DNA of 64,000 nucleotides. Origin: Escherichia phage vB_EcoM_JNE01. A program made the translations under genes and the position numbers. Below the pieces are notes generated by a model. The model made no database searches and was not told where the DNA came from. It saw only the letters and a list, made by a program, of their open reading frames with translations. The stretch lies in sequence record OR670491; one strand, written 5' to 3'. How positions within the stretch are numbered: position 1 is the stretch's first letter; every line of letters starts with the position of its first letter. This document shows positions 1 through 64,000 of the stretch, piece after piece.

Positions 1-15
1 ATAACTAATGAAGAG

Positions 16-750
16 GTGAATAATCGAATTTCAGAAAAAATGAAAAAACTAAATATCAATGAATATGAAATTGTAGAATATAACAGTACTAGGAGCATGG
101 TTGAATATACAGTTGATGATATTTCATATACAACTAGTTACGATAAGATTATGCATCCAACTTGGAAAGGTAATCCAAGATATACAAAAGAAAGAATAAT
201 AAAATTGTCGAAAAAATATTGCAAGGGTAAAAAATTTCAATTTAATAAAATAATTGGTAATGTTAAAGGAATTAATACTATCATTGAATTAGAACTTGAA
301 AATGGTATGTTTATATATCCAAAATTTATACAATTAAAAGGAGGTTCTGACTTTAATACATCCACTGATGGTAAGATTTTAACAGAAATAATTTATCCTT
401 TGTTCGACAATTATATCACACAAAAACGTTTTGAAAATTGTAGAAATCCTGAAACTGGATACTTGTTGCCATATGATTTGTATGTTCCAGAATTTAATTT
501 ATTATTAGAAAAAGATGGAGTGCAACATTACAATCCAACAGCATATTTTAATAAAACATATGAATCATATTTGAAATTGAGAGAGAGAGATGAATTTAAA
601 AACAAATATGCCATATCAAATGGTTATAATTTCATGCGAATAGCAGATTATGAAGATCATGAAAAAATATTGAAATCTTTCCTTAAACTCATTGAAGAGA
701 ATCCAGGAAAGCAAATCGTGCAGATCTATGGTGAAGTACAAATTATCTAA
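16..750 (+). CDS. hypothetical protein (frame open to window start; may be 5' partial)
   Basis: 244-aa ORF from GTG; no in-frame stop upstream to position 1; followed by terminator/promoter hairpin at 757-790. Confidence 0.5.
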   Translation: MNNRISEKMKKLNINEYEIVEYNSTRSMVEYTVDDISYTTSYDKIMHPTWKGNPRYTKERIIKLSKKYCKGKKFQFNKIIGNVKGINTIIELELENGMFIYPKFIQLKGGSDFNTSTDGKILTEIIYPLFDNYITQKRFENCRNPETGYLLPYDLYVPEFNLLLEKDGVQHYNPTAYFNKTYESYLKLRERDEFKNKYAISNGYNFMRIADYEDHEKILKSFLKLIEENPGKQIVQIYGEVQII

Positions 751-760
751 AACAAAAGGG

Positions 761-790
761 TTGACACTAGTCAGCCCTTTTTGCTATAAT
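761..790 (+). promoter_or_regulatory. sigma70-like promoter (TTGACA-18-TATAAT) with -35 inside an inverted repeat
   Basis: TTGACA 761-766, TATAAT 785-790; AGGGTTGAC/GTCAGCCCT dyad; same module recurs at 31033, 35061, 38336, 41086. Confidence 0.55.
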
Positions 791-818
791 CATTTCATCA
801 ACTCAAGAGGATAAAGAC

Positions 819-1592
819 ATGACCCGTACAGAGAAAGCAATCCAAATCGAAAAGAACTTCAACAGCATGATGGCAGCTTTGGAATGTTTACTTGATACCC
901 AAGCTAATTCAATCAATTCCCTGATTGTATCTGGTAAAGGTGGTGTTGGTAAAACTTACAACGTTGACCAGCGTTTACAGAAAGCTGATGATAACTTTGA
1001 AATCGACTACAAAAAGATCAGCGGTAAAGTAACCACTATGGGTTTGTACGAAGCACTGTATCGTTCACGTCATGCCGCTTCAGTACTGTTACTTGATGAC
1101 GTTGATATCTTCAGTGATGAAACTAACATTGACTTGCTCAAAGCAGTGTTGGACACGTCGGAGAAGCGGGTTGTATCTTATGCAACTTCTGGTAAGTACC
1201 TGGAGCAGCAGGGTATTCCTAAGCAGTTTGAATTCCGTGGGAAGGTAATCTTCCTGACGAACAAAAACCTGTCACAGATTGCTAAAGGTAAAAGCAGTTT
1301 AGCACCACACATTGATGCACTGATTACTCGTAGTATCTTTGTTGACCTACAACTGTTCACCAACGAAGAAGTCATGATTCACATTGAGAACATCATGAAC
1401 AAGACTAACATTCTTGAGAACAATGGTGTTAATAAAAATGGTTGTAAAGCAATCCTGAACTGGATGCTGAACAACGAAGAAAACCTGCGTTCACCTTCAC
1501 TGCGTATGCCGTGCCTGATTGCTGGTTTGTACAACAAATTCCCGTATGATTGGGAATCAATGGCAGAAAACATGTTCCTGGAAAAGAACTAA
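819..1592 (+). CDS. P-loop NTPase (Walker A GKGGVGKT, Walker B LLLDDVD)
   Basis: 257-aa ORF, SD AGAGGA before ATG; Walker A/B motifs read directly in the translation. Confidence 0.7.
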   Translation: MTRTEKAIQIEKNFNSMMAALECLLDTQANSINSLIVSGKGGVGKTYNVDQRLQKADDNFEIDYKKISGKVTTMGLYEALYRSRHAASVLLLDDVDIFSDETNIDLLKAVLDTSEKRVVSYATSGKYLEQQGIPKQFEFRGKVIFLTNKNLSQIAKGKSSLAPHIDALITRSIFVDLQLFTNEEVMIHIENIMNKTNILENNGVNKNGCKAILNWMLNNEENLRSPSLRMPCLIAGLYNKFPYDWESMAENMFLEKN

Positions 1593-1595
1593 TAC

Positions 1596-1624
1596 TTGAC
1601 AGTACTACCAATGTACAGTACAAT
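1596..1624 (+). promoter_or_regulatory. sigma70-like promoter (TTGACA-17-TACAAT) for the membrane-protein array
   Basis: TTGACA 1596-1601, TACAAT 1619-1624, directly after stop of the ATPase gene. Confidence 0.5.
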
Positions 1625-1651
1625 ACCTGTATTGAAAAGCGAGGAAACGAT

Positions 1652-1981
1652 ATGCAAGAATTTATAACACAAGATTGGGTACGAAGTTTGACATTCTTCT
1701 ATATGTTGGGGTTCGTATATTATCATGTACTGGTTGGTATACTATGGTACTTTAAGAAGCGAGCGTGTTTAACTCTGTATCCAGAATGGATGATTTTATT
1801 TTCTGTCGTACAAGGCGTTGGTGTGTTATTTGGGGCAATAACACATTGGGTGTATGTGACTGACCCTAGATTAATTTATATTGCACCTTACTTTGTATTT
1901 GGATTTGGTATCATATTTTTGTGCATGAGTGCAATATATGGTTTGGTAGTTTATCGTAGAAAAATTGTTGGCGATTTATAA
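1652..1981 (+). CDS. small multi-pass membrane protein (membrane family 1/8)
   Basis: start moved to ATG at 1652 with SD GAGGAAA; hydrophobic segments; WYFKKR motif. Confidence 0.6.
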   Translation: MQEFITQDWVRSLTFFYMLGFVYYHVLVGILWYFKKRACLTLYPEWMILFSVVQGVGVLFGAITHWVYVTDPRLIYIAPYFVFGFGIIFLCMSAIYGLVVYRRKIVGDL

Positions 1982-1993
1982 GGGGATACAAAG

Positions 1994-2344
1994 ATGGGTT
2001 CTGATTACATTGAGTTTATTTTGAATAGCGGCATTGTACAAACTATTTCTATGTGTATCTTTTATCTTTATATTTTTGTTTGTGCATTTTTCTTTATTGG
2101 ATGGTACTTTAAACGTCCTTACTACGAAGTATATGCATACAGTGAAGAACTAAGTATTGCTAATAATATCTTAGCGTACTGTAGTGTAGGAGCATTAATT
2201 ATTGCAGTTGCAAGTGATAAAGGCTTAAATGTTGCATTTGCATTCTCTTATGGTGTCTGTGCATTGCCAGCATTCATTTTCTTTGGTATTATATTAGTAC
2301 TGAAATACCTTAACAAACTACGTAACCACATTCCAGAGGCATAA
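1994..2344 (+). CDS. small multi-pass membrane protein (family 2/8)
   Basis: hydrophobic ORF, GWYFKRPY motif, basic C-tail. Confidence 0.6.
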   Translation: MGSDYIEFILNSGIVQTISMCIFYLYIFVCAFFFIGWYFKRPYYEVYAYSEELSIANNILAYCSVGALIIAVASDKGLNVAFAFSYGVCALPAFIFFGIILVLKYLNKLRNHIPEA

Positions 2345-2345
2345 T

Positions 2346-2684
2346 ATGGAGTACTTTCTGAGTTTATTACCAATGCACATTCTAATCGCTACAGGTTATT
2401 ATGTATTCTTTGCAGTATTCTTTTTCCTGATGTGGTTCTTCAAACGACCCATTTCAGTCGTGATTGACCGTAACTACTGGCCTCCTATGTTACACGTTTG
2501 GTACTGGTTTTCGTGCTTTATGTCTATTATTCACTACGCTTTGATTAGTACTGGTCAACGTTCAAATGGGGAAGGTATTTGTACTGTGTTTTTTATATTA
2601 GGAACAGCGGTATATATATTTCTTCTAGTAACACCACTGATTCAGAAGTTACGTTCTAAGATTCCTGACGTGAGAGGTCACTAA
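2346..2684 (+). CDS. small multi-pass membrane protein (family 3/8)
   Basis: hydrophobic ORF, MWFFKRP motif; 1-nt gap to previous gene. Confidence 0.6.
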   Translation: MEYFLSLLPMHILIATGYYVFFAVFFFLMWFFKRPISVVIDRNYWPPMLHVWYWFSCFMSIIHYALISTGQRSNGEGICTVFFILGTAVYIFLLVTPLIQKLRSKIPDVRGH

Positions 2685-2686
2685 CA

Positions 2687-2995
2687 ATGTTTGAATTTGT
2701 AATGTTTACAGTAATTTCATTTTACTTTTGTATTTGCTGGGTTGGATTTCTCTTTGCACTGAAATCTTTTATCTTCTTTGAGAAGCAAGCAAAAGAGTTT
2801 TGGTTCCCAATCGCAGTAGTGACAGTAACATCACTGATTTGGGTATGGAAATTGTCATATGGTACATATGATGACATTCAGGTAGCACAATTTCTTCTTG
2901 GCCCTTGTGTAGTTGTATTTGTAGTAAGTTCAATTCCACCATTGTGTCGTGCAGTGAAGTCGTTTCATATGAAACAAAAAGCTAAACGCAGATAA
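2687..2995 (+). CDS. small multi-pass membrane protein (family 4/8)
   Basis: hydrophobic ORF, FFEKQ motif shared with next gene, basic tail KQKAKRR. Confidence 0.6.
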   Translation: MFEFVMFTVISFYFCICWVGFLFALKSFIFFEKQAKEFWFPIAVVTVTSLIWVWKLSYGTYDDIQVAQFLLGPCVVVFVVSSIPPLCRAVKSFHMKQKAKRR

Positions 2996-3006
2996 AGGAT
3001 AATAAC

Positions 3007-3324
3007 ATGCAAATTGAATTGATTCTATTCATCATCTGTGCTGTGTACATGTTATCGTGTTGGGTTGGATACCTGTTCGCAATCCCTGTATTTGACTTTT
3101 TTGAGAAACAATGCAAGAATGGTTTTATATGGGCGTGGGGTGCAACATTCAACAGTGTAATATGGACAGTACTACTTATATTCCATCCTCCTGAAGATAT
3201 GTACGGTGTGAGGATAGTACTGGTTATGACGCTTATATTAGTTGGATTATCAGCCTGTGAAGCACTATACAAAGTATTCACTTCCGTTCGTTTGAAGTAC
3301 TTGAATAAGAGGAAAGATGTATGA
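3007..3324 (+). CDS. small multi-pass membrane protein (family 5/8)
   Basis: hydrophobic ORF, CWVGYLFA...FFEKQ motif. Confidence 0.6.
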   Translation: MQIELILFIICAVYMLSCWVGYLFAIPVFDFFEKQCKNGFIWAWGATFNSVIWTVLLIFHPPEDMYGVRIVLVMTLILVGLSACEALYKVFTSVRLKYLNKRKDV

Positions 3325-3698
3325 TTACATTTACATTAAATGCATTGACAGTAATTCTATGCTATAGTACACTAGTCTACATTGGTAAATTCTTTTGTGT
3401 AAGATTCTTTGAAGCACAATACGATGCAGCGGCTGAAGACGATATTGATAATGTTGCTATCAGTGCTATGTGTTATTGTTTTGGTTTATTCTTCACTGTA
3501 TGTGCATGGTTAACGTACTATTATGATTTTGGATACCTAGAGGGTGACAGATTCTTACTAGTGTTGTTATTGGTATTCGGTTCATTTTGTGTCGTGATAC
3601 ACTTTTTTATTCTTGTGTGTACTAGTGTAGTATATAAGTTAGTTCCGTTCTTTAAAGATTTGCACAGTAAAATCCGTGCTAAGAAGAGAGGTGAGTGA
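3321..3698 (+). CDS. small multi-pass membrane protein (family 6/8)
   Basis: hydrophobic ORF; ATGA start/stop overlap. Confidence 0.6.
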   Translation: MITFTLNALTVILCYSTLVYIGKFFCVRFFEAQYDAAAEDDIDNVAISAMCYCFGLFFTVCAWLTYYYDFGYLEGDRFLLVLLLVFGSFCVVIHFFILVCTSVVYKLVPFFKDLHSKIRAKKRGE

Positions 3699-4051
3699 TG
3701 TTATCATTTGCGGGTCAGATTATCGTCATGGGTATTACATTATTATTCACGGTGAATAGTATTATTTTACTCGGTAAGTACTTTAATATTCGTCCAATGA
3801 ATAAGTTGTACGATAAATTAAAAGAAGATAATCCATTCTATGTATTTTTATCTGTAGCAATTGGCATAGGTTTCGTTTTAGAAGTTATTGGTTTAATTGC
3901 ATCTGCACCAGTTGTGATTGTTTTTGGAATCTTTTCTGCTACATGTGGGTTATTATTATTTTCTTTAGGTTTAATACTCGACCTATCGATTAACATTGGT
4001 ATTAAACTTAAGAAGTTTCATGAAAAGCAACTTCAGAGGGACGTAAAATGA
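3695..4051 (+). CDS. small multi-pass membrane protein (family 7/8)
   Basis: hydrophobic ORF; ATGA overlap. Confidence 0.6.
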   Translation: MMLSFAGQIIVMGITLLFTVNSIILLGKYFNIRPMNKLYDKLKEDNPFYVFLSVAIGIGFVLEVIGLIASAPVVIVFGIFSATCGLLLFSLGLILDLSINIGIKLKKFHEKQLQRDVK

Positions 4052-4419
4052 CATACCGTGAGTACTTCCTAATTGTTCATATCTTATTTTTTACCGTATT
4101 TTCTGTTGTAGGGTTGATGTATTATTTTTGTATTCAACCAGTGTACAATTACTTCCAGAAGACTACTGACACAAAGGTTGTTGGTACAATTGCTGCAATC
4201 CTATTATATATGTTGAGTATCCTTCTTATAATTGGTGAAGTATTTTTTGATGGTATGCCAAATTCAGACGGTTTGCTTATTCATGAGTTTATAACTGGTT
4301 TATATTGTTTAGTTGGGTTTATTGCATTTGTGATTTTTACAGTGTACAGGATCTATAAATTTTTCATGTATCTTGGTGGACTACACGATTCTATTCGTCA
4401 GAAACGTATGGGGGAATAA
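4048..4419 (+). CDS. small multi-pass membrane protein (family 8/8)
   Basis: hydrophobic ORF; ATGA overlap; followed by terminator. Confidence 0.6.
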   Translation: MTYREYFLIVHILFFTVFSVVGLMYYFCIQPVYNYFQKTTDTKVVGTIAAILLYMLSILLIIGEVFFDGMPNSDGLLIHEFITGLYCLVGFIAFVIFTVYRIYKFFMYLGGLHDSIRQKRMGE

Positions 4420-4424
4420 AAAAA

Positions 4425-4460
4425 TACCCAGTACTGAAATATTGTACTGGGTATTTTAAT
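4425..4460 (+). terminator. rho-independent terminator
   Basis: ACCCAGTAC-loop-GTACTGGGT hairpin followed by T-run. Confidence 0.6.
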
Positions 4461-4465
4461 ATATT

Positions 4466-4819
4466 ATGAGATTCATTAAAGCGAGCTTGCAATCACAAAA
4501 GAAATGTCAAATTATAATTGAACACGATGGTTTGAAGATATCAGCATTTGATTTTGGAAGTACTAAACATTCTATTTGCTTTAATGATCCTGACAACGCA
4601 GTGTATTGTCTTATGATTAAAGTAAACTACTTACATAAACTTATAACAGAACCTGAATATTTTGTTCGTTTCAAAAACTTTAGTACAGAGAAACTACATG
4701 AGATATATAGAATTTCAATGATTGCATATACATTTTTGGGAATACCTGATGATGAACTTGATGTGACATTCCCTGGTGAAGCTAAAATACCTAAAGAATC
4801 ATTTTGGAAGGATTTATGA
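4466..4819 (+). CDS. hypothetical protein
   Basis: 117-aa ORF after terminator. Confidence 0.5.
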   Translation: MRFIKASLQSQKKCQIIIEHDGLKISAFDFGSTKHSICFNDPDNAVYCLMIKVNYLHKLITEPEYFVRFKNFSTEKLHEIYRISMIAYTFLGIPDDELDVTFPGEAKIPKESFWKDL

Positions 4820-5457
4820 AACACAGACTTAATAAGTTTTACACTGACTATTTCAAAGATGTAAATGCATTCTTTAAAAAATACAAGATGCATACTAAAA
4901 ATGCACAGAACAGACGAAACCCAGCATTTGCCAGACCAAGTAGAAATATTACTTCATGTACACCTACGTGCTCAACGAAAAAGATGTTAAGTGCCAAAGG
5001 TATAAAGATAGCTTATATTGAAGCATATAAAGATAATGCACGTTTGAATAGTACTGATGATATTAAATTCAGTTCTGTTAAAATGAAAATTGGTGATATT
5101 CAGTGTGAAATGGCTGTTGATTTGGAATACAATCTGGAAATCAGAATGTATGTAGCTCACGATAGTTCACGAAAAGTGGAATTAATGGGAATAACATCTT
5201 ATATTTGTAAAGATACAGATGGATTTGCATTGAAAACTTCAACGTTCAACGTTGATTCGGTAGATGATCTCGATGGTGCATTAAATCATCTGATGAGTTC
5301 TGAATGTACAGACGAACTAATGTTCCAGTACTCACTGTTGTATAAAGATATTGACCAGTACATTGAAATGTGCAAAGTACTACAACGTGTATATGATATG
5401 TACATGAAGACTGGAAAACTAACTGCATTTATTTTATATAACGCAGTAGAGGTATGA
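4816..5457 (+). CDS. FQ-S family protein (outlying member)
   Basis: ATG at 4816 with SD GGAAGGA; motif DELMFQYSLLYKD shared with the 48-64 kb array. Confidence 0.55.
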   Translation: MKHRLNKFYTDYFKDVNAFFKKYKMHTKNAQNRRNPAFARPSRNITSCTPTCSTKKMLSAKGIKIAYIEAYKDNARLNSTDDIKFSSVKMKIGDIQCEMAVDLEYNLEIRMYVAHDSSRKVELMGITSYICKDTDGFALKTSTFNVDSVDDLDGALNHLMSSECTDELMFQYSLLYKDIDQYIEMCKVLQRVYDMYMKTGKLTAFILYNAVEV

Positions 5458-5458
5458 T

Positions 5459-5668
5459 ATGGAAAAGTTTTATAGTTCACTACTTCTATCTACTGAACTT
5501 GTATCATTTATGGTGTGCAAGACTAAGAAAGATTATTACATTAATAATCCAAATCCTTTAAATGATATAGAGCTATCACTTAAATTTGTAAATTGTACTG
5601 AAAATATATTAAAGTACAACAATAAAGTTTATTTTAATGTATTGAAATTGATATTTGTATATAACTAA
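5459..5668 (+). CDS. YY-family small protein (outlying member)
   Basis: C-terminus VYFNVLKLIFVY matches the 17-21 kb family. Confidence 0.5.
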   Translation: MEKFYSSLLLSTELVSFMVCKTKKDYYINNPNPLNDIELSLKFVNCTENILKYNNKVYFNVLKLIFVYN

Positions 5669-5670
5669 AA

Positions 5671-5698
5671 AGCCAGTACAAAGTACTGGCTTTATTTT
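5671..5698. terminator. bidirectional terminator between convergent genes
   Basis: AGCCAGTAC-AA-AGTACTGGCT hairpin flanked by A/T runs. Confidence 0.6.
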
Positions 5699-6902
5699 AT
5701 ATACCACGACTGGGTATTTGATATAATTGGAATTTAGTGTAGTAATCAGAAACTGTTGTCCCGGCTGCTTGTGGGATATAGCCACTCAAATACACATCCC
5801 CTTGATTATCCATATACACTGTTGTACATTCACTTGAACAGAATAACTCGGTGTTAGATACTTTAGGAGCATCAACTGGTGTTACAAATGTAGTACTTGA
5901 TGTTGTATTACCGCGACCGAGCTTACCATACGTGTTTATACCACACATATAAAGTGAATCGGCAGTTTTAACCGTAAGCCCACCATATGTTAATGAATTT
6001 GATTTCATTTCCATATCATCTGATATTGGTAGAGTGGAGATAGTGGATAATACTGTCCAAGAATTAGCGGATGAACCATTACCCAAGTTACCATCGGACT
6101 GAATCCCACTTGCACGAACTGTATATGTATTATTCGTGTTGTGTTTATATACAACCCATGATGCACTCCCACCGAGTTCATAATGTATAACAGTATTGTT
6201 GGCGAATGCACCCATTTGTGTCCATACTCTAATGTTAGTTGCATTATTACTTATACCAAGCGAACCCCATGTGTTTTGACCAGTGACCCAAAGTGTTTTA
6301 TCAATTTTCTGCACAATCACTGCACTTGAACCTGTTTTAACACTATCAACATTCGTATTAATTGACGTAAAAGTTGATAATCTAGTGGTTGTGTTATTAC
6401 CAAAATATCCCTGTGTATTCGTCCCCATTCCATATAGCGTACCATTTTCAAGTAAAACAAAAATACCCTCACCTACAAGTTGAATGTCCTTAATTTGGGA
6501 CAATTGTGTAGCATTGAATACTGATGTAAAATATGAAGTACAATCAGTATAAGTACTGGCAGTACTTAAACCTGCACCAATAGCTTTACCAACCCCACTG
6601 TAATAAAATTTATTATCTTCAGTTTGGATTAAATTAAAAGTACCTTGGGCTGTTCTGAAACGTTTTACATTTTGGTATATTAAAGTCCATTCTTTTACTT
6701 TCGCATTATGTACACCATTCCCGAATCCATAGTTTTGTGAAGTAGTTCCACCTATACCCATTAAGTCTCCATTTTTATATAATAGTAAGAGTGCTGTTGC
6801 TGGAATTACTGACGCACTATAACCATTGTACATAAAGATTTCTTTCACTTCAGGAACTTTCATTTTATTAGCGTATTTAACCATTCTTGCAAAAGGTAAC
6901 AT
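5697..6902 (-). CDS. RCC1-like beta-propeller repeat protein (paralog 1/9)
   Basis: 401 aa; N-terminus MLPFARMVKYAN; Gly/Ser/Thr-rich with G-x-N-x-x-G-[QK]-LG repeats (e.g. INTYGKLGRGN). Confidence 0.7.
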   Translation of the reverse strand: MLPFARMVKYANKMKVPEVKEIFMYNGYSASVIPATALLLLYKNGDLMGIGGTTSQNYGFGNGVHNAKVKEWTLIYQNVKRFRTAQGTFNLIQTEDNKFYYSGVGKAIGAGLSTASTYTDCTSYFTSVFNATQLSQIKDIQLVGEGIFVLLENGTLYGMGTNTQGYFGNNTTTRLSTFTSINTNVDSVKTGSSAVIVQKIDKTLWVTGQNTWGSLGISNNATNIRVWTQMGAFANNTVIHYELGGSASWVVYKHNTNNTYTVRASGIQSDGNLGNGSSANSWTVLSTISTLPISDDMEMKSNSLTYGGLTVKTADSLYMCGINTYGKLGRGNTTSSTTFVTPVDAPKVSNTELFCSSECTTVYMDNQGDVYLSGYIPQAAGTTVSDYYTKFQLYQIPSRGI

Positions 6903-6907
6903 AAAAT

Positions 6908-6930
6908 CCTCCTTTATTCATTATACTATA
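6908..6930 (-). promoter_or_regulatory. conserved upstream motif TATAGTATAATGAATAAAGGAGG (candidate promoter -10 plus SD)
   Basis: near-identical copy upstream of every RCC1-like gene. Confidence 0.4.
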
Positions 6931-6934
6931 TTTA

Positions 6935-6968
6935 GCCAAAAAGGAAAAGCCAGTACTTGAGTACTGGC
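6935..6968 (-). terminator. rho-independent terminator
   Basis: GCCAGTACTCAAGTACTGGC hairpin plus T-run on minus strand. Confidence 0.6.
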
Positions 6969-6979
6969 ATTATAAAGAA

Positions 6980-8155
6980 TCAAATTGTAGGAAGTAGGAA
7001 TTCTTTCATAACAGATGAACTACTCGCACTGACATTATCTGGTGATTTCCCTGCGTAGTATAATTTATTATTAATGAACATATATAATGTTGCATCATTC
7101 CCTGCAACAAGAGAAACCTCTTTATTAAAAACAACACCACTAGGTAAAATTGCTTCAACGAATGAACCTGATTCGCGTGTGGTATTATTTGCTAATTGAC
7201 CATTGTTATTATAACCAGTACTATAAATTTTACCTGAACTATAATACACAAGCCCACGTGTACTAGTGTTTTCTATACGAAGGAATTCACTATCATCTGG
7301 AACTGAAGTTGATAAAGTTGCATTTAACTTATAAGCGGATGTTGTATTATTATTACCCAACTGACCATAACCTTGATATCCTAGTGTATACATAGGACAT
7401 GATTCTGGTGTACCTTTAGTTATAACACCAAAATAATTCGAACTACAAAAAGCGTCTATAACTTCTGTAACAGGTGTACCCTTATATTGAACCCAAGGGA
7501 ATACATATGATTGTTGTTTGCCATTCCCTAAAGTACCAGAGCTTGTTGTTCCGGTACGCCATATTGTATCATCAAGTTTAATAATCCAGTTAGCAGATGT
7601 TATAGATGAACAGAATTTTTTAACATTATCAATTAAGTATGTAAATTTATTATAATATGATGCAGTGTTTAGCCCAAACTTAGCACCAGTATTATCACCT
7701 AACAAATATAAACTATTATCAGTACCTAAAATGACAGCATAATCATAACCTACATATATCTCTTTTATTTTTGAAATACCAAATTGTGTAAAATAGCTTG
7801 TACATTCAGTGAATGTTGTTACTGTATTTGTTGTATTATTACCTAACCATTTATCAAAACCACTAAAAAAGAATCTATCATCATTTGTGCGTATTAGACA
7901 AAAAGCGTTCCCTGTACTACACCAGAAATCTTTAACATTGCTATATATTTTTGTCCATTCCTGTACCTGTGTCGTATTACCTAGACCAAAAATACCACCA
8001 TTTTGAAGACCGATGGCCCATACTGAACCATTTTTATCAAGTAGCATTGTAGTTGTAAATGAGTATCCAGATGATGGTGTAACCAATTTAACAAAATTTG
8101 GGATATATGGCACGACCTTATTTCCGTACTTAGCCATCCTTGCAAAAGGTAACAT
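6980..8155 (-). CDS. RCC1-like beta-propeller repeat protein (paralog 2/9)
   Basis: 391 aa; N-terminus MLPFARMAKYGN; motifs YQGYGQLGNNN, YNNNGQLANN. Confidence 0.7.
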   Translation of the reverse strand: MLPFARMAKYGNKVVPYIPNFVKLVTPSSGYSFTTTMLLDKNGSVWAIGLQNGGIFGLGNTTQVQEWTKIYSNVKDFWCSTGNAFCLIRTNDDRFFFSGFDKWLGNNTTNTVTTFTECTSYFTQFGISKIKEIYVGYDYAVILGTDNSLYLLGDNTGAKFGLNTASYYNKFTYLIDNVKKFCSSITSANWIIKLDDTIWRTGTTSSGTLGNGKQQSYVFPWVQYKGTPVTEVIDAFCSSNYFGVITKGTPESCPMYTLGYQGYGQLGNNNTTSAYKLNATLSTSVPDDSEFLRIENTSTRGLVYYSSGKIYSTGYNNNGQLANNTTRESGSFVEAILPSGVVFNKEVSLVAGNDATLYMFINNKLYYAGKSPDNVSASSSSVMKEFLLPTI

Positions 8156-8190
8156 AATTTCTCTCCTTTATTCATTATAATGTATTTACC

Positions 8191-8223
8191 CAAAAAAAGA
8201 AATGCCAGTACTGGAGTACTGGC
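8191..8223 (-). terminator. rho-independent terminator
   Basis: GCCAGTACTCCAGTACTGGC hairpin plus T-run. Confidence 0.6.
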
Positions 8224-8229
8224 ATTATA

Positions 8230-18315: not shown

Positions 18316-18990
18316 ATGAAACTCAATAATTACAGTAAACAATACCTAAAGCATTTTAAGTACCTCAAAAGCATTAAGGCTGAATCTATCACCAGCAGCT
18401 ACGTTTACAGCCCTAATGTACTAAAACAATTAAAGTACAAGAAAGAAAAAGTATCAAAGAACCTCAAAAAGTTTCTTAAGCACAAAGACGCAAAGATTCA
18501 GTACTTGAACATTAAAAACGATCATCCAGTACTAAGCCTCAATACAAGTCTAAAGAATCTGGATAACTCTTCATTTATGCTTGAGTTCAATATAAATGAA
18601 AATACTCCAGCGGTTTTTACAATTGCGTATAATAAAGCACAAATCTTTTTAGGTGCAAAAACCGCACTTAAACTCAGTAAAGCACAATTCTGTTTAGGTG
18701 ACCAGTACTACGTAGGTAGTGTACATATTGAACTCGAAAAAGATATGTACTTCGGTAGTACCCACGATAATCCAGAACATAAAGATACTATTGACTTCTT
18801 CAGGAATCTCCCTAAAGAGTATTCAGAAGATGAAATGTTCCAGTGGAGTACTATTATTAAAGACCCACATCTTTGCTACGAAGTGTATAAGAAAGTACAA
18901 GGGATTAAACAAATGATTAAAGAAAATAAAAAAATGTACCAACTCTTGCAGTTCTTAACCGGAGAAAATCTAATTGTTCAAAGACCATAA
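18316..18990 (+). CDS. hypothetical protein with FQ-S motif (EDEMFQWSTIIKD)
   Basis: 224-aa ORF inserted in the YY array. Confidence 0.55.
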   Translation: MKLNNYSKQYLKHFKYLKSIKAESITSSYVYSPNVLKQLKYKKEKVSKNLKKFLKHKDAKIQYLNIKNDHPVLSLNTSLKNLDNSSFMLEFNINENTPAVFTIAYNKAQIFLGAKTALKLSKAQFCLGDQYYVGSVHIELEKDMYFGSTHDNPEHKDTIDFFRNLPKEYSEDEMFQWSTIIKDPHLCYEVYKKVQGIKQMIKENKKMYQLLQFLTGENLIVQRP

Positions 18991-19168
18991 AGAGTACTAC
19001 AGAAATCAACTCCCAAAGGAATGGCAAATAACATTAGAAACTAACCTAGCACAGATATATACCCAGAAGTTTCTTGCTATGACATGGGAGCACTGCATTG
19101 AGTCAGTACTGAATTCTTCAAATGAATCACAATATCTCAATACTCTTTTACTTGTATATAAATTCTAA
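18974..19168 (+). CDS. YY-family small protein (TTG start)
   Basis: TTG directly after in-frame TAA, SD GGAGAA 8 nt upstream; HKEYY ... QYLNTLLLVYKF. Confidence 0.45.
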   Translation: MFKDHKEYYRNQLPKEWQITLETNLAQIYTQKFLAMTWEHCIESVLNSSNESQYLNTLLLVYKF

Positions 19169-19181
19169 AAAGGAATAACAA

Positions 19182-19388
19182 ATGCAATTCCATGAACATA
19201 TGGAGTACTACAGAAAACAACTACCAGAACCTTTATCGATGATAATCGGTTCCAGAAGTTTAATAAGTAATCCCAATTTTCATATGCGTAGTCACTATAA
19301 ATGTACTGCTTCAATTTGTAATGGAACTGCTCACAATGAACCGCACCAGCATCTATACCAAATCCTTAAACTAATATATCAGTACTAA
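19182..19388 (+). CDS. YY-family small protein
   Basis: HMEYY ... LYQILKLIYQY. Confidence 0.55.
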   Translation: MQFHEHMEYYRKQLPEPLSMIIGSRSLISNPNFHMRSHYKCTASICNGTAHNEPHQHLYQILKLIYQY

Positions 19389-19391
19389 ATT

Positions 19392-19583
19392 ATGCACGAA
19401 TATAAAGAGTACTACAAAGATAAAATCCCAAAGTTTCTACAATACCAAATACCAGATGCTGCACTAGGAATAAATGATGTGCACACCTGTACAAGATTCT
19501 ATCAATGCACTGAAAGTTTTCTGGTAGATGATTATGACCAATGCAAGGTGTACTATGTTATTTCACTAATATATAGGTACTAA
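19392..19583 (+). CDS. YY-family small protein
   Basis: MHEYKEYY ... VYYVISLIYRY. Confidence 0.55.
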   Translation: MHEYKEYYKDKIPKFLQYQIPDAALGINDVHTCTRFYQCTESFLVDDYDQCKVYYVISLIYRY

Positions 19584-19586
19584 ATC

Positions 19587-19766
19587 ATGCACAACGATTT
19601 CTATATACAAAAACTTATCGACGCTGGCCTGGAAAGCTTCCCGATAAATCCTGTACAAACAAAAGGATTGCACTGGTACTTCATCCCCTGTACTAAAGCA
19701 TGTATAAACCCCAGCAATTACAAGGATCTATACCACAATATATTAATACTCGCATTGAGGTACTAA
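19587..19766 (+). CDS. YY-family small protein (59 aa, absent from ORF track)
   Basis: hand-translated MHNDFYIQK...LYHNILILALRY. Confidence 0.45.
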   Translation: MHNDFYIQKLIDAGLESFPINPVQTKGLHWYFIPCTKACINPSNYKDLYHNILILALRY

Positions 19767-19769
19767 ATT

Positions 19770-19952
19770 ATGCAAGAACACTTGGAGTACTACAGAAGCC
19801 ATCTCCCAAAGAAGGCACAAAGAAACTTCGACCAACAATATATAAACCAAAAGAATCAGTTCTATAATGCATTCTATTCGTCTATGAAAACTATTGCTAT
19901 ACAAGGCAAAGACCCGTACTATAGCATCCTGAACATCATCTTCAAGTACTAA
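19770..19952 (+). CDS. YY-family small protein
   Basis: MQEHLEYY ... YYSILNIIFKY. Confidence 0.55.
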   Translation: MQEHLEYYRSHLPKKAQRNFDQQYINQKNQFYNAFYSSMKTIAIQGKDPYYSILNIIFKY

Positions 19953-19955
19953 AGC

Positions 19956-20141
19956 ATGTACAGAGACTTCTATATAAGTAAACTTAATCCTGTACTACAA
20001 ACTCGTATTCCTCCAGCGAAATTTATCCTCAAAACAAAAGCACAAAGGTATGAGTTCAAAAAGTGTACAAAAGAAATACTCAGTACTAAAAGTAATAAGA
20101 ACATATACTATCAAGTACTCGTCCTTATATTCAAGTACTAA
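19956..20141 (+). CDS. YY-family small protein
   Basis: MYRDFY ... YYQVLVLIFKY. Confidence 0.55.
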   Translation: MYRDFYISKLNPVLQTRIPPAKFILKTKAQRYEFKKCTKEILSTKSNKNIYYQVLVLIFKY

Positions 20142-20161
20142 AGTACTAAAGGAATAAACAT

Positions 20162-20356
20162 ATGCAACACCAGCACAAATTGTACTACACGCAATTTCTT
20201 AATCAGCAACTACAACAATTTATACCTAATGAACCATTACCATATGATCATCCCCTGGGTGCACGCGTTTTCAAAAGAACTATTAATGAACTATTGAGTA
20301 CTACCGACGACGATTCCCTGTACTACTGCTTAATTAAACTTATATATAGGCACTAA
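20162..20356 (+). CDS. YY-family small protein
   Basis: KLYY ... YYCLIKLIYRH; SD AAGGA. Confidence 0.55.
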   Translation: MQHQHKLYYTQFLNQQLQQFIPNEPLPYDHPLGARVFKRTINELLSTTDDDSLYYCLIKLIYRH

Positions 20357-20357
20357 T

Positions 20358-20552
20358 ATGCAACTCCTGCACAGAGAATACTACACACAATTCCTTAAAG
20401 AGAACTACAGAGATTCAGTCCCCGTAACTCCTTTTGACCCAAATAACCCAAGTTCAATCTTCCTCTTTAACGACGCAACACGTACTGCACTCTGTACTAC
20501 CAATAAACATTGGCACTACGCATTTGTACTTATACTTATATACAGACACTAA
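20358..20552 (+). CDS. YY-family small protein
   Basis: REYY ... HYAFVLILIYRH. Confidence 0.55.
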   Translation: MQLLHREYYTQFLKENYRDSVPVTPFDPNNPSSIFLFNDATRTALCTTNKHWHYAFVLILIYRH

Positions 20553-20561
20553 GGCACTAAC

Positions 20562-20747
20562 ATGAATGAGCACAGAGAGTACTACATAAAGAGACTTCAC
20601 CCCGACCTACGAGATACTATACCATTCGTTCCACATAATATACATGAACCCGTAGTGCAGTACTACTTTAATATAACAGTACAAGCCGCATTAAGTGAAT
20701 ATAGACTTGAGTACTTCACTGTACTAAAACTTATATATAAGTACTAA
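20562..20747 (+). CDS. YY-family small protein
   Basis: HREYY ... YFTVLKLIYKY. Confidence 0.55.
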   Translation: MNEHREYYIKRLHPDLRDTIPFVPHNIHEPVVQYYFNITVQAALSEYRLEYFTVLKLIYKY

Positions 20748-20812
20748 CCCCTTGACATATACTCCAAGAATGATATACTACTTTCTATATAGAAACAATA
20801 CAGAGATAACAT

Positions 20813-21022
20813 ATGCACGAACATAAAGATTTCTATGTAAGCCAACTCCCCGTAATAGACCAATTCTGGTTAGCTGATGCAGCACCGTGTAATACAGATA
20901 CTAAGTACGGACAATTGTGCTTTGTTGAATCTATAAAGAAAGTACTACAACAAGATAAAACTAAGTACCGTAAAGAAAAAGACTTGTACTTTAATATAGT
21001 AGAACTTACCTTTATGTTCTAG
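20813..21022 (+). CDS. YY-family small protein
   Basis: HKDFY ... LYFNIVELTFMF. Confidence 0.5.
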   Translation: MHEHKDFYVSQLPVIDQFWLADAAPCNTDTKYGQLCFVESIKKVLQQDKTKYRKEKDLYFNIVELTFMF

Positions 21023-21080
21023 TATAGAGAATAGTACAGGATACTAAGGTCTAGATGTGTTCCTAGGGAAGCATTATAAC

Positions 21081-21190
21081 AGGCTTTAACATCTCGTAAA
21101 GATGTTAAAATTCAGCCTGCTCGACGTCTGAATTGTTAAAATTCAGCCTGGACAAATGCGATCACTAGGATTCTATCTAGGCTGAATCCC
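21081..21190. repeat. direct and inverted copies of GTTAAAATTCAGCCTG
   Basis: two direct copies (about 21104 and 21134) and inverted partial copies, in non-coding DNA. Confidence 0.5.
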
Positions 21191-21928
21191 GTAATCACAA
21201 GTACGCATATGTAATCATATATAAACATTTCCGTGAGAAGTTTTGAGTACTGTATAGTATTAAGAATCACCGTAGGAGCACAGAATGATTAAGAATGCAC
21301 GGGAATGATTCAGAATGATTCAGTACTGATATGTCACTAAGTAGGCAGAGGAAGTCTGCCGTACTTTTTAGTTTCCAAGCTCCTTTTCCATTTTTCAAAT
21401 TACATCAAATGCAATCAAAAGTAATCACGCAATGATTAGTACTGAATTATTACTTTCACCTTAATTTCAAATACCCGTTGACCCTTCGGGGTAAAATTCC
21501 ATTACCCCTTGAGGCTCCAGCAAAAAGTTGGTTAGTACTCCATCCTAAATCTCGATCCTAAAAATTTTGGAGTACCTATGAAATAAAAGTTGGATCTTCG
21601 AAAGTTGAAATTTACGTTGGGATGATTAGGATTTGTGAACTATAATGTAGTTCAAGTTGGAGTACAGAGTGAGAACAATCTAGAGTACTGAAAGATGAAA
21701 TAACATCTTGACAATACAATTCAGTACTGTATAATGTTGTACATAGGGTGAGGGAACGGCGGCAACTGTTCCTTAATCTCAGTATCATGTCGTGAGACAT
21801 TACGCAAGTTATATCCTCCTGTGCATAGTGCTGGTGGTTATCTCTTGAACCTCATTTTTTCTCGTGAACTAAACAGTACTGATATTAACAGAATGGTAGC
21901 AGTACTGATATTAATCTAATGCATTATG

Positions 21929-21948
21929 CCACCAGCTTGTGCTGGTGG
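21929..21948. repeat. perfect hairpin CCACCAGC-TTGT-GCTGGTGG (Chi octamer in both orientations)
   Basis: read directly; GCTGGTGG is the E. coli Chi sequence. Confidence 0.6.
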
Positions 21949-22162
21949 ATTCCCTCTAACAGTATTCAGTACTACATGATGGTCTTCATCCTCCTGGGGT
22001 AACATAGTGAAGGTTATGATGGCAGTACTGAATACTCCAAACTCAAGATGGATTAAGGGTGTAGTACTGACGGATTTTGGGTGTAGTTACCCTGGATGGA
22101 TTTTGGACGTAGATATGTCTAGCCCTCCAGAAGTCTGGAAGTAAAGATGGCTATCCATCTAG

Positions 22163-22238
22163 ACGGCTAAACGGCTAGATTTCTGGATGGCTGGACGTTT
22201 GGACGGCTAAACGGCTAAACGGCTAAACGGCTAAACGT
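22163..22238. repeat. tandem 8-mer ACGGCTAA (iteron-like) with GGATGG/GGACG satellites
   Basis: four perfect tandem copies at 22203-22234 plus two copies at 22163-22178. Confidence 0.6.
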
Positions 22239-22878
22239 CTGGATGTATGGATGGCTAAATCAAAATTTTATTTTGTTTTTTCCAATAGTTCCCCTACCGC
22301 GTGGGGATAGTTTCCCCGCAGTATCTGGTGTTAGATTTTTCTGAATCTGGAATCATTATCTTATAAACTGGGGGCAATGTCAACGGCCTGGACGGATATT
22401 TTTAAAAATTTTTTCAGTACTGAATTTTGGGCGTAACTATGCACCCGGTGGGCTTGAGTCTTTCTCGACTTGATGGAACTATTATACAGTACTGAAAAAA
22501 TAAAGCAATACCCTGGAAGCAAAAAAGTTTTAATTAATTTGCTTGCTATCCTGGGCCGGACTATGGTACTATATTTCAGTACTGAGAAAGTGCGTTTACC
22601 TGCTAGGGTGCGGGAGTGTATCCTTTTTTTATATCTTGAATTTTGGACGGATCTTCCCACCCCCTGGGGTATCCGCTTTCTCGCGTCTATGTAGTAATTA
22701 TACGCTTTTTCAGGATCAAGTCAATACCTAAAAACAAAATAATTGAAAATAATTTAACGCGTTTAAACGGCCCGTAACGCCCTGGAATGATTAGAATGGT
22801 GCAAATGTATAGCTTAGGTGTATTAATGCGTTAGAATGCGTCTGAGGCCGTTTTATGGGGTGTAGTAGTGATTTGGTT

Positions 22879-23045
22879 GATTCAGTACTGAATAATAGTA
22901 CTCCTATATAGAAAGATAGTTCCCCTGGATTGATTCAGTACTGAATGATAGTACTGAATAATAGTACTCCTATATAGAAAGATAGTTCCCCTGGATTGAT
23001 TCAGTACTGAATGATAGTACTGAATAATAGTTCCCCTATATAGAA
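22879..23045. repeat. direct repeat of a roughly 66-bp unit, about 2.7 copies
   Basis: unit GATTCAGTACTGAATGATAGTACTGAATAATAGTACTCCTATATAGAAAGATAGTTCCCCTGGATT; abuts first early promoter. Confidence 0.6.
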
Positions 23046-23077
23046 AGAAAACTATTTTAAAAGTATTTGTAGAAAGT

Positions 23078-23138
23078 ACTTGCACAGTACTGATAAAAGC
23101 GTATAATGTTTTACATCGAGAGCGGGAACTCTTCCCGC
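23078..23138 (+). promoter_or_regulatory. early-type promoter (TTGCAC-16-TATAAT, extended -10 TG) plus 5' stem-loop GCGGGAA-CTC-TTCCCGC
   Basis: consensus AGTACTTGCA...AGTACTG-TATAAT-GTTTTACATC then GC hairpin then SD. Confidence 0.55.
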
Positions 23139-23162
23139 TACACTTTAAGAGAGATTAATACG

Positions 23163-23525
23163 ATGGCGACTCAAATCACTAAAATCATTGCTAACCTGGT
23201 TAACTTCCGCGACGATATGAAAGATCTTCCGGCGGCAACGGTTAAAACTCACATTGACGCATACCGCGAACTGATTAAAATGCTGCCGCTTAAGCGTGAA
23301 CAATACGCCGCCACCGTGATGCTTGATGCGATGATCCATAAGATGATCGCCAGTGATTTAACGATGGCTTATCAGTATATGGGTGAATTGTTCGCGGTGT
23401 ATAGTAAACCAGTACCAGGAATGGAAAGTACAGAAGTATTACACGGTTTAAATTTAAAACAAGATGCATGGGATAATATGCCTCGTTTCCTGGTATGGGC
23501 TGACAGTGGCAAAATTTACGAATAA
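23163..23525 (+). CDS. hypothetical protein
   Basis: start moved to ATG at 23163 (MATQITKII) downstream of promoter hairpin; SD AAGAGAG. Confidence 0.6.
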   Translation: MATQITKIIANLVNFRDDMKDLPAATVKTHIDAYRELIKMLPLKREQYAATVMLDAMIHKMIASDLTMAYQYMGELFAVYSKPVPGMESTEVLHGLNLKQDAWDNMPRFLVWADSGKIYE

Positions 23526-23538
23526 GTTAAAAATTAGT

Positions 23539-23595
23539 TTGACAGTACTGAATAAAAGCGTATAATGTTTTACATCAGGTGGGGAATAGTTCCCC
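23539..23595 (+). promoter_or_regulatory. early-type promoter (TTGACA-16-TATAAT) plus 5' stem-loop GGGGAA-TAG-TTCCCC
   Basis: read directly. Confidence 0.55.
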
Positions 23596-23617
23596 ACTAT
23601 ATAAGAGGATTAAAAAA

Positions 23618-23857
23618 ATGGCTAAATCAAAAATGTTCTTAGGTCACAAAAATAAAACTCATTGGAATGTAAGCCTTTGGATTAATAACGATGAGGGATT
23701 GTATCGGTTGGCCCAGGACTTTATTAACGATAGCACTAATCGCAATGATGCGGCCCGTCATATGATGTTATTTTTAGAACAGACTGGACAAGATAAAACA
23801 CCGGACGGATTCAAATATAGCACTACTGCGATCCGTGCGGCAATGGTAGGAATGTAA
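23618..23857 (+). CDS. hypothetical small protein (paralog of 25659..25898)
   Basis: MAKSKMFLGHKNKTHWNVSLWINN...PDGFKYSTTAIRAAMVGM; SD AAGAGGA. Confidence 0.6.
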   Translation: MAKSKMFLGHKNKTHWNVSLWINNDEGLYRLAQDFINDSTNRNDAARHMMLFLEQTGQDKTPDGFKYSTTAIRAAMVGM

Positions 23858-23869
23858 TAGAATATATTT

Positions 23870-23906
23870 AAAGTACTATCATTTTTTTGCGATAGTACTT
23901 TATAAT
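23870..23906 (+). promoter_or_regulatory. dyad AAAGTACTATC-N10-GATAGTACTTT abutting TATAAT (operator-like)
   Basis: same dyad plus promoter upstream of the paralog at 36326-36364. Confidence 0.4.
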
Positions 23907-23943
23907 AGTGTTTTATTCATACACCAACGATAAGGGCAACAGC

Positions 23944-24210
23944 ATGAATATTAAGTATTTTGCGACGCGTGAACAAGCTCGGATCGCCGCTCGCCAGGAC
24001 GGGGCAACGTTTAAAGATATGGGCGTACAATCGGAACGTGGTAAACGTTGGGCCATTGTAAAGCGTAGTACCGCCAGATCATTACAGTACTGGTTAGCGG
24101 CCTTAAAAAGTCCCGATAGTGTATCGCGTCGAGTGGTAGAAATAAAGCTCGACCGAAAGGGCAACCGCGTGACCGTGTACCGTACTAAAAAGATAGCAGT
24201 ACTTGAATAA
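23944..24210 (+). CDS. hypothetical small protein (paralog of 36413..36808)
   Basis: MNIKYFATREQARIAARQDG...DRKGNRVTVYRTKK. Confidence 0.6.
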   Translation: MNIKYFATREQARIAARQDGATFKDMGVQSERGKRWAIVKRSTARSLQYWLAALKSPDSVSRRVVEIKLDRKGNRVTVYRTKKIAVLE

Positions 24211-24217
24211 AAAGTAC

Positions 24218-24276
24218 TTGCAAACTATGTTTAATGGCGTATAATGTTTTACATCGAGAGCGGGAACTCTTCCCGC
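24218..24276 (+). promoter_or_regulatory. early-type promoter (TTGCAA-16-TATAAT) plus 5' stem-loop GCGGGAA-CTC-TTCCCGC
   Basis: read directly. Confidence 0.55.
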
Positions 24277-24297
24277 CTATAACCTGGAGTAATAAAA

Positions 24298-24528
24298 ATG
24301 ACTAATATGTATATGACTGAAGTTAAAACCGTAAAAGATACTACCACGAATAAAACTACTTACTTACAGCGGATCTGCGGTGTATGGCAACGTATCAGCA
24401 AATCAAAGTACTTTAAATTAACATCATATGCAAATCGTTCGGATTCATTCAGTACTGAAATAAAAGGTAATAAAGTACACCAATACGGCACTTATTATTA
24501 TTACAGCCTGGACGCGATTGCAGTATAA
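24298..24528 (+). CDS. hypothetical small protein
   Basis: 76-aa ORF, SD GGAG. Confidence 0.6.
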   Translation: MTNMYMTEVKTVKDTTTNKTTYLQRICGVWQRISKSKYFKLTSYANRSDSFSTEIKGNKVHQYGTYYYYSLDAIAV

Positions 24529-24558
24529 GCAGTTTACAAATCTTTACAATTGCCGGTA

Positions 24559-24640
24559 TTGACTTATTTTGTCAGTACTGGCATAATGTATTCATTGGCA
24601 GATAAGCCGTAGCCCATAGGGTGCGGGAGTGTATCTATAG
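24559..24640 (+). promoter_or_regulatory. promoter (TTGACT/CATAAT) followed by conserved element AGCCCATAGGGTGCGGGAGTGTATCTAT
   Basis: seven copies of this element in the window, always downstream of a promoter. Confidence 0.45.
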
Positions 24641-24812
24641 AAAAATTAGTTTAGTATAGTTACAATTGTGCACCCGGTGGGTTAGCTGTTGTCATGGGGT
24701 ATATTATGCCAGTACTTGATAATTCTGTCAATACTTTTTTTTTACTATTCAGTACTGAAAACTATTTTTAAAAAGTACTTGCAAACTATGTTTAAAGGCG
24801 TATAATGTTTTA

Positions 24813-24895
24813 CATCAGGACGGGGAACGAAATAAGTAACTTCCCGTTAAGTAGCCCAGGAGTAAGGCACACGAAAAACTCCCCTGATAAAATAG
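24813..24895 (+). ncRNA. candidate structured leader / small RNA (about 80 nt)
   Basis: promoter-driven, no ORF, two hairpins; near-identical copy at 35214-35295. Confidence 0.3.
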
Positions 24896-24956
24896 TTTGA
24901 CAAATGTTTTTAAAAGCGTATAATACTTACATCAACTACTGAATGAGGGTTACAAA

Positions 24957-25568
24957 ATGAAAACTATCACTACTACTACTTTCGTTATGGATTTTTCTGA
25001 ATTGAACGCAGAACAACAAACGTCAGCTATCGAACTGGTTCGGGATCGTGAGCGTTCATGTGAGGATAATTTCTTTGCTGAGGGCGTTATCGAGTACTAT
25101 AAAGAAACAGTACTACCAGAATACGGCATAGATGAAGCTGAATTGCAATACAGTGGTTTTTGGTCGCAAGGTGACGGTGCATCAATCAGTACTGACAGCG
25201 TGGACGCAGTGAAGTTTTTACGCAAGATTAAAGCGTTAACGAAATATCGTTCTATCCGTCACTTGTTGAATGAAGATGATTTGGCAATGAGTGTAGAACG
25301 TTCACACTCTCGCTACGCACACGAAAACACGGTAAGCGGGTACATTGAATCGGCTTACACTGATTTAACCGCAAAACAAGAAACGTTAGTTAATGAGCTT
25401 GAGGAACTACTCACTGATACTATTCGTGAATTGTCCCGCAAGTTGTACCGTGATTTAGAGAATGCATATGAGGATCAATTCACTACTGAAAACATTACGG
25501 CACTGATTGAGGGTAACGAATATCAATTCAATGTTATTGATGGCGTAGTGGAATCAATCGAATATTAA
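24957..25568 (+). CDS. hypothetical protein
   Basis: 203-aa acidic ORF with its own promoter (TTGACA...TATAAT) and SD. Confidence 0.65.
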   Translation: MKTITTTTFVMDFSELNAEQQTSAIELVRDRERSCEDNFFAEGVIEYYKETVLPEYGIDEAELQYSGFWSQGDGASISTDSVDAVKFLRKIKALTKYRSIRHLLNEDDLAMSVERSHSRYAHENTVSGYIESAYTDLTAKQETLVNELEELLTDTIRELSRKLYRDLENAYEDQFTTENITALIEGNEYQFNVIDGVVESIEY

Positions 25569-25580
25569 TTTAAAAAGTAC

Positions 25581-25640
25581 TTGCAAACTAAGTTTAAAAG
25601 CGTATAATACTTTATATCGAGGCGGGGAGTGGTTCCCCGC
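25581..25640 (+). promoter_or_regulatory. early-type promoter plus 5' stem-loop GCGGGGA-GTGG-TTCCCCGC
   Basis: TTGCAA 25581-25586, TATAAT 25603-25608. Confidence 0.55.
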
Positions 25641-25658
25641 TCAAACGAGGATTTAAAA

Positions 25659-25898
25659 ATGGCTAGTACTAAAACTTACAACGGACACAAAAACAAAACT
25701 CATTGGAATGTAAGCCTTTGGATTAATAACGGTGAGTCATTGTATCGGCTTGCTCAAAGTTGCATCGCACAAAGTAGAACTAAAGATATTGCTGCGGAAT
25801 GTATGTACCGCAGATTAAAAGCCAACGGTACTACTACAACGCCGGACGGCTTTAAGTATAGCACTACTGCGATCCGTGCTGCAATGGTTGGAATGTAA
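25659..25898 (+). CDS. hypothetical small protein (paralog of 23618..23857)
   Basis: MASTKTYNGHKNKTHWNVSLWINN...PDGFKYSTTAIRAAMVGM. Confidence 0.6.
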   Translation: MASTKTYNGHKNKTHWNVSLWINNGESLYRLAQSCIAQSRTKDIAAECMYRRLKANGTTTTPDGFKYSTTAIRAAMVGM

Positions 25899-25955
25899 TA
25901 TTCAGTACTGAGATAATGGCGGGTAATAGTTCCCGCCTTTACTGAGGGTTATCTA

Positions 25956-26216
25956 ATGAGTAAAGTAATTAGCTATACAGCACTAAGCAAGACATTATCT
26001 ATTAGCCAGTGCACCGATGGTTATTGGCTATTTGATGAAACGCGTGGCATGAATTTAGCGATGCGTGCAAAAACTGCTGAGGCGGCGTATATTCAAGCAC
26101 TGGAATACTACCAGGAACGTTTAAAGGAAGTAGAAGAAGATTATAAAAGCCTCAAAGCGAAAGTAGATCATTTCGTCGGTCAATTCAACGAGGAAGACGA
26201 CGACAAACAATATTGA
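25956..26216 (+). CDS. hypothetical small protein
   Basis: 86-aa ORF preceded by hairpin GGCGGGTAATAGTTCCCGCC. Confidence 0.55.
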   Translation: MSKVISYTALSKTLSISQCTDGYWLFDETRGMNLAMRAKTAEAAYIQALEYYQERLKEVEEDYKSLKAKVDHFVGQFNEEDDDKQY

Positions 26217-26224
26217 AAAAGTAC

Positions 26225-26283
26225 TTGCAATTAGTTTTCAGTACTGTATAATGGTTTACATCAAAGGGAGAAATGGTTCTCCC
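26225..26283 (+). promoter_or_regulatory. early-type promoter plus 5' stem-loop GGGAGAA-ATGG-TTCTCCC
   Basis: TTGCAA 26225-26230, TATAAT 26247-26252. Confidence 0.55.
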
Positions 26284-26302
26284 TGGTAATGAGGAAAATA
26301 AA

Positions 26303-26524
26303 ATGGCTAATATCACTACTCTTTCCCAACTGGAAGCACTGGTGAAATCTATGCGGGAACATGCCGACAAAATCGGCGTACAAGATCCAGCCGTTTGCTT
26401 CTGCGACGAATTGAATGATGATACCCTGGTAATAGCAGAAGTCCAGGACGTTTCTAACTATTCCTCGCGTTACACTGGCGGCGTAGCAAATAAAGGCGAC
26501 TTCTGTTTATACCTTACAAAATAA
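26303..26524 (+). CDS. hypothetical small protein
   Basis: start moved to MANITTLSQ with SD GAGGAAA. Confidence 0.6.
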   Translation: MANITTLSQLEALVKSMREHADKIGVQDPAVCFCDELNDDTLVIAEVQDVSNYSSRYTGGVANKGDFCLYLTK

Positions 26525-26529
26525 CAACG

Positions 26530-26559
26530 CGGGGAGATAATAACTCCCCGTTACTTTTT
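26530..26559 (+). terminator. rho-independent terminator
   Basis: CGGGGAG-loop-CTCCCCG hairpin plus T-run. Confidence 0.6.
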
Positions 26560-26767
26560 CAGTACTGAATCATTTAATAGACGGATCTCGGCACCCGGTG
26601 GGTTAGTGACTGTTTCGTCTTGATGTAGTAATTATGCCAGTACTGGATGCACTTGTCAACAACTATTTTTCAAATACTTTTTATTAAAATACTTGCAATT
26701 AGTTTTTAAACGCGTATAATGTTTTGCATAGGGGGAGCGGTTCCCCTGGTAACTAAGGAATAATAAA

Positions 26768-27004
26768 ATGCTTGAACAAATCAAATCAACGTCTGCGAAT
26801 GTAACGGGAACGGTATCACACTTTACTAGTGATGAATCGCGTGGTGTTCCTTATTGTGCTGTACATGTAAACACTGATGGCAACTACTGGTTTACGGTTT
26901 ACGGATCATATTCATTTGGACGGCCAGGGCATCAAAAAATTCTGGATAAAGTACAACCAACGGGTAAAAATATCACTGCCGAAATGTTTTATAAAAAATC
27001 ATAA
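26768..27004 (+). CDS. hypothetical small protein
   Basis: 78-aa ORF with promoter, hairpin and SD upstream. Confidence 0.6.
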   Translation: MLEQIKSTSANVTGTVSHFTSDESRGVPYCAVHVNTDGNYWFTVYGSYSFGRPGHQKILDKVQPTGKNITAEMFYKKS

Positions 27005-27009
27005 AGTAC

Positions 27010-27068
27010 TTGCAATTAGTTTTTAGTACTGTATAATATTTTACATCGCAAGGGGAAACGGTTTCCCC
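27010..27068 (+). promoter_or_regulatory. early-type promoter plus 5' stem-loop GGGGAAA-CGG-TTTCCCC
   Basis: TTGCAA 27010-27015, TATAAT 27032-27037. Confidence 0.55.
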
Positions 27069-27088
27069 TGGTAACTAAGGATAATCAA

Positions 27089-27388
27089 ATGAAAGTTGCA
27101 ATCATCGCCCTGGCTTTATCTGTATCGTCTTTCGCTGTTAACGCTTCCGTTGATGTACCGCGTGAAAAATTCATTCAGTGCACTGTTGCAATGACTAACG
27201 AGGAAACGGCTGAGATTGTTACCAAATCCCTGGAACTGGCCCCTGCAATGTTTGCTAATGGCCCGTACCATGAAGAAGATGATCAGGGTAGCACGACCAT
27301 CTATTACGATGCAAAAAGTAAACGCGGTTCAGTTACTGTAATGGATACTGAGAAAGTTACATTCACGGGAGTAATTAATTGTTTTTAA
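27089..27388 (+). CDS. small secreted/periplasmic protein (Sec signal peptide)
   Basis: MKVAIIALALSVSSFAVNA/SVD: hydrophobic N-region with AxA cleavage motif. Confidence 0.65.
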   Translation: MKVAIIALALSVSSFAVNASVDVPREKFIQCTVAMTNEETAEIVTKSLELAPAMFANGPYHEEDDQGSTTIYYDAKSKRGSVTVMDTEKVTFTGVINCF

Positions 27389-27404
27389 TGAAGTACTGAA
27401 TCAT

Positions 27405-27434
27405 AAGCCCACTATAAGAAGTGGGCTTTTTTTA
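27405..27434 (+). terminator. rho-independent terminator
   Basis: AAGCCCACT-loop-AGTGGGCTT plus T-run. Confidence 0.65.
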
Positions 27435-27518
27435 TTGTAGTACTGAATACTTTAAAAATAGTTTTGAAATAGTAGTTGACATTACCAGGGAAAGGCGTAG
27501 AATGTATTACATCAGGAC

Positions 27519-27600
27519 GGGGAACACTAAGTAGACCGCCAGTAAGTCGAACGAAAAACTGGACACGACCTGGAAACTTTGATAAACTAACTTACACTTT
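27519..27600 (+). ncRNA. candidate structured 5' leader (diverged copy of the 80-nt element)
   Basis: begins CATCAGGACGGGGAAC like copies at 24813 and 35214. Confidence 0.25.
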
Positions 27601-27618
27601 AATTGAGGAATTAAAAAA

Positions 27619-28098
27619 ATGGCAAATGTAAAATCATTCTTTAAAGCACTGGTATCTTCTGACGTATCTATCGCCGCTGAATTGCTGGCTGACCTGGATA
27701 ATGATACCATGAAAGCAGTACGCAATAATTTTAATATGGCGTACAGTGCAGCAAAAGAACTGCAAGCCAAAAAGGTAGCAGAACTGGAAGCGGCAAAGGC
27801 AGAACGTGAAGCAGAACTGCAAGCAACAATCGAAAGCATCCAGGCGGCGGTAAGTGGATTGGATATCGAGATCGTAACCGATATGGCACATAAAGCCCTA
27901 GCTGCAAAATACGGTGAAGTAAAAGCGGTTAAAGAAAAGAAATGGATTCAGGACCGCGTTAACGTAGTACTTGACAACGGGGAAGAATATCTTATTCCTG
28001 TACGCGGTAACTGCATTGCCGTAGTACTGGACGCGATTAACTCCAGTGGTATGACACGCGAGGAATGGATCGAAGCTCATCGCAAAGTTGAAGCATAA
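27619..28098 (+). CDS. hypothetical protein with central coiled-coil-like segment
   Basis: 159 aa; AKKVAELEAAKAEREAELQATIESIQAAV. Confidence 0.65.
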   Translation: MANVKSFFKALVSSDVSIAAELLADLDNDTMKAVRNNFNMAYSAAKELQAKKVAELEAAKAEREAELQATIESIQAAVSGLDIEIVTDMAHKALAAKYGEVKAVKEKKWIQDRVNVVLDNGEEYLIPVRGNCIAVVLDAINSSGMTREEWIEAHRKVEA

Positions 28099-28119
28099 CA
28101 ATAAAAGTACTGAATCACT

Positions 28120-28147
28120 AGCCCACCTTAAACGGTGGGCTTTTTTG
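28120..28147 (+). terminator. rho-independent terminator
   Basis: AGCCCACC-TTAAAC-GGTGGGCT plus T-run. Confidence 0.65.
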
Positions 28148-28373
28148 TGTTTATCGTTTACCAGGCCACCAGCACCGCCTAGAAACGATTCTAACGCATT
28201 AAACTGATTATCTGATGCATTGCCCTAGCTGGTGGCGTTAAGGCTGTAAGAACGCGATTGAGAGCGTTTAAAGTATTTTGCAAAAAGTAATAAAAAGTAC
28301 TTGCACGATTAAGAGATTAGCGTATAATTAATTACATCAAGGCAAGACACCTTAACTAACTGAGGATATAAAG

Positions 28374-28526
28374 ATGAATACTTATGACCTGGATTGTTTT
28401 ACTTTACAAGTAATGTCAGTATGCAGTAAGAAAGATTGGTCATCAAAGGAATTTAAAGCAGTTATCGCGTGTGCAAAACACGGCAAGACTATCAATGAAA
28501 CGGCATCAATCATTGATAAACTTTAA
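28374..28526 (+). CDS. hypothetical small protein (50 aa, not in ORF track)
   Basis: hand-translated; promoter and SD GAGGA upstream. Confidence 0.45.
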   Translation: MNTYDLDCFTLQVMSVCSKKDWSSKEFKAVIACAKHGKTINETASIIDKL

Positions 28527-28595
28527 AAAATAGTTTGACAATAGTTTTAAGTACTGGCATAATACATACATCAACTACTGAATAGGAATTAAAAA

Positions 28596-28823
28596 ATGGC
28601 TATTATCATTACTCGCGTATCTGGTACTACTGGCAACGAACAAGTAGTTGCAGTCATTACCAACAAGGAAGGTGCGGAATTGCAAAATGCAATGAATACC
28701 TGGGCCGTTAATGAGTTCGGTCAGTGGGCAAGTGTAGCATACATTGAAACCTATCAAGTGCCGTCGATTAGTTTAACTGATTTGGGCGTTGAGCGTATCC
28801 TTTGCCTGGATGAATTAAATTAA
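28596..28823 (+). CDS. hypothetical small protein
   Basis: 75-aa ORF with promoter and SD. Confidence 0.6.
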   Translation: MAIIITRVSGTTGNEQVVAVITNKEGAELQNAMNTWAVNEFGQWASVAYIETYQVPSISLTDLGVERILCLDELN

Positions 28824-28908
28824 AAAAGTACTTGCAAAGTAAATCGAATAAAGTATAATACATTACATCAAGGGGAGAAATGGTTCTCCCCACTACAAGG
28901 AAACTAAA

Positions 28909-29052
28909 ATGAAAACTTGTCAATGTGGTCATAAATCTATTACGGGTTTTAAGCGGGGCGTTGCTCTTTGCCAGTACCATTATAATTTACAAGTATGGGG
29001 TAAAGAATGGGCCGACCAGGTGGAAGCAGCAAAGAAAGCAAAAAGTAAGTAA
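28909..29052 (+). CDS. hypothetical small protein (47 aa, not in ORF track)
   Basis: hand-translated MKTCQCGHKS...; promoter, hairpin and SD upstream. Confidence 0.45.
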   Translation: MKTCQCGHKSITGFKRGVALCQYHYNLQVWGKEWADQVEAAKKAKSK

Positions 29053-29140
29053 AATATTATCACAGTACTATTGACATAGTTTGATAGTACTGGCATAATA
29101 GATTTTATCAAGACAACATATTAATTTAAGGAATACAAAA

Positions 29141-29464
29141 ATGGCTAAAACTATCATTAACACCGTTTCCCTGGCTGCAATCCGTGCAATCAATGTTGAC
29201 GGTAAACGTTGGACTGATACATATGGCAATACTTATCATTCTTGTCATGTAAGCGTTGAACTGGATAACGGTTTGAATGATCTGGCGGTTGAATCATTTA
29301 CTTATGGCTATGAAGATGCATATCAACAAACGGCGTTAGATCTATTAAAGGAATCAGTAGACGGGCTTAATACTGATGAAACCTCCCTTACTCGTTTGTG
29401 CAATGATCTTAATATCCCGTTGCATTGTACTGTACAGAATGTTAAACGCAAAAAAGATCTTTAA
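29141..29464 (+). CDS. hypothetical protein (paralog of 35990..36313)
   Basis: shared RWTD..GNTYHSC.VS and C-terminal KRKKD. Confidence 0.6.
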   Translation: MAKTIINTVSLAAIRAINVDGKRWTDTYGNTYHSCHVSVELDNGLNDLAVESFTYGYEDAYQQTALDLLKESVDGLNTDETSLTRLCNDLNIPLHCTVQNVKRKKDL

Positions 29465-29544
29465 TTAGCTTTACTTTATGCAGATACTTTGATATAGTGT
29501 CTGCATAGGGGAAAGAAATTAAATTAACTTAAGAGGATCGTATA

Positions 29545-29814
29545 ATGAAAAATATCAGTACTTTAATCGATACAGGTACTCATGTTCGTCGGTCTATGGT
29601 TGCAACCAGTACTACAAAACAAGTACCAAGCGGTTATCTTGTATTTGTGCACGATGGTAAACTCCTGGAACGTTCAATCAATTTTGATGTTAAAAACAAT
29701 TGCCGTTTTATTATCTTTAAGCGTGAGCAATATAAAATTGATTTACCAGCAAAGCCCATAAGCGGGGCGTACAACGTGCAATCATTGTTTGAACGTCAAC
29801 CATACACCTATTAA
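29545..29814 (+). CDS. hypothetical small protein
   Basis: 89-aa ORF, SD GAGGA. Confidence 0.55.
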   Translation: MKNISTLIDTGTHVRRSMVATSTTKQVPSGYLVFVHDGKLLERSINFDVKNNCRFIIFKREQYKIDLPAKPISGAYNVQSLFERQPYTY

Positions 29815-29865
29815 TCAAAACATCGTTAGCGGTCGATTTAGGCCGCGTATATTGGGGATTATACC

Positions 29866-30138
29866 ATGAACGTTAATCAAGTACTGAATGAGATCGAAAG
29901 CATCATTAAACCAATGAAACGCATTGATGCTATGTTAACACCGGAAGAATGCCGCCTTTATGAGCGTTACAGCGTCGAACAAGTCCAGGCAATGGCTATG
30001 GCTACCCCAGCCGTTAAACCGCCTGAGAATGCGTTACAGGACGTTACAGGGGATTATATCATCAATCCAGTACTAGGGAAGATGGCTGCAATCACCGAAG
30101 ATCAACAAGATTACTTAAGTCAGTACTTAAAAGGTTAA
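29866..30138 (+). CDS. hypothetical small protein
   Basis: 90-aa ORF. Confidence 0.55.
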   Translation: MNVNQVLNEIESIIKPMKRIDAMLTPEECRLYERYSVEQVQAMAMATPAVKPPENALQDVTGDYIINPVLGKMAAITEDQQDYLSQYLKG

Positions 30139-30143
30139 TTAAT

Positions 30144-30353
30144 ATGCTTACTGTACAGGATAAGATCGACATCTTAAAGGTTAATATGTATGTGATTGAT
30201 GCAGTACCTGGTAAAGTATTTGCATACGATGACAGTACTGTAAGCGATTTCTACTATAGCCAGGACGTGGGGGATCTTTCTGTACAGTCGGTTATTGAAA
30301 ACGTAGTTAATGCAGCGTATGAGCATTTACTTTCAAATAGTACTTGCAATTAG
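30144..30353 (+). CDS. hypothetical small protein
   Basis: 69-aa ORF; 3' end runs into next promoter. Confidence 0.5.
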   Translation: MLTVQDKIDILKVNMYVIDAVPGKVFAYDDSTVSDFYYSQDVGDLSVQSVIENVVNAAYEHLLSNSTCN

Positions 30354-30422
30354 TTTTTAAACGCGTATAATGTTTTACATGAAGGGGAGAAATGATTCTC
30401 CCCACTAATTAAGGAATATGAA

Positions 30423-30569
30423 ATGAAAGCATCAAAAAAGAGTAATACTAAGAAAGCACGTTCAACCTTAGATGGGGTATTCCCTTTACGTTTCGTTGAT
30501 GAAGTGGTGTCCTACCCGCCGGGCCTTACTCCTGAGATGGTAGAAAGTTTGCGTAAATCTAAAAAATAG
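30423..30569 (+). CDS. hypothetical small basic protein (48 aa, not in ORF track)
   Basis: hand-translated; promoter, hairpin and SD upstream. Confidence 0.45.
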   Translation: MKASKKSNTKKARSTLDGVFPLRFVDEVVSYPPGLTPEMVESLRKSKK

Positions 30570-30650
30570 TACTTGCAATTAGTTTTTAGTACTGTATAAT
30601 AGTTTACATGAAGGGGAGAAATGATTCTCCCCAATAACAGGAGAATCAAA

Positions 30651-30803
30651 ATGAAACAATACAACGCTCGGTTTGATGTTACTATCGGTAACGGCAAAGG
30701 TCAATTCTCTTTCAGTACTCGCAAAAGTTATACAGAAAACTTCCTGCGTAATTGTGCACTGACCGCCGCTCAAATTAAACATTACTTTCAGGCTAAAAAA
30801 TGA
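30651..30803 (+). CDS. hypothetical small protein
   Basis: start moved to MKQYNARF downstream of promoter hairpin; SD AGGAGAA. Confidence 0.5.
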   Translation: MKQYNARFDVTIGNGKGQFSFSTRKSYTENFLRNCALTAAQIKHYFQAKK

Positions 30804-30889
30804 AAACATTAGCTTACTATAGTTCGGCCCTGGTCGGTGCATTGATCGCGGCGTTGTTAGTAACCTATCTATTCTTTATGGTGATTTAA
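30800..30889 (+). CDS. candidate 29-aa single-TM peptide
   Basis: ATGA overlap with previous gene; hydrophobic MKTLAYYSSALVGALIAALLVTYLFFMVI. Confidence 0.3.
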   Translation: MKTLAYYSSALVGALIAALLVTYLFFMVI

Positions 30890-31033
30890 ATGAATCCAAC
30901 AGGTTTAAACTATAAAAGTTGTTCGGCGTTTACGAAAGCAAATAAAGCGAATGCACGTAAAGCGAAAGTACAAGAATACATCAAGCAAGGCATGACGCGA
31001 AAGGCGGCGATTCTAAAAGCTAAAAATAAATGA
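30890..31033 (+). CDS. candidate 47-aa basic protein
   Basis: TAA-ATG abutting start; hand-translated. Confidence 0.3.
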   Translation: MNPTGLNYKSCSAFTKANKANARKAKVQEYIKQGMTRKAAILKAKNK

Positions 31034-31113
31034 AAAAAGTGGTTGACTCCGGTCAGCCATTTTGCTATTATATATTCATTGAGAGATAGCTCACTAGCCC
31101 ACAGGGTGCATAA
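31033..31113 (+). promoter_or_regulatory. terminator/promoter hairpin plus conserved element AGCCCACAGGGTGCATAAGTGTATCTAT
   Basis: TTGACT inside inverted repeat, TATTAT -10, then conserved element. Confidence 0.45.
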
Positions 31114-31254
31114 GTGTATCTATTATATGAGTATTGAGTACTGAAAACTATTTTAAAAGTATTTGTAGAAAGTACTTGCAAACTATCTCAATAAGCGTAT
31201 AATGTTTTACATCGAAAGGGGAAACGGTTTCCCCTGATAATAAGGAAACAAATC

Positions 31255-31596
31255 ATGACTATCTCAATTGCTCAATCTAACTTTGAAAACGAAATCATCG
31301 CCCAGGCACTGCGTTTAAATGATGGTCGGGCCGAAATTAATTACGGTTTCAATTCAGGCGGTTGTGAAAAATATCAGTACTTTGTAACGGCTGATGGCGG
31401 TGTCCTGGGTATCAATACAGTTATTGTAAACATCCAAAAAATTAATTTCAATGATCCAGACGATAGCCAGTTTTACATCACTGGCGTAGACGTGAACTAT
31501 GAGGATGACTCACTAACTGATGATCACACTGGTGAGAAGTTAGAGAGTGCATACGGTGAAGATGATTATCAGTCAGTACCGGAAGATTTTGAATAA
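31255..31596 (+). CDS. hypothetical acidic protein
   Basis: 113-aa ORF; second promoter, hairpin and SD upstream. Confidence 0.6.
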   Translation: MTISIAQSNFENEIIAQALRLNDGRAEINYGFNSGGCEKYQYFVTADGGVLGINTVIVNIQKINFNDPDDSQFYITGVDVNYEDDSLTDDHTGEKLESAYGEDDYQSVPEDFE

Positions 31597-31693
31597 TATT
31601 AAAAAAATAGTTTGACAATAGATTATAGTACTGTATAATAGTTTACATCAAGGGGAGAAAAACTTCTCCCCACTAACAGAGAGAGAAAACAAA

Positions 31694-31906
31694 ATGGCTA
31701 ATATCTGCACTGTACTGAAAAATGCAAAACAAGTTTTATTTTCTGATCACGATCATTTAAACAAGGATATTACTGGCGTTCGGAATATCAAAGATGTAAA
31801 AAGTGTTATGGGTATCTATTGCAATATGAAACGTGTTGGAACGTTCGGCGACAAAGTACTATACCAGGCAGGGGATTACAATTTTACACTGACTATCATT
31901 AACTAA
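31694..31906 (+). CDS. hypothetical small protein
   Basis: 70-aa ORF with promoter, hairpin and SD. Confidence 0.6.
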   Translation: MANICTVLKNAKQVLFSDHDHLNKDITGVRNIKDVKSVMGIYCNMKRVGTFGDKVLYQAGDYNFTLTIIN

Positions 31907-31998
31907 AAATATATTACCAGTACTATTAAATCTATTGACAACGTTTGATAGTACTGACATAATAACTTTTATCAACTACACTACTAAGGAATTAAAAA

Positions 31999-32178
31999 AT
32001 GGCTATCATCGCAAAAACTGAAATCGTTGGTCTGGATTCTATCATCATGACGTTTGAAGATCAAAAAGGTATGTATGTAGTTTCATATGGTGATTATGTT
32101 CGGGAGTATGAAACGGTAGACGAAGCCTTTGAAAGTTATATTCGCCAGGTGAATAAAGCATACGACGACTACCGCTAA
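31999..32178 (+). CDS. hypothetical small protein (59 aa, not in ORF track)
   Basis: hand-translated MAIIAKTEIVG...; promoter and SD AAGGAA. Confidence 0.45.
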   Translation: MAIIAKTEIVGLDSIIMTFEDQKGMYVVSYGDYVREYETVDEAFESYIRQVNKAYDDYR

Positions 32179-32268
32179 AATATATTACCAGTGCTATTGA
32201 CAAAGTTTGATAGTACTGTATAATAAGTTTTATAAACAGTAGTTAACTTAACCTAAGAGAGAAATAAA

Positions 32269-32412
32269 ATGATCGCACTGGATTCATTCATCGACGCAGT
32301 ACTGGCAAAAACTGGCGAGGATCTGACCGCAGAACAATACGCGATGATCGAGCAATGTCAGCAAAACGGTAAATCGGTGAAAGATACTGTTAAGATTATC
32401 CGCAAGATGTAA
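32269..32412 (+). CDS. hypothetical small protein (47 aa, not in ORF track)
   Basis: hand-translated; promoter TTGACA...TATAAT and SD upstream; terminator downstream. Confidence 0.45.
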   Translation: MIALDSFIDAVLAKTGEDLTAEQYAMIEQCQQNGKSVKDTVKIIRKM

Positions 32413-32418
32413 GATTAT

Positions 32419-32447
32419 AGCCCACTGGTTAACGCTGGTGGGCTTTA
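32419..32447 (+). terminator. terminator hairpin containing a Chi octamer
   Basis: AGCCCAC-loop-GTGGGCT; loop/stem contains GCTGGTGG. Confidence 0.5.
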
Positions 32448-32517
32448 ATCCTTTACCCTATACAATGCCAGTACTCAACCGTTTATCTCGTTAGAATGCG
32501 TTACAGGACGTTTGACA

Positions 32518-32715
32518 ATGATTAGCATGAAATCAGTACAAAAACAAATAGAAACATTATCAAAAATTAAACGTAAACAGTACTCGTTAGAATATACAAT
32601 CAATGGTAACTATCATCTAATGAAAGAGAATAATTTTATCGTCATTGATGAATCATTGCAAGTTATTAGTATAGTACTGAAAGCATTAATCAATGACAGA
32701 AAAAAATTAAAATAA
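32518..32715 (+). CDS. hypothetical small protein
   Basis: ORF; weak SD; start uncertain. Confidence 0.35.
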   Translation: MISMKSVQKQIETLSKIKRKQYSLEYTINGNYHLMKENNFIVIDESLQVISIVLKALINDRKKLK

Positions 32716-32804
32716 TCTATTGACAATATCCTCCAGTACTGGCATAATACTTACATCAAGACGAGAACGTCGCTAACCCATAGGGTGCACAAATGTAACT
32801 ATAT

Positions 32805-32895
32805 AATATCGATCAATAAATGATCAAAAAAGTACTGGATCAATTTAGCATAAGGCGTATAATTCTGATCAATTCTTGATCAAAGGCAATATACG
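32805..32895 (+). promoter_or_regulatory. GATC-rich palindromic cluster (five GATC sites, TGATCAA repeats)
   Basis: ATCGATCAATAAATGATCAA...GGATCAAT...TGATCAATTCTTGATCAA, upstream of the TraR-like gene. Confidence 0.35.
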
Positions 32896-33044
32896 CAGTT
32901 GAATTTATATAGACAGTACAAAGGCGTTACTATCCGTGGTAATGCTGGTGGATATGTAGTATCATATGGTTTGAATAAGATAAACACTAGTAGTATTATT
33001 GTAGCATTACAGTACTATAGTATTTTTATAATGAGGTTAAAATA

Positions 33045-33302
33045 ATGGCAGTAGGATACGCGAAAGACGGGGCCGAACAAGACGAGATTCACGCAGTGAT
33101 TCAGGCCGCCGTTAACCACGCTAGAAAGCAAATTAACGCACAAAGAGAATCACTGGTACATTGCCTCGACTGCGGCGATAAAATCCCTGAGAATCGACGC
33201 CAGGCCGTTATAGGGTGCATGTATTGTATTACTTGCCAGGAGGATCATGATAGTACTTTTAAAAGAGATCCGCGTAATTGTTGGCATAGATCTATGAGAT
33301 AA
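33045..33302 (+). CDS. TraR/DksA-family C4 zinc-finger protein
   Basis: CLDCGDKIPENRRQAVIGCMYCITCQ matches the CxxCGxxIPExRR...CxxCQ signature. Confidence 0.7.
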   Translation: MAVGYAKDGAEQDEIHAVIQAAVNHARKQINAQRESLVHCLDCGDKIPENRRQAVIGCMYCITCQEDHDSTFKRDPRNCWHRSMR

Positions 33303-33365
33303 AAAGTATTGACAGTACTGAAAGATAGTGTATAATGTTTTATATCTTAACTGAGGATAGTAATC

Positions 33366-33722
33366 ATGGGAATACAACATATCACGCGTACTACTGACAA
33401 TGGCGAGATCACTGGTTATCAGGTACAGGGCAAAGTAGCACAATTGCAGTACTGGTTTGTTAAACGTGGAATCATTGCACCGGATCTTGATTATGACCGT
33501 GTAGCGTTTATTGATTCTCTTTATGTTGATCCTGATAGTCGGGGCAATGGTGAAGGTAACGAATTAATGAATGCCTTTATTGATGCCGCCGATGATTCAG
33601 ATTGTATCATCTTAGAATGCGATACGGGAGAAGATAACGCCTTTAATCTTAAAGAATGGTACGAAGGTTTCGGATTCGAGGTACTGATCGATAGTGAATA
33701 TCCTATCATGATTTTATCATAG
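33366..33722 (+). CDS. possible GNAT-like acetyltransferase domain protein
   Basis: VAFIDSLYV...RGNGEGNELMNAF resembles the R-x-x-G-x-G CoA-binding motif; weak. Confidence 0.4.
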   Translation: MGIQHITRTTDNGEITGYQVQGKVAQLQYWFVKRGIIAPDLDYDRVAFIDSLYVDPDSRGNGEGNELMNAFIDAADDSDCIILECDTGEDNAFNLKEWYEGFGFEVLIDSEYPIMILS

Positions 33723-33800
33723 TACTTGCATTTAGTTTTCAGTACTGTTATAGTACTTGCATCAAGGGGAAACATCTTCCCCTACTAAGAGGAAATAAAA

Positions 33801-33989
33801 ATGGAAAACTTATCAAGTATTTTAGTACAAGATGATTTCGGTAATCCTGGAAGTGCTATCATTGTTCGGGGCAATAAAGCAACGTTTGTTATTGCTGGTG
33901 GACCCGTACAGCGTAGCATTAAAAATAATGCTGTTACCATTAATAATGTACGCTATCGCTTAGATAAAGAATTAATTCATAAACTGTAA
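33801..33989 (+). CDS. hypothetical small protein
   Basis: 62-aa ORF with promoter, hairpin and SD. Confidence 0.55.
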   Translation: MENLSSILVQDDFGNPGSAIIVRGNKATFVIAGGPVQRSIKNNAVTINNVRYRLDKELIHKL

Positions 33990-34016
33990 TATTAATTTAA
34001 TAGAGGATAACAATAA

Positions 34017-34340
34017 ATGTACATTCATACTACTATCACAAAGGAAGTCCGTTGCCAGTTCGAAAGTATTCCGGGCGTATGTTTCATCACTGGTACGTTT
34101 TCCCCTGGTGATCGTGATAATCCAGTACTGTTACAATTACGCCATCCATCATGGGATAAAGCATTTGATCTACCGTTGAATGAATTCGCAACTACTGCTG
34201 AAAAGTACATTAAAAATATTCGCGAGAATGATCGACTATTCATTAATGCTTTTAGTGATGCCGCGTTAAGTGAGATCCATGCTGTATTGGTTGCAATCAT
34301 GGAATCAATGGAGAAAACTATATTCAAACAAGGTGAATAA
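34017..34340 (+). CDS. hypothetical protein
   Basis: 107-aa ORF, SD GAGGA. Confidence 0.55.
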   Translation: MYIHTTITKEVRCQFESIPGVCFITGTFSPGDRDNPVLLQLRHPSWDKAFDLPLNEFATTAEKYIKNIRENDRLFINAFSDAALSEIHAVLVAIMESMEKTIFKQGE

Positions 34341-34423
34341 AAACTATTGACAATGCAATCCAGTACTGTATAATAGTTTACATGAAGGAGAGAAATGATT
34401 CTCCCCACTAAGAGGAAAGAAAA

Positions 34424-34636
34424 ATGCAAGGTCAACTAATCGTTCGTAAATGGTCTGATACTAACGAAAAACCGTGGGATGTACAATACATCGCCCCAAA
34501 TGGTGAATCCAGATATCAACCAGGTGTAACGCATAGTACTGAGCAATTCGCCGCCGCTCATCGCGAACGTCTGTTACAATCAATGCAGCAAGGTTCCGGT
34601 GAAAAATTCATTCAGGATCATTGGCTGAAAGATTAA
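34424..34636 (+). CDS. hypothetical small protein
   Basis: 70-aa ORF with promoter, hairpin and SD. Confidence 0.6.
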   Translation: MQGQLIVRKWSDTNEKPWDVQYIAPNGESRYQPGVTHSTEQFAAAHRERLLQSMQQGSGEKFIQDHWLKD

Positions 34637-34722
34637 AAAGTACTTGCACAGTACTGAATAAAGTGTATAATGTTTTATATCGGAAGGGGAATAGTTCCCC
34701 TCCGAACAAAGAGGAAAGTATA

Positions 34723-34896
34723 ATGGTCCAGGTAGAATTAACAGTACTGAAAGATCTGTTTTATCGGATTGGTACTACTGGCGAATATCCGAAGGGTGAT
34801 AATGCAAAACTTTACGTATCACTCGACTTATGGCAACGCGAACAATTAGCAACGGCCTGGCGTAAAGGCAAAGCAGATAGCGAGGTGAAAGCATGA
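34723..34896 (+). CDS. hypothetical small protein
   Basis: start moved to MVQVELTVLK downstream of promoter hairpin; SD AGAGGAAA. Confidence 0.5.
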   Translation: MVQVELTVLKDLFYRIGTTGEYPKGDNAKLYVSLDLWQREQLATAWRKGKADSEVKA

Positions 34897-35042
34897 AAGA
34901 ATTCTTATTTGAAGTAGTGTTTCAAGGTGTCGGTAATAACCAACTGATTCGATCAAGTGGTTATAATGTTAACCAGGCATGGAATAACATTAAACAAATG
35001 TACCCGAACGCTATCACATATCGCAACCCGAAAGAAGTTTAA
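34893..35042 (+). CDS. hypothetical small protein (49 aa, not in ORF track)
   Basis: ATGA overlap; hand-translated. Confidence 0.4.
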   Translation: MKEFLFEVVFQGVGNNQLIRSSGYNVNQAWNNIKQMYPNAITYRNPKEV

Positions 35043-35060
35043 AAATAATTGAAAAAGGGA

Positions 35061-35136
35061 TTGACTCCGGTCAGTCCCTTTGTTATTATATACGCATAGA
35101 AACAAATTAGCCCACCGGGTGCATAAATGTATCTAT
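35061..35136 (+). promoter_or_regulatory. terminator/promoter hairpin GGGATTGACTCCGGTCAGTCCC plus conserved element AGCCCACCGGGTGCATAAATGTATCTAT
   Basis: near-identical copies at 38336 and 41086. Confidence 0.45.
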
Positions 35137-35213
35137 TGTTTGCTGGTGGCTAGTACTGAAAACTATTTTTAAAAAGTACTTGCATTGTACTTAGAATCAA
35201 GTATAATGTTTTA

Positions 35214-35295
35214 CATCAGGACGGGGAACGAAATAAGTAACCCCGTTAAGTAGTCCAGGAGTAAGACATACGAAAAACTCCCCTGATAAAATAGT
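35214..35295 (+). ncRNA. candidate structured leader / small RNA (about 80 nt)
   Basis: second copy of the 24813-24895 element; differences preserve hairpin pairing. Confidence 0.3.
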
Positions 35296-35356
35296 TTGAC
35301 AATAGAAAGTAAACGAGTATAATACTTACATCAACCACTGATAAGGAAACATAAAA

Positions 35357-35632
35357 ATGCGGATTCTACTGACAGCTAACGAAATCGAACAAGTACTGAC
35401 TACTAATCTGGAACAATGGAAACGTGAAGCAGATATCCAGGCGGTTCAATGCCTTAACGATAAGTTAACGCCAGATGACTTAAGCACGATTGTTGATCCA
35501 CAATTTTATGAAGATATTCACGACACGTCTTTAAGCGTCGAGGATGTACTTGATAAGCACTACATTGATACTGATTTACATGTTTACGGTCGTAAAAACT
35601 TTATCACTATTCACGACATTTACAATACTTAA
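35357..35632 (+). CDS. hypothetical protein
   Basis: 91-aa ORF with third promoter and SD. Confidence 0.6.
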   Translation: MRILLTANEIEQVLTTNLEQWKREADIQAVQCLNDKLTPDDLSTIVDPQFYEDIHDTSLSVEDVLDKHYIDTDLHVYGRKNFITIHDIYNT

Positions 35633-35718
35633 GTATTGACAAAGTATCTTAGTACTGTATAATAGTTTACATCAAGGGGGGGAATGGTTCCCCTCCTAAC
35701 TAAAAGAGAGAAATAAAA

Positions 35719-35901
35719 ATGGCTAAGTGCACTATCTGTAATAAAGAAATAGTATTAGTTCCAAGTGCCCGTGAACGTGCCGCTCGGTTCGGTGGCAAAG
35801 CGTCAGACTATACAAAAATGTTTACTACCCATACAGCTTGCCAGGTAGCAAAACGTTCACAAGAAAGCGTAGAATTAATGCGTAAACTTTCCAAAAAATA
35901 A
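35719..35901 (+). CDS. hypothetical small protein
   Basis: 60-aa ORF with promoter, hairpin and SD. Confidence 0.55.
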   Translation: MAKCTICNKEIVLVPSARERAARFGGKASDYTKMFTTHTACQVAKRSQESVELMRKLSKK

Positions 35902-35989
35902 GTATTGACAAAGTATCTTAGTACTGTATAATAGTTTACATCAAGGGGGGGGGAATGGTTCCCCTCCTAACAAAGAGAGAGAAATAAAA

Positions 35990-36313
35990 ATGGCTATGAT
36001 CCTTACCCAGAAAGTAGAACTGAAAATTGTAACCTCCTTTGACATTAAAGTTAATCGGTGGACTGATAGCCACGGCAATACTTACCACTCCTGCTACGTG
36101 TCCGCATTGATTGGTGATCGCTGGGAAGACCTGGGACACGAAACCTTTACATACGGTTACGGCACACAAGGCGAGTACACGGGTTTAGAAATCATTAAGG
36201 AAACTGTAATAGGTTTCAACCCGAAAGAGAAAGTACTACACAGAATTGAGAAAGAGATCAACAAAGAAATTACAGTTCGCTACTACGATGTAAAACGTAA
36301 GAAAGACATGTAA
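35990..36313 (+). CDS. hypothetical protein (paralog of 29141..29464)
   Basis: shared RWTD.HGNTYHSCYVS and C-terminal KRKKDM. Confidence 0.6.
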   Translation: MAMILTQKVELKIVTSFDIKVNRWTDSHGNTYHSCYVSALIGDRWEDLGHETFTYGYGTQGEYTGLEIIKETVIGFNPKEKVLHRIEKEINKEITVRYYDVKRKKDM

Positions 36314-36325
36314 TAGAATCCATTT

Positions 36326-36364
36326 AAAGTACTATTTGACATTGCCCAGATAGTACTTTATAAT
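36326..36364 (+). promoter_or_regulatory. dyad AAAGTACTAT-N-ATAGTACTTT enclosing TTGACA, abutting TATAAT (operator-like)
   Basis: TTGACA 36337-36342, TATAAT 36359-36364; dyad arms on both sides of -35. Confidence 0.45.
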
Positions 36365-36412
36365 AGACTCTAACTTGTAGTACTAATTAACTTAACTAAT
36401 AGGATGTACACC

Positions 36413-36808
36413 ATGATTACTAAATTCTTCGCTACCCGTGAACAAGCTCGCATCGTTGCCCGTGAGGAAGGTGAAACATTTAAAGACATGGGTAAAGATT
36501 CTCCTACTGGTAAACGCTGGGCGGTACAGTTCAAAGAGATCTCTGATATTGTGAATTCACCTGAGCCTGTACTTACAGCAGCAGAACTAAAGCAAGCTCA
36601 AGAACTGGCTGAAGTACTGAACGCTCAAGATGACTTCTTGAAAGGTTCTGATATTGAAGTTACAGTTAACGCAAATGCATGGACTCACGCGGATCACCTG
36701 GCAAACCTTAAGCGTCCAAGTGAACTGATTCGTAACCAGAAAGAGATCCGTCATGACCGTAAAGGAAACCGTGTTACCGTATACAGTAAACGCCGCCAGG
36801 TTATCTAA
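36413..36808 (+). CDS. hypothetical protein (paralog of 23944..24210 with insertion)
   Basis: FATREQARIVAREEGETFKDMG...HDRKGNRVTVYSKRR. Confidence 0.6.
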   Translation: MITKFFATREQARIVAREEGETFKDMGKDSPTGKRWAVQFKEISDIVNSPEPVLTAAELKQAQELAEVLNAQDDFLKGSDIEVTVNANAWTHADHLANLKRPSELIRNQKEIRHDRKGNRVTVYSKRRQVI

Positions 36809-36831
36809 TACCTTGCAGTACTAACCAACAC

Positions 36832-36859
36832 GGCGGGAAGACAGTTCCCGCCTTTTTTA
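36832..36859 (+). terminator. rho-independent terminator
   Basis: GGCGGGAA-GACAG-TTCCCGCC plus TTTTTT. Confidence 0.65.
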
Positions 36860-36872
36860 TAGGACAAACAAA

Positions 36873-37127
36873 ATGATTAAGGTTCAACTATATAAAGATA
36901 ACATCTTACGGGTACACTATAAAGCACCTCAGAGAATCATCACAAAGGCCGTACAGCTTGCTAATGAGTTTATTAATGGTAACCTATTACCTAGGAAGTT
37001 AAGCAACGGGAAACTGCGTGTAATCGACGTGGACACTAACAACAGGATAGTAATCGAGAACACAGGAAAGATAAACCTTTATGAGCATCAACAATACAAT
37101 AAGAAAATAAAACTAATATCACGTTGA
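36873..37127 (+). CDS. hypothetical small protein
   Basis: 84-aa ORF. Confidence 0.55.
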   Translation: MIKVQLYKDNILRVHYKAPQRIITKAVQLANEFINGNLLPRKLSNGKLRVIDVDTNNRIVIENTGKINLYEHQQYNKKIKLISR

Positions 37128-37180
37128 CAGTACTCAATTGTTTTAGTACTATGTACACATACCAACACGGGAGAAACAAA

Positions 37181-37399
37181 ATGAAATTATCTAAAATCGA
37201 AAAGAAAACTATTGATGAAGCAGTTAAGCACGGTTATACCTTTCGTAATGATTCACATTTTACCAATTTTCAACAAGGGTATCGTACTATTAAAAAACTA
37301 ATTGACAAAGGTTTATTAGTTGAAGTCAATAACGGTAACGGTATCGAGTATCAACCAACACAGGACGCATTTTATTTTAAGAAATATAATATTATCTAA
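37181..37399 (+). CDS. hypothetical small protein
   Basis: start moved to MKLSKIEKK; promoter TTGACA...TACTAT and SD GGGAGAAA. Confidence 0.55.
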   Translation: MKLSKIEKKTIDEAVKHGYTFRNDSHFTNFQQGYRTIKKLIDKGLLVEVNNGNGIEYQPTQDAFYFKKYNII

Positions 37400-37457
37400 T
37401 TGACAGTACTCAAATGTTTTAGTACTATATGTACATACCAACACGGGGGGAAACAAA

Positions 37458-37700
37458 ATGATTACTTTAGAAAAACGTATCAAAGAAACTACATCGCTGG
37501 TGGAACTGTTAACAGTACTCAAATGTAAAACAGCACCATTCAGCACGCCGGACTTTATTAATATGGTTGATGTTAATGGTCGCTATCGTATCACGGTCGA
37601 ACAAGGAGCGGCGAAAGTATTCAGTACTAAAAACACGAAGGAAGTGATCCACGCCGTTAATGTTAAAAAAGTAGTTGCCATTGATAGTAAAGTACTGTAA
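37458..37700 (+). CDS. hypothetical small protein
   Basis: 80-aa ORF; promoter nearly identical to that of 37181. Confidence 0.55.
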   Translation: MITLEKRIKETTSLVELLTVLKCKTAPFSTPDFINMVDVNGRYRITVEQGAAKVFSTKNTKEVIHAVNVKKVVAIDSKVL

Positions 37701-37731
37701 TATAGTTTCATTAACTCAAGGAGATCATGCA

Positions 37732-38316
37732 ATGCGTAATTATACAAAATTCATCCGTACACTGTCAGAAATGGAAACCAACAAAGAGATCCTTTCAGCT
37801 TGTCGGTTAGCTGACCTGGAGATCATCGGTGCTGGTTCTTCCCGTATAGTTTTCGCTTTAAATGATCGGTTAGTGATTAAGGTCGCGAATTGTGATGCGG
37901 GTGTAGAACAAAATGAAACTGAATGTAAGGTATGGAATTTTTTAGACTATGACCGCCCTCAGTTGAAACAGTACTTTGCAAAGGTGCATATGCATTTATG
38001 CGATCCTGATAATATGTTTATCGTTATGGATCGGTTGAGTACTGCAAGCAAAGGCAGTGTGAAGCACGTAAACGCGTGCAATGAATTAAAGTACAATATT
38101 AAACGTAATGCAATCGAACGCCAGCACCGCTTTGCTGATGCACTACAACACGTTGATGATACATTATCAACACTAACGATAAGAGATATCAGAAAACAGA
38201 ATATCGGCCAGGATCGTAATGGACTTATTAAAGTACTTGATTACGGTTTAACCAGCAATATCTGGAATCAGTACTATAAAAAGCGTGATGTGGCAGCAAG
38301 TAAGGTAACACGATAA
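37732..38316 (+). CDS. protein-kinase-like protein (candidate phage Ser/Thr kinase)
   Basis: start moved to MRNYTKF; Gly-loop IGAGSSRIVF, VIKV lysine, catalytic-loop-like IRDIRKQNIG, DFG-like LDYGLT. Confidence 0.55.
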   Translation: MRNYTKFIRTLSEMETNKEILSACRLADLEIIGAGSSRIVFALNDRLVIKVANCDAGVEQNETECKVWNFLDYDRPQLKQYFAKVHMHLCDPDNMFIVMDRLSTASKGSVKHVNACNELKYNIKRNAIERQHRFADALQHVDDTLSTLTIRDIRKQNIGQDRNGLIKVLDYGLTSNIWNQYYKKRDVAASKVTR

Positions 38317-38335
38317 AAAAGATTAAAAAAAGGGA

Positions 38336-38416
38336 TTGACTCCGGTCAGTCCCTTTGCTATTATATATCCATTGAGAGATAACTCACTGACCCATAGGGT
38401 GCGGAAGTGTATCTAT
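38336..38416 (+). promoter_or_regulatory. terminator/promoter hairpin plus conserved element GACCCATAGGGTGCGGAAGTGTATCTAT
   Basis: copy of the module at 35061 and 41086. Confidence 0.45.
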
Positions 38417-38538
38417 TATATAAGTATTCAGTACTGAAAACTATTTTTAAAAAAGTACTTGCATTGTACTTAGAATCAAGTATAATGTTTTATATCGAGA
38501 GGGGGAAATGGTTCTCCCTGGCAATAAGGAATAAAATC

Positions 38539-38760
38539 ATGACTACAATGACTTGCATTTACGCTTCCAATCGTCTGAATGATGCGGCCTTTAATGTTGA
38601 TTCAGAATATCAATGTTATCGGGATGAAAATAAAAAAGTTTTTGTAGTTGATAATAATGGTTTCCATATTGAATTACAATCCGGCTTCACTGGTGTTGAT
38701 GGTAAATCAGTATGGGGCGTACAGGATGATAAAGGCACATATCATTTTAAACGTAATTAA
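38539..38760 (+). CDS. hypothetical small protein
   Basis: start moved to MTTMTCIYAS downstream of promoter hairpin. Confidence 0.55.
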   Translation: MTTMTCIYASNRLNDAAFNVDSEYQCYRDENKKVFVVDNNGFHIELQSGFTGVDGKSVWGVQDDKGTYHFKRN

Positions 38761-38843
38761 GTATTGACAAAGTATATCAGTACTGTATAATAGTTTACAT
38801 CAAGGGGAGAATAGTTCTCCCCGATACTAAAAGGAATAAAATC

Positions 38844-39248
38844 ATGACTACTACTAATCTTGCTCGGAATATCGCCAACGATAAAAATCATGCTGCAATG
38901 GTTGTTGGTTACATTGAAGCTATGCAATTCAGTACTGTACACAATGAGAACGGCGATTACCTGGAAGATTATGAATTATCAGAGCAAGCCCATCAAGCGG
39001 CAGTGATTGCATGTTCTCGCTTCATTGAGAAACACGGTAATGATCTGGAAGTAGTTCGCGGTATGTTTATTGATTACGGTTATGAGCAAGCTGGTCATGA
39101 TCTGTTCCTTACCCGCGAAGGTCACGGAACTGGTTTTTGGGATCGTGGTTTAGGTCACTATGGCGATGTATTCACGAAGTACTGCGAAGAAATCAACGTT
39201 TGCGATCCCTATGTAGGCGATGATAATCTAATCTATATGGGCGAATAA
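38844..39248 (+). CDS. hypothetical protein
   Basis: 134-aa ORF with promoter, hairpin and SD. Confidence 0.65.
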   Translation: MTTTNLARNIANDKNHAAMVVGYIEAMQFSTVHNENGDYLEDYELSEQAHQAAVIACSRFIEKHGNDLEVVRGMFIDYGYEQAGHDLFLTREGHGTGFWDRGLGHYGDVFTKYCEEINVCDPYVGDDNLIYMGE

Positions 39249-39335
39249 AAGTATTTGACAAAGTATATCAGTACTGTATAATAGTTTACATCAAGGGGAG
39301 AATAGTTCTCCCCGATACTAAAAGGAAACAAAATT

Positions 39336-39608
39336 ATGTCCAGCTACTCCGCTACTATGATCATTAAAGATATGAACGGTAATCCTACTTCTGCTGGTGG
39401 ATCATTTGGAAACATTAATTTAGATGGTCGGTTATCCATGCAATCAGCAATCGATGCAGCGAAAGAAGTTTTTAAGAATGAATGTACTGTTAGTAAGCTG
39501 GATTATATGGGATTTGCTATCGAAAAAACTAATCGTTTTGTGGACTACAAAAAACCACTGATGATTGATACTAACCTGAAAGCAAACGAAGTGGAGTACT
39601 TATTATGA
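39336..39608 (+). CDS. hypothetical small protein
   Basis: 90-aa ORF; promoter identical to that of 38844. Confidence 0.6.
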   Translation: MSSYSATMIIKDMNGNPTSAGGSFGNINLDGRLSMQSAIDAAKEVFKNECTVSKLDYMGFAIEKTNRFVDYKKPLMIDTNLKANEVEYLL

Positions 39609-39796
39609 CAGTTGAAGAAGTTAAAAAAGTACTGGCAGTACTACGCTATCATAATCATTGTAAGGTGAAGAATGATCCTGATTATCTTGATTCATCCCTG
39701 GAAGAGGATACACTACAAGCAATAAGCCATATGCAAACATTAGCAAAGCGTATGACCGAAAAGAATAGACCGGACTATATCGGAAATAAAATTTAA
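39605..39796 (+). CDS. hypothetical small protein
   Basis: ATGA overlap with previous gene. Confidence 0.55.
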   Translation: MTVEEVKKVLAVLRYHNHCKVKNDPDYLDSSLEEDTLQAISHMQTLAKRMTEKNRPDYIGNKI

Positions 39797-39882
39797 AAAG
39801 TACTTGCATTGTAGTTAGATTAACGTATAATGTTTTACATAGAGCGGGGGAATAGTTCTCCCGCCAGTCCAGGAGATACACC

Positions 39883-40146
39883 ATGAACACTATCGAAATC
39901 ACTATCAATGCACACGTATACGACAACGTAATCATGCAAACTACTATGACCGCTAATGATACCAGTACTTTGCGGAATACTGTTATTAGTGCTGTATGTG
40001 CCGCTATCGGTGATGTCGCCCTGGAAAATGCAAAACACGTAAACGATGGTTTCACTATGTGCAAACGTGATAACGCAAAACATATCATCGTGGAAGGTTA
40101 CGGCGGTGTAGAATTTAATGTTTATATGAAAAAAGTACTTGCATAA
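39883..40146 (+). CDS. hypothetical small protein
   Basis: 87-aa ORF with promoter, hairpin and SD. Confidence 0.6.
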   Translation: MNTIEITINAHVYDNVIMQTTMTANDTSTLRNTVISAVCAAIGDVALENAKHVNDGFTMCKRDNAKHIIVEGYGGVEFNVYMKKVLA

Positions 40147-40213
40147 TAACTAAAACAAAGTATAATGTTTTGCATAGGGGGAGATATCCTCCCCCACTAA
40201 AAGGAGTAATAAA

Positions 40214-40438
40214 ATGGCTAACTTTGATGAACTGATGCGGGAAGTAGCTAACCTGGCAGAAGAGAAGAAATCATTCGATTCTATCTATAACACCGCTCAC
40301 CGTGATTCAGTACTGGCATGTAACCAGGATCAAAAAGATGAACTAATCGCCACCTATCATGAAGCATGGAAGTACTACCGACAATGGGAGAAAGAAGAAA
40401 GTGAGTCTACCATTGACGGCCTCAATAATCTAATCTAA
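40214..40438 (+). CDS. hypothetical small acidic protein
   Basis: 74-aa ORF with promoter, hairpin and SD. Confidence 0.6.
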   Translation: MANFDELMREVANLAEEKKSFDSIYNTAHRDSVLACNQDQKDELIATYHEAWKYYRQWEKEESESTIDGLNNLI

Positions 40439-40514
40439 AAGTTTTATTTCAGTACTATTGACATAGCTTGATAGTACTGATGTAATAACTTTACTAACTA
40501 CAAGGGGAAACATA

Positions 40515-40772
40515 ATGGATCAGTTCACACAATATCGGGTAAATCATCAAGCTATGGCCTACGTAGAAGACCATAAAACGTTACCAGTACTGCAACCAGT
40601 TAAAGGCCATATCTATCGTGCAATGTCGTGGTGTACGGCCCAGGATGGCTATAAAACCGTAGCCGTTGGTATGTATTGCGGTAATGGTGAATGGTTTGAT
40701 CCAAATAATCCGGTAGCCATTGACAGTACTGAAAAAATGAAATGGGCCGACTACATCGAAGATATTTCATAA
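40515..40772 (+). CDS. hypothetical small protein
   Basis: 85-aa ORF with promoter. Confidence 0.6.
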   Translation: MDQFTQYRVNHQAMAYVEDHKTLPVLQPVKGHIYRAMSWCTAQDGYKTVAVGMYCGNGEWFDPNNPVAIDSTEKMKWADYIEDIS

Positions 40773-40861
40773 AAACTATTTGACAGTACTAACCAGTAAT
40801 GTATAATGTTTTACATAGAGCGGGGAATAGTTCTCCCGCCAATAGTTTGGAGTAAAACATT

Positions 40862-41062
40862 ATGTCTATCGCTATCGCCCTGGTTGAAGTACTGAAAGAA
40901 GCTAAAGCCAACCAGATCGACGTAAAGATCCAGGAACTACAAAACGGCTTAATCGGCTGTACTTGTACCGCTGGTGGAGCGGCAGACTATCGAGAACACG
41001 AATCACTCGAATCACTGGTTCGGTATCTTACCATGATCGTTGATGATTGGAGAATCATCTAA
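40862..41062 (+). CDS. hypothetical small protein
   Basis: 66-aa ORF with promoter and hairpin; contains in-frame Chi octamer. Confidence 0.55.
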   Translation: MSIAIALVEVLKEAKANQIDVKIQELQNGLIGCTCTAGGAADYREHESLESLVRYLTMIVDDWRII

Positions 41063-41085
41063 CAAAAAAAGAATAAAAAAAGGGA

Positions 41086-41159
41086 TTGACTCCGGTCAGT
41101 CCCTTTGCTATTATATACGCATAGACAAAAACTAGCCCACAGGGTGCATAGGTGTATCC
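41086..41159 (+). promoter_or_regulatory. terminator/promoter hairpin plus conserved element AGCCCACAGGGTGCATAGGTGTATCC
   Basis: copy of the module at 35061 and 38336. Confidence 0.45.
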
Positions 41160-41308
41160 AAAATATATAGTTAATAACGGTGAGTAACTATCTGCTGGTG
41201 GAACTAAAACTATTAATAAAAAAGTATTGACAAAGTATATCAGTACTGCAATAATGTATCTCGTAGGGCGGCAATGGTGCGACGGCCCACAAAGTTAGGA
41301 GATTCAAA

Positions 41309-41641
41309 ATGACTACTTCAATCGCTATCGTTAAAGCTTTCATCCGTACTAATGTTTCCTCTGTATTCATCGACGGCCTCGACCGTAACGTAGAATACTC
41401 AATCATTATCGCACAAACGGCAAACGGTTCTCGGTACATCCTGAATGATAGTGAAGCAAATCACTACTACTTCACTAAAGCCACTGGCTTTAAACGCATC
41501 GATGCTGATGTAGTATACGCTAAGATGAATAAGCTGGTAGACAAGATTAACGCTAAAGGTACTATAGATTTACAGTACTGGACCGAAACCGATCCAGAAT
41601 ATGGATCTCACCGCTACCTGAATCCAGGTATCAAAATGTAA
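41309..41641 (+). CDS. hypothetical protein
   Basis: 110-aa ORF with promoter and SD. Confidence 0.6.
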   Translation: MTTSIAIVKAFIRTNVSSVFIDGLDRNVEYSIIIAQTANGSRYILNDSEANHYYFTKATGFKRIDADVVYAKMNKLVDKINAKGTIDLQYWTETDPEYGSHRYLNPGIKM

Positions 41642-41730
41642 AAAGTACTTGCATAGTACTTAGATTCATGTATAATGTTTTACATAGAGAGGGGGAAATG
41701 GTTCTCCCTCCTAAATTAAGGAGTATTGTC

Positions 41731-42132
41731 ATGACTTTTTCTATCAATTCTTATGCTGACGTTTTAGTACTGGCTCGGACTTTTGGTAAAGATGCACTGG
41801 AGTACGCTGTAAGTAATGGCACTATCCAACCGGAACAGTGCCGCATCATTGGAAACTGCAAACGTTGGGCGGTTTCCAATACTATTGCACTGGAAAACTT
41901 CCACGATGGCAACAATGAATATTCTGTTGATGTAGTATTCGAAGCCGTTGATCTCGGCGGTATCTATAATACTAACCTGAATGATGTGCGTATCGTTCGC
42001 ACTGGGTTCGGTGCTTATGATGTATCTATTCGTGAAGCTATGAACACCGGATACATTAGCAAGGACTTACTTGCTCACATCATGCAGCTGTGTACGGAAC
42101 GTAACGAAGCACGCACTATCTTAGGACTGTAA
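41731..42132 (+). CDS. hypothetical protein
   Basis: start moved to MTFSINSYADV downstream of promoter hairpin; SD AAGGAG. Confidence 0.6.
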   Translation: MTFSINSYADVLVLARTFGKDALEYAVSNGTIQPEQCRIIGNCKRWAVSNTIALENFHDGNNEYSVDVVFEAVDLGGIYNTNLNDVRIVRTGFGAYDVSIREAMNTGYISKDLLAHIMQLCTERNEARTILGL

Positions 42133-42200
42133 GCGTTACACATCACCAAACATCATAGGCCGCCTTGTAGCGGCCTTAACTATATCAGGAGTACATACAC

Positions 42201-42410
42201 ATGATCTATACAGTATACAGCGTTCTAGGCACTATTGCAGGCGTACATGATAACGTCGATAGTGCTATGCGTACAGTACTGCAACAGGTTCCACTAAAGC
42301 CTAAGACCATTAAGCAGATGACAGCACGACTAACCAGGGCGACGGCTGGCGTGGAAGTATGGCAGGACTATGGGGATACACAGATAATCGTAAGCGTAAC
42401 GAAGGATTAA
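42201..42410 (+). CDS. hypothetical small protein
   Basis: 69-aa ORF, SD AGGAG. Confidence 0.55.
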   Translation: MIYTVYSVLGTIAGVHDNVDSAMRTVLQQVPLKPKTIKQMTARLTRATAGVEVWQDYGDTQIIVSVTKD

Positions 42411-42585
42411 TGCGTAAAAGGATTTAGTACTGATGCATTTTAAATTTTAGTCATTTTTTAAAAACTACGCAAAAAAACTAAACCAATACCTTAGCGTAAT
42501 AGTTTAGGGATTGGACTATGTTTTTATGCGTGGGGGGGCTAGTATGGGGTAACCTTAGCTCGATCGTGAAGTAGCCCATAGGGTA

Positions 42586-42613
42586 TTGACTTTTTATATG
42601 GAACGTGTAAAAT
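42586..42613 (+). promoter_or_regulatory. sigma70-like promoter (TTGACT-16-TAAAAT) for the LGT-family array
   Basis: preceded by truncated conserved element AGCCCATAGGGTAT. Confidence 0.45.
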
Positions 42614-42643
42614 CTGAATGATATAAATTATCAAGGAGTCCCC

Positions 42644-42874
42644 GTGAAAAACTTAAGTAAAGATGAATACGATGAGTTACTTATACGAACTGTTAATAAA
42701 GCCTTTGGAGCCGCTACACCGTTGATACGTTTGGATTACTTCCTTTCGGCTACTCTAGGAACTAACTATCAGGATTTTTGGATAGATAAGTATATTGCAC
42801 AACTAAAAGAAGATATAACTTACAAGGTAGTCAATTACACTATACAAAACGCTATTACTAAAGGTAACAAATGA
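42644..42874 (+). CDS. LGT-family small protein
   Basis: GTG start with SD AAGGAG; motif LGTNYQDF. Confidence 0.6.
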   Translation: MKNLSKDEYDELLIRTVNKAFGAATPLIRLDYFLSATLGTNYQDFWIDKYIAQLKEDITYKVVNYTIQNAITKGNK

Positions 42875-43098
42875 AAGTCATAACACAAACACAAGCGTAT
42901 TCACTTATGCTGCTTTACATGGATGACTTAACCAGTATCTCCCGTGACCTCAATCCTTTGATTAGGGGTCATCTGCAATGTGAGATTCGCATGTTGGCTG
43001 TACTGGGGACCAACTTTCAACTGGAGTACGTTGAAGAATATCTTTACGCACTGAAGAGGTATATTGCACATGAAGCACATCTCGCCGGACGAACATGA
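42871..43098 (+). CDS. LGT-family small protein
   Basis: ATGA overlap; motif LGTNFQLEY. Confidence 0.6.
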   Translation: MKVITQTQAYSLMLLYMDDLTSISRDLNPLIRGHLQCEIRMLAVLGTNFQLEYVEEYLYALKRYIAHEAHLAGRT

Positions 43099-43288
43099 AG
43101 AAATCATTAGAAAACTCACACAGCAAGCATTAAATCTGTATAACGATCCATCTAAAACATGGTATGAAAATAGAATCGCAGTGAGTGACTTATGGGTTCT
43201 GCACTTTATCGGGACACAGTATCAAGAAAGGTATCTGGATCACTTGATTGGACATTTACTGCAAGGAATTATAATTAAATGCGAATGA
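43070..43288 (+). CDS. LGT-family small protein
   Basis: start at ATG 43070 (29-nt overlap); motif IGTQYQERY. Confidence 0.55.
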   Translation: MKHISPDEHEEIIRKLTQQALNLYNDPSKTWYENRIAVSDLWVLHFIGTQYQERYLDHLIGHLLQGIIIKCE

Positions 43289-43527
43289 AAATCCTAAGCG
43301 AAGTAGAATTTTCTGAAAGAATGAAACTAGGAAGAAACGCCAGATTAAAAGTCTACGATGAAGTGGAGTTAACTAACACACAAAGAGCCGTAAAGCGTAT
43401 GGAAATAACATTACCTTACTTCCTTGGGACGAACTATCAGGAAACGATGATAATGAACTATATAAATGAACTTAAAATTCATATCCATGAAACATATCAA
43501 GGTGTACTGAATGAAAAAACTAAGTAA
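43279..43527 (+). CDS. LGT-family small protein
   Basis: motif LGTNYQETM. Confidence 0.55.
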   Translation: MRMKILSEVEFSERMKLGRNARLKVYDEVELTNTQRAVKRMEITLPYFLGTNYQETMIMNYINELKIHIHETYQGVLNEKTK

Positions 43528-43753
43528 TTACGATTACTTCAAACTATTGGACGGCATCAAAGGTGACATACGTTTAATTCATCAAACTGAATACATTCCA
43601 AGGGACGATAGGATTATTATTGTATCAGAAATGAAACTCAAACTCCTTGTGGGAACCGATAGACAGAATATCGCGGTGGACTTACTTATATCATCCTTAC
43701 GCAATAAGATATGGAACCAATATAATGAAGACAATCGACATAAAGGAATTTAA
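43511..43753 (+). CDS. LGT-family small protein
   Basis: motif VGTDRQNIA. Confidence 0.55.
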   Translation: MKKLSNYDYFKLLDGIKGDIRLIHQTEYIPRDDRIIIVSEMKLKLLVGTDRQNIAVDLLISSLRNKIWNQYNEDNRHKGI

Positions 43754-43952
43754 CATTAGACTGGCTCGAACTCGTGCACTAAGACAACAGATTTTCTACG
43801 ATACAAACACACCACAAACCAAAAAGGATGTTGCAATATCAGAGATTAACATGTATAGTACCTTGGGAACGCAATACCAAGAGATGTACGTCCAAGAGCA
43901 TGTACTGAACTTAAAAAAGGAAATCCAACATGAAATACATCGATGCCGCTGA
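43725..43952 (+). CDS. LGT-family small protein
   Basis: start moved to MKTIDIKEF; motif LGTQYQEMY. Confidence 0.55.
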   Translation: MKTIDIKEFNIRLARTRALRQQIFYDTNTPQTKKDVAISEINMYSTLGTQYQEMYVQEHVLNLKKEIQHEIHRCR

Positions 43953-44169
43953 AAAACAACGTAGATTAATGGAATCGCTTAAAGCATGTAAAAAGATTTT
44001 CAATGACTATACGATTACACATGAAGAACGAATGGTGCTAATCGCTGAAACCCGCGTTCTGGTTATGCTGGGAACATCTGAACAGGAAGGTGCAGTTGAA
44101 ATCTTACTTAAGGAAATGCAATTCCACTTAAAACGAAGAGGCAAAGATGAAACACTTGACAAGCGATGA
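43930..44169 (+). CDS. LGT-family small protein
   Basis: motif LGTSEQEGA. Confidence 0.55.
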   Translation: MKYIDAAEKQRRLMESLKACKKIFNDYTITHEERMVLIAETRVLVMLGTSEQEGAVEILLKEMQFHLKRRGKDETLDKR

Positions 44170-44434
44170 ATTGAATGCTAAATTAAACCATGCGTTCACA
44201 GTAAGAACCAGAATTATGATGAACAAGAATTACAGCATAAACGAAAAACGTATCCTCTGTGTAGAAGCTACGATGGGTGTACTGTTGGGAACCACTAAGC
44301 AAGAGCATCACGTTAATCTTGTTATCTCGGAGTTACTCCAGGAAATCAAAGGTAAAATCTATATTCAAAATATGAGTAAAGCTATCCACAGAAAGGATAT
44401 TGACTCTATCGTATCTTTAAACAGAGAAATTTAA
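44147..44434 (+). CDS. LGT-family small protein
   Basis: motif LGTTKQEHH. Confidence 0.55.
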   Translation: MKHLTSDELNAKLNHAFTVRTRIMMNKNYSINEKRILCVEATMGVLLGTTKQEHHVNLVISELLQEIKGKIYIQNMSKAIHRKDIDSIVSLNREI

Positions 44435-44688
44435 TGCAAAATGAAATGATATACTTAACGAACGATGAACTAAAAGTAAGGCTCGTTAAATCCAGAAGAG
44501 ATACCAATAACATCCCAAAAGACCCTATGCAATCACCCGCAGAAAGGAGTGCTGAAGTATTATATGCACAACTCTTGTACTTTCTAGGAACTGATAGACA
44601 AGAACATTACGTTCAATCCTGGCTTAGATACACTAAAATTACTATTCAAGAAAAGCTACATGAACAAGAATTTCCTAAGTCGGAGTAA
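44434..44688 (+). CDS. LGT-family small protein
   Basis: motif LGTDRQEHY. Confidence 0.55.
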   Translation: MQNEMIYLTNDELKVRLVKSRRDTNNIPKDPMQSPAERSAEVLYAQLLYFLGTDRQEHYVQSWLRYTKITIQEKLHEQEFPKSE

Positions 44689-44692
44689 TAGA

Positions 44693-44917
44693 ATGCAAAA
44701 ACCTAAACCACTAGGAACAGCAGAATACATTGAACTAATGGCAGTGAACTTCTCTGCATTTAAGAAACTGCTACAAGAATCAAAGAATGATTTAGAGTAT
44801 AAGATTAAGGGTTCTGATTTAAGATTGTTACTTACTCTAGGAACAGACATTCAGGATAAATCTGTTCAAGAGCATATCAGAGCACTTACACATAGCATCT
44901 GTCATAAACATTCCTAA
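44693..44917 (+). CDS. LGT-family small protein
   Basis: start moved to MQKPKPLG; motif LGTDIQDKS. Confidence 0.55.
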   Translation: MQKPKPLGTAEYIELMAVNFSAFKKLLQESKNDLEYKIKGSDLRLLLTLGTDIQDKSVQEHIRALTHSICHKHS

Positions 44918-44931
44918 ATCGGAGAAATACA

Positions 44932-45159
44932 ATGCAAGCCCAAATCAAAACTCTAACATCTAAAATGTATCACGATGGTTTAATGAAGAGATCACCACAG
45001 CTACTGGAAATTTCCTCAAGCGATAAAAGTGATGAAGAGATTGAAATGCTCATGCAGGAAGTCAGACTAGATATCACGATAGGCACTGATGCACAATCAG
45101 AATACATTGGTTATTATATTGATTGTACTAAAGATTACATCAAGAGCCTATGCCAATGA
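44932..45159 (+). CDS. LGT-family small protein
   Basis: motif IGTDAQSEY. Confidence 0.55.
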   Translation: MQAQIKTLTSKMYHDGLMKRSPQLLEISSSDKSDEEIEMLMQEVRLDITIGTDAQSEYIGYYIDCTKDYIKSLCQ

Positions 45160-45207
45160 CATATTAGTACTGAATACTTAGTACTAAATTTTAATTAGGA
45201 AAATAAA

Positions 45208-45561
45208 ATGAAAAACATTTGGGGAATTGAAAGTACTAGTACTAAACAAAATGATTTAGCACTTTCAGCGATTGGAGTGGAGTTTATTAATCTACAAGGA
45301 AAGACATTCTTTTTATCGTGTTCTTCTGATGATGACATTAATATGTGTTTTGAATTAGATAAACATAACATTTCTTTATCGTACATTAAAAGTGAAGGAT
45401 TATTATTATATAGAGTGTATGACACTTGTAGTACTATCAGTACTGTTTATTACATCCAGAATAATACTGGAATGATATTAGATCAAAATGGAAATGAACA
45501 CAATCTATTTGGTTTATCTTATAGGGATAGTTCTTATTTAATTTCAAAGATTATGGAGTAA
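45208..45561 (+). CDS. hypothetical protein (non-family insert in LGT array)
   Basis: 117-aa ORF, SD AGGAAAA. Confidence 0.55.
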   Translation: MKNIWGIESTSTKQNDLALSAIGVEFINLQGKTFFLSCSSDDDINMCFELDKHNISLSYIKSEGLLLYRVYDTCSTISTVYYIQNNTGMILDQNGNEHNLFGLSYRDSSYLISKIME

Positions 45562-45564
45562 TTA

Positions 45565-45789
45565 ATGCACACAATAACACCAAAAGAACTATGGCGTAGG
45601 CTAGGACTAACTGCTACTAACTCTAGTCCAATCAGGACTGACCCAAATCTGACTGTCCTAGAGAAGCGTGTTTTAATGCATGAATTACAATTGCACAAAA
45701 CCATAGGAACAAACTACCAGGAACAGTTCGTTGGAATTTACCTTAAGAGTTTACAAGATTTAATTAAACAGAATAAAAGGACATTATGA
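45565..45789 (+). CDS. LGT-family small protein
   Basis: motif IGTNYQEQF. Confidence 0.6.
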   Translation: MHTITPKELWRRLGLTATNSSPIRTDPNLTVLEKRVLMHELQLHKTIGTNYQEQFVGIYLKSLQDLIKQNKRTL

Positions 45790-46025
45790 GCATCATCTCA
45801 ATAACCCAAGATGAACTATTACGTAGGATAGGACTAACAACTGCCAGTGCTATTGCAATTCGTAATAATCCAAACTTTACAGTACTAGAAAAGTACGCTC
45901 TAATGTACGAAGTAAAATTGAATGCTATTTTAGGAACAAACTACCAAGAACAGTTCATTGAAAGTTACGTAAATGCCTTAAAAGATTTAATTGAACATAA
46001 TAAAAAGGAATATACCAGAATATGA
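45786..46025 (+). CDS. LGT-family small protein
   Basis: ATGA overlap; motif LGTNYQEQF. Confidence 0.6.
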   Translation: MSIISITQDELLRRIGLTTASAIAIRNNPNFTVLEKYALMYEVKLNAILGTNYQEQFIESYVNALKDLIEHNKKEYTRI

Positions 46026-46267
46026 GAATCATTACATCTCAACAGTACAGAAACATTATGCTCAATACTATCCCTGATTGCAGGGCAATAGATAAACTAA
46101 CCTTAAGACCTGATGAGCGAAAGTGCAAGTACTATGAACTTATGTACTTTAACTTACTGGGTACTAACTATCAAGAGCATCATATTAAAGCGTACTTAAA
46201 TGTTTTAAAGGAGAGCACTGAATACCTTATTGAACAATCTAAGAAAGCTAAAAAGAGACAGAAATGA
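46022..46267 (+). CDS. LGT-family small protein
   Basis: ATGA overlap; motif LGTNYQEHH. Confidence 0.6.
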   Translation: MRIITSQQYRNIMLNTIPDCRAIDKLTLRPDERKCKYYELMYFNLLGTNYQEHHIKAYLNVLKESTEYLIEQSKKAKKRQK

Positions 46268-46524
46268 CAGCAATGAAAGAATTAAGACACGAAGATTACT
46301 TTACTTTTATTTCAAAGCACAACCAACAGTACAAAGAATTTAAAGAGCAGAGTACTTCCCATTATGAGTACTGTGTATTAAGTACTGATTATACTTTAGG
46401 TTTTACAGTAGGAACTACATTACAGGAATACTCTATTGGTTTGCACTTAAATGCTTTAGAAAGATTAATTCAAAGTAAAGTCCTAGAACATGAACAAGAA
46501 AATAAAAATACTAACAAAAAGTGA
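46264..46524 (+). CDS. LGT-family small protein
   Basis: ATGA overlap; motif VGTTLQEYS. Confidence 0.55.
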   Translation: MTAMKELRHEDYFTFISKHNQQYKEFKEQSTSHYEYCVLSTDYTLGFTVGTTLQEYSIGLHLNALERLIQSKVLEHEQENKNTNKK

Positions 46525-46729
46525 ATACGCAGATATCATTTTCAATACTATGCACAAATACCAGTACTTAAAAGATAATTACGATTCTATAGAGTTAGAA
46601 GTTAAAAAAGCAGACTTAGATGTATTAATAGCTTTAGGTACTAATTATCAAAAGTACAGTACTCCAAGATTAATAGAAGCATTACTACAAGAGGTCCAAA
46701 GTAAATGCAATGACAATGACAATGAATAA
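46490..46729 (+). CDS. LGT-family small protein
   Basis: motif LGTNYQKYS; 35-nt overlap. Confidence 0.5.
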   Translation: MNKKIKILTKSEYADIIFNTMHKYQYLKDNYDSIELEVKKADLDVLIALGTNYQKYSTPRLIEALLQEVQSKCNDNDNE

Positions 46730-46976
46730 GAACATAGTAGTAATACAGTACATGAGTTCTGTGCAGTACAAAAATGAAATTGCTAAAATGCAGAGCAATA
46801 GTACAGAAGACCGTTCTAAGTACTTGTGGTTAGTACAATCCAGAGAAATCGTTTTAAATAAATTTATAGGGACAGATGCACAAGAGTATTGCTTAGAGCA
46901 GTACATTGAAGCGTTGATGATGCACATCAGAGGTCTTAAGAAATTACGTTACAGTATTGACAGTACCAGAAAGTAG
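46722..46976 (+). CDS. LGT-family small protein
   Basis: start moved to MNKNIVV; motif IGTDAQEYC. Confidence 0.5.
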   Translation: MNKNIVVIQYMSSVQYKNEIAKMQSNSTEDRSKYLWLVQSREIVLNKFIGTDAQEYCLEQYIEALMMHIRGLKKLRYSIDSTRK

Positions 46977-47025
46977 TGCTATAGTACCTGTACATTCAAG
47001 GTACGTTCAATAAAGGGTAGAGGTT

Positions 47026-47262
47026 ATGATTAAATTAGCATTCGGTATTGTAGTACTGGCACTTGCAATCAGCTTAGGTCTAGCTGCACTGGAAGTTAAT
47101 GAATTAGAAGAGATGCATTGCACAAAGACAGGACAGAGTAGAGTTGAAACGGTTTTGATTCCCGTAACGGTTATTGTGAATAATATGCCCATCACGAATC
47201 TGATTCCTACCCTAACGACAACGTATCAGTACACTTGCGATGACGGAGAGCGATGGAGATAA
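47026..47262 (+). CDS. small protein with N-terminal signal peptide or membrane anchor
   Basis: MIKLAFGIVVLALAISLGLAA hydrophobic N-terminus; SD GGTAGAGG. Confidence 0.55.
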   Translation: MIKLAFGIVVLALAISLGLAALEVNELEEMHCTKTGQSRVETVLIPVTVIVNNMPITNLIPTLTTTYQYTCDDGERWR

Positions 47263-47504
47263 TGCATTACAAACATCTTCCAGAAATGGAATTCAGACGC
47301 ATGTCCAAGTCAATCAGACAAAAATACATTGCAACACAAAGGTACAACCTAAAGTACAAGCACAATATTCATGACGAACGATTGCTGTACGTAGTAGGGA
47401 CAGAGTATCAGGATAGGGTTGTTAATTCATATTTGTACGCCCTAAAAGAGTACATCCTATATCTTTGTAATAACAACAATAACAGTACAAAGGACATAAA
47501 ATGA
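47253..47504 (+). CDS. LGT-family small protein
   Basis: motif VGTEYQDRV. Confidence 0.55.
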   Translation: MEIMHYKHLPEMEFRRMSKSIRQKYIATQRYNLKYKHNIHDERLLYVVGTEYQDRVVNSYLYALKEYILYLCNNNNNSTKDIK

Positions 47505-47821
47505 AATTTAATATCCTAAGAGTATCAAAAAGAGCGATTTATGCATATGAGTTTAATTATGATCAATTTGATGTAGATATCATTTTGTACAAGAACAGCC
47601 AAGGTGAAATGCTTTTTAAGTACCAAAATAGTGAAGCAGATAATATTCCTTTACCGGATTTAACCAAAATGCAAGAGGATGAATTCTTTCAGCAGAGCTT
47701 AGTATATGATATTGATTTTTATAGTATAGATATTCTTTTAGCTTTACAGAAAAAGATGCACGAAATCTTTAATGATTTAGTCCAGGGTGATGATAGCACA
47801 AGGTTCGTATTCTATGTTTAG
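47501..47821 (+). CDS. FQ-S family protein (short type A)
   Basis: ATGA overlap; motif EFFQQSLVYD. Confidence 0.55.
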   Translation: MKFNILRVSKRAIYAYEFNYDQFDVDIILYKNSQGEMLFKYQNSEADNIPLPDLTKMQEDEFFQQSLVYDIDFYSIDILLALQKKMHEIFNDLVQGDDSTRFVFYV

Positions 47822-48017
47822 AAACATAGATCCCAATCAGTACGCAACAATGTACAGAGATTATTGGATGCAAAGTTCCAGTACCAAGTCCCTTGCGGAA
47901 TTTCGTATGATATATTTTCTTGGTACAGAGAATCAAGAAGAAACGATGCTGGACTATATTGAAGTACTAAAGGTTGAAGTACAAGATGAATACATATTAG
48001 GGGTTATGGAGCAGTGA
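47814..48017 (+). CDS. LGT-family small protein
   Basis: start moved to MFRNIDPNQY; motif LGTENQEET. Confidence 0.5.
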   Translation: MFRNIDPNQYATMYRDYWMQSSSTKSLAEFRMIYFLGTENQEETMLDYIEVLKVEVQDEYILGVMEQ

Positions 48018-48508
48018 AATCGAGATTCGTTTCAGAGTTCAGTACAGACACGGTGTACGCTAAGGATTTAGTACAGTTATTAATTTCATTGCTCAAGGCT
48101 AAGGATAATTCAGAAGTTCAAGATTTGTGTAGTTCTTGTATCCGATATGCAGGTGGTAATTTGTATATTAATATAGATGGATTAGATCGTCCTATATATA
48201 AACAATCAAAATTCATCCAAAGTTGGACATACATTGATTTTGATAGTACATATTCGGCGTACACAAAAAGAAGTACAAAAACCTTTTTTACAATCCAGGG
48301 TAAAACGTATAATTTATTAAAAGAGCCATTAACAGAAGAAATGTATTTCCAGATGCAATGCTTAGGATTAAGTACAGAAGCGTTAAATGCTTATGTGCTT
48401 ATTGATGCTATGGATTATTTAGATTTAGATAAGTACGTTCCAGACGGATGGAGAATGTCTTTACCTTCGTTATTTGCAGTGTACAATACAATACATGGGG
48501 AACCTTAA
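48014..48508 (+). CDS. FQ-S family protein
   Basis: GTG start overlapping stop; motif MYFQMQCLGL. Confidence 0.5.
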   Translation: MKSRFVSEFSTDTVYAKDLVQLLISLLKAKDNSEVQDLCSSCIRYAGGNLYINIDGLDRPIYKQSKFIQSWTYIDFDSTYSAYTKRSTKTFFTIQGKTYNLLKEPLTEEMYFQMQCLGLSTEALNAYVLIDAMDYLDLDKYVPDGWRMSLPSLFAVYNTIHGEP

Positions 48509-49019
48509 AGTGAATTTTAATGTAATTGATGTTCCTGAATTAGCAAAGAAGATTCAAACAATCCTGTACATAGGTAGTTCAATACGAAGTACAGGTGATT
48601 TCATCAGGACAGATAAAGTAAGAATGCAAGGTATGCGTTCATCATATGATGTTAAAGGTATGTGTACATTTGATATGGTCTATACAAAATACGGAAAGGA
48701 AAAGAATGCAGTATGTTTATTATCGTTTCCACCGAACCCTATAGCACCGAGAAATCCTAACAATACATTATGGTACGAGCAAGGTGCAGATACAGTAGAG
48801 TTCAAGGGTGTATTTTATGATGTAGAAGATATTCCAGCAACAGAAGAAGGAGCATTCCAGTACAGCTTATTATATCCAGATGATGTAATATTTTATAAGA
48901 AGTTATTTTGGGAGTTAAACAATTTACCTCATTACACCCCTAATTTTTCAATAGATCTGGAGTGCATTGATACCGTATACGAAAGTTTAATGGAGTTCAT
49001 TAGTTATGAAGTACAGTAA
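48495..49019 (+). CDS. FQ-S family protein
   Basis: motif GAFQYSLLYP; start ambiguous (48474/48495/48510). Confidence 0.5.
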   Translation: MGNLKVNFNVIDVPELAKKIQTILYIGSSIRSTGDFIRTDKVRMQGMRSSYDVKGMCTFDMVYTKYGKEKNAVCLLSFPPNPIAPRNPNNTLWYEQGADTVEFKGVFYDVEDIPATEEGAFQYSLLYPDDVIFYKKLFWELNNLPHYTPNFSIDLECIDTVYESLMEFISYEVQ

Positions 49020-49587
49020 CCCAGAAGAGACAGTATTTGAGTACACATATGAAAATGCTGTAGAGCTTTGTACAAAATTAAAAGAAGTCCTTCAAATTTA
49101 CAATTCCATTGTAAATGACCCAAAGAATAAAGATAAAAATGTAATCCAATTAAATGCATTTTGTTCCATAAACATAGCAAAAGACCATTCAGAATTACAG
49201 GTCCGTAAAACACAAGATAACGAGGACAAATTCAGATTCATCAGGAATTATCCAATATCAGATGTATTATCATATCTTAGTTTTCCACCTGGTCCTTGTT
49301 TGAGTAAAGAAGATACGGATTCATTTTGGTATAATAGTACATTCCAGTACATGGGTATTAATAACAAGGGTTCAGATGCAACGGACAGGATTGAAGTGAA
49401 TCAAAGTCCTAAAAGTGCAGAGGAATTCTTTCAGTACAGTACCCTTATGCATCCAAGAACAATTTTTTATTCATGCGTTTTAGATGCTTTGAAGAGTTCA
49501 GGTTTAGATTTACCGCATTTACGTTTCAACCCACAGAGCATTCCTAGTGTGTGGGAAATGTTAAAGAACGAGCCGCCTGTGTCGTAA
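49006..49587 (+). CDS. FQ-S family protein
   Basis: motif EFFQYSTLMH. Confidence 0.55.
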   Translation: MKYSNPEETVFEYTYENAVELCTKLKEVLQIYNSIVNDPKNKDKNVIQLNAFCSINIAKDHSELQVRKTQDNEDKFRFIRNYPISDVLSYLSFPPGPCLSKEDTDSFWYNSTFQYMGINNKGSDATDRIEVNQSPKSAEEFFQYSTLMHPRTIFYSCVLDALKSSGLDLPHLRFNPQSIPSVWEMLKNEPPVS

Positions 49588-49606
49588 GATACGGGCTTTT
49601 TTTGTA

Positions 49607-49635
49607 TTGACAAAAGCAAAAGTACCAAGTACAAT
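49607..49635 (+). promoter_or_regulatory. sigma70-like promoter (TTGACA-17-TACAAT) preceded by T-run terminator
   Basis: TTGACA 49607-49612, TACAAT 49630-49635, SD AAAGGAA, ATG 49664. Confidence 0.5.
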
Positions 49636-49663
49636 ACAGATATATTAATAAAAGGAACATACC

Positions 49664-50230
49664 ATGCAACCAGTACAACCAGTACAACCAGTACCTAAAG
49701 TGCCTAAAGTGCATCTAGTAGCCGATTTCGAAGTACCACAAACGTTCGAAGAGTGCAATGCGTACATCGACAAGGTGCTTTGTATTTTCAAGGCATTCAT
49801 TGAAGATGACATTCCATCCTTTGATTACGAACATCCCAGCCAAGGGTACGCAAACATGTACACAAGGAATAACATGAGTGGTATTATTCCTCACATCACG
49901 AGTACAACGTTTTGGTACACAGATAGTTCAAAGAAATCAAAAGATTTCCTTGTACGCGATTTGAATTTAAACGAACCTTCATCAGTACCTATGCTGTTTG
50001 AGCCTATTCAATCCAAAGAAGAGTATTTTCAGTACAGCACCTTGTATACAGCATTTGAGTTATTTTGTATTCAGATGTACGCAAGAACAAATGCTTATAT
50101 TAAAGATAATCCAATCAATTTCAAAAGTGCCAAGATTGTCCATCCTGTATTTGCTGATTTATATGATTCAGTGTATTCAGGTAAAAAGCCAAAGTACACC
50201 ACAACAGCGTATAGAGCGTTTCGTCCTTAA
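49664..50230 (+). CDS. FQ-S family protein with N-terminal QPV/KVP short repeats
   Basis: MQPVQPVQPVPKVPKV...; motif EYFQYSTLYT. Confidence 0.6.
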   Translation: MQPVQPVQPVPKVPKVHLVADFEVPQTFEECNAYIDKVLCIFKAFIEDDIPSFDYEHPSQGYANMYTRNNMSGIIPHITSTTFWYTDSSKKSKDFLVRDLNLNEPSSVPMLFEPIQSKEEYFQYSTLYTAFELFCIQMYARTNAYIKDNPINFKSAKIVHPVFADLYDSVYSGKKPKYTTTAYRAFRP

Positions 50231-50239
50231 GGAGCTATA

Positions 50240-50851
50240 ATGAGTTACATGAGTTCGCACAGATTATTAGATGTGTTAAAGGAGCATCTTGTTTTCCTTC
50301 AGGACAAGTTACGTTCCTTTTCAGAGACATTCCCGGAGGGTAGTAAGTTGGTAGTTCCTTTTCGTGCACCCAATGTGAATGACCAGTTCATAGTACACAT
50401 CAGTACAGATAATATTTCGTTGCGTATTATCAATTCAGATTTAGATTTATTCGGTGTAAGATTCAATACAAAACAAACGGTATCGAGTTCGTCCCTGAAC
50501 AAATGGGATTTTTGTATTGCTCACCCTAATAAAGCTGAAGAGATTTGGATACAAATCAGTGCAGATGGTCATGAGAGATCGCATTTTGCGTATTATCCTA
50601 AAACAGATAAGTTCCCAGAATCAGTGTATTACAAGAGAACAGATTATGAAACATTGGATTCATTTTTGTTCCAGCAGCAGATGTTTGAAGGCGTAAGAAA
50701 TCAAGATGAAATCCAGAAGGACATTGATACAATCCTTGATATCCAAAGTTATCTTGATGAAGACATGTACGTATATCATGGTAATTCAGTTATTTTTGAA
50801 AATGTATTACCGTCCTTTATCAATGCATTACAAGATATTAAGGTGTTTTAA
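50240..50851 (+). CDS. hypothetical protein (FQ-S-like)
   Basis: 203-aa ORF, SD AAGGAG; weak motif FLFQQQMF. Confidence 0.55.
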   Translation: MSYMSSHRLLDVLKEHLVFLQDKLRSFSETFPEGSKLVVPFRAPNVNDQFIVHISTDNISLRIINSDLDLFGVRFNTKQTVSSSSLNKWDFCIAHPNKAEEIWIQISADGHERSHFAYYPKTDKFPESVYYKRTDYETLDSFLFQQQMFEGVRNQDEIQKDIDTILDIQSYLDEDMYVYHGNSVIFENVLPSFINALQDIKVF

Positions 50852-51084
50852 TGATTTTATTCAATACAGGTCCGTGTTCCTTAGAAGTGATGTTTTCAAG
50901 AAATCGTTTATGGAATCAAAAATTCAGGGACGATACGTTGTTTCACAGGATGGTACAAACCTTCGAAAACGAGAAAGAAGAAGAATACATACACAGAATC
51001 ATGTACATAGCAGTCCTCAGTACACCTGAATATTACGAGCGTTTGAGAGCGTTCAATTCCACAATACCAAAGGAGCCTAAGTGA
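50851..51084 (+). CDS. hypothetical small protein
   Basis: 77-aa ORF; TAATG overlap. Confidence 0.5.
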   Translation: MILFNTGPCSLEVMFSRNRLWNQKFRDDTLFHRMVQTFENEKEEEYIHRIMYIAVLSTPEYYERLRAFNSTIPKEPK

Positions 51085-51482
51085 CAACCATGAAACCAGT
51101 ACCGTTAAGATATCAATTTTGTGCTTACGCAGTGCAAATGTACAGTTCAGAAGGTATATGTCAATACGAGTTTGATATTGAGTCACAGGAGACGAATGAA
51201 GAGGTGTACACGGTACGTTACCTTTACGGGAAGTACACCTTCGCTATCAAAGACAAGCACAGAAACATATCCCCTGTTCCTAATTTTGTACACGAACCGG
51301 AGTTGGAGTTCCAGTACAGCACCTTAAGAGATGACATTCCTGTGCACAAGAAGATGCAGGATGTGCTGATAAAGTTCGTAGAATGTGTTATGGCGGTTGA
51401 CAATTACCCGAATATCCTGTACATTACCTTTGATAGTTACGAAATCTTAGAAGATATGTTCGAGGGATGGGAATTATGTTAA
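51081..51482 (+). CDS. FQ-S family protein
   Basis: GTGA overlap; motif LEFQYSTLRD. Confidence 0.55.
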   Translation: MTTMKPVPLRYQFCAYAVQMYSSEGICQYEFDIESQETNEEVYTVRYLYGKYTFAIKDKHRNISPVPNFVHEPELEFQYSTLRDDIPVHKKMQDVLIKFVECVMAVDNYPNILYITFDSYEILEDMFEGWELC

Positions 51483-51670
51483 GTGAAAATCAGACCAAAA
51501 TAATTGACAGGATGGTATCCCTGCATATCAGTCAGTACCTTTATGATTCCAGAAGAGGTATTGATACATGGGACATTACAATGCAATGCATCAGGCTTTT
51601 TTATTCGGATTTTAATAATGGATTAAAATGGCTCCAAGAGAGAAAAGATGAGAAAGTACACCAGACATGA
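51476..51670 (+). CDS. hypothetical small protein
   Basis: ORF, 7-nt overlap. Confidence 0.45.
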   Translation: MLSENQTKIIDRMVSLHISQYLYDSRRGIDTWDITMQCIRLFYSDFNNGLKWLQERKDEKVHQT

Positions 51671-51848
51671 GTTTATAGTAGAAATTCAGGAAGTATTTCA
51701 GAGGTGGAAAGCCTTGGGTTTAGAGAATTTTCCGTATCAGGATTTTAAATTATTACATTTTTGGGGTAGTAATATGCAGGACGCTGTATTAAAAGAGTAC
51801 CTAAAAGAGATGCAGTACAAGATACAGTACAAGAAGGAACAACAATGA
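51648..51848 (+). CDS. LGT-family-like small protein
   Basis: motif FWGSNMQDAVLKEYL. Confidence 0.5.
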   Translation: MRKYTRHEFIVEIQEVFQRWKALGLENFPYQDFKLLHFWGSNMQDAVLKEYLKEMQYKIQYKKEQQ

Positions 51849-52069
51849 GTCCAAATCCAAGTCATGAAGTTGCATTTGATTCGAGTATAGTACATTTAGT
51901 TGTAGAAATGGTTAATGAAGATTTCAAACATGAAATTAACAAAGACCGATGGGAAATGCTTTTGGAGTTCATATTACAAAACATCAGGTCGTATTGGACG
52001 GAGGCAGTACGAGAAGAGATGTTTTGGAGGGGTGAAATTCAAATGATAAATAACGGCATTTTGGAATAA
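51845..52069 (+). CDS. hypothetical small protein
   Basis: ATGA overlap. Confidence 0.5.
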   Translation: MSPNPSHEVAFDSSIVHLVVEMVNEDFKHEINKDRWEMLLEFILQNIRSYWTEAVREEMFWRGEIQMINNGILE

Positions 52070-52273
52070 CATGAGGGGGCGGTTTTACAGGCCGATGTTT
52101 TAGGGGTCAAAAAAATTTCCGCTTTAACAAGGTGGAGATTATCTTTTATATATCCTGTTAGAATTGTGCATAAGCGTAGAAGGAATTTTCGAAAAAGAAA
52201 AAAAGACGCGACGCAGGCACGATTCGGGCTGGGAATATATTTCTTTATCTTGTATTTTAATTTGGAGTTCATT

Positions 52274-52618
52274 ATGGATTTTGATTATTCGATTTACAGT
52301 ATAAAGTACCATGATTCTTTTGAATTGTATTGTAATCTTGTAAAGGGTGATAGCAAGCACGATTGTGAGCAATTCCTGCGATACGATGGGAAACAATTTC
52401 ATTTCTATGATTACTGTACTGGAGATAAAGAAGAAGTACCAGATTATACGGGGCTGGATGATGCAGAACTATTTCAGGCTAGACTTGTATTTGATTCGAG
52501 ATTAGTTTGCAGTATTGAAGAGATGATTCCTTTACAACAGGAATTAAAAGAACATTCCGAAAAGAAAGTCCAGTACGGATATGATCATCGTTATTACTTT
52601 AATCTAGAGGATAAGTAA
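52274..52618 (+). CDS. FQ-S family protein, type A (ends YYFNLEDK)
   Basis: start moved to MDFDYSIY with SD GGAG; motif ELFQARLVFD. Confidence 0.6.
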   Translation: MDFDYSIYSIKYHDSFELYCNLVKGDSKHDCEQFLRYDGKQFHFYDYCTGDKEEVPDYTGLDDAELFQARLVFDSRLVCSIEEMIPLQQELKEHSEKKVQYGYDHRYYFNLEDK

Positions 52619-53094
52619 TGAGTTTAGAAAGTGCACTGGAATTAGGTCGAAGGATAGTTCCTATTATTAATTTCTACCAAAAGAATTTATATAAGCTAGG
52701 ATACTTCAATGATGAAATCCTGACTCCAGAAGAACTGGAGTTGGGATACATGTGTATGTTAGCCTTTGGTCAGTATCATACTAGTGGTGATTGTGATATG
52801 AACCTTAGTGGTGGATATCTTGATTTCGAAAGGAATAGTGCACTCCAATTCGTAGACAGAAATGGTTCAGTACAACGTATTGAACCGGAAGAGTTTAAAG
52901 AATTTAGTACTATGACAGAGGATATGTATTTCCAGTTAAGTACTCTTTACAGTTCAGAAGCACTTGATGCAATGATACTTTTTGATTACTTATATGGCAG
53001 TGATGTTCCTAACTTCGTGTATCTAAGTCTTACTCGCTTGGATATTCTGGAAGAATTATATGAACAGGATTTATTAAAACAGGTACATATGTAA
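52618..53094 (+). CDS. FQ-S family protein, type B (starts MSLESALE)
   Basis: TAATG overlap; motif MYFQLSTLYS. Confidence 0.6.
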   Translation: MSLESALELGRRIVPIINFYQKNLYKLGYFNDEILTPEELELGYMCMLAFGQYHTSGDCDMNLSGGYLDFERNSALQFVDRNGSVQRIEPEEFKEFSTMTEDMYFQLSTLYSSEALDAMILFDYLYGSDVPNFVYLSLTRLDILEELYEQDLLKQVHM

Positions 53095-53447
53095 TGGAAT
53101 TTGAATTTGTAATATCGACACATAGTTTCAAGTTACAGCGTCAGTACTTTTGTAATTTAAACAAAGGTGATATGATACACGCAGGGAATGAATATCTTCA
53201 TTACAGTAGTGGTAAATTTACATTTGTTAATTACGATAATTATCTTAATCCACATGAAGAGATGCTGGATTATACAGTACTACCAGATGGTGAACTATTT
53301 CAGCAGTCCCTGGTATTTGATAAGAAGTACATTTGTTCTTTTGAGGATGTTTGTGCTTTGCAGAAGATCATAAAAGAATACGACAAGAGTATTTCTGGGC
53401 GTGATATAATAATTAAGGAATATAAGTTCAACCTAGAGGATATGTAA
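53094..53447 (+). CDS. FQ-S family protein, type A (ends KFNLEDM)
   Basis: TAATG overlap; motif ELFQQSLVFD. Confidence 0.6.
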   Translation: MEFEFVISTHSFKLQRQYFCNLNKGDMIHAGNEYLHYSSGKFTFVNYDNYLNPHEEMLDYTVLPDGELFQQSLVFDKKYICSFEDVCALQKIIKEYDKSISGRDIIIKEYKFNLEDM

Positions 53448-53884
53448 TGAGTTTAGAAAGAGCATTAGAAATTGCTGAGTTGATTGATTTGTGCAGAACT
53501 AAAATCAAAACTGACTGCCTCAATGGATATCTATACCAGGAAGGCAATTCATATTTCCGAAGTTTATTTGATGAAAGTTCTGATAGTATTGAAATGTATG
53601 ATGATAAGTTAGATACCAGATATACTGTTGAATGCGATGTTAGTTTAGAAGATAATTACATATTCTTTTGTAAGAACTCTAGTATTGCATTAAGTTATAA
53701 TGAGCTTCTCCCTTATTCAGTACTTGAAGGTAATTGGGGTAGTCCAGAATATTACTTCCAGCAAAGTACTATCTACAGTGAAGAAGTTCTTGATAAACTA
53801 GTCATTTTGTGGTACTTTAATAACACTAGTCCCAATAACTTCTACATGGACTTGGACATATTAGATGTAATGAAAGGGGGATAA
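53447..53884 (+). CDS. FQ-S family protein, type B (starts MSLERALE)
   Basis: TAATG overlap; motif YYFQQSTIYS. Confidence 0.6.
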   Translation: MSLERALEIAELIDLCRTKIKTDCLNGYLYQEGNSYFRSLFDESSDSIEMYDDKLDTRYTVECDVSLEDNYIFFCKNSSIALSYNELLPYSVLEGNWGSPEYYFQQSTIYSEEVLDKLVILWYFNNTSPNNFYMDLDILDVMKGG

Positions 53885-53886
53885 AC

Positions 53887-54366
53887 GTGTCATTTGAAAG
53901 TGCCTTTATGGAAGCCCAACGAATCCATGAGTACATGATTCGTATTATTAATGATGATAATCCAAATATAACAAAGTACTGTGATGCATCATGGACTGAG
54001 TACTACCTATGTACACCAGCACAAAAAAATTACATGTTGGATTCAAATACTCGTATTCTACATTTATGCCCTGGTAGTAATCACTTCTACTGTTGTCGTA
54101 CAGCAGAGCACAGTACTATGGAGTTCAGTAGGAGTAGTCCTATTATTTTTTATAACTGGAATGTAGAGGGTTCTAACTATACTGACTGTACACACCAGAT
54201 AGATGCAGAAGTACTGGATGAGCCGTGGGATTCTTCTGATTATTATTTTCAGATGAGCACTGTGTACGAAGAAGATGTACTTGACACTTTAGTACTGATG
54301 TGGTACTTTAAGCACAGAACAGATTATCCAGATTTCTATCTGGAGTACTTCCACGACATAGGCTAA
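53887..54366 (+). CDS. FQ-S family protein, type B (starts MSFESAFM)
   Basis: GTG start; motif YYFQMSTVYE. Confidence 0.55.
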   Translation: MSFESAFMEAQRIHEYMIRIINDDNPNITKYCDASWTEYYLCTPAQKNYMLDSNTRILHLCPGSNHFYCCRTAEHSTMEFSRSSPIIFYNWNVEGSNYTDCTHQIDAEVLDEPWDSSDYYFQMSTVYEEDVLDTLVLMWYFKHRTDYPDFYLEYFHDIG

Positions 54367-54375
54367 GAGGATTAT

Positions 54376-54924
54376 ATGGATTACACATTTAATGGTTTAG
54401 AGTACAGGCACTGTATTGCAATGGCTAAAGTACTGGAGTACGTTGTTACCAGATTGCAATGCAATGAATTTCTTAAGCGAAATATCTTATATCTAAATTC
54501 CGATGGTTACTTGTGCCATATTAATGATTTTGTTGACTTTGGTTGGGGCGTTCGTATTGACAAAGATACCATATCAAGAGCCGGATGCAGGGGTGCAGTT
54601 CTTACGCACTGTATTTGTTTTTCTCCTGATAGTAGATCTGTTATTATCAATCACGACAGTCAAAAATATTTTCTGGGTCTGGACAATGGAGATTTGGAAG
54701 CGTGGTTCTTCCAGAACATTTTAGTACTTGAACCTATGAAAGTACTATATATGGTAGTGTTTAATTATTTGTACAACATTAAATGCATAGATTCATTTGA
54801 TATAGAAATGAGTCTTATGCGTATTATCAATCAAATACCTGAACTCCAGCGTATTACAGAAGAACCGTACTTCAACGATTTCACAGAATTATATCGTATG
54901 CACAGCTTTGAAGGAGATGAATAA
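54376..54924 (+). CDS. FQ-S family protein (divergent)
   Basis: SD AGAGGA; motif AWFFQNILVL. Confidence 0.55.
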   Translation: MDYTFNGLEYRHCIAMAKVLEYVVTRLQCNEFLKRNILYLNSDGYLCHINDFVDFGWGVRIDKDTISRAGCRGAVLTHCICFSPDSRSVIINHDSQKYFLGLDNGDLEAWFFQNILVLEPMKVLYMVVFNYLYNIKCIDSFDIEMSLMRIINQIPELQRITEEPYFNDFTELYRMHSFEGDE

Positions 54925-55406
54925 TGTCATTTAAAGGAGCACTTGAAAAAGCTAATACTATTTTCGAGTACTATAAACTATTTCGTAATGGTGACTTGGA
55001 TGATCTTTTTCAATGCAGCGATTTTTCTAATTCATACTTTCATACCAATAGTGATGGTAAGACATGGATAGTATACAGTACTAGTGGATCACGTGAAACT
55101 ATTGAGTACTGCTGCAATCCAGACAGGGATTATATCTCGTACTGTCATAATTCTGAATATATTAATCTTGAGTTATGGACACATGATGACAGTACTTACA
55201 TGAAGACAACTGTTGATGGTGATGAGTTAAATGCCATGTACCAAGATTGGTTATCAGAAGATTATTACTTCCAGCAAAGTACTTTGCACAAGGAAATGTA
55301 TCTTGATGCTATGGTAGTTCTTTCTTATCTTCGTTCTAAGAATTTAAGTCCTTTTTATTTGAATTTAGGTTATCTTGAAGAAATCAAGAAGTCAATGCAA
55401 GGGTAA
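54924..55406 (+). CDS. FQ-S family protein, type B (starts MSFKGALE)
   Basis: TAATG overlap; motif YYFQQSTLHK. Confidence 0.6.
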   Translation: MSFKGALEKANTIFEYYKLFRNGDLDDLFQCSDFSNSYFHTNSDGKTWIVYSTSGSRETIEYCCNPDRDYISYCHNSEYINLELWTHDDSTYMKTTVDGDELNAMYQDWLSEDYYFQQSTLHKEMYLDAMVVLSYLRSKNLSPFYLNLGYLEEIKKSMQG

Positions 55407-55409
55407 TCA

Positions 55410-55757
55410 ATGAAAACTGAAATAGATGTAACTAACTTTTCGTACCACGGTACACTGTATTGTATTTTTAAACTCAAGAACAAAGATGTATCAATTCGTG
55501 CTCTTTATAATATTTGTACTACCGAAACTGAATACGATTTGTACATAGTTAAAGATGAACGTGGTGAGCGTGGTAGGATTCCTAATTACGCTGAATGTTC
55601 ATACAGGGATGAATATGAAGCTTTTATGTTCCAGGAATCATTAGTATGGGAGAAGGATGTTGATTTCTTCTTAGTAAAAGAAATCCAAGAGTACTTCCAA
55701 CGTAATCACGAAAAGTTTATAAATGATGATTCCAAATTTACTTTAACACTAGGATAA
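55410..55757 (+). CDS. FQ-S family protein, type A
   Basis: motif FMFQESLVWE. Confidence 0.6.
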   Translation: MKTEIDVTNFSYHGTLYCIFKLKNKDVSIRALYNICTTETEYDLYIVKDERGERGRIPNYAECSYRDEYEAFMFQESLVWEKDVDFFLVKEIQEYFQRNHEKFINDDSKFTLTLG

Positions 55758-55760
55758 TTT

Positions 55761-56153
55761 ATGACATTCGAAGATTCACAAAGAATTGTAAGTAAATGTA
55801 TGGAATTAATAAAAGAATTAAAAGAAGTAACAGAATATGATCTATCATTTGCTGAACAAAATGAATTCAAGATTGATGGTTCTTTTTACTACAATCCCCT
55901 TTGGGATAAAAAAATCACATTCTTCTCAAAAGAGGGTTATAAAACAGATTATCCCCTAGAGCCAGAGCACGATCCTAGTACTGAAGAAGGTTTCTTTCAG
56001 TTGAGTTTACTTTACAATGATGATATAGTTCTAATGTACGCGATGTTCGATGCGTTCAAAAAGAGCGATTACGAAGAAATTTTCTTCCCTAATTATCGTT
56101 ACCGTGTTGAACTAACTGGGATGGTGAAATGCAAAGTCAAAGTGGAGGAATAG
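55761..56153 (+). CDS. FQ-S family protein, type B-like
   Basis: motif GFFQLSLLYN. Confidence 0.6.
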   Translation: MTFEDSQRIVSKCMELIKELKEVTEYDLSFAEQNEFKIDGSFYYNPLWDKKITFFSKEGYKTDYPLEPEHDPSTEEGFFQLSLLYNDDIVLMYAMFDAFKKSDYEEIFFPNYRYRVELTGMVKCKVKVEE

Positions 56154-56154
56154 T

Positions 56155-56466
56155 GTGACACACGATGAATATAAAAGAGTCATTACTGTGCAGAGTTCAC
56201 TCCTTGATATAACTAAGGAGGATGCTGCATATGCACTTGTTTGTAAGAATATTCTTTCTGATTACCAAGATTTCTTTACGAAGAAATACACTGCTCGTTC
56301 TGTTTTGTTCACGGTGTACTTGGTAGGGGAAGAACAAATCCAAGAAATGAAAATAAACGAGTACTGTATAAATTTACACGCGATATTCTTCAGAGTAGGT
56401 AAAAACGGTTCTAACTCATACGCTGCCAGATGTTTCAGTACTGGATACGTTGAATTACTCCCATAG
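56155..56466 (+). CDS. hypothetical protein
   Basis: GTG start; 3' end contains promoter 56469-56496. Confidence 0.45.
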   Translation: MTHDEYKRVITVQSSLLDITKEDAAYALVCKNILSDYQDFFTKKYTARSVLFTVYLVGEEQIQEMKINEYCINLHAIFFRVGKNGSNSYAARCFSTGYVELLP

Positions 56467-56468
56467 GA

Positions 56469-56496
56469 TTGACACTTGGGAGTTTTGTGCTATAAT
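56469..56496 (+). promoter_or_regulatory. sigma70-like promoter (TTGACA-16-TATAAT)
   Basis: TTGACA 56469-56474, TATAAT 56491-56496, SD AGAGG, ATG 56513. Confidence 0.5.
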
Positions 56497-56512
56497 ATTT
56501 TTAGAGGTACTT

Positions 56513-56824
56513 ATGACAACATATACAGTTGAGGTTAGCAGTTACGGGACGTACACGTACAGGGCAGGTGTAGTAGGTAAATTAGATCAGATCCTTGCAT
56601 ACGATGCATTTGAAGATTTCTGGTACATTCCATATCCTAATGAACGCAAATACGCTGATATCAGTGAAATCTTTAAGATGAATGAAGAAGAGTTGTTTCA
56701 ATTCTCATTAGTATGGGAACATAAAATCCCAATGGAAGTCGTTCTTGCACTGAATCCTATCATCATGAATTTAGTACTGAATTGTGAAACGCCCCGCAAC
56801 ATGAAGATTACATTTGAGGTGTAA
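56513..56824 (+). CDS. FQ-S family protein, type A
   Basis: start moved to MTTYTVEV; motif ELFQFSLVWE. Confidence 0.55.
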   Translation: MTTYTVEVSSYGTYTYRAGVVGKLDQILAYDAFEDFWYIPYPNERKYADISEIFKMNEEELFQFSLVWEHKIPMEVVLALNPIIMNLVLNCETPRNMKITFEV

Positions 56825-57295
56825 ATGATTAATTTAGAGAATAGCAGGACTTTAGCGAATAAGGTTATTACAATTGTTCAGTACTACCATACAAACAGGC
56901 ATCTTCTTACTGAGAATGTTCTGGTAGTTAGTAGGAGTGAAGATTTCGATGTAGATGCCTTAAAGGTATGTGAATGTATTTCTGAAGATAATTTAACAGA
57001 ATACAGTGCTCGTTATCAGTACATGTGCTACAATAAGATGAGACGCTTGCACATTTCGAGTGACATGTACCCAACTAAAGATGAATTCGAAGAATTTGAT
57101 ATCACCAAAGATGAGTGCATGTATGCCTGTACTGAAGAAGGTTTCTTTCAATTAGAGACAATGTATTACCCTGAAGTTGTTGAAATTATTGCAGCTTTTG
57201 GTTTCATTTATAATAGCGATATTAACGTTGACTTCTATCTGGACTTAGATTATCTGGATTATCTTTATGCTGAGGCTACTAAAAATGAACATTAA
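56825..57295 (+). CDS. FQ-S family protein, type B
   Basis: TAA-ATG abutting; motif GFFQLETMYY. Confidence 0.6.
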   Translation: MINLENSRTLANKVITIVQYYHTNRHLLTENVLVVSRSEDFDVDALKVCECISEDNLTEYSARYQYMCYNKMRRLHISSDMYPTKDEFEEFDITKDECMYACTEEGFFQLETMYYPEVVEIIAAFGFIYNSDINVDFYLDLDYLDYLYAEATKNEH

Positions 57296-57821
57296 TATTA
57301 ACAATCCAGAATCACTTGAGTACTTTTATTCTTTTATTACTAAAGCAGTTCCTTTGATCAAACAATCATTTCTCGAAGGTACTGAAGATAAACTTCTGAA
57401 TTCTAAGTACACTATTGATGGCACAGTCCAAGAAAAATCTTCAGCGTTTCAGTCATGTGAAGTGCGTAATGTATTTTGTAAAAGCGAAGTGCCTGTTATC
57501 ATTGGGACAAGTGTGTCTAATTCTTTTATGACAGTAGATGATGATGGTAAAATTCTACGTTTCGAGTACACAAGAAAAAGTAATGTCTTTGAGTTATTCA
57601 CTAATACAAAATACAAGTTCAGTTCTTCGTGTAACGCATTTCTTATTCCTGAATATAATTACACAGAATTTGAAGAACAATGTTTCCAGTTGCGTTGTAC
57701 CGATGAGAACTGTGAACTAATGATTTTCTTAATGAAACTAAGAATGGTTATGAATAATACATTTGCAATGTACTTACCGTTCTTAAAAGTAAATGAAGTA
57801 TTCAATGAAGGTGTACTGTGA
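57285..57821 (+). CDS. FQ-S family protein (divergent)
   Basis: start moved to MNININNPESLEY; motif QCFQLRCTDE. Confidence 0.5.
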   Translation: MNININNPESLEYFYSFITKAVPLIKQSFLEGTEDKLLNSKYTIDGTVQEKSSAFQSCEVRNVFCKSEVPVIIGTSVSNSFMTVDDDGKILRFEYTRKSNVFELFTNTKYKFSSSCNAFLIPEYNYTEFEEQCFQLRCTDENCELMIFLMKLRMVMNNTFAMYLPFLKVNEVFNEGVL

Positions 57822-58027
57822 GTAAAATAAAGTACATCAATGATGATTACATTATGAAGAACGCTATTAAGTACTTCAGTAATTCTGCCAATCAGGGTGA
57901 CAATCTTAAGATGGTGGAGATTCGTGTACTCATATACTTAGGAACACAACACCAGGAAAAATTGATTGCAGAATATCTTGATTCACTAAAACGACATGTA
58001 GAGAAAATTTATTATGGAATACAATGA
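57818..58027 (+). CDS. LGT-family small protein
   Basis: GTGA overlap; motif LGTQHQEKL. Confidence 0.5.
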   Translation: MSKIKYINDDYIMKNAIKYFSNSANQGDNLKMVEIRVLIYLGTQHQEKLIAEYLDSLKRHVEKIYYGIQ

Positions 58028-58514
58028 AGTTTTGAAGTTATACGAAGATATTTGTACTGCAATTAAAGTTGTGGAACTTGATACAAAGAATCCAAATCCC
58101 AAGTTACATACACAGATAGTTAGTCCAGTAGCTTCCTTCCGTAAGATATTAATAAAATCAGACTACGAGATGGAACACTTAATGTTTGTACATGATGAGA
58201 AGTTGACTAATATTGTACCGAACTCTCATTTCGAACAAGCAATGCATACGTTCATGTCATTCCACAAGGACAGTACTAAAATCATGTTACACAGTGATAT
58301 ATACACTGAGTATGATATTGTTCCTGTGGAGTTGAATGCTGACAGTTATTTTCAGTACAGTTTTGTGTACGACGAGACGCTACTGATGATGCAGTTTCTT
58401 TCTAATCTATACATGCAGAACGATGACCTTCCGAACTTCATTAAGATTAATATTTCATATCTCAAGATGCCACAGTACTTAAAGATTAAGGAATACTACA
58501 GTGATTTACTCTGA
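58014..58514 (+). CDS. FQ-S family protein
   Basis: motif SYFQYSFVYD. Confidence 0.55.
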   Translation: MEYNEVLKLYEDICTAIKVVELDTKNPNPKLHTQIVSPVASFRKILIKSDYEMEHLMFVHDEKLTNIVPNSHFEQAMHTFMSFHKDSTKIMLHSDIYTEYDIVPVELNADSYFQYSFVYDETLLMMQFLSNLYMQNDDLPNFIKINISYLKMPQYLKIKEYYSDLL

Positions 58515-59043
58515 ATACAATTCGTTAATTGAAACTATTGAAAAGTCCAGACGTGCTCATACGTTAATGGTTAAGTACGATATTAATAAGTATAAGAAAT
58601 TTAGTATTCAAGAACTTGAACTCGGTGAAAATACAAGGAAATTTCTTTCTTATAGTGGTAGAATGTTTATCTCTCTTAATTTCTTTGAGAATCCAGATTT
58701 GGAATTGATGCGTTCTATGGTTACATCAATGGACGATAAAATACAAAGTATCTATTTCCGTAATGGCAAGAAGATGGAAATCCATGTGTACTATCAGTGT
58801 GATGACCGTTTATCATATGATATTACAAACTATCCACAATTCAGTACTTCAGACGATGCAGCTTTATTCCAGTACAGTACTCTGTACAGTAATTTTGATT
58901 TCATGTGCTTGTACATAATCAATGCCCTACGAGAACTGGACTATAACAATTACAACATCAACTGCTCTGTAATGCAGGACGATGGTTTCGATGAAGGTAT
59001 TGATGAGTTACTTACATATCTAAATGAGTACATTAATGAATAA
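58501..59043 (+). CDS. FQ-S family protein
   Basis: GTG start; motif ALFQYSTLYS. Confidence 0.5.
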   Translation: MIYSEYNSLIETIEKSRRAHTLMVKYDINKYKKFSIQELELGENTRKFLSYSGRMFISLNFFENPDLELMRSMVTSMDDKIQSIYFRNGKKMEIHVYYQCDDRLSYDITNYPQFSTSDDAALFQYSTLYSNFDFMCLYIINALRELDYNNYNINCSVMQDDGFDEGIDELLTYLNEYINE

Positions 59044-59096
59044 AATAGAAATAAAATCTTTTTGTAATAGTTTTATAAAAGATCTGGAGTACTAAT

Positions 59097-59465
59097 ATGA
59101 AACAGGTATTTCGTTATACGTATTACACTACAAAAAAGCAATTGGTTTCTTTATTTGGTTTCAAGACTTTGAAGACAAATGCATATCAAAGGGTATTCAT
59201 TGGCATTGATGATAATGGTTTCTTTCAATTACTGTCCAATGAAAGTGATAAGTCCTATACTATCCCTGACACTACTGTACTGGGAGAAGGTGAATTATTC
59301 CAGTTGAGTACTGTATGGGATGATTCAGAATATGCATGTAATTTTGAGAATTTTGTTCAGTACCAGAAAATATTACGAACTGATTTTGAGAACTACCCAG
59401 TGAAAGTATTAAGTACTGGAAACGAACAATACAGACAAAAAGTGGTTGAACTTGATGCGTATTGA
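59097..59465 (+). CDS. FQ-S family protein, type A
   Basis: SD GGAG; motif ELFQLSTVWD. Confidence 0.6.
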   Translation: MKQVFRYTYYTTKKQLVSLFGFKTLKTNAYQRVFIGIDDNGFFQLLSNESDKSYTIPDTTVLGEGELFQLSTVWDDSEYACNFENFVQYQKILRTDFENYPVKVLSTGNEQYRQKVVELDAY

Positions 59466-59988
59466 AACAATAAGAACACACAGTGCAGAAACATTCTTTG
59501 ATATTTGGCTTGTCCAGGAGCTAATGACTATTGGTTCTATTCCTACGAAATTATTAAATTACACACATAACAATAGTAATTCTGTACCACACCAATCAAT
59601 TACCGATAGTAGTGGTGTGGTGTACATGCGTAGTAGTACTAATATTAATAATATAAAAAGTGCATACAATAATTCATGTGGCTTCTTTACTTATAAATCC
59701 GATACTCACCCATCATTCAGTACTATATTACAGGGGAATGTAATTTATCTTGACATGTTGAAACCACAAGAGTATACTGACGATGTAATTAATGAAATTA
59801 GTACTGCAACAGATCCGAATCTGGTAATTGCTTCTATGGTATTCTCTTACATGAGATACAGTGCTATGCCGTGTACGTGGGCTTCAGCACCTGATCTCAG
59901 GAGATATTTAAATTCACTCCTAGGCACAAACTTCAGAGAACATTTAAATGCACGACGATTTATACAAAATAAACTACAGATTGAGTAG
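59455..59988 (+). CDS. hypothetical protein with C-terminal LGT-like motif
   Basis: start moved to MRIETIRT; C-terminal LGTNFREH. Confidence 0.5.
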   Translation: MRIETIRTHSAETFFDIWLVQELMTIGSIPTKLLNYTHNNSNSVPHQSITDSSGVVYMRSSTNINNIKSAYNNSCGFFTYKSDTHPSFSTILQGNVIYLDMLKPQEYTDDVINEISTATDPNLVIASMVFSYMRYSAMPCTWASAPDLRRYLNSLLGTNFREHLNARRFIQNKLQIE

Positions 59989-60301
59989 AAAAGAACTTAT
60001 ACTCAGGATTGGTTATGATGCACGTAAAAAATGTCACAATAATATCATGTACAACAGTACTGAACGTTTTCTTTTTTGTGTTGGATTTACAAGGTACTTC
60101 ATTGATGACTTTACGGAGTTAGGTGAAGGGGAACTATTCCAGAACATGTGTGTTCTTCCTGATTACATTAATGTAGATATATATGACTTAGTAAAGTATC
60201 AGAAAGCATTAAAGTACTTATACAATAACTATCCATGTACACCAGATCCTAAAACTATAGGTTATGAGGTTTATCACTTACCAGGAAATCTAATATGTTA
60301 G
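59948..60301 (+). CDS. FQ-S family protein, type A
   Basis: motif ELFQNMCVLP; start uncertain (41-nt overlap). Confidence 0.45.
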   Translation: MHDDLYKINYRLSRKELILRIGYDARKKCHNNIMYNSTERFLFCVGFTRYFIDDFTELGEGELFQNMCVLPDYINVDIYDLVKYQKALKYLYNNYPCTPDPKTIGYEVYHLPGNLIC

Positions 60302-60879
60302 ATAAAGATAAAAAACTACTGTCCCCAAGAAATAATCATTTAAAATTAGATACATTAGAAGAAGCTATCCAATGCGGTAAACAGTTAGTTGAACTAATCA
60401 ATGCAATTGAAAATGATGAAATACCACAGATTCAACGCTGTGAAGAAGAATTTGAGGGTGATGGCGATCCTTACTATTACAATTTTAGAAAGGAAGATGC
60501 TAGAACATCTGAATACGAAAGTGCACTATATACAGTACAAGGTGATTACGACACAAGTGAATACGATCCATGTTTTCAGGGTGGATTCCTCAGTACTAGT
60601 TTAAAATCAGATATAATTGTAGTTGACTGGTATGTACACAGAGATGGTAGTTTAGAGGATAATAATGAACTTCGTCTCGATGCATCAGGTATTGAATTTA
60701 CTGAAGAGTCATTCTTCATGCACAGTACATTGTACTCTCAGTACTGCACTGGTGTTATGGTACTGGCGAAGTACTTAAACCAAGAACTCAAAAAACCTAT
60801 CTATCTGGACTTAGATATGCTAGAACAAGCATACAAGTACCACCTTCAAGCCAAATCAAAAAAGGCATCTAAAAAATAG
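60295..60879 (+). CDS. FQ-S family protein (divergent)
   Basis: motif SFFMHSTLYS. Confidence 0.55.
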   Translation: MLDKDKKLLSPRNNHLKLDTLEEAIQCGKQLVELINAIENDEIPQIQRCEEEFEGDGDPYYYNFRKEDARTSEYESALYTVQGDYDTSEYDPCFQGGFLSTSLKSDIIVVDWYVHRDGSLEDNNELRLDASGIEFTEESFFMHSTLYSQYCTGVMVLAKYLNQELKKPIYLDLDMLEQAYKYHLQAKSKKASKK

Positions 60880-60909
60880 TTGACCTTCCTCCTTCTCTTG
60901 TGATATAAT
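60880..60909 (+). promoter_or_regulatory. sigma70-like promoter (TTGACC-18-TATAAT)
   Basis: TTGACC 60880-60885, TATAAT 60904-60909, SD GGAG, ATG 60944. Confidence 0.5.
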
Positions 60910-60943
60910 TCTTTTAATATCTTTTTAATGGAGTTATATCACA

Positions 60944-61417
60944 ATGAGCACTCATTTTCTTTGCACTTATCAATCAGCATTTGCTTTAGCTCAAAAAATC
61001 GAATTCCTTTACCATACATTCATTTCCTTCGAGGATGATGAACACATCCAAGTAGGTTCAGAAAGACTTGATTTCAAGGAAAGTCATAACCAAATTATAT
61101 ATAAAAAATGTTTGTTATTCAGTGTAAATGAAAATTCAGTGAATATCAGGACAAATATAGACCCTTATGTTTGTTATTCCCCAACAATAAAGAGATATAA
61201 ATTATCTACTGCAAGGGGTTATTCAAATGATTATGAAGCTGTTGACATTTTCAGTGAAGAAGATTACTTCATGAATTTGTGTTTGTTCCCTGAACTGGAC
61301 GTATATAATCTTACTATCATTTCATACTTCAAGTTAAAGGGCATGGGTTCATTCTATATGGATCTGGATTGCGTTAATGAATTGTATGAGCATTTTTCTG
61401 GAGTACATAATGTATAA
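60944..61417 (+). CDS. FQ-S family protein (divergent)
   Basis: motif DYFMNLCLFP. Confidence 0.55.
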   Translation: MSTHFLCTYQSAFALAQKIEFLYHTFISFEDDEHIQVGSERLDFKESHNQIIYKKCLLFSVNENSVNIRTNIDPYVCYSPTIKRYKLSTARGYSNDYEAVDIFSEEDYFMNLCLFPELDVYNLTIISYFKLKGMGSFYMDLDCVNELYEHFSGVHNV

Positions 61418-61898
61418 GAATGTAATGATGACCGACTACGATTCAGTACTGAAATTTGCAGAAATCGTAACCAAAATACACTTTGAAGCTTACACTGATA
61501 ATCCATTCGGTGGTTTATTTTATAAGAAATTCGACTCATACGAACGACCAATCCTCGCTGATCTAAATTATGTAAATGATGAGAATGCAATGGAACGATA
61601 TTGTGAGTACTTCAAAGATAGTGATTTCAGTTTAAAAAGTGCATATATGTCATACGCACCTGGAACTGATATATCCATTAATGATGGCTATGATAAAGTC
61701 CTATACAAATCTGAAGATTTACCAAAGGATTATAGTGAGGATTCATATTTTCAGTACTTATGTATACATGATATCAATACTGTGAATGTATTATTCTTCT
61801 ATACTATTCTTCGTAAGAAATATCAGTTGACTAAATGTTTCTTTTTGGATTTTGAATTAATGTCCGATGCAGTACTGGAGTATCTCAATGCCGATTGA
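61410..61898 (+). CDS. FQ-S family protein
   Basis: start moved to MYKNVMMTDY; motif SYFQYLCIHD. Confidence 0.5.
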   Translation: MYKNVMMTDYDSVLKFAEIVTKIHFEAYTDNPFGGLFYKKFDSYERPILADLNYVNDENAMERYCEYFKDSDFSLKSAYMSYAPGTDISINDGYDKVLYKSEDLPKDYSEDSYFQYLCIHDINTVNVLFFYTILRKKYQLTKCFFLDFELMSDAVLEYLNAD

Positions 61899-62229
61899 AA
61901 TCGAGTTCATGGTTGATTCGGATTATGATTGTTTTATTATCCAGACTAAGTACAAAGATGACTTGTACTTAGTTTATATTCACGATAATTCACAGTTCTA
62001 TATGCATAGAAAAGTATCCAAAACATACACACAAGAAAAGAAAATCAAAAACTATACCAAACTAAGTACAGAAGAACTATTCCAAATGAGTTGTTCTGAC
62101 GACTATGATGTGCATTTGATAAAAGAATTACAATTACCGCTTCTTAAATTCCAAAAAGAATGTAATCCTGTATTTGCAAAGCACTTTGGTATCCCGTGGG
62201 ATTATACAACATTTATGTACGAAGGATAA
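61888..62229 (+). CDS. FQ-S family protein, type A
   Basis: start moved to MPIEIEF with SD GGAG; motif ELFQMSCSDD. Confidence 0.5.
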   Translation: MPIEIEFMVDSDYDCFIIQTKYKDDLYLVYIHDNSQFYMHRKVSKTYTQEKKIKNYTKLSTEELFQMSCSDDYDVHLIKELQLPLLKFQKECNPVFAKHFGIPWDYTTFMYEG

Positions 62230-62232
62230 GAT

Positions 62233-62628
62233 ATGAAAACAATGCATGTAATTTTACGTGTTGAAACTGCTTTACGTGTTGATACTTCTCTTAAATATGC
62301 CAATAATTCATATGATTCAGTAGTATATGAACGTTGGGTTAAGCTTGACAAGACGAACACTTTACGCTATATTTCTAATACAAATAAATTCGATGTGAAC
62401 TCCGAGAACGTTCCTAGGCTCGCTCACATGAGTTCTGAAGAGGTATTTCAGTACTCCTTAGTGCACAAGCATAGTGCTGATTTGAAGGTTCTGAAGGCCG
62501 TTCAGGAGGCTCTATTGGAGAATAACAGGACTCGTTACGTTACAATTGAGGTGGATGCACCGGATTATATGTTAGATGATGACGAATTCTATGAGAAACA
62601 TTTCCCTAAGAAACAATGGAGGGATTAA
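62233..62628 (+). CDS. FQ-S family protein
   Basis: motif EVFQYSLVHK. Confidence 0.6.
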   Translation: MKTMHVILRVETALRVDTSLKYANNSYDSVVYERWVKLDKTNTLRYISNTNKFDVNSENVPRLAHMSSEEVFQYSLVHKHSADLKVLKAVQEALLENNRTRYVTIEVDAPDYMLDDDEFYEKHFPKKQWRD

Positions 62629-63096
62629 ATGCGAAAGTACAATGATGCTATGCGTTTCGCACGTGATAGTCTAAATGCACTCACGTACCTTGTACTGAAC
62701 GAAGATAAACTACCAAAAGAGTTTGACGTTCGTTATCCAGCCCGTAACGTTATGGTTACATGGCACGGTGCTTATAGTGTTAGTGTTTCGTCGGCAGGAG
62801 ATCCATCACCTTATGTAGCTTCCATATTTGAAAAAGCCAGAACAAACTATGTGTACTTCGCTAAGAACACTAATACTGTTAATTTCATCGCTAAAGACCG
62901 TAACTTGTGCAAGATGCAAGTACTGACAGAATTAAGTCCAGAGAATTTCTTTCAACAGAGTCTTCTTTATCCAGAAGATGCAGTACTTGCATTGTTTATG
63001 ATTTCGTACTATAATTTGAACAGTACTATCGGTTCGTTCTCCTACGAGGTTGCTGACATGAAGCACTTCATTAAAACACTGAAGGGATTAAAATGA
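62629..63096 (+). CDS. FQ-S family protein
   Basis: TAA-ATG abutting; motif NFFQQSLLYP. Confidence 0.6.
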   Translation: MRKYNDAMRFARDSLNALTYLVLNEDKLPKEFDVRYPARNVMVTWHGAYSVSVSSAGDPSPYVASIFEKARTNYVYFAKNTNTVNFIAKDRNLCKMQVLTELSPENFFQQSLLYPEDAVLALFMISYYNLNSTIGSFSYEVADMKHFIKTLKGLK

Positions 63097-63638
63097 ATAT
63101 TGAAGGTATAGATAAAATTGTCCAAATGTACAAGTTCTTATTATATGCTCGTAAGAATATGGAAGCACATAAAATTTGGTTTGATGCACCTGATGATGAA
63201 TATATGTTGATTAGAAATATCGCTGCGGGTACTGATTTTTATGGAAAGGGTGATGGACTAATATTTACAATTCGCCCTGAAGTTCAGGGTGATCATAACC
63301 GACGAAACCCCAATAGTGCTTCACATTACAAGCACATACTACGCGATGATAATTTCTTCATTAGCTCAAGTGAAAGTGATTTATGTGATGATATTTTCAT
63401 TAGTTATTTGGATGAACCTGTTATAATCAAAATGCCAAGTACTGAAGAAGAGGAATTTCAGTTCTCATTAATTCATGATGACAAGACTATGTTTATATAT
63501 TATCTACAGAAAGCATTGAAAGGTATTATACCAAATGATGTATGGGTTGGTGGTTATTATGATAGAATCATAAACTACGATTTCAGTACTGTACTAAGTC
63601 TCATTAACACTGATAAGATGAAATATGGAAAATATTAA
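63093..63638 (+). CDS. FQ-S family protein
   Basis: ATGA overlap; motif EEFQFSLIHD. Confidence 0.6.
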   Translation: MNIEGIDKIVQMYKFLLYARKNMEAHKIWFDAPDDEYMLIRNIAAGTDFYGKGDGLIFTIRPEVQGDHNRRNPNSASHYKHILRDDNFFISSSESDLCDDIFISYLDEPVIIKMPSTEEEEFQFSLIHDDKTMFIYYLQKALKGIIPNDVWVGGYYDRIINYDFSTVLSLINTDKMKYGKY

Positions 63639-64000
63639 AACACCTAAGCATATTATTAAAGTACTTGAATTCATGTTAACTAAAGTACAAAAAACAATAG
63701 AGAATGGTATTAAAAAATCTATATACGTTAATGGAAAAGATTCTCTACTTATTATCCATCCTGATGGTCAATGCACTTTGCAGTACAATACTGACCGTAA
63801 AATCACTATGTTAAATGAAAACCTTCAGTACGTAAGTGATAGTGTTTCAAGGATTATCATCAGGGGTGATACATTCTTCCTATCTTCACCGAACTCAATG
63901 AAGTTGTATCCAGTCAACGATGTTATTGAATATGAGGATGCAGAAAAATATGATTTGACTGGTTTCAAGACCGAAGAAGGTCGCTTCATGTTAAGTACAC
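63625..64000 (+). CDS. hypothetical protein, 3' partial (runs off window end)
   Basis: ATG at 63625, frame open to position 64000; not in ORF track because no stop. Confidence 0.45.
   Translation, partial: MENIKTPKHIIKVLEFMLTKVQKTIENGIKKSIYVNGKDSLLIIHPDGQCTLQYNTDRKITMLNENLQYVSDSVSRIIIRGDTFFLSSPNSMKLYPVNDVIEYEDAEKYDLTGFKTEEGRFMLST

Follow-up and report, generated by a model that had tools for sequence, protein, structure and literature searches.

Phage P1 and its relatives P7 and D6 are Chi-rich temperate phages (Sternberg and Hoess 1983; bioRxiv 10.1101/2021.07.08.451572, Subramaniam and Smith; PMC12315714). As in the phage DNA considered here, P1 has a marked excess of host Chi, which clusters in or near the terminally redundant part of the linear packaged genome and is proposed to let RecBCD/RecA promote recombination between the terminal repeats once the DNA has been injected. 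However, P1 is packaged by headful from a pac site with a redundancy of 5-10 kb that is variable in sequence, its Chi sites extend over tens of kb on both strands (31/50 on the top strand), and it is temperate and needs RecA and RecBCD for growth. In contrast, the locus described here would be an exact repeat of ~21 kb with fixed ends and a Chi array halting at its borders, in a virulent myovirus with a close relative annotated with its own recombination genes. In LLS-type lambdoid phages, Chi is likewise abundant and skewed to one DNA end, which has been read as recruitment of RecBCD to produce the concatemers needed in packaging; those phages have cohesive ends, no long repeat and no recombination module of their own, and the correlation between Chi and a missing recombination module that is stressed in their paper fails here. 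Both groups are known analogues and offer precedent for the mechanism proposed below.

In E. coli and other Enterobacterales, chromosomal Chi shares with this locus the octamer, the enzyme and the orientation dependence, but it occurs throughout the genome, about once every 4.5-5 kb, and is polarised with replication. Chi activity is expected only when RecBCD comes from the 3' side of GCTGGTGG. Exact multi-kb direct end repeats, packed as here with small early genes and strong host-polymerase promoters, are found in T5 (first-step-transfer DNA), SPO1 (host-takeover module) and the Kayvirus phage K, and in phage K and SPO1 the Chi words of their own hosts are concentrated in the repeats. These lineages and their genes are unrelated to the ones described here, and coliphage T5 has only 2 Chi in its 10.2 kb repeat, so a terminal Chi strategy is not universal. 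Protein-based anti-RecBCD strategies include lambda Gam and T4 gp2 end-capping. T7 gp5.9 and P22 Abc2 likewise meet the need of a linear phage genome to survive RecBCD (PMC9836394), but such proteins act in trans and are injected or synthesised first, whereas here a DNA signal in cis would redirect RecBCD instead of blocking it.

The window analysed is a 64 kb stretch (64,000 nucleotides) of Escherichia phage vB_EcoM_JNE01 (OR670491). Its nearest relatives are E. coli phages, in agreement with the enterobacterial host proposed in an earlier note on this DNA, and similarity to them identifies its source as an Asteriusvirus (121Q/G17/fEgEco12-like) E. coli jumbo phage. The phage is a virulent 350 kb myovirus. 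An exact search of both strands recovered 13 copies of GCTGGTGG, 11 on the plus strand and 2 on the minus strand (Table 1), all within 21830-41201. The cluster reported in the earlier note, and its limits of 21.8 and 41.2 kb, were thus confirmed, although its ten plus-strand copies lacked the one at 37496, and the second of its two minus-strand copies, given as 28167, is present but starts one base away, at 28166. The enrichment that the note had anticipated over a shuffled null was also found, with 13 copies against a mean of 0.61 (max. 3) in 100 dinucleotide-preserving shuffles of the window.

All copies fall in a 21.2 kb segment, and none was found in the 42.8 kb of the window that flank it. 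Under an order-3 Markov model, 0.40 plus-strand copies (P = 7 × 10−13) and 0.10 minus-strand copies are expected in the segment, and models to order 4 expect ≤0.44. Enrichment is ~21-fold on each strand, with P = 4 × 10−6 for the minus-strand copies taken alone. Chi ranks 14th among all 8-mers of the segment; the words outranking it seem mostly to come from recurrent promoter modules or the CAGTACTG palindrome. The 24 one-mismatch neighbours of Chi occur twice in total on the plus strand of the segment, and enrichment is specific to the exact Chi word, not its one-mismatch variants. The copies are not pieces of a longer dispersed repeat, since their flanking sequence is not common to them (mean pairwise flank identity of 0.27). 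Eight of the 13 lie outside window open reading frames (ORFs) matching genes annotated in fEgEco12 (P = 0.02 against a background of ~30% non-coding sequence), as had been suggested for several copies, and the hairpins described around some of them were borne out at 21929/21941, 28166/28228 and 32434. Segment G+C is 38.5%, compared to 34.6% in the flanks; a host-derived origin of the segment was tested and rejected.

The segment is an early-gene region of small plus-strand genes, each with its own promoter, and holds 14 perfect sigma-70 consensus promoters on the plus strand. The fEgEco12 repeat (20,993 bp, mapped by PhageTerm plus restriction digests) aligns with it over its full length, the left end falling at 21340 and the right end at 42555; that of vB_Ec-M-J (21,525 bp) maps to 21341-42562, and the G17 and WPEC3 records begin at window position ~42562. 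For the phage of the window itself, the termini are placed by homology to these ends. On this alignment, the Chi cluster fills a segment matching the direct terminal repeat of ~21 kb that has been mapped by experiment in close relatives, a correspondence that the earlier note overlooked and that explains the borders of the cluster. The window, being a collapsed or concatemer-junction representation, shows the repeat once. The left terminus-equivalent sequence, with a small hairpin (GGCAGAGGAAGTCTGCC) exactly at this position, is found in EC22.5-2 and 121Q too; the right terminus-equivalent aligns also with the end of the left repeat copy of fEgEco12, and its motif occurs in EC22.5-2 and 121Q.

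Table 1. Positions of the terminal repeat equivalent, its ends and the 13 Chi octamers in the window.
Feature	Position	Strand	Remark
Long direct terminal repeat equivalent, ~21.2 kb, with all 13 Chi	21340..42555		Alignment to relatives' repeats
Left terminus-equivalent, AGTAGGCAGAGGAAGTCTGCC	21340..21360	+	Bases 1-21 of fEgEco12 record
Chi, non-coding leader of repeat	21830..21837	+	Lineage-specific gain
Chi facing left terminus, 589 nt away; left arm of perfect inverted pair	21929..21936	-	
Chi, right arm of inverted pair CCACCAGC-ttgt-GCTGGTGG	21941..21948	+	
Second Chi facing left terminus, 6,826 nt away; non-coding, just past intrinsic terminator	28166..28173	-	
Chi, non-coding, partner of 28166	28228..28235	+	
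Chi, 3' arm of intergenic terminator-like hairpin	32434..32441	+	
Chi in 48-codon ORF, GCT-GGT-GG (Ala-Gly-Gly)	32944..32951	+	Lost in 121Q
Chi in 62-codon ORF, Ala-Gly-Gly	33894..33901	+	
Chi, non-coding, terminator/promoter module on one side and next promoter on other	35142..35149	+	
Chi in small ORF, CTG-GTG frame	37496..37503	+	
Chi in 90-codon ORF, Ala-Gly-Gly	39393..39400	+	
Chi in 66-codon ORF, Ala-Gly-Gly	40970..40977	+	Absent from 121Q
Chi, non-coding; first met by RecBCD from right terminus, 1,354 nt from end	41194..41201	+	
Right terminus-equivalent, GGGATTGGACTATG ... GGGTAACCT	42507..42555	+	Aligns with last bases of fEgEco12 record

The co-orientation emphasised in the earlier note is real at 11:2, yet with a coding strand rich in G, equal enrichment of the two Chi orientations is enough to predict a bias of this size, and co-orientation therefore adds no evidence of its own. 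The two minus-strand copies are not noise: both lie in the left third of the segment and face the left end, with plus-strand copies skewed rightwards (permutation P = 0.006). The proposal that Chi protects against RecBCD arriving from the right fits the right edge at ~42555, which matches a physical end in fEgEco12, vB_Ec-M-J and G17/WPEC3; RecBCD would therefore enter there and meet plus-strand Chi in the active orientation. From this end the enzyme would pass up to 11 correctly oriented sites, the first after 1.35 kb and the last at 21941, with a computed chance of recognition over the 11 of 0.91-0.996. The distance from right terminus to first active Chi is 0.4-1.7 kb in four phages. From the left end there are 2 sites, after 0.59 and 6.8 kb, so protection would be weak if each is recognised ~30% of the time. 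Overall, Chi density is approximately one per 1.6 kb, confined to 6% of the genome. The inverted pair at 21929/21941 forms a hairpin with an 8 bp stem (dG −9.8, z −3.7); its minus-strand arm is kept in fEgEco12, EC22.5-2 and 121Q, and fENko-Kae01 has an equivalent inverted Chi pair at 484/496. Chi 21830 is a lineage-specific gain, being missing from the first three of these phages. Chi 28166, mutated in 121Q, pairs with 28228 over 54 nt, and a hairpin built similarly to that at 32434 occurs in fENko-Kae01 (..CCACTGGTTAACGCTGGTGG..).

The same concentration was found in relatives. The complete genome of EC22.5-2 has 11 Chi in its 21.3 kb repeat-equivalent (0.43 expected) and 17 in the remaining 330.7 kb (8.6 expected; binomial P = 3 × 10−7), where every other repeat-sized stretch holds ≤4. 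In 121Q, 10 Chi lie inside the repeat-equivalent and 0 in 26 kb of flanks, and nine of the 13 window octamers are intact, against 5.3 expected (P = 0.026). Sites turn over between relatives and the total stays at 10-14. Taken together, the non-coding copies, their retention in 121Q and turnover with a steady total indicate that Chi has probably been retained through selection on the DNA word. PhageTerm-defined repeats of three other genera are similarly loaded: fENko-Kae01 has 14 Chi in 19.7 kb (2 in the next 30 kb), Muenster 8 in 20.0 kb (0 in the next 25 kb) and XbC2 9 in 17.6 kb (3 in the next 32 kb). The fENko-Kae01 repeat is essentially unalignable with that of the window, and several of its Chi lie inside promoter spacers. 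It may count against the interpretation that XbC2 carries the enteric Chi word although its reported host is Xanthomonas.

In unrelated phages the enriched word changes with the host. The 8.5 kb repeat of Staphylococcus phage K holds 20 copies of GAAGCGG, the S. aureus Chi word (~0.4 expected), with none in the 51.5 kb beyond it and no GCTGGTGG in the repeat; the repeat of the window holds 1 GAAGCGG against 1.3 expected. In the SPO1 repeat, no 5-mer ranks above AGCGG/CCGCT, the Chi word of B. subtilis (46 versus 12.1 expected). Neither of these two phages carries the word of the other. These counts support the view that the enriched terminal-repeat word follows the phage's own host's Chi in phage K and SPO1, and this tracking supports a link between the Chi array and the host's end-processing enzyme. 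In the literature searched, we found no publication stating how heavily the repeats of phage K or SPO1 are loaded with Chi and no earlier report of Chi arrays in exact-repeat virulent phages.

We consider it probable that the 13 octamers are true Chi sites of the host, accumulated by selection in the ~21 kb terminal repeat, where they limit RecBCD damage and prime recombination of the repeats; the interpretation given in the earlier note is, overall, supported. The terminal repeat would lie at each physical end of the linear genome as packaged, where RecBCD loads, and injection would expose free ends to the host enzyme. Upon Chi recognition, RecBCD changes from degradation to loading of RecA on a 3' tail, and the DNA lost by then would fall inside the repeat and therefore be redundant. 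The RecA-coated tail would be homologous to the repeat at the opposite end or on sister genomes, and this homology would favour circles or concatemers and recombination-primed replication. Access of RecBCD to these ends in vivo is inferred, as is a benefit combining end protection with recombination between repeats. Alternatively, proteins may shield the ends, or an inhibitor of RecBCD may be among the many uncharacterised early proteins. Since the annotation of fEgEco12 includes RecA/UvsX-like, UvsY-like, gp46/47-like and gp32 proteins of its own, a P1-style dependence on RecBCD for recombination is not expected.

It is unlikely that the main benefit is instead immunity evasion, in which terminal Chi would halt degradation within ~1 kb and so shrink the zone of spacer capture, although this reading is compatible with the one preferred here. 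Its premise is that RecBCD/AddAB, in degrading free phage ends, supplies the fragments captured by CRISPR adaptation complexes, as well as by some other defences based on nucleases. Hotspots of spacer acquisition begin where DNA ends are free, require RecBCD/AddAB and are bounded by Chi, and in Thermus phage phiFa the long terminal repeat is the main source of spacers (PMC8860600); the placement of the array exactly at the ends, with the first active Chi so close to the right terminus in four phages, fits as well. However, active CRISPR adaptation is missing from many strains of E. coli, Klebsiella and S. aureus, yet the array is kept in every lineage examined, one or two Chi per end would suffice to bound a hotspot, and a repeat-wide array better suits keeping the RecBCD switch within the homologous segment.

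It is well established biochemically that RecBCD is inactivated after Chi, and the array might act as a sink in which the temporarily inactive or disassembled enzyme is titrated, its molecules being few, so that intermediates of later replication and packaging in other parts of the genome are protected. Many closely spaced Chi do make recognition near-certain, and a sink needing no phage protein fits an immediate-early role. We nevertheless rate this as rather improbable, if compatible with end protection and repeat recombination, as a sink could sit at any place downstream of an end and still work, leaving the left-end placement of minus-strand Chi unexplained, and a single infecting genome offers only two ends. 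It is very doubtful that the octamer is unrelated to RecBCD, whether as a phage or host protein site, a transcript-level signal or a composition or codon by-product of the early region. Co-orientation with early transcription, the Ala-Gly-Gly reading of 4/5 coding copies and the raised G+C of the segment speak for such an origin, but low Markov expectations, unenriched one-mismatch neighbours, unrelated flanks and the non-coding majority speak against it, in four enteric-type lineages whose repeats do not align the word matches host Chi exactly, and a phage-specific protein site does not predict that phage K and SPO1 enrich the Chi of their own hosts. Chromosome-like use of Chi in replication-fork repair, on a leading strand running away from an origin near 21.9 kb, is hardly credible, because, although cumulative GC skew has its minimum there, skew changes sign at ~22 kb and plus-strand Chi to the right of this switch has the chromosomal arrangement, plus-strand genes and positive skew run to 64 kb with no Chi beyond 41201, the window has no mirror set of minus-strand Chi left of 21.3 kb, and whole-genome enrichment (EC22.5-2) is confined to the repeat. 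Under the preferred reading, host Chi selected in the terminal repeat would work in cis without phage protein and would therefore be active before phage gene expression.

An exact search of the window for the E. coli Chi octamer GCTGGTGG, the word that switches RecBCD from degradation to recombination, returned 13 copies (11 on the plus strand and 2 on the minus strand), all of which lie within a region equivalent to the direct terminal repeat of related E. coli jumbo phages, with none in the 42.8 kb of flanking sequence. Clustering of this octamer between 21.8 and 41.2 kb had been claimed in an earlier note from inspection by eye, and all 13 copies do fall in that range; in its list of sites the minus-strand copy at 28166 was placed one base off and the plus-strand copy at 37496 was omitted, and the other entries stood. 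Shuffled sequences with dinucleotides preserved contained a mean of 0.61 copies and a maximum of 3, bearing out the enrichment claimed there.

The repeat was delimited by comparison with Asteriusvirus E. coli jumbo myophages, to which the window is 92 to 97% identical (fEgEco12, vB_Ec-M-J, G17, 121Q, PBECO4 and others). The direct terminal repeat of fEgEco12 is 20,993 bp long, with agreement between PhageTerm and restriction digests, and that of vB_Ec-M-J is given as 21,525 bp (PMC13070987); read coverage put the terminal redundancy of G17 at about 20 kb (PMC6563267). In the fEgEco12 record, left-end genes g01-g056 recur as g615-g670 at the right end. Sequences of both fEgEco12 termini are conserved in the window, spaced 21,216 bp apart in keeping with the mapped relatives, the vB_Ec-M-J repeat aligns to 21341-42562, and the records of G17 and the related phage WPEC3 start at ~42562, so that the window represents a collapsed or concatemer-junction view with one repeat copy between two unique segments. 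This phage is represented by a collapsed 64-kb sequence, and its own termini are placed by homology at 21340 and 42555. A small hairpin, GGCAGAGGAAGTCTGCC (21344-21360), sits exactly on the inferred left terminus, is kept in fEgEco12, EC22.5-2 and 121Q, and may belong to the site that terminase recognizes or cuts. Packed runs of ~60- to 75-codon open reading frames (ORFs) occur on both sides of the repeat (19956-21022 and from 42644); in relatives, the corresponding regions carry annotations of small hypothetical genes in long series, and the runs resemble families of small paralogues. A tRNA scan of the 64-kb window found none.

Positions of Chi copies, terminus-equivalents and associated features in the window, and Chi content of repeats in related phages (hosts as reported)
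Feature	Position or length	Strand	Remarks
Unique segment	1-21339
Repeat, one copy	21340-42555 (21,216 bp)
Unique segment	42556-64000
Left terminus-equivalent, AGTAGGCAGAGGAAGTCTGCC	21340		21-mer identical to fEgEco12 left end
Right terminus-equivalent, ...GGGTAACCT	ends 42555		motif conserved with fEgEco12 right end
Chi starts	21830, 21941, 28228, 32434, 32944, 33894, 35142, 37496, 39393, 40970, 41194	+	exact search of window
Chi starts	21929, 28166	-	exact search of window
Composite module AAAGGGATTGACTCCGGTCAGTCCCTTT	35054-35081, 38329-38356, 41079-41106; variant 31036-31063		window
RCC1-like array with Chi	fEgEco12 31324-35129; EC22.5-2 record 9277-9790	-	equivalent to window 1-21339
fENko-Kae01 (Klebsiella aerogenes) repeat	19,736 bp	12 +, 2 -	14 Chi; 2 in next 30 kb
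Muenster (Klebsiella pneumoniae, Alcyoneusvirus) repeat	20,030 bp	7 +, 1 -	8 Chi; 0 in next 25 kb
XbC2 (Xanthomonas vesicatoria, as reported) repeat	17,581 bp	7 +, 2 -	9 Chi; 3 in next 32 kb

Chi content followed the repeat borders closely. The right flank shares gene orientation and sign of GC skew with the repeat, yet lacks Chi. In the complete genome of the relative EC22.5-2 (351,992 bp), 11 Chi occur in the repeat-equivalent (29754-51028), where 0.43 would be expected, compared with 17 in the remaining 330.7 kb (8.6 expected), and every other repeat-sized window has 4 or fewer (binomial P = 3 × 10−7). In 121Q, the terminus motifs enclose 10 Chi and 26 kb of flanking sequence contains none, and Chi is likewise concentrated in the repeats of fEgEco12, fENko-Kae01, Muenster and XbC2. 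Individual sites turn over: fEgEco12 shares 12 and EC22.5-2 at least 11 of the 13 window sites, and 121Q has 9 in common, lacks 4 and carries 1 extra of its own. The 9 of 13 octamers intact in 121Q compare with 5.3 predicted from local divergence (P = 0.026), and while sites are gained and lost between relatives the total per repeat is steady at 10 to 14. Left of the repeat in relatives, several minus-strand Chi, among them some of the outside copies of EC22.5-2, are spaced 255 to 258 nt apart in an array of paralogous RCC1-like genes (“chromosome condensation regulator”), and we take them to be a by-product of the repeated protein motif; the RCC1-like region of the window itself (within 1-21339) has no Chi.

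Within the repeat, order-1 to order-4 Markov models trained on its sequence predicted 0.16 to 0.44 Chi on the plus strand and 0.04 to 0.10 on the minus strand, and Chi ranked 14th among all 8-mers (11 seen, 0.40 expected; P = 7 × 10−13). The words above it mostly resemble pieces of repeated regulatory modules, namely CAGTACTG (a palindrome) and promoter boxes like TGTATAATG (−10) and AGTACTTGCA (−35). The possibility that Chi is merely carried along in longer promoter or terminator units that recur was ruled out by unrelated flanks (mean pairwise identity of 0.27), although three copies do lie in hairpins. Degenerate Chi-like words were rejected as part of the signal, near-variants showing no enrichment: all 24 one-mismatch neighbors together occur twice on the plus strand of the repeat. 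Eight of the 13 copies fall outside window ORFs that match annotated fEgEco12 genes (P = 0.02, given that about 70% of the fEgEco12 repeat is annotated as coding). An origin in host DNA was excluded, as megablast of the repeat against 5,426 complete E. coli genomes gave no match. Rare neighbors, unrelated flanks, the noncoding bias and the lack of an E. coli match together identify the signal as an exact DNA word, which is not a product of peptides, repeats or acquired host DNA.

Small, co-oriented plus-strand genes make up the repeat, with individual sigma-70-type promoters (14 perfect and ~30 near-perfect consensus matches), terminators and a protein kinase that is kept inside the repeat across RaK2-like genera. 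By analogy with T5 and SPO1, these genes would be transcribed early by host polymerase. The 14 perfect (12/12) promoters (TTGACA, 16- to 17-nt spacer, TATAAT; 21708-40807, plus strand) are unusually dense, and nearly every small gene has about one consensus promoter, perfect or near-perfect. Among 8-mers of the repeat, the palindrome CAGTACTG shows the strongest overrepresentation (41 copies against 4.6 expected; 59 in the whole window); it is also the top 8-mer of the XbC2 repeat (28 copies) and probably serves as a regulatory site conserved among RaK2-like early regions; AGTACT frequently adjoins the −35 box (AGTACTTGCA). The composite module AAAGGGATTGACTCCGGTCAGTCCCTTT forms a hairpin with a 12-bp stem that contains the TTGACT −35 box of the next promoter, so that terminator and promoter overlap.

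More distant RaK2-like jumbo phages with PhageTerm-defined repeats were compared, with the protein kinase gene that lies within the repeat providing the anchor. Only 4.2 of the 21.2 kb of the window repeat was covered by any high-scoring segment pair with fENko-Kae01, mainly short promoter and terminator modules; the two repeats are thus essentially unalignable and the Chi load of fENko-Kae01 is largely independent. Several of its Chi copies sit in the spacers between −35 and −10 boxes, which are otherwise free to vary. A common layout was found, comprising, from the left end, a back-to-back minus/plus pair at ~0.5 kb and a second minus copy at ~7 kb, together with a string of plus copies that comes within 0.4 to 1.7 kb of the right end. 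As a feature, the Chi array is conserved in at least four genera. The repeat (1-17581) of XbC2, a phage with ~36 to 42% G+C reported to infect Xanthomonas vesicatoria, carries nine copies of the enteric word; either Xanthomonas RecBCD reads GCTGGTGG or this lineage only recently left enteric hosts. When viral contigs were searched for CCACCAGC-N4-GCTGGTGG, the inverted pair, 46 contigs matched, apparently mostly unrelated, with one apparent relative.

RecBCD reads 5′-GCTGGTGG-3′ only when approaching from the 3′ side, so plus copies are active against entry at the right end and minus copies against entry at the left end. Pooled over the window, fENko-Kae01 and Muenster (three genera with defined repeats), Chi numbered 30 plus and 5 minus against order-3 expectations of 1.43 and 0.23, a ~21-fold enrichment on both strands, with the minus copies significant on their own (P = 4 × 10−6). 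Co-orientation was dropped as a separate sign of selection, the 30:5 ratio being the compositional expectation (P = 0.81). Position was informative: mean fractional position was 0.21 (left third) for minus copies and 0.59 (skewed rightward) for plus copies (permutation P = 0.006). In the window, with termini placed by homology, plus copies face the right terminus-equivalent at 42555 and minus copies face the nearby left terminus-equivalent at 21340, so that each end has correctly oriented Chi, the first of them 1,354 nt in at the right and 589 nt in at the left. Each minus copy is paired with a nearby plus copy as an inverted repeat (21929/21941, a perfect 8-bp stem with z = −3.7, and 28166/28228), and in a terminator-like hairpin one arm is the copy at 32434. 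The placement of several copies in hairpins or terminators, and the orientation that would guard against RecBCD entering from the right, were both anticipated in the earlier note, whose interpretation is on the whole supported with refinements and whose Chi observation is here confirmed and extended.

Whether the enriched word changes with the host distinguishes a function involving the end-processing enzyme of the host from a motif peculiar to the phage. Recognition of GCTGGTGG by E. coli RecBCD is established (PMC5041463). All close relatives of the window phage were isolated on E. coli, which agrees with the enterobacterial, Chi-recognizing host first suggested for it and points to such a host for this phage too. 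The host of Staphylococcus phage K uses AddAB and the Chi word GAAGCGG. The repeat of this unrelated phage (Herelleviridae; 1-8486, 8,486 bp) contains 20 GAAGCGG (13 plus, 7 minus) against ~0.4 expected, with none in the next 51.5 kb and no GCTGGTGG in the first 60 kb, the portion analyzed; reciprocally, GAAGCGG occurs once in the window repeat against 1.3 expected. Inverted Chi pairs resembling those of the window were also observed in phage K (4595/4615 and 6235/6246). In the first 40 kb of the Bacillus phage SPO1, whose terminal redundancy we take to be 1-13185 (13,185 bp; the first gene beyond it is marked in the record at 13,504), the B. subtilis word AGCGG and its complement form the top overrepresented 5-mer of the redundancy (46 against 12.1 expected; P = 1 × 10−13), at 3.5 per kb, whereas the 26.8 kb that follow have 1.2 per kb. 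The array is mirrored, with the matching host word, in two unrelated phage families. The left repeat of T5 (1-10219, 10.2 kb) has just two Chi (8127 and 8689, both plus) and is not enriched, indicating that not every long-repeat coliphage uses this strategy; T5 left-end pre-early genes are transcribed toward the terminus. Yersinia reportedly has no Chi signal.

With a per-site recognition of 20 to 40%, the chance of switching before RecBCD exits the repeat would be 91 to 99.6% for 11 sites and 36 to 64% for 2 sites. The array needs no gene expression and so could act once an end is exposed, any DNA lost before the switch would be redundant because the other end has a copy, and the RecA-loaded 3′ tail produced from Chi would be homologous to the other repeat copy, favoring circularization or concatemer formation. 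Formation of circles or concatemers from repeats is a role also proposed for Chi in P1 and LLS-type lambdoid phages. For the window phage, we infer both Chi-dependent attenuation and circularization. Alternatively, the array may limit the degradation products that feed CRISPR adaptation, or may titrate RecBCD; both are compatible with protection of the ends.

Chi enrichment at phage ends is already known as a kind of system. Lambdoid phages of the LLS class, which lack a recombination module, have Chi concentrated toward one end (PMC12315714; bioRxiv 10.1101/2021.07.08.451572). As in these and P1, the host word is overrepresented here (with the reciprocal S. aureus word as control) and lies in terminally redundant DNA, every window copy being inside the repeat-equivalent. 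In contrast to them, the repeat is exact, the ends are fixed, the array stops at the repeat borders, and the phage is a virulent 350-kb myovirus. Absence of a phage recombination module, a correlation emphasized for that type (PMC12315714), is not shared here, judging by fEgEco12, a relative at about 95% identity that is annotated with its own RecA/UvsX-like, UvsY-like, gp46/47-like and gp32 proteins; the “no Rec module, high Chi” rule therefore does not apply, breaking the proposed confinement of Chi enrichment to phages without recombination genes of their own. The fEgEco12 paper makes no mention of RecBCD or Chi (PMC13070987). We found no earlier report of Chi-loaded repeats in jumbo, RaK2-like, Kayvirus or SPO1 phages, though most subscription journals were outside our coverage and an earlier mention is possible.

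This E. coli jumbo phage, from a group of giant phages under development for therapy, carries a host-Chi array that stays within its long direct terminal repeat. Whether host Chi loading of long exact terminal repeats is a general, convergent strategy of large virulent phages we consider evenly balanced, the cases behind it being RaK2-like phages (GCTGGTGG), Kayvirus (GAAGCGG) and SPO1 (AGCGG). Two practical uses are suggested by host tracking, seen in three unrelated pairs of phage and host: Chi clusters could mark true genome ends in collapsed assemblies, and phage terminal repeats could serve the discovery of Chi words, known so far for only a minority of bacteria (PMC8022716). If the strategy is general, physical genome ends would be predictable from sequence alone, and the undiscovered Chi word of a bacterium would be readable from the terminal repeats of its phages. 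Phages with mutated Chi are predicted to lose terminal DNA and to fail at forming circles or concatemers in recBCD+ cells, with the right end better protected than the left. The array would be a DNA-encoded countermeasure to the main end-degrading enzyme of the host that requires no phage protein, and, were the strategy general, the repeat would be a sacrificial, self-repairing buffer against RecBCD/AddAB.

Follow-up and report, generated by a model that had tools for sequence, protein, structure and literature searches.

Why does a jumbo coliphage place a promoter and an RNA hairpin in front of one small gene after another, and how general is this arrangement? We followed this question in a stretch of 64,000 nucleotides (the window) from Escherichia phage vB_EcoM_JNE01 (OR670491). 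The phage is an Asteriusvirus jumbo coliphage (PBECO4/121Q/G17-type), and every promoter-hairpin cassette lies inside its direct terminal repeat (DTR), which covers ~21 kb of the + strand at about 21340..42560 (limits approximate). Genome alignment places window position 21340 opposite the first base of vB_Ec-M-J, which has "Direct Terminal Repeats" annotated over bases 1-21525 in its record, and the beginning of the G17 record corresponds to ~42560. For the Sharanji phage, the DTR length is 20,668 bp (PMC11895373).

Between 23.0 and 42.2 kb, consensus sigma-70 promoters are confirmed to lie close together on one strand. The + strand holds 39 promoter matches at ≥10/12, 20 at ≥11/12 and 13 at 12/12, compared with chance expectations of 7.9±3.1, 0.6 and 0.02 in first-order Markov simulations, and the − strand holds 5, 3 and 0, respectively. 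In total there are ~51 promoters, 24 with the hairpin, ~15 without it, 3 with a ~95-nt leader, and 6 leading to a short noncoding element. The ORF list gives ~53 genes, ~43 with their own promoter, 24 with promoter and hairpin, and ~10 with neither. While the promoter array described in a first-pass annotation of this DNA stands, its more than 35 promoter-hairpin cassettes shrink to 24, and a private cassette for nearly every small gene was an overstatement. A covariance model served for the hairpin count; applied unfiltered to the whole 64 kb, it returned exactly 24 + strand hairpins, each 10-13 nt after a -10. No further convincing copy was found in the 64 kb by this model (best remaining + strand site 25914-25941, 16.9 bits), and weaker − strand matches (≤19.1 bits) are reverse complements of the 24 sites.

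The cassettes are all on the + strand and, unless stated, have a 16-nt spacer and TATAAT; the brackets give extent, -10 position, stem and loop, ATG, and model match. With TTGCAA as -35 these are Cassettes 3 (24218..24300; 24240; GCGGGAA-CTC-TTCCCGC; 24298; 24255-24281), 4 (25581..25661; 25603; GGCGGGGAG-TGG-TTCCCCGCT; 25659; 25618-25644), 5 (26225..26305; 26247; AGGGAGAA-ATGG-TTCTCCCT; 26303; 26262-26288), 6 (26693..26770; 26715; TAGGGGGA-GCGG-TTCCCCTG; 26768; 26726-26752), 7 (27010..27091; 27032; AGGGGAAA-CGG-TTTCCCCT; 27089; 27047-27073), 8 (28832..28911; 28854; GGGGAGAA-ATGG-TTCTCCCC; 28909; 28869-28895), 9 (30344..30425; 30366; GGGGAGAA-ATGA-TTCTCCCC; 30423; 30381-30407), 10 (30573..30653; 30595; GGGGAGAA-ATGA-TTCTCCCC; 30651; 30610-30636) and 11 (31176..31257; 31198; AGGGGAAA-CGG-TTTCCCCT; 31255; 31213-31239). 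TTGCAC is found in Cassettes 1 (23080..23165; 23102; AGCGGGAA-CTC-TTCCCGCT, followed by a Shine-Dalgarno sequence (SD); 23163; 23117-23143, 23.7 bits) and 15 (34644..34725; 34666; GGAAGGGGAA-TAG-TTCCCCTCC; 34723; 34680-34706), and TTGCAT in 13 (33726..33803; 17-nt spacer, TATAGT at 33749; AGGGGAA-ACATC-TTCCCCT; 33801; 33761-33787), 18 (38459..38541; 38481; AGGGGGAA-ATGG-TTCTCCCT; 38539; 38497-38523), 21 (39804..39885; 39826; GCGGGGGAA-TAG-TTCTCCCGC; 39883; 39841-39867), 22 (40139..40216; 40161; GGGGGAG-ATATC-CTCCCCC; 40214; 40173-40199) and 24 (41649..41733; 41671; GAGGGGGAA-ATGG-TTCTCCCTC; 41731; 41687-41713). TTGACA precedes Cassettes 2 (23539..23620; 23561; GGTGGGGAA-TAG-TTCCCCACT; 23618; 23575-23601, 31.8 bits), 12 (31612..31696; 31634; GGGGAGAA-AAAC-TTCTCCCC; 31694; 31649-31675), 14 (34347..34426; 34369; GGAGAGAA-ATGA-TTCTCCCC, one A.C mismatch; 34424; 34384-34410), 16 (35636..35721; 35658; AGGGGGGGAA-TGG-TTCCCCTCCT; 35719; 35673-35699, 33.8 bits), 17 (35905..35992; 35927; GGGGGGGGAA-TGG-TTCCCCTCCT; 35990; 35944-35970), 19 (38764..38846; 38786; GGGGAGAA-TAG-TTCTCCCC; 38844; 38800-38826), 20 (39255..39338; 39277; GGGGAGAA-TAG-TTCTCCCC; 39336; 39291-39317) and 23 (40780..40864; 40802; GCGGGGAA-TAG-TTCTCCCGC, one bulge; 40862; 40816-40842). 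The leaders of Cassettes 19 and 20 are identical.

The layout is highly regular. The -35, either TTGACA or TTGCAA/T/C with AGTAC in front of it, has A-rich sequence upstream. Among 103 cassette copies (73 distinct) from five phages, 99 have a 16-nt spacer and 96 a perfect TATAAT as -10. Downstream follow the consensus [AG]NTTTACAT[CGA], the GC-rich stem-loop, the SD and the ATG. The TG in CAGTACTG-TATAAT sits directly against the hexamer, off register by one base, so the extended -10 proposed earlier for these promoters does not hold; a true one occurs only in the hairpin-less TGG-CATAAT class. The distance from the hairpin end to the ATG is 11-23 nt, and that to the SD only ~4-10 nt, shorter than the 10-15 nt first estimated.

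Promoters without the hairpin are interspersed on the same strand. TTGACA/16/TATAAT is found at 24897..24924 (gene at 24957), 32197..32224 (gene at 32269), 33309..33336 (GNAT acetyltransferase gene at 33366) and 35296..35323 (gene at 35357; the second of two promoters in its leader), TTGCAC/16/TATAAT at 28301..28328 (gene at 28374), and TTGACA/17/TATAAT at 36336..36364 (gene at 36413). The remaining ones carry TTGACA/17 with TGG-CATAAT at 28535..28563 (true extended -10; gene at 28596) and 29071..29099 (gene at 29141), TGA-CATAAT at 31935..31963 (gene at 31999), or TACTAT at 37124..37152 (gene at 37181) and 37400..37428 (gene at 37458). TTGACA/17/AATAAT at 41227..41255 is followed by an imperfect stem of another kind (GGGCGGCAATGGTGCGACGGCCC), with its gene at 41309. 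The promoter at 24779..24900 (+ strand, TATAAT at 24801) has a ~95-nt leader with two hairpins, beginning CAGGACGGGGAAC, which extends into the next promoter; further copies of this leader are at 35180-35300 and 27476-27610, and it is also found in the rV5-like phage A73.

Is the hairpin part of the message? The first paired base is 10-13 nt past the -10 in 89 of the 103 copies, and E. coli RNA polymerase initiates 6-9 nt after the -10. Therefore, the hairpin is likely transcribed and near the mRNA 5′ end, as the first-pass annotation had proposed. If transcription begins 8 nt past the -10, an unpaired 5′ tail of 1-6 nt (mean 4) is predicted. In predicted folding, the leaders form one hairpin and leave SD and AUG open; deletion of the 5′ arm in silico lowered SD accessibility from 0.66 to 0.52.

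The stem-loops have a mean dG of −13.1 kcal/mol, and only 4.6% of background 35-nt windows are at or below −10. Arm-swapped chimeras averaged −10.7 (sd of the mean 0.23), and sense folding is slightly favoured (−13.1 versus −12.2 for antisense, p=0.002), a bias to which 44 G.U pairs also point. Covariation analysis, a check suggested at the outset, found double changes at 8 of 10 pair positions, and none of 500 shuffles reached the score of the real alignment. A single pair position shows GC, AU, GU, UA and CG among copies. Between orthologous copies, pairs have switched from A-U to G-C and from U-A to A-U, for example the compensatory A-U to G-C change in the Cassette 7 orthologues (arms AGGGGGAG/TTCCCCCT). 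Since the arms co-vary across the five phages, pairing is under selection. The percentage of paired cells was similar in a slide-by-one control, owing to the G and C runs, and the z-scores of single sequences are modest, lying between −1.7 and −3.1 (the latter for the Cassette 8 leader, dG −13.9). The idea that stem sequences vary while pairing is kept is borne out in part, for the pairing, but all stems are one family, G-run to C-run (GGGRRAA/TTYYCCC). Furthermore, the hairpin occurs only with the TATAAT/16-nt promoter type, so shared ancestry through duplication of one module, and not independent selection, accounts for part of its recurrence.

What could such a hairpin do? A role as intrinsic terminator was rejected: the hairpins are without a U tract (no more than 3 T among the 8 nt past the stem in 102 of 103 copies), and none of the 24 was flagged as terminator-like on the + strand. 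Real terminators are found elsewhere in the region, a canonical one with hairpin and T run at 26529..26551 and others at 27405-27428, 28120-28141, 31036-31063, 35054-35081, 36832-36852, 38329-38356 and 41079-41106 (all + strand), and delimit ~10 multi-promoter units. Roles first proposed for it were message stabilization, translation timing or a binding site; the loops vary, which speaks against a loop-specific binding site. Most likely, the hairpin serves as a near-5′-terminal mRNA stabilizer and insulator of the ribosome-binding site (RBS). Emory, Bouvet and Belasco are said to have found in 1992 that protection requires a tail of ~4 nt or less, which makes several cassettes, with predicted tails of 1-6 nt, borderline. 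Moreover, scanning RNase E has little trouble bypassing simple stem-loops set back from the extreme end (PMC9943677). The ~15 equally strong promoters without a hairpin indicate that it is dispensable for expression.

We give about even odds to the wider reading, in which these are modular early-gene expression cassettes of the Asteriusvirus DTR, with mRNA-stabilizing hairpins, that double as homology patches. Each joins a host sigma-70 promoter close to consensus to a conserved initial transcribed sequence (ACAUC/G/A) and a G-run/C-run hairpin of 8-10 bp, which would start ~3-8 nt into the transcript; then come a short A-rich linker, a strong SD and the initiation codon of a single small gene. 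Host RNA polymerase could fire all cassettes immediately on entry of a genome end into the cell. Each early message, primary or cut from a read-through transcript, would then carry a structured 5′ end, which may slow 5′-end-dependent decay (RppH/RNase E), and the hairpin may make RBS folding independent of upstream sequence.

The closest known kind are the PeSLs of the T4-like phage RB49. There, the stem-loop covers the -10 or occupies the stretch separating it from the -35 (PMC2839356), that is, within the promoter, whereas in the present phage it occupies a fixed place in the 5′ UTR. The likeness noted earlier therefore holds in kind but not in architecture, and the cassettes are a distinct variant.

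The ~90-bp repeats also appear to act as homology patches through which single genes are inserted, deleted or exchanged with relatives and rV5-like phages. Comparative breakpoints support this: 25 of 39 between relatives are inside cassette intervals, which span 23% of the region, an enrichment partly expected because only intergenic breakpoints keep genes intact. Nine gene indels between relatives each have overlapping cassette homology of 44-123 bp at their borders. Together with the gene order in A73, which shares the cassettes and at least five of the genes but has them in another order (its Cassette 8 counterpart is 95.6% identical), these indels support modular shuffling via the cassettes, as first suspected from the PeSL analogy. 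One gene missing from 121Q and phAPEC6 is bordered by two direct repeats, one of them Cassette 16. Another is bordered by Cassettes 19 and 20, and in both phages a single cassette matches the two of them, with a 98-bp overlap.

Each of 24 small genes in the window is preceded by the same arrangement of signals, here called a cassette. It consists of a sigma-70 promoter of the TATAAT type (TATAGT in one case), which leads into a GC-rich hairpin, followed by a Shine-Dalgarno (SD) sequence and the start codon. The order after the −10 element is [AG]NTTTACAT[CGA], a few purines, and an 8–10-bp stem of the form GGGRRAA-loop-TTYYCCC. The array is real and highly non-random, ordinary in principle, as phage early promoters are, and unusually regular. 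A covariance model of the hairpin, built from the 24 copies and run with filters off over the 64 kb, recovered the same 24 on the plus strand with 22.8–33.8 bits. The next-best plus-strand match reached 16.9 bits at 25,914, and the minus-strand matches, of up to 19.1 bits, fall on the same 24 sites and are their reverse complements. More than 35 promoter plus 5′ hairpin cassettes had been proposed in the first-pass annotation for positions 23,078–42,200, a number that has to be lowered to the 24 copies found by the model in the 64 kb. A search of the whole window against Rfam at the gathering threshold returned no matches.

Sites scored against TTGACA-16/18-TATAAT are strongly over-represented on the plus strand between 23.0 and 42.2 kb, with 39 sites matching at least 10 of the 12 positions, 20 at least 11, and 13 all 12, while first-order Markov simulations gave a chance expectation of 7.9 ± 3.1, 0.6 ± 0.7 and 0.02. 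The minus strand of the same region has five, three and none. By eye and script, about 51 plus-strand promoters are convincing, and they are of several types: (i) TATAAT with a 16-nt spacer and TTGCAA/T/C or TTGACA as −35, (ii) TGG-CATAAT with a 17-nt spacer, and (iii) a few with TACTAT. The extended −10 TG suggested earlier for the cassettes holds for the CATAAT type only; in CAGTACTG-TATAAT the TG directly adjoins the hexamer, one base off register. About 15 promoters have no hairpin, and their leaders resemble the cassette leader minus the stem module (ACATCAA-CTACTGA...AGGA...ATG). Three further promoters have a leader of ~95 nt with two hairpins, and six drive a short noncoding element. 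From the ORF list we counted about 53 genes in the region, approximately 43 with their own promoter, 24 with promoter plus hairpin, and approximately ten with none. Eight hairpin plus T-run terminators flagged on the plus strand, together with two unflagged candidates (~32,421–32,448 and ~42,153–42,176), split the region into about ten multi-promoter units.

The geometry of the cassette was determined on 103 plus-strand model copies, from the window and from the terminal repeats of vB_Ec-M-J, G17, 121Q and phAPEC6. The CMSTMSU locus, which is flagged UNVERIFIED, yielded only four script-detected cassettes, a low number probably due to sequence errors, and was excluded from the statistics. TATAAT is perfect in 96 of the 103 copies, the spacer measures 16 nt in 99, and the first paired base lies 10–13 nt past the −10 in 89. 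From the end of the stem to the ATG there are 11–23 nt. Standard deviations are 1.2 nt for the distance between the −10 and the loop and 2.5 nt for that between the loop and the ATG. Because E. coli RNA polymerase initiates 6–9 nt past the −10, and position 7 is a C, the transcript probably starts at the A of position 6 or 8. The stem, beginning 10–13 nt past the −10, is therefore transcribed. If the eighth nucleotide after the −10 is the start, the predicted unpaired 5′ tail is 1–6 nt long, with a mean of 4. The leaders are predicted to form one hairpin that leaves SD and AUG open (−11.9 to −16.8 kcal/mol, z −1.7 to −3.1), and the loops differ in both sequence and length (TAG, ATGG, ATGA, CGG, CAC, CTC, AAAC, ATATC, ACATC). 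The anatomy is thus that of a host promoter, a transcribed near-terminal hairpin, an open ribosome-binding site and one small gene, in first-entering DNA, and we are highly confident of this description of the cassette itself.

The 103 copies comprise 73 distinct sequences, each with 7–13 pairs, and have a mean folding energy of −13.1 kcal/mol. Chimeras made from the 5′ half of one copy and the 3′ half of another reach a mean of −10.7 kcal/mol. In 5,000 such arm-swap permutations the mean was never under −11.5 kcal/mol (sd 0.23), which places the chimeras 2.5 kcal/mol, or about 11 sd, behind the natural stems. In the model alignment, changes on both sides were seen at eight of ten pairs, with one pair position showing GC, AU, GU, UA and CG, and the covariation score was reached by none of 500 shuffles. 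A control in which the partner was slid by one column (slide −1) left the percentage of paired cells about the same, since the arms consist of runs of G and C. Clean switches occur between orthologous cassettes, as in AGGGGAAA/TTTCCCCT versus AGGGGGAG/TTCCCCCT and in GTGGGGAA/TTCCCCAC versus GAGGGGAA/TTCCCCTC. The stems include 44 G·U pairs, and folding is more stable for the sense than for the antisense strand (−13.1 versus −12.2 kcal/mol, p = 0.002). Judging from the covariation, the arm swaps, the orthologue switches, the G·U pairs and the better sense-strand folding, we conclude that pairing is maintained, with RNA as the simplest explanation. The stems nevertheless form one sequence family, and much of their likeness therefore reflects common descent. 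With this caveat and that of the G/C runs, covariation and arm swaps uphold the earlier proposal that pairing is kept though the stem sequence varies. MAFFT, applied to whole leaders (A1) and to loop-anchored segments (A2), misplaced the arms, and RNAalifold on A1 retained five pairs only (−2.9 kcal/mol); the covariance model and loop-anchored scripts were therefore used.

A megablast search with positions 23,000–31,000 matched 195 phage records. The best matches were the Asteriusvirus jumbo E. coli phages CMSTMSU, vB_Ec-M-J, phAPEC6, G17, PBECO4 and 121Q, with 88–96% identity over a patchy coverage of 50–96% of this query, in several pieces. In vB_Ec-M-J, the counterpart falls within an annotated direct terminal repeat of 21,525 bp, beginning at record position 1. 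This position corresponds to 21,340 of the window, and the start of the G17 record to ~42,560; therefore, the cassette region is approximately the whole terminal repeat of the phage. The pre-early (first-step-transfer) region of phage T5 is also a terminal direct repeat, with small host-takeover genes and strong host-type promoters. Both repeats are positioned for first expression and have no sequence relationship. We know of no conserved 5′-UTR hairpin module in T5, and of no two-step DNA entry in the phage studied here. Repeats of 20.7 kb and 22.5 kb have been reported for a relative, Sharanji, and for the more distant CBB, the latter with RpoD-like promoters and short genes. The open-access literature on PBECO4/121Q, CBB, Sharanji and rV5, and searches for cappable-seq and Asteriusvirus, returned neither a description of the cassette nor mapped starts, and the promoter listings for CBB and rV5 give RpoD-like promoters only. 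The left end of the terminal repeat (21,000–23,000) has ~1.7 kb of noncoding sequence dense in short direct repeats, including tandem GGCTAAAC units near 22,170–22,240 and recurring GATTCAGTACTGAATGATAGTACTGAATAATAGT...TAGTTCCCCT blocks at 22,880–23,050. It is probably linked to genome ends or packaging.

When BLAST matches of the window to four relatives were chained, 39 distinct breakpoints resulted, 25 of them in the promoter-cassette intervals that make up 23% of the region. This enrichment is partly expected from selection for intact genes. More specific are nine indels with 44–123 bp of overlapping cassette homology: in the genome without the gene, a single cassette matches both cassettes that flank the gene in the other genome. 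Examples in the window are found at 35,725/35,893, 38,855/39,249 and 39,842/40,130, with the reverse case at 29,024/29,147. Such overlapping homology has the signature of recombination between repeated cassettes. The commonest cassette was present in 52 phage records, four of which are genomes of ~140 kb (A73, A7_1, W70 and LTH01). A73, the one that was checked, belongs to the Vequintavirinae (rV5-like phages). Over 12 kb of A73 the model found five to six cassettes with the same layout as in the window, and five or more small genes of the window recur in A73 with 75–88% identity, in a different order. Around A73 positions 5500–9800, window-type cassettes and several of the small genes, reordered, have 75–95% nucleotide identity. 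This sharing suggests that unrelated phage lineages have recently exchanged sequence, and we conclude from it that the modules move between them. Modular gene shuffling, which the first-pass annotation had raised as a possibility, is thus backed by the nine homology-bounded indels and the reordered genes of A73. An IMG/VR scan with the string of the commonest cassette matched phage 121Q itself only.

The closest known counterparts are the promoter-early stem-loops (PeSLs) of RB49/phi1, PST/T4 and nt-1/KVP40 (Arbiol et al. 2010, PMC2839356; Comeau et al. 2014, PMC4122927). Both are repeated composite units with a strong early promoter of sigma-70 consensus, AT-rich sequence upstream (AAAAAGTA in the cassettes), an adjacent stem-loop of a G-run and a C-run, an SD and a single small ORFan. 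PeSLs and cassettes alike are grouped in a hyperplastic early region, here about 53 small genes within 19 kb, and bound indels or replacements between close relatives. They differ in the placement of the stem. In the RB49 intergenic regions that we inspected, the stem occupies the spacer (TTGACA-GGGGATC...GATCCCC-TATAAT) or overlaps the −10. The five placements described for PeSLs, which include the spacer, either promoter box, a position upstream and one shortly before initiation, are all at or before the start site (PMC2839356). The PeSL stem-loop, proposed to stop upstream transcription, is in RB49 outside its own message, whereas the cassette stem lies past the start window, at a fixed place in the 5′ UTR, and is therefore part of the cassette's own mRNA. 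Termination or attenuation, as proposed for PeSLs, is also argued against by the cassette sequence, which has no U tract. Further differences are the host lineage, Asteriusvirus and also Vequintavirinae, and the location in a terminal repeat. The resemblance to PeSLs noted earlier therefore holds for the promoter, the type of stem-loop, the ORFans and the unit-bounded indels, and fails for the placement of the stem, so that the first-pass interpretation is partly supported. Because of this placement, we regard the cassettes as a new architectural variant, which appears to work like a PeSL for genome plasticity, and not as a member of that class. The idea of regulatory repeats that are both expression units and recombination linkers thereby reaches past the T4-like phages and takes in jumbo Asteriusvirus as well as rV5-like phages, in a layout in which the stem-loop belongs to the message.

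The 5′ UTRs of ompA and papA, and synthetic 5′ hairpins, are 5′-terminal stabilising stem-loops of E. coli mRNAs. Like the cassettes, they have a stable near-5′ hairpin and then an open ribosome-binding site, and ompA-type stem-loops also keep pairing over exact sequence, as was found here. The most probable role of the cassette hairpin would likewise be to provide a structured 5′ end on each early message and slow RppH/RNase E-dependent decay. Protection would cover the primary transcripts, and also fragments released from read-through RNA by cleavage in the AU-rich promoter sequence immediately before the hairpin. The hairpin would in addition insulate the ribosome-binding site; in silico deletion of the 5′ arm reduced SD accessibility weakly, from 0.66 to 0.52. 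We propose this decay-slowing mechanism tentatively, giving it at best the chances of a coin toss. In contrast to ompA-type elements, this one recurs on 24 messages of one phage, and its predicted tail of 1–6 nt is at or past the limit for protection that Belasco-lab papers reportedly set. The numerous neighbouring promoters that do without a hairpin also count against a stabiliser, as does the bypassing of simple stem-loops by scanning RNase E (PMC9943677). For the latter reason, since simple orthogonal stem-loops are bypassed (PMC9943677), an obstacle to RNase E scanning was rejected as the main mechanism.

Other roles were considered and rejected. An aid to promoter escape was dismissed by reasoning only, as the stem forms only well after escape. 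An intrinsic terminator was rejected because the stem has no U tract after it and proper terminators, flagged as such, exist elsewhere in the region. The boxB of lambda nut and the put of HK022 are, like the cassette hairpin, small hairpins early in a phage early transcript. In boxB, recognition is via a conserved loop, and a genome has one or two copies, in contrast to the variable loops and 24 copies found here. Nut/put-like antitermination was rejected on copy number and loop variation, and no protein resembling N was recognised.

Besides slower decay, the hairpin could act as a PeSL-type attenuator, terminating or attenuating read-through from the upstream gene, so that each gene is under its own promoter only. 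The stem-loops of RB49/phi1 have a similar G-run/C-run flavour, and one PeSL stem-loop lowered lacZ expression as much as rrnB T1 (PMC2839356). Moreover, most gene junctions have no other terminator, and promoters would otherwise sum along each unit. However, a U tract is missing: of the 103 copies, 102 have no more than three T, and 91 no more than two, in the 8 nt 3′ of the stem. None of the 24 hairpins was flagged as terminator-like on the plus strand, against eight canonical terminators in the region. Unlike in RB49, the cassette's own transcript would be equally affected, the stem being downstream of its own start. We therefore consider attenuation unlikely. Similarly improbable to us is a recognition tag, by which a phage or host protein binds the hairpin and marks early messages, either as a translational repressor or nuclease for scheduled shut-off or as a protector against phage-induced mRNA decay. 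One mark on 24 messages would permit coordinate control, its placement is fixed (sd 1.2 nt from the −10), and GGGRRAA/TTYYCCC is conserved in nearly all copies beyond the needs of pairing, yet common descent can account for this conservation. The loops are conserved neither in sequence nor in length, while RNA-hairpin tags such as boxB and the MS2 operator are read mostly via the loop, which disfavours a protein site of this kind. Furthermore, none of the ten largest proteins encoded in the region was recognisable as RNA-binding. In favour of a tag, rV5, whose relatives carry these cassettes, encodes a homologue of Srd (PMC3606486). In T4, Srd stimulates RNase E. The hairpin might be a "self" tag that exempts early mRNAs from phage-triggered destruction of host mRNA, or it might expose them all to one timed shut-off factor; we likewise doubt either version. 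If true, the tag would be common to two unrelated coliphage lineages (Asteriusvirus and rV5-like), and dozens of unrelated accessory genes would form one early regulon, portable between lineages and swappable between phages with its control attached.

The inverted repeat could also act as DNA. It would then be a nuclease target or a hot spot of recombination that favours cassette exchange, or else an operator at +5 to +27 for a dimeric repressor, and the RNA hairpin would be a by-product. The cassettes do bound the indels, and the PeSL authors speculated that GGGG...CCCC is the target of a recombination protein, with one crossover mapped to the loop (PMC2839356). Nevertheless, the 44 G·U pairs would become A·C mismatches in the opposite strand, and folding is better for the sense strand. 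The distance between the arms varies by 2 bp, and four different base pairs are found at outer positions, unlike in an operator. Promoters lacking a hairpin are breakpoints as well (for example 28,341/28,584), and therefore plain homology is enough. A DNA-level role is, in our opinion, quite unlikely. So is the view that the hairpin has no function of its own and hitch-hikes on one ancestral promoter-hairpin module copied many times. Its confinement to one promoter type (TATAAT, 16-nt spacer), the many promoters without it, and adjacent cassettes that may be identical, such as those at 38,786 and 39,277, would fit this view. It is hard to reconcile with the 7–13 pairs kept by all 73 distinct versions, the cost of arm swapping, the compensatory changes between orthologues, and a design kept in two unrelated phage lineages. 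Whatever the mechanism, at least 73 natural variants of one 5′-UTR hairpin on strong promoters offer a series for studying near-terminal structure, mRNA life and translation in E. coli, and the cassettes mark the sites where accessory genes are gained and lost in therapeutic jumbo phages.

Among the ten proteins of the region that were scanned, nine match PHROGs families of unknown function and one is DksA-like; Pfam adds one GNAT. The early genes thus include a DksA-like zinc-finger protein (33,045–33,302) and a GNAT acetyltransferase (33,366–33,722). A 199-aa early protein (37,717–38,316) has a weak, sub-threshold match to protein kinases (E 0.004), and the remaining seven match only families of unknown function. 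ARAGORN found no tRNA.

The palindrome AGTACT, a ScaI site, occurs 301 times in the 64 kb versus 21.5 expected, a 14-fold enrichment in coding and noncoding sequence alike, which is unusually strong for a palindrome. It is enriched 15–21-fold in four other Asteriusvirus loci and 1.6-fold in an rV5-like phage, and was absent from 50 kb of RB49. Many promoter spacers contain it (CAGTACTG-TATAAT), and it also stands beside the −35 (AAGTACTTGCA). Two islands, 42,426–45,166 (2.7 kb) and 47,963–52,906 (4.9 kb), are free of it.

Further repeated elements are present besides the cassettes. A noncoding element with the invariant core CCCAYMGGGTGC is present in nine copies versus 0.23 expected, on the plus strand at 24,613, 31,098, 32,777, 35,111, 38,391 and 41,136, and on the minus strand at 22,441, 24,670 and 26,591. 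On both strands, each copy lies ~25 nt 3′ of its own sigma-70 promoter. These copies may represent a family of small RNAs, or the element may be a site for a protein; no covariation among the nine was detected by RNAalifold. Four times, the −35 (TTGACT) of its promoter is included in a terminator-like hairpin, AAAGGGATTGACTCCGGTCAGTCCCTTT (31,036–31,071, 35,054–35,089, 38,329–38,364 and 41,079–41,114), and the two would form a combined stop-and-restart unit. Tandem promoters separated by the ~95-nt two-hairpin leader CAGGACGGGGAAC...CTCCCCTGATAAAATAG are located at 24,779–24,924, 35,180–35,323 and 27,476–27,610. This leader is conserved and also present in A73.

Follow-up and report, generated by a model that had tools for sequence, protein, structure and literature searches.

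Diverged, dispersed gene pairs and a promoter-cassette family in the terminal-repeat early region of Escherichia phage vB_EcoM_JNE01

Overview

The 64,000-nucleotide stretch analysed here (the window; sequence record OR670491) belongs to an Asteriusvirus, a 121Q/PBECO4-like jumbo coliphage, and carries three dispersed pairs of paralogous genes in a region that corresponds to the long direct terminal repeat of its relatives. On balance, we favour the view that these are old paralogs lying in a terminal-repeat region where one-gene cassettes are shuffled via copies of their promoters. Going by divergence, all three pairs appear to be old, and none is recent: nucleotide identity between the copies is 73% for pair 1 and 70% for pair 2, and self-BLAST of the window detects no DNA similarity for pair 3, values outside what a recent segmental duplication would leave. 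The orthologues of the paired genes in relatives show 84–100% protein identity. Coordinates are collected in Table 1.

Table 1. Paralogous genes, promoter cassettes and related features of the early region (window coordinates).
Feature	Position	Strand	Description and evidence
Early region	21340..42550	+	Counterpart of the Asteriusvirus direct terminal repeat (~21 kb)
Dispersed promoter-cassette family	21698..41715	+	~30 profile hits; ~45 promoters with at least 10/12 matches
Pair 1 copy A cassette	23526..23617	+	Standard promoter/hairpin/SD; nhmmer E 6e-15; leader hairpin -14.2 kcal/mol
Pair 1 copy A	23618..23857	+	79-aa DUF7249 protein, A type; Pfam PF23907, phrog_871
Pair 2 copy A promoter/leader	23858..23943	+	Inverted repeat AAAGTACTATC...GATAGTACTTT; TATAAT at end; -35 hexamer lost
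Pair 2 copy A	23944..24210	+	88-aa phrog_8127 protein, short form with internal deletion; BLASTP, profile match
Pair 1 copy B cassette	25568..25658	+	Standard promoter/hairpin/SD; nhmmer E 7e-21; leader hairpin -15.6 kcal/mol
Pair 1 copy B	25659..25898	+	79-aa DUF7249 protein, B type, in variable slot; Pfam PF23907, phrog_871
Variable segment	25661..26205	+	Replaced in relatives; fEgEco12 collinearity lost at 25661, regained at 26205
Pair 3 copy A	29141..29464	+	107-aa phrog_6246 protein; BLASTP, profile match
Composite element	31036..31071	+	12-bp-stem hairpin with TTGACT, T-rich run, TATTAT
Composite element, further copies	35054-35089, 38329-38364, 41079-41114		Same structure as 31036..31071
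Two near-identical cassettes	35628..35989	+	35628-35718 and 35897-35989, around a 60-aa gene (35719-35901); 93% repeat
Pair 3 copy B	35990..36313	+	107-aa phrog_6246 protein; immediately precedes pair 2 copy B
Pair 2 copy B promoter/leader	36314..36412	+	Same inverted repeat AAAGTACTATC...GATAGTACTTT; TTGACA in loop, then TATAAT
Pair 2 copy B	36413..36808	+	131-aa phrog_8127 protein, long form; locus common to RaK2

The early region

The early region contains all three pairs among about 55 small genes (56 ORFs called), every one of them on the + strand. Both of its ends were placed by alignment to fEgEco12, where positions 1–687 of the record correspond to window 21340–22038 and 20400–21089 to 41969–42642, the right-hand limit of ~42550 being interpolated; the interior is collinear at 92–97% identity with the fEgEco12 terminal repeat, whose length of 20,993 bp was confirmed by restriction mapping (PMC13070987). 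Direct terminal repeats are also annotated in the vB_Ec-M-J record, at 1–21525. Judging only from promoter type and terminal-repeat position, the genes would be transcribed early, and their products probably act in host takeover or counter-defence. The hexamer AGTACT is over-represented 14-fold.

Three dispersed paralog pairs

All-against-all BLASTP of the window ORFs returned exactly three pairs in the early region and one weak candidate (28374–28526 versus 32269–32412, 27% identity, E 2e-4). These are the pairs listed by a preceding sequence-only reading, and its observation stands: the copies match at full length with 66% identity across 80 aa in pair 1 (E 1e-37), 38% in pair 2 (E 5e-21) and 39% over the full 107 aa in pair 3 (E 2e-29). 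Its contrast between dispersed and tandem duplicates is also real, as paralogs elsewhere in the window form four tandem arrays (5697–16965, 17309–20747, 42644–48017 and 52166–55406). Curated families support the pairing. Both copies of pair 1 score above the Pfam gathering threshold of 27 bits (47.4 and 50.7 bits, PF23907) and have the motifs HWNVSLWINN and TPDG..YS..IRAAMVGM in common with distant DUF7249 members, while pairs 2 and 3 give full-length matches to the profiles of phrog_8127 (E 4e-26 and 8e-37) and phrog_6246 (E 3e-40 and 5e-37), both families being annotated as of unknown function.

The pair 2 alignment covers the N-terminal ~45 aa and the C-terminal ~30 aa, between which the long copy has ~45 aa extra; its start codon was set at 36413 and not 36404 because homologues begin MITKF. 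At the position of copy A, EJP2 still has a long-form gene (125 aa) that is 66% identical to copy B, and the gene order around this family in RaK2 is 35357-like, ORF352, the pair 2 family gene and 36873-like. The family was found only in Rak2-like jumbo phages (44 proteins). The two promoters are reciprocal best matches and, lacking the leader hairpin, stand apart as a class of their own. That of copy B (36336–36364, 12/12 matches) aligns with those of copy A and of the 121Q, G17 and EJP2 orthologues, and the leader of copy A has a 13-bp stem at 23869–23902. The left junction, ATGTAATAGAAT, is identical for both copies, and copy A stands behind a different gene. Pair 2 is the only one of the three whose genes share a distinctive promoter, clearly duplicated along with the gene. 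Pair 2 would thus represent a true duplication within the phage lineage, with promoter, leader and ORF as the unit copied, and the copy behind the DUF7249 gene would afterwards have lost ~45 internal codons.

In pair 3, the two promoters are unrelated to each other, and the one before copy B is a 90/93 copy of the promoter of its neighbour at 35719. Self-BLAST gives 93% identity between 35619–35725 and 35888–35996; 121Q lacks the intervening gene and has one cassette in place of the whole unit (a 167 nt gap in the window alignment against a 103 nt overlap in 121Q), so that the unit has the appearance of a single gene recently gained or lost next to copy B. Copy A occupies the same slot in fEgEco12, vB_Ec-M-J, 121Q and G17, and EJP2 also has a pair 3 family gene followed by a pair 2 family gene. 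Since the copies are linked by coding sequence alone, an older duplication and a double acquisition fit equally well; under either, recognisable similarity would have been left in the coding sequence only. Four relatives (fEgEco12, 121Q, G17 and, for all its frameshifts, the CMSTMSU record) keep both copies of pair 3, and both copies of pair 2, in the slots that they hold in the window, which argues that these two pairs are old and do not stem from recent shuffling in this genome.

The pair 1 copies are separated by ~2 kb and three genes, and their DNA alignment (23523–23859 versus 25566–25900) reaches ~95 nt upstream of the genes. Copy A, which has a 12/12 promoter at 23539–23566, was found in every relative fetched, and it has a counterpart in the Phapecoctavirus phiWec188 (94% aa and 88% nt identity). 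Copy B is present in vB_Ec-M-J, PBECO4, SHEFM2K and BF17, is missing from fEgEco12, 121Q and G17, and shares 91% identity with a gene from phage A5-4, which is filed under Vequintavirinae. A neighbour-joining tree (built, like all trees here, from proteins of 80–130 aa and without support values) places the two copies in separate deep clades, with copy A nested among Phapecoctavirus and Vequintavirinae genes and copy B in a clade with the A5-4 gene. A5-4 itself carries both DUF7249 types, 1.8 kb apart, and 11 of the 56 early-region ORFs have homologues within 6 kb of its early region, in scrambled order. Because each copy has a closer relative in a different coliphage group and the two fall in separate deep clades, pair 1 need not be a within-genome duplication. 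The copies may instead stand for two anciently separated branches of an early-gene family that is widespread. Copy B would be a facultative cassette occupying a hot slot, and the A and B types would have been exchanged with Phapecoctavirus and with the phage filed under Vequintavirinae, coliphages with genomes of ~145–150 kb.

The promoter-cassette family

Most genes of the early region belong to self-contained expression cassettes of one type, in which a sigma-70 promoter close to consensus is followed by a 5' leader with a G/C hairpin, a Shine-Dalgarno site and the small ORF itself. The promoter/leader family comprises about 30–45 copies (median identity 72%); a profile gave 30 nhmmer hits on the + strand, self-BLAST reveals dozens of repeats from 23 to 41.7 kb, and within the same interval the + strand alone carries 13 exact TTGACA-N16/17-TATAAT promoters plus about 30 others close to consensus. 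For 9 of 24 cassettes, the neighbouring family member is also the most similar one (2 expected, P=0.001), a pattern suggestive of local cassette duplication.

With so many copies before most genes, a shared promoter is not special to duplicated genes, and its use as a marker of co-duplication fails. The sequence-only reading held that the promoter had been duplicated with the gene in two cases; this is only partly right, being upheld for pair 2 but not specific for pair 1, whose promoters are mutual second-best matches only (71/92) while unrelated family members reach equal or higher scores (74/91 and 74/92), the best match of the copy B cassette being the one at 24207 and not that of copy A.

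A leader hairpin is present in 24/24 leaders tested (7–10-bp stem, dG -7 to -17 kcal/mol, mean z -3.6) and lies downstream of the -10 box, a few nucleotides past the likely transcription start. Stem sequences vary between copies, while substitutions in both arms leave the base pairing intact. No T run follows the hairpin in the leaders inspected, unlike at intrinsic terminators. Its position in the transcribed leader and the lack of a U tract make a terminator unlikely, and the hairpin may rather stabilise the mRNA. The four composite elements do pass a terminator-like scan.

Rearrangements among relatives

Compared with five relatives, 29 of 50 distinct rearrangement breakpoints fall in promoter cassettes, where 12 are expected (p=2.7e-7), with the cassette intervals, set partly by hand, making up 24% of the region and the ends of BLAST high-scoring pairs being off by several nucleotides. 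Many indels have overlapping cassette copies at both sides. One slot, the variable segment, extends from the start codon behind one promoter cassette to the beginning of the next and has four alternative occupants among six genomes: pair 1 copy B in the window and vB_Ec-M-J, the g07 family in fEgEco12 and EJP2, a homologue of window gene 26768 in 121Q, and G17_00048 in G17. Two gene families stand in different slots in different genomes (g07/EJP2_519/MJ_002, and window gene 26768 with 121Q gp272).

These observations lead us to propose recombination between cassettes as the mechanism. The ~30–45 promoter/leader copies, 70–95% mutually identical, would provide dispersed homology, and exchange from cassette to cassette, probably by the phage's own recombination machinery, would delete, insert, replace or relocate single genes while leaving the expression of neighbours undisturbed; over time, it would scatter duplicated genes. 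If selection spares only gene-preserving rearrangements, breakpoints would likewise be concentrated at the borders of genes. The earlier proposal of cassette-level duplication and shuffling is partly supported. It survives as regards dispersed one-gene units, breakpoints in cassettes and the gain, loss, replacement and relocation seen by synteny comparison, but the pairs themselves appear old and are not products of recent shuffling in this genome, with pairs 2 and 3 in conserved slots and pair 1 perhaps not of within-genome origin.

Alternative origins of the pairs

The members of each pair might be xenologues, each gained by horizontal transfer with no duplication in this lineage. The placement of the two pair 1 copies in separate clades with genes of other phage groups fits such an origin, as does the presence of both types in A5-4, and pair 3 copy A is about equally far from copy B (39%) and from homologues in other genera (34–48%). 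The pair 1 tree is, however, equally explained if the gene was duplicated long ago and each copy was transferred afterwards, and the confinement of the pair 2 family to Rak2-like jumbo phages, the peculiar inverted-repeat promoter common to its copies and the intermediate in EJP2 all speak for duplication there; on the whole we consider independent gain a rather doubtful account of the pairs. Less probable still is that they arose as ordinary tandem duplicates later split by unrelated insertions, in which case their dispersal would be secondary and uninformative about cassette-level duplication. Elsewhere in the window paralogs are as a rule arrayed in tandem, one-gene insertions occur in the early region, and the pair 1 copies are close together, but the copies of pair 2 lie 12.5 kb apart and those of pair 3 6.8 kb, with ~30 and ~18 genes between them, the intervening order is largely kept in the E. 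coli relatives fetched (and its right half also in RaK2), and the combination of a RaK2-common locus for pair 2 copy B with the same left junction for copy A elsewhere fits the insertion of a copy at a distant site.

Despite the shortness of the proteins and the A+T-rich genome, we found no support for chance or low-complexity similarity or for an assembly artefact of the terminal repeat, and the likelihood of these is negligible. The low-complexity objection, raised with the original observation, fails against full-length BLASTP alignments (E-values 1e-37 to 5e-21) and Pfam and PHROG family matches, and both copies are kept in independently sequenced genomes. Being 34–62% diverged and inside a single repeat copy, they could not be products of assembly collapse or duplication.

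Comparison with known systems

The closest parallel to the proposed cassette shuffling is found in T4-type phages, whose promoter-early stem-loop (PeSL) elements are mobile regulatory cassettes with stem-loops of demonstrated terminator function and cassette-to-cassette mini-circles (Arbiol et al. 2010, PMC2839356; Comeau et al. 2014, PMC4122927). The gain, loss and movement of one-gene cassettes would thus be a process already known from that group. Like PeSLs, the window cassettes are repeated dozens of times and combine a near-consensus sigma-70 promoter and its A/T-rich upstream sequence with a stable G/C stem-loop (GGGG...CCCC), a Shine-Dalgarno site and a start codon. The early region that they occupy is hyperplastic, the genes behind them are small and of unknown function, and the ends of indels and replacements between close relatives fall in or beside them. 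The four composite elements, with a stem-loop over the -35 box and a T-rich run, resemble the RB49/phi1 class. In contrast to PeSLs, most hairpins here come after the -10 box, in the transcribed leader and without a U tract; the genome belongs to a Rak2-like jumbo phage and has a long direct terminal repeat, whereas T4-type genomes are circularly permuted; and similar cassettes occur in unrelated Phapecoctavirus/Vequintavirinae, with one homologous case (DUF7249 copy A).

Duplication is common among jumbo phages, with 22 paralogous ORFs reported in phage CBB (PMC5259590) and tandem arrays also in the present window, but the three pairs are dispersed single cassettes. By analogy only, an integron too acquires, loses and reorders single-gene units at defined boundaries within its array; the cassettes described here have neither integrase nor attC sites, each has its own promoter, and exchange is presumably by homologous recombination.

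The pre-early region of phage T5 is a long direct terminal repeat that is the first DNA into the cell and carries many small genes with strong host-type promoters. The early region resembles it in layout, with no sequence relationship seen, and the two-step DNA transfer and the A1/A2 genes of T5 have no identified counterpart in the window.

The early region of Phapecoctavirus has the same promoter-hairpin-SD layout. We tentatively raise the possibility, with the balance somewhat against it, that this unit serves as a recombination adaptor through which Asteriusvirus, Phapecoctavirus and Vequintavirinae trade early genes, arrivals being adapted to an AGTACT-rich style. If true, unrelated large coliphages of different genera would draw on a common pool of ready-to-express cassettes, traded singly. 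One example fits such adaptation: the DUF7249-A promoter reads TTGACAGTACTG in the window and TTGACAGCACG in phiWec188.

The three gene pairs lie in the terminal-repeat region

A megablast search with window positions 23000-37000 matched 202 phage records, of which Asteriusvirus jumbo phages of Escherichia ranked best. The top record was fEgEco12 (95.5% identity, 78% of the query), followed by vB_Ec-M-J, CRJP21, SP27, G17, phAPEC6 and PBECO4. For fEgEco12, PhageTerm predicted a direct terminal repeat of 20,993 bp, which restriction mapping bore out (PMC13070987). Position 1 of fEgEco12 corresponds to window position 21340 and the right end of its repeat to about 42550, so the three pairs sit in the terminal-repeat region, which, judging from other phages with terminal repeats, would be the DNA that enters the cell first. 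The matching DNA of vB_Ec-M-J lies within an annotated 'Direct Terminal Repeats' feature (1-21525). The sign of the GC skew flips near 22 kb, beyond which every gene is on the + strand. At the left end of the region, two tandem repeats fall in a gene-free stretch of about 1.8 kb.

The coordinates of the features are collected in the table below. BLASTP alignments recovered the three paralog pairs of the sequence-only reading, and in none of them is the similarity confined to short, low-complexity segments. All belong to families without an annotated function, and an all-against-all comparison of the window ORFs showed them to be the only clear pairs in the region. There is also a weak candidate for a fourth dispersed pair (E 2e-4; 27% identity, 45 aa), the C-terminal ends of which are alike (...GKTINETASIIDKL and ...GKSVKDTVKIIRKM).

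Coordinates of features in the window
Feature	Position	Description
Array of RCC1-like paralogs	5697-16965	- strand; about ten tandem copies, ~360-450 aa
Array of small paralogs	17309-20747	about 60 aa
Tandem repeat	22159-22259	ACGGCTAA x 4.4 within a 48-nt x 2.1 array
Tandem repeat	22884-23048	66-nt unit x 2.5, 97% identity, AGTACT-rich
ORF with revised start	23106-23525	listed start within promoter; predicted start 23163 (MATQITK...)
Pair 1, copy A	23618-23857	Pfam DUF7249, phrog_871
Pair 1, copy B	25659-25898	66% identity to copy A, 80 aa, E 1e-37
Pair 2, copy A	23944-24210	phrog_8127, short
Pair 2, copy B	36413-36808	38% identity to copy A, E 5e-21; ~45 aa more, mid-protein
Pair 3, copy A	29141-29464	phrog_6246
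Pair 3, copy B	35990-36313	39% identity to copy A across all 107 aa, E 2e-29
Weak fourth pair	28374-28526	50 aa
Weak fourth pair	32269-32412	47 aa
192-nt repeat	24751-24942	non-coding, ahead of gene 24957
192-nt repeat	35152-35341	non-coding, ahead of gene 35357; 87% identical to the first copy
203-aa gene	24957-25568	followed by a slot of variable content
Replaced segment	25661-26205	start codon of pair 1 copy B to first base of next cassette
Gene between two cassettes	35719-35901	flanking cassettes 93% identical
Composite element	31036-31071	
Composite element	35054-35089	
Composite element	38329-38364	
Composite element	41079-41114	
Array of small paralogs	42644-48017	about 75 aa
Segment without AGTACT	48001-52000	six genes, 133-203 aa
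Array of small paralogs	52166-55406	about 150 aa

A promoter-hairpin cassette precedes most genes

Hundreds of matches were found when the window was compared with itself by BLAST, and many of these are intergenic repeats of 70-110 nt between 23 and 41.7 kb. When the 110 nt upstream of each gene were inspected, one layout was seen to recur before most genes: an A-rich stretch; TTGACA or TTGCAA, 16-17 nt and TATAAT, often with TG ahead of the -10 box; a conserved 'TTTACATC'; a G/C hairpin (e.g. GGGGAGAAATGGTTCTCCCC); and a purine-rich Shine-Dalgarno site followed by ATG. A profile built from 16 copies gave 30 matches on the + strand (21698-41715) and a single weak one on the - strand, and the 13 perfect (12/12) promoters found by a consensus scan are all on the + strand. 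This layout, together with 363-nt homologues in 121Q, vB_Ec-M-J and EJP2, supports the start predicted in the table for the ORF listed from 23106.

A hairpin of 7-10 bp is present in all 24 leaders tested (dG -7 to -17 kcal/mol, mean z -3.6), beginning 4-7 nt past the presumed +1, and no U tract follows it in any of them. Pairing is conserved though the stem sequences vary among cassette copies. As RNAalifold on a MAFFT alignment of the leaders placed the hairpin partly out of register, single-sequence folds were used. Rfam and tRNA scans of the window gave no matches, and the leader repeats therefore do not belong to any RNA family described so far. The early region of the Phapecoctavirus phiWec188 has the same promoter-hairpin-Shine-Dalgarno layout with another hairpin sequence. 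The nearest relative of a cassette is the adjacent family member in 9/24 cases, against 2 expected (P=0.001), a kinship that fits local duplication during insertion. The two copies of the 192-nt repeat each hold a standard promoter with hairpin, a conserved stretch of about 45 nt and a second perfect promoter, an arrangement equivalent to tandem promoters or, possibly, to a short non-coding transcript.

The sequence-only reading had proposed that the flanking promoter was duplicated along with the gene in two of the pairs. The 95 nt upstream of every duplicated gene were compared with those of 34 other genes; this bore out the proposal for pair 2, and for pairs 1 and 3 ruled it out, so that co-duplication is not a general rule. 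The pair 1 promoters are mutual second-best matches (71/92), with unrelated cassettes matching equally well or better (74/91, 74/92). Those of pair 3 are unrelated, and the promoter of 35990 is a 90/93 copy of that of its neighbor at 35719. The pair 2 promoters, however, are reciprocal best matches and of a distinct kind, without the leader hairpin, in which the -35 region lies inside an inverted repeat (AAAGTACTAT...ATAGTACTTT) that extends into TATAAT. The common sequence starts with the stop codon of the upstream gene (ATGTAATAGAAT...). The duplicated unit thus comprised promoter, leader and ORF, exactly one cassette. The 121Q and G17 orthologues have promoters of the same structure, and the EJP2 copy at the A position has an A-like promoter loop and a B-like leader.

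Breakpoints and alternative gene content

Chained BLASTN matches between window positions 22900-42600 and five relatives were used to locate breakpoints (CMSTMSU was excluded, its record being full of frameshifts). Of 50 distinct breakpoints, 29 fall in promoter-cassette intervals, against 12 expected (binomial p=2.7e-7; the intervals make up 24% of the region), and several more lie only a few nt from an interval edge. Such enrichment at gene boundaries would also be expected from selection for intact genes, and the flanking overlaps are the stronger argument for homologous exchange: at many events the matches overlap in one genome, as for an indel between two cassette copies. For example, 121Q lacks the gene at 35719 and has a single cassette there, and the additional genes of vB_Ec-M-J, at 23553-23613 and 29024-29147, have duplicated cassette sequence on both sides. 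In fEgEco12, one 54-aa gene takes the place of the segment that runs from pair 1 copy B to the next cassette.

The slot behind the 203-aa gene has four alternative occupants in six genomes: pair 1 copy B in the window and vB_Ec-M-J, a member of the g07 gene family in fEgEco12 and EJP2, a homologue of window gene 26768 (83% identical) in 121Q, and an unrelated 88-aa gene in G17. The g07-family gene of vB_Ec-M-J occupies another slot, ahead of pair 1 copy A. Homologues of 11 of the region's 56 ORFs, 30-88% identical and in scrambled order, are found within 6 kb of the early region of phage A5-4, and phiWec188 has homologues of ten of the 56 called ORFs. The earlier view of cassette-level rather than tandem evolution was right in spirit.

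Histories of the three pairs

The earlier view also implied that pair 1 arose by duplication inside this genome, which we judge to be wrong, as both copies have homologues in other phage groups. Copy A occurs in all relatives compared; copy B is missing from fEgEco12, 121Q and G17 and was found in vB_Ec-M-J, PBECO4, SHEFM2K and BF17. A phiWec188 gene matches copy A at 94% protein and 88% DNA identity, the DNA match beginning at the -35 hexamer. Copy B shares 91% identity with a gene of A5-4, a 145-kb phage (Vequintavirinae in GenBank) that carries an A-type copy 1.8 kb from its B-type copy. In the DUF7249 tree, A-type copies belong to a large clade that also takes in genes of 135-155-kb myoviruses and even ~42-44-kb genomes (e.g. 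phage PGT2), and the B type lies outside it. DNA identity between the window copies is 81% over the first 99 nt and 91% over the last 57 nt, but only 39% over the central 84 nt. Codons at the ends are mostly identical, and the ends are conserved across the whole family. The copies are mosaics, and it looks as if their central segment had been swapped or were evolving fast, with the ends conserved.

All three pairs were followed by local tBLASTn against the loci of fEgEco12, vB_Ec-M-J, 121Q, G17, EJP2, CMSTMSU, RaK2, phiWec188 and A5-4. Both copies of pairs 2 and 3 occupy the same slots in fEgEco12, 121Q, G17 and the frameshift-ridden CMSTMSU record. Since the slots are conserved and orthologues (84-100% protein identity) are far closer than paralogs (38-40%), these duplications are older than the split among the E. 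coli Asteriusviruses compared. Among 5.8 billion proteins searched, the pair 2 family has only 44 members, and Rak2-like jumbo phages account for all of them. Neighbour-joining places the short A form with a long (125 aa) EJP2 gene at the same position, itself 66% identical to copy B, and the A form is thus an internal-deletion derivative. RaK2 has a single copy, between homologues of window genes 35357 and 36873, from which we infer that the B locus is the older. RaK2 ORF352, upstream of that copy, was considered as a pair 3 homologue and rejected, as no alignment was obtained.

The pair 3 family is broad, with 645 representatives (E up to 0.001) in an exhaustive profile search; a word-indexed protein search returned only 3 relatives. 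Copy A joins the single EJP2 gene in the tree and copy B joins other sequences. Nothing is common to the two copies beyond the coding sequence, so this pair may stem equally from a duplication or from a double acquisition.

Comparison with promoter-early stem-loops

The best explanation of the shuffling in this region is recombination between the dispersed cassettes, which would exchange genes as modules in the manner of the promoter-early stem-loops (PeSLs) of T4-type phages. PeSLs combine strong sigma-70 promoters with GGGG...CCCC stem-loops and occur in hyperplastic regions and where indels end (PMC2839356, PMC4122927); PeSL mini-circles have been demonstrated experimentally (PMC2839356). 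The window cassettes share the repeated promoters, the stem-loop and the association with indels. What sets them apart is where the stem-loop lies and what it probably does: most of the window hairpins are within the transcribed leader and lack a U tract, and are therefore likelier to be 5' mRNA stabilisers than terminators. Four near-identical composite elements, however, resemble the PeSL class with a stem-loop over the -35 box. Each has a hairpin with a 12-bp stem (AAAGGGATTGACTCCGGTCAGTCCCTTT) that includes a TTGACT -35 box, then a T-rich run and TATTAT, and a standard cassette follows about 100 nt later. These elements look like terminator and promoter in one.

As such, the three gene pairs are an ordinary finding, for which a known mechanism suffices. 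The phenomenon is a known kind of genome plasticity and a new instance of it in Rak2-like jumbo phages, extending the PeSL idea past the classical T4-type phages; no description of cassette shuffling was found in the searchable papers on Rak2-like phages. If early genes are indeed interchangeable, self-expressed one-gene cassettes, this would explain why near-identical phages differ so much in gene content and point to facultative genes, copy B of DUF7249 being one. Coliphage groups that are otherwise very different have early genes in circulation between them, which is of use for choosing or engineering therapeutic phages.

Proteins encoded by the pairs

Host-takeover and counter-defence genes are expected in the early, first-injected region of jumbo phages, where nearly all genes have no assigned function. 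Pfam, PHROGs and PDB sequence searches with the pair proteins returned unknown-function families or nothing, with no PDB relatives, and no Pfam domains were found in larger proteins that end in the pair 3 domain. AlphaFold gave a confident model of pair 3 copy A (pLDDT 86), with three meander strands, two helices and a final strand in that order, and Foldseek found nothing in the PDB with E below 0.001. The top matches, to RNase-H-like nucleases (terminase nuclease, Mos1, endonuclease V), were weak, with E of at least 0.027 and TM of at most 0.42, and do not count as evidence. The position of the genes, their promoters and the fact that, in genomes of ~42-45 kb, DUF7249 lies about 2-2.8 kb into the record suggest early roles in host takeover or counter-defence.

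AGTACT sites and tandem arrays

With 301 sites in the window, the palindrome AGTACT (ScaI) is 14-fold more frequent than in shuffled sequence (22 +/- 4.6 expected); many other 6-bp palindromes do not occur at all. About 70% of the sites are in coding DNA, in all three frames (81/68/63), density between genes is roughly 3-fold higher, and C is favoured before the site and G after it. A similar excess (about 17-fold) marks the loci of Asteriusvirus 121Q and EJP2 and of RaK2; those of phiWec188 and A5-4 do not show it, though some genes are in common. We found no paper describing this enrichment; AGTACT might be a motif for protein binding or DNA modification. Among the 45 early promoters (window 23000-41700), there are 37 in which it stands at one of two preferred positions, either adjoining the -35 hexamer (AGTACTTGCAA) or providing the TG of an extended -10 box (AGTACTGTATAAT), and 13 of the 45 have two or more sites. 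The 4-kb segment without AGTACT, where about 19 would be expected at the window's average density, has genes without Pfam matches and may be recently acquired DNA.

Outside the terminal-repeat region, the RCC1-like paralogs (Pfam RCC1; WD40_RLD under cut-off) have homologues that are labeled 'GTPase regulator' or 'BNR repeat' proteins in the EJP2 record. Each window paralog is preceded by its own repeat of about 110 nt, and these thus form a second intergenic repeat family, on the - strand. The three further arrays of small paralogs are likewise tandem, in contrast to the dispersed pairs of the terminal-repeat region.

What the first reader, a model, noticed from the sequence alone, without database searches (positions are those of the whole stretch)
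23870..36364. Operator-like dyad overlapping the promoters of a duplicated gene pair
The paralogs 23944-24210 and 36413-36808 are each preceded by AAAGTACTAT(C)-N-(G)ATAGTACTTT immediately abutting the TATAAT. In the 36.3 kb copy the dyad arms flank the TTGACA -35. A 10-bp perfect dyad straddling the promoter is the classic geometry of a repressor operator, suggesting these two genes are co-regulated by a dimeric DNA-binding protein.
Basis: partly seen in the sequence, partly recalled or inferred. Interest (0 to 1): 0.45.

Follow-up and report, generated by a model that had tools for sequence, protein, structure and literature searches.

The report
Genome-wide AGTACT palindrome bracketing early promoters
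The supposed operator is two copies of AGTACT, a six-letter palindrome that this giant E. coli phage and its relatives carry about 14 times more often than chance in promoters, terminators and genes, so it belongs to a genome-wide system with an unknown reader, not a private switch for two genes.

Summary
Both dyads are present, and the arms are longer than reported: 12 bp and 11 bp of perfect inverted repeat. Each abuts a TATAAT upstream of a true paralog pair.

The core of each arm, AGTACT, is the most abundant hexamer in the window: 301 copies against about 22 expected. It occurs in all three codon frames, in promoter spacers and in terminator stems.

AGTACT is 6-20x enriched in four genera of RaK2-like jumbo phages (Asteriusvirus, Alcyoneusvirus, Mimasvirus, Eneladusvirus). 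It is not enriched in PA5oct, T4 or E. coli. Sites are under purifying selection: 83-90% are intact in ~91%-identical relatives, against 65-71% for flanking hexamers.

About half of the consensus sigma70 early promoters, here and in RaK2, carry AGTACT 1-2 bp upstream of the -10. A second copy often sits at the -35.

At the 23.9 kb locus the arms are invariant across relatives. The distance between them changes (19, 21 or 22 bp; 24 bp in the paralog). So each AGTACT is an autonomous unit, not half of a fixed-spacing operator.

Most likely an unidentified AGTACT-specific dimeric protein acts genome-wide and shuts off early promoters. This step is inferred. I found no description of the motif in the searched literature.

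The parts
23870..23880 (.). Left arm of dyad 1 (AAAGTACTATC; AGTACT core 23872-23877), centred about -39 relative to the inferred start site
   Evidence: Sequence. Invariant in phAPEC6, CMSTMSU, A4 and PBECO4.
23891..23901 (.). Right arm of dyad 1 (GATAGTACTTT; AGTACT core 23894-23899), abutting the -10
   Evidence: Belongs to the -10-proximal class, conserved 74/75.
23901..23906 (+). -10 hexamer TATAAT of the promoter of paralog A; there is no -35 match at 16-18 bp
   Evidence: Read.
23944..24210 (+). Paralog A, 88 aa, function unknown
36326..36335 (.). Left arm of dyad 2 (AAAGTACTAT), immediately 5' of the -35
36336..36364 (+). Consensus sigma70-type promoter TTGACA-17-TATAAT of paralog B. 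The right arm ATAGTACTTT (36350-36359) fills the 3' end of the spacer.
   Evidence: 12/12 match.
36413..36808 (+). Paralog B, 131 aa, function unknown. Homologs occur in RaK2, Eneladusvirus and Yersinia jumbo phages.
   Evidence: Structure model pLDDT 72.6 with no PDB match.
29063..29099 (+). Third dyad-type promoter: CAGTACTAT-TGACA...ATAGTACTG-G-CATAAT (AGTACT at 29064 and 29086, 22 bp apart)
31918..31963 (+). Fourth dyad-type promoter (AGTACT at 31919 and 31950; TTGACA at 31935; CATAAT at 31958)
32190..32224 (+). Fifth dyad-type promoter. The left arm is decayed to AGTGCT in this genome but is intact AGTACT in all four relatives.
40449..40486 (+). Sixth dyad: TCAGTACTAT-TGACA...ATAGTACTGA, followed by TGTAAT
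22880..23050 (.). Cluster of 66-bp direct repeats carrying the 14-bp perfect palindrome ATTCAGTACTGAAT three times, plus further AGTACT copies at 13-bp spacing. It lies at the point where transcription diverges and the GC skew changes sign.
6949..6968 (-). Example of an intrinsic terminator built from the motif: GCC-AGTACT-nn-AGTACT-GGC followed by a T-run. The same design occurs at 8204-8223, 9620-9639, 13368-13387 and 14620-14638.
1..64000 (.). 301 dispersed AGTACT copies (4.7 per kb; 8.5 per kb noncoding, 3.9 per kb coding; frames 81/65/61). None lies in 47964-52906.

Best explanation
Shown:
- Each 'dyad' is two autonomous copies of AGTACT, the signature palindrome of the enterobacterial RaK2-like jumbo phages. 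Weak symmetric flanks give T-N-C-AGTACT-G-N-A. The best form is ATTCAGTACTGAAT.
- The palindrome is kept by selection throughout the genome.
- In Asteriusvirus, Alcyoneusvirus and Eneladusvirus it is built into sigma70-type early promoters at fixed places. One copy ends 1-2 bp upstream of the -10. A second copy often overlaps or flanks the -35, with 11, 20, 22 or 24 bp between starts.
- The two reported loci are the 22- and 24-bp variants of this shared architecture. Both were inherited through one gene-plus-promoter duplication.

Inferred:
- AGTACT is the binding site of an abundant, clade-specific, dimeric double-stranded-DNA-binding protein that has not been identified.
- AGTACT is roughly 80-fold denser in phage than in host DNA, so such a protein would load almost only onto the phage genome.
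- At early promoters, occupancy of the site between -35 and -10 (and of its partner at about -40) would exclude RNA polymerase. Early genes would then be shut off together once the protein accumulates. These two paralogs would be only two of dozens of targets.
For: - Abundance: AGTACT has 301 copies against 22.4 expected and is the top hexamer in the window. CAGTACTG has 59 copies against about 0.7 expected.
- Pressure at the DNA level: sites fall in all three frames (81/65/61). They are 3.4x a synonymous-codon shuffle and 7.7x a codon-order shuffle. Ser-Thr dipeptides number 146 against 88 expected, and 81 of them are encoded AGT-ACT against 21 expected.
- Selection: AGTACT is intact in 83-90% of aligned sites, against 65-71% for hexamers 8-19 nt away, in four relatives (p from 2e-6 to 7e-4).
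- Clade-wide distribution: 13.6-18x in Asteriusvirus, 7-16x in RaK2, 6-10x in GAP32 and CBB, and 19.8x in Serratia BF. By contrast it is 0.1x in PA5oct, 0.8x in T4 and 0.26x in E. coli.
- Promoter placement: the offset is -7 or -8 from the -10 in 16/36, 20/29 and 4/14 promoters. No promoter has a mid-spacer copy, where 4.7 are expected (p=0.009). RaK2 shows a sharp 20-bp spacing peak with 18 pairs.
- -10-proximal sites are conserved 74/75, against 384/464 elsewhere (p=4e-5).
- The arms are invariant while the spacer changes in both sequence and length.
- The flank preference is symmetric, and 14-bp perfect palindromes cluster in a control region. This is typical of dimeric helix-turn-helix operators.
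Against: - No binding protein was identified. No HTH family was found among 123 window ORFs.
- The motif also forms terminator stems and fills coding DNA. A transcriptional role does not explain those copies.
- In CBB (Mimasvirus) the genome is 6.8-10.5x enriched, yet sigma70-like promoters lack the -10-proximal copy. Enrichment and promoter placement can therefore be uncoupled.
- All three promoter positions are places where AGTACT shares bases with promoter elements: AGTAC-TTGACA, TTGAC-AGTACT, and AGTACTG supplying a TG. Motif packing under a generic pressure would also produce this.
- Promoters in these phages are related by duplication, so their counts are not independent.
- The 4.9-kb module at 47964-52906 carries only the half-site CAGTAC[A/C], and only on one strand (42 against 2). 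That hints at a strand-specific reader rather than a symmetric dimer.
Confidence: 0.42

Rival explanations
1. By-product of a genome-wide pressure unrelated to transcription. AGTACT would be maintained everywhere for another reason: as the target of a phage DNA-modification enzyme, as a self-identity or protection tag, for replication, recombination or packaging, or through biased mismatch repair. It would accumulate wherever sequence is free to vary. Promoter spacers, the edges of the -35 and terminator stems are simply such places, and the dyad would have no regulatory role.
For: - The motif is in all codon frames, in terminator stems and in late-gene regions.
- In CBB the enrichment exists without the promoter-spacer copy.
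- The promoter positions coincide with overlaps with TTGACA and TG.
- There is a roughly 80-fold density contrast with the host.
- RaK2-like phages encode several DNA methyltransferases, and RaK2 DNA resists many restriction enzymes (PMC3622015; PMC11895373).
Against: - -10-proximal copies are significantly better conserved than other copies: 74/75 against 384/464.
- Mid-spacer positions are never used: 0 against 4.7 expected.
- One-mismatch neighbours are not depleted, as a repair drive would predict.
- The weak symmetric flank preference extends beyond a hexamer and differs between genera. That fits a co-evolving binding protein better than a type II methyltransferase.
Confidence: 0.27
2. 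Intrinsic promoter element. The AGTACT(G) next to the -10, and the AGTAC next to the -35, would be read by host RNA polymerase itself (an extended -10 TG, spacer or sigma region 3 contacts) or by polymerase modified by the phage. They would tune early-promoter strength, and no separate repressor would be involved.
For: - The position is fixed at 1-2 bp from the -10.
- In the CATAAT class the motif supplies a canonical TGn extended -10, and the tool flags TG at exactly these promoters.
- The architecture is conserved across three genera.
- Conservation is very high, 74/75.
Against: - In the TATAAT class the TG is one base out of register.
- In the two reported promoters, and in the BF ortholog, the motif is followed by T, not G (AGTACTTTATAAT), so there is no TG at all.
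- Only TG, not the whole hexamer, would be needed.
- This does not explain the genome-wide excess.
Confidence: 0.15
3. One reading: a dedicated dimeric repressor binds the two 10-bp arms as half-sites and co-regulates just this paralog pair, possibly by autoregulation through the paralog product.
For: - These are the longest symmetric arms among AGTACT pairs in the window, at 12 and 11 bp.
- The arms are conserved in relatives.
- The BF ortholog promoter also carries two AGTACT copies.
Against: - The distance between the arms varies from 19 to 24 bp.
- The RaK2 ortholog has only one arm.
- The same dyad precedes unrelated genes.
- The two loci share ancestry, so their resemblance is not independent.
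- The paralog protein shows no DNA-binding fold or family.
Confidence: 0.04
4. Structural element. The inverted repeat would act as a hairpin, either as a cruciform in DNA or as a terminator for antisense or read-through transcripts.
For: - The terminator scan lists the 23.9 kb dyad as a 13-pair stem on the minus strand.
- AGTACT pairs do form bona fide terminators elsewhere.
Against: - The stem has only 3 G-C pairs, and no proper T-run follows it on either strand.
- The 36.3 kb copy has a 14-nt loop containing the -35.
- No minus-strand gene needs terminating at this position.
- The spacer length varies among relatives without compensatory logic.
Confidence: 0.03

Closest known systems
HIP1, the highly iterated palindrome GCGATCGC of cyanobacteria (PMC6604393, PMC6105098)
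   Same: - It is a short palindrome far above expectation across a whole genome.
- It occurs in coding and noncoding DNA.
- It is conserved across a clade.
- Its function is still debated.
- It is useful as a marker of native versus acquired DNA.
   Different: - The sequence differs, and the genome is that of a virus rather than a cell.
- AGTACT is additionally placed at exact positions in promoters and terminators.
- The HIP1 core is known to be methylated by a dedicated methyltransferase. No modification is known here.
Classical phage operators overlapping promoters (lambda OR/OL, 434, P22): my own knowledge
   Same: - A palindromic site overlaps the -35/-10.
- The flanks are symmetric.
- Paired sites lie about two helical turns apart, which would allow cooperative binding.
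   Different: - Those operators number a handful per genome and have fixed geometry.
- Here there are roughly a thousand or more sites per genome (extrapolated from 2-6 per kb).
- The pair spacing is variable, and no repressor gene has been identified.
Genome-coating phage proteins that also switch off early promoters (phi29 p6 with p4; SPO1 TF1): my own knowledge
   Same: This is the proposed logic: one abundant phage DNA-binding protein organises the whole genome and represses early promoters.
   Different: - p6 and TF1 recognise DNA shape or hydroxymethyluracil-containing DNA rather than a strict hexamer.
- No homolog was tested or found here.
SlmA-binding site GTGAGTACTCAC of E. coli (PMC3020112)
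   Same: It has an identical AGTACT core in a 12-bp palindrome bound by a TetR-type dimer. SlmA is found in the same host group.
   Different: - SlmA needs G and T at positions 1-2 and a purine at position 3.
- The phage flank is T-N-C. G at -1 occurs in only 9% of sites, GAGTACTC occurs 0 times and SBS-like sites occur 0 times.
- No SlmA homolog occurs in these phages.
Over-represented genomic identity words (Chi, DNA uptake sequences): my own knowledge
   Same: A short word is greatly enriched in 'self' DNA relative to other DNA, with about an 80-fold contrast here.
   Different: - Those words are asymmetric and are read directionally.
- AGTACT is palindromic.
- The exception is the 47964-52906 module, where only one-stranded CAGTAC[A/C] occurs.

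Membership tests
Bipartite repressor operator (one dimer, two half-sites) | Inverted-repeat half-sites overlapping a promoter | tested here: met
   The arms are 12 and 11 bp and overlap the -10 and flank the -35.
Bipartite repressor operator (one dimer, two half-sites) | Fixed centre-to-centre spacing of half-sites among orthologous and paralogous sites | tested here: not met
   AGTACT start-to-start distance is 22 bp (window), 21 bp (phAPEC6, PBECO4), 19 bp (A4, CMSTMSU) and 24 bp (paralog B). The RaK2 ortholog has a single arm.
Bipartite repressor operator (one dimer, two half-sites) | Sites restricted to a small regulon | tested here: not met
   There are 301 core copies in 64 kb. The same dyad precedes at least four other, unrelated genes.
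Bipartite repressor operator (one dimer, two half-sites) | A cognate sequence-specific DNA-binding protein | tested here: inconclusive
   Pfam found no HTH among 123 window ORFs. The paralog model has no DNA-binding fold match. The rest of the ~350-kb genome was not examined.
Sigma70-type promoter | TTGACA and TATAAT hexamers 16-18 bp apart | tested here: met
   The 36.3 kb copy matches 12/12. The 23.9 kb copy has a perfect -10 but only 1-2/6 at the -35, so it meets the test only partly.
Highly iterated palindrome (HIP1-like genomic signature) | A short palindrome many-fold above expectation across the genome, in coding (all frames) and noncoding DNA | tested here: met
   14x enrichment and the top hexamer; frames 81/65/61; 8.5 per kb noncoding and 3.9 per kb coding.
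Highly iterated palindrome (HIP1-like genomic signature) | Shared by a clade and absent from outgroups and from recently acquired DNA | tested here: met
   Four genera are enriched. PA5oct, T4 and E. coli are not. The module 47964-52906 is shared only with phage Turkey5 and has zero copies.
Highly iterated palindrome (HIP1-like genomic signature) | Core methylated by a dedicated methyltransferase | not testable with these tools
   This needs SMRT or nanopore methylome data, or ScaI/RsaI digestion of virion DNA. The phages do encode several methyltransferases.
SlmA-binding site | G and T at positions 1-2 and a purine at position 3 flanking AGTACT | tested here: not met
   The flank consensus is T-N-C. 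There are 0 SBS-like matches and GAGTACTC occurs 0 times.
Intrinsic terminator (for AGTACT pairs 7-9 bp apart in the 5.7-17 kb array) | A G+C-anchored stem-loop followed by a T-run, downstream of a gene | tested here: met
   GCC-AGTACT-nn-AGTACT-GGC followed by TTTTCCTTTTT lies after five of the RCC1-like genes. This is judged by sequence only; no 3'-end data exist.

The most novel reading that the evidence does not exclude
AGTACT may be a clade-wide 'self address' written about a thousand times into every RaK2-like jumbo phage genome. It would be read by a still-unknown machinery that tells phage DNA from host DNA. These phages lack the hydroxymethylcytosine mark that T4 uses for this purpose. 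The same reader would time early transcription, because the tag is built into the early promoters. The one-stranded CAGTAC[A/C] variant in the 47964-52906 module would mean that the unit actually read is a polar half-site.
Probability: 0.25. Interest if true: 0.85.

Novelty: new variant of a known kind. Interest (0 to 1): 0.62.

Why it matters
RaK2-like jumbo phages are widely isolated as therapy candidates, yet more than 80% of their genes and all of their regulation are unknown. A six-base palindrome that outnumbers every other hexamer would be a concrete handle on that biology. It reshapes codon and dipeptide usage, it sits at fixed positions in early promoters across genera, and it is about 80 times rarer in the host.

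Practical uses follow:
- It gives a bait sequence for fishing out the reader protein.
- It predicts which promoters switch together.
- It offers a compositional marker for native versus recently imported DNA in these genomes.
- It warns annotators that 'operators' seen at single loci here are instances of a global signal.

Tried and rejected
1. Paralog product as autoregulator. Pfam gave no hit. The AlphaFold2 model built on a 22-sequence alignment reached pLDDT 72.6, and Foldseek against the PDB found nothing with E below 0.1. There is no support for this idea.
2. Host SlmA, whose site has an AGTACT core. The flanks are incompatible, there are 0 SBS-like sites, and these phages have no SlmA homolog.
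3. LexA and TrpR-like arrangements, recalled from memory (CTGT-N8-ACAG; GTACT-N8-AGTAC). The hexamer spacings they require, 18 and 14 bp, are not enriched.
4. A repair drive of the very-short-patch type. One-mismatch neighbours of AGTACT are not depleted, and those that keep GTAC are enriched.
5. Codon or amino-acid bias as the cause. Rejected by the synonymous-codon and codon-order shuffles and by the equal use of frames.
6. Non-coding RNA or tRNA at the dyads or in the 21-23 kb noncoding stretch. Rfam and ARAGORN found nothing.
7. Homing-endonuclease genes as motif-free imports. The density is only slightly lower (1.6 against 2.3 per kb) and the numbers are too small to conclude.
8. Literature. 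No paper in the searchable library links AGTACT or GTAC to these phages. The published CBB promoter and terminator tables contain the motif only inside terminators, and it is not discussed.
9. A candidate DNA-binding gene inside the window. None was recognisable. The only families found were a DksA/TraR zinc finger, a ParE-like toxin, GNAT and RCC1-like repeats.

Full report
**Identity of the window.** The window comes from an Asteriusvirus, the PBECO4/121Q/G17 group of ~350-kb jumbo coliphages. A 4-kb query around the first locus matches 193 phage records, best at 97% (WPEC3, UE-S1). Paralog B is 100% identical to that of phage EC.P1. The region from 17 to 47 kb is an early-gene region of about 100 small plus-strand ORFs, each with its own sigma70-like promoter. 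The region from 5.7 to 17 kb is a minus-strand array of RCC1-like paralogs.

- Dyad 1: AAAGTACTATC at 23870-23880, a 10-nt spacer, GATAGTACTTT at 23891-23901, TATAAT at 23901-23906, ATG at 23944.
- Dyad 2: AAAGTACTAT at 36326-36335, TTGACA at 36336-36341, ATAGTACTTT at 36350-36359, TATAAT at 36359-36364, ATG at 36413. This is a 12/12 consensus promoter.
- Extended symmetrically, the arms are 12 and 11 bp. These are the longest among the 52 AGTACT pairs lying 12-40 bp apart.
- The proteins are paralogs (E=4e-21).
- The upstream DNA is homologous from the preceding stop codon onward, so the two dyads descend from one duplication.
- Dyad 1 has no -35 (1-2/6 matches).

**The core of the arms is a genome-wide signal.**
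- AGTACT occurs 301 times in 64 kb, against 22.4 +/- 4.6 in shuffles. It is the most frequent hexamer, ahead of AAAAAA in a 36% G+C genome.
- CAGTACTG occurs 59 times against about 0.7 expected.
- Coding sites are spread over all three frames (81/65/61). They are 3.4-fold above a synonymous-codon shuffle and 7.7-fold above a codon-order shuffle.
- The pressure reaches protein sequence. There are 146 Ser-Thr dipeptides against 88 expected, 81 of them written AGT-ACT against 21 expected. A-GTA-CTx occurs 62 times against 9.7, and xAG-TAC-Txx 57 times against 5.9.
- Noncoding density is 8.5 per kb and coding density 3.9 per kb.
- Flanks are weakly but symmetrically biased (T at -3, C at -1).
- The 14-bp perfect palindrome ATTCAGTACTGAAT occurs three times in 66-bp direct repeats at 22880-23050. 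Divergent transcription and the GC-skew sign change meet there.

**The signal is selected and clade-wide.**
- In four relatives about 91% identical to the window, AGTACT is intact at 83-90% of aligned sites. Hexamers 8-19 nt away are intact at 65-71% (p from 2e-6 to 7e-4).
- Enrichment by group:

| Genome or region | AGTACT enrichment |
|---|---|
| Asteriusvirus genomes | 13.6-18x |
| RaK2, late region | 7.1x |
| RaK2, early region | 15.7x |
| GAP32 | 6.3x |
| CBB | 6.8x and 10.5x |
| Serratia phage BF | 19.8x |
| Pseudomonas phage PA5oct | 0.1x |
| T4 | 0.8x |
| E. coli K-12, 50-kb sample | 0.26x |

- The density contrast between phage and host is therefore about 80-fold.

**Placement in regulatory elements.**
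- AGTACT begins 7-8 bp before the -10 in 16 of 36 near-consensus sigma70 promoters in the window, 20 of 29 in the RaK2 early region and 4 of 14 in BF.
- No promoter has a copy at mid-spacer offsets, where 4.7 are expected (p=0.009).
- A second copy often overlaps the first T of the -35 (AGTAC-TTGACA or AGTAC-TTGCAA), or its last A, or lies 1-2 bp upstream.
- In RaK2 this yields a sharp 20-bp spacing peak of 18 pairs. In the window the spacings are 11, 20, 22 and 24 bp.
- The specific AGTACTAT...ATAGTACT dyad recurs at 29.1, 31.9, 32.2 and 40.45 kb, upstream of unrelated genes. It also occurs twice in RaK2.
- -10-proximal copies are conserved 74/75 across the four relatives, against 384/464 for non-promoter copies (p=4e-5).
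- The motif also forms terminators. GCC-AGTACT-nn-AGTACT-GGC plus a T-run follows five RCC1-like genes. A published CBB terminator has the same design.

**Why this is not a private, fixed-geometry operator.**
- Across orthologs of the 23.9 kb promoter both arms are invariant. The inter-arm segment differs in sequence and in length, so the AGTACT copies lie 22, 21 or 19 bp apart. In paralog B they lie 24 bp apart.
- The RaK2 ortholog (ORF353) keeps only the -10-proximal copy.
- The BF ortholog has AGTACT fused to the -35 and a second copy 21 bp downstream, again followed by TTATAAT.
- A single dimer spanning both arms would not tolerate this variation. Each AGTACT, a full palindrome, is the unit.

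**What reads it?**
- No candidate emerged. No HTH family was found among 123 window ORFs.
- The paralog product has a moderately confident model without any PDB match.
- SlmA, whose site shares the AGTACT core, is excluded by its flank requirements and by the absence of a phage homolog.
- Published genome papers mention several methyltransferases and restriction-resistant DNA but not this motif.

**Weighing the models.**
- The symmetric extended flanks, the clustered 14-bp palindromes, the fixed promoter positions, the extra conservation at promoters and the avoidance of mid-spacer positions favour a dimeric DNA-binding protein with a transcriptional effect. Given consensus-strength promoters, the most plausible effect is collective early shutoff.
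- Against this, CBB shows enrichment without the spacer copy.
- The motif fills terminator stems and codons, where transcriptional control is irrelevant.
- All promoter positions are ones where AGTACT can share bases with promoter elements.
- A primary genome-wide function is therefore likely, whether protection, marking or modification, and promoter placement may be derived. I rate the protein-operator model at about 0.4, the non-regulatory by-product model at about 0.27 and the intrinsic promoter element at about 0.15.

**An unexplained exception.**
- The stretch 47964-52906 contains no AGTACT at all, yet GTAC stays at 12.9 per kb.
- In that stretch, AGTAC followed by A, C or G occurs 42 times on the plus strand (AGTACA 29, AGTACC 10, AGTACG 3). 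The reverse-strand equivalent occurs twice.
- The 5' flank preference (T at -3, C at -1) is retained.
- The module is shared at the DNA level only with phage Turkey5. Its proteins are about 28% identical to the standard Asteriusvirus alleles.
- It looks like an import from an unsampled lineage that uses a one-stranded half-site. If so, the fundamental unit may be polar.

**Comparison and novelty.** The closest analogue is HIP1 of cyanobacteria, an iterated palindrome of debated function. The closest mechanistic analogues are promoter-overlapping phage operators and genome-coating early repressors. No paper in the searchable library describes the motif. I class it as a new variant of a known kind. 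The reported dyad itself is ordinary once seen in context. The context is what is interesting.

Noticed in passing
window 47964-52906: This 4.9-kb module has zero AGTACT. It has 42 plus-strand AGTAC[A/C/G] against 2 on the minus strand, in all codon frames and in noncoding DNA. At the DNA level it is shared only with phage Turkey5, and its proteins are ~28% identical to the usual Asteriusvirus alleles. It looks like an import from a lineage with a polar half-site version of the motif.
   Followed up: partly
window 42426-45166: This 2.7-kb stretch has no AGTACT and a low GTAC density (4.3 per kb against ~12 elsewhere). It may be another recently acquired segment.
   Followed up: no
window 22880-23050 (noncoding stretch 21.0-23.1 kb): 66-bp direct repeats carry three 14-bp perfect palindromes ATTCAGTACTGAAT, plus AGTACT copies at 13-bp spacing. 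They lie where transcription diverges and the cumulative GC skew reaches its minimum. This is a candidate control region or replication origin. No Rfam or tRNA hit was found.
   Followed up: partly
window 5697-16965, minus strand: An array of nine ~360-450-aa paralogs; the two members scanned gave RCC1/WD40_RLD Pfam hits for one and none for the other. Most of the intergenic gaps have an AGTACT-built terminator followed by a T4-late-like TAAATA...TATAAT element and a strong Shine-Dalgarno sequence.
   Followed up: partly
window 31036-31071, 35054-35089, 38329-38364, 41079-41114: A repeated cassette in which a 12-bp-stem hairpin (AAAGGGATTGACTCCGGTCAGTCCCTTT) contains a TTGACT -35 and is followed by TG-n-TATTAT. 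It combines a terminator and a promoter and contains no AGTACT. The same cassette occurs in RaK2 and Serratia phage BF.
   Followed up: no
window 23500-36000, promoters listed: A second early-promoter class has AA(A/G)GCG instead of AGTACTG before TATAAT, often with AGTACT fused to a TTGCAA -35. The two classes may differ in timing.
   Followed up: no
whole window: CCCTGG is 6.9x and CTGG/CCAG about 2x over expectation, while CTAG is 0.47x. This is the enterobacterial Dcm/very-short-patch-like signature. GTGCAC and TGCA are also mildly enriched in all RaK2-like genomes sampled.
   Followed up: no
window ORFs (alignment A2): The early region encodes large families of tiny paralogs (15 members of phrog_4148, 9 of phrog_11711). 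It also encodes a ParE-like toxin domain, a DksA/TraR-type zinc finger, a GNAT acetyltransferase and, at 16-750, an HNH homing endonuclease.
   Followed up: no
public records MG065691.1 and MG065686.1 (Campylobacter phages A11a and A18a): These records contain E. coli slmA at 100% identity, and Campylobacter phage records (accessions not listed) matched the 4-kb window query. They probably carry contaminating E. coli or coliphage sequence.
   Followed up: no
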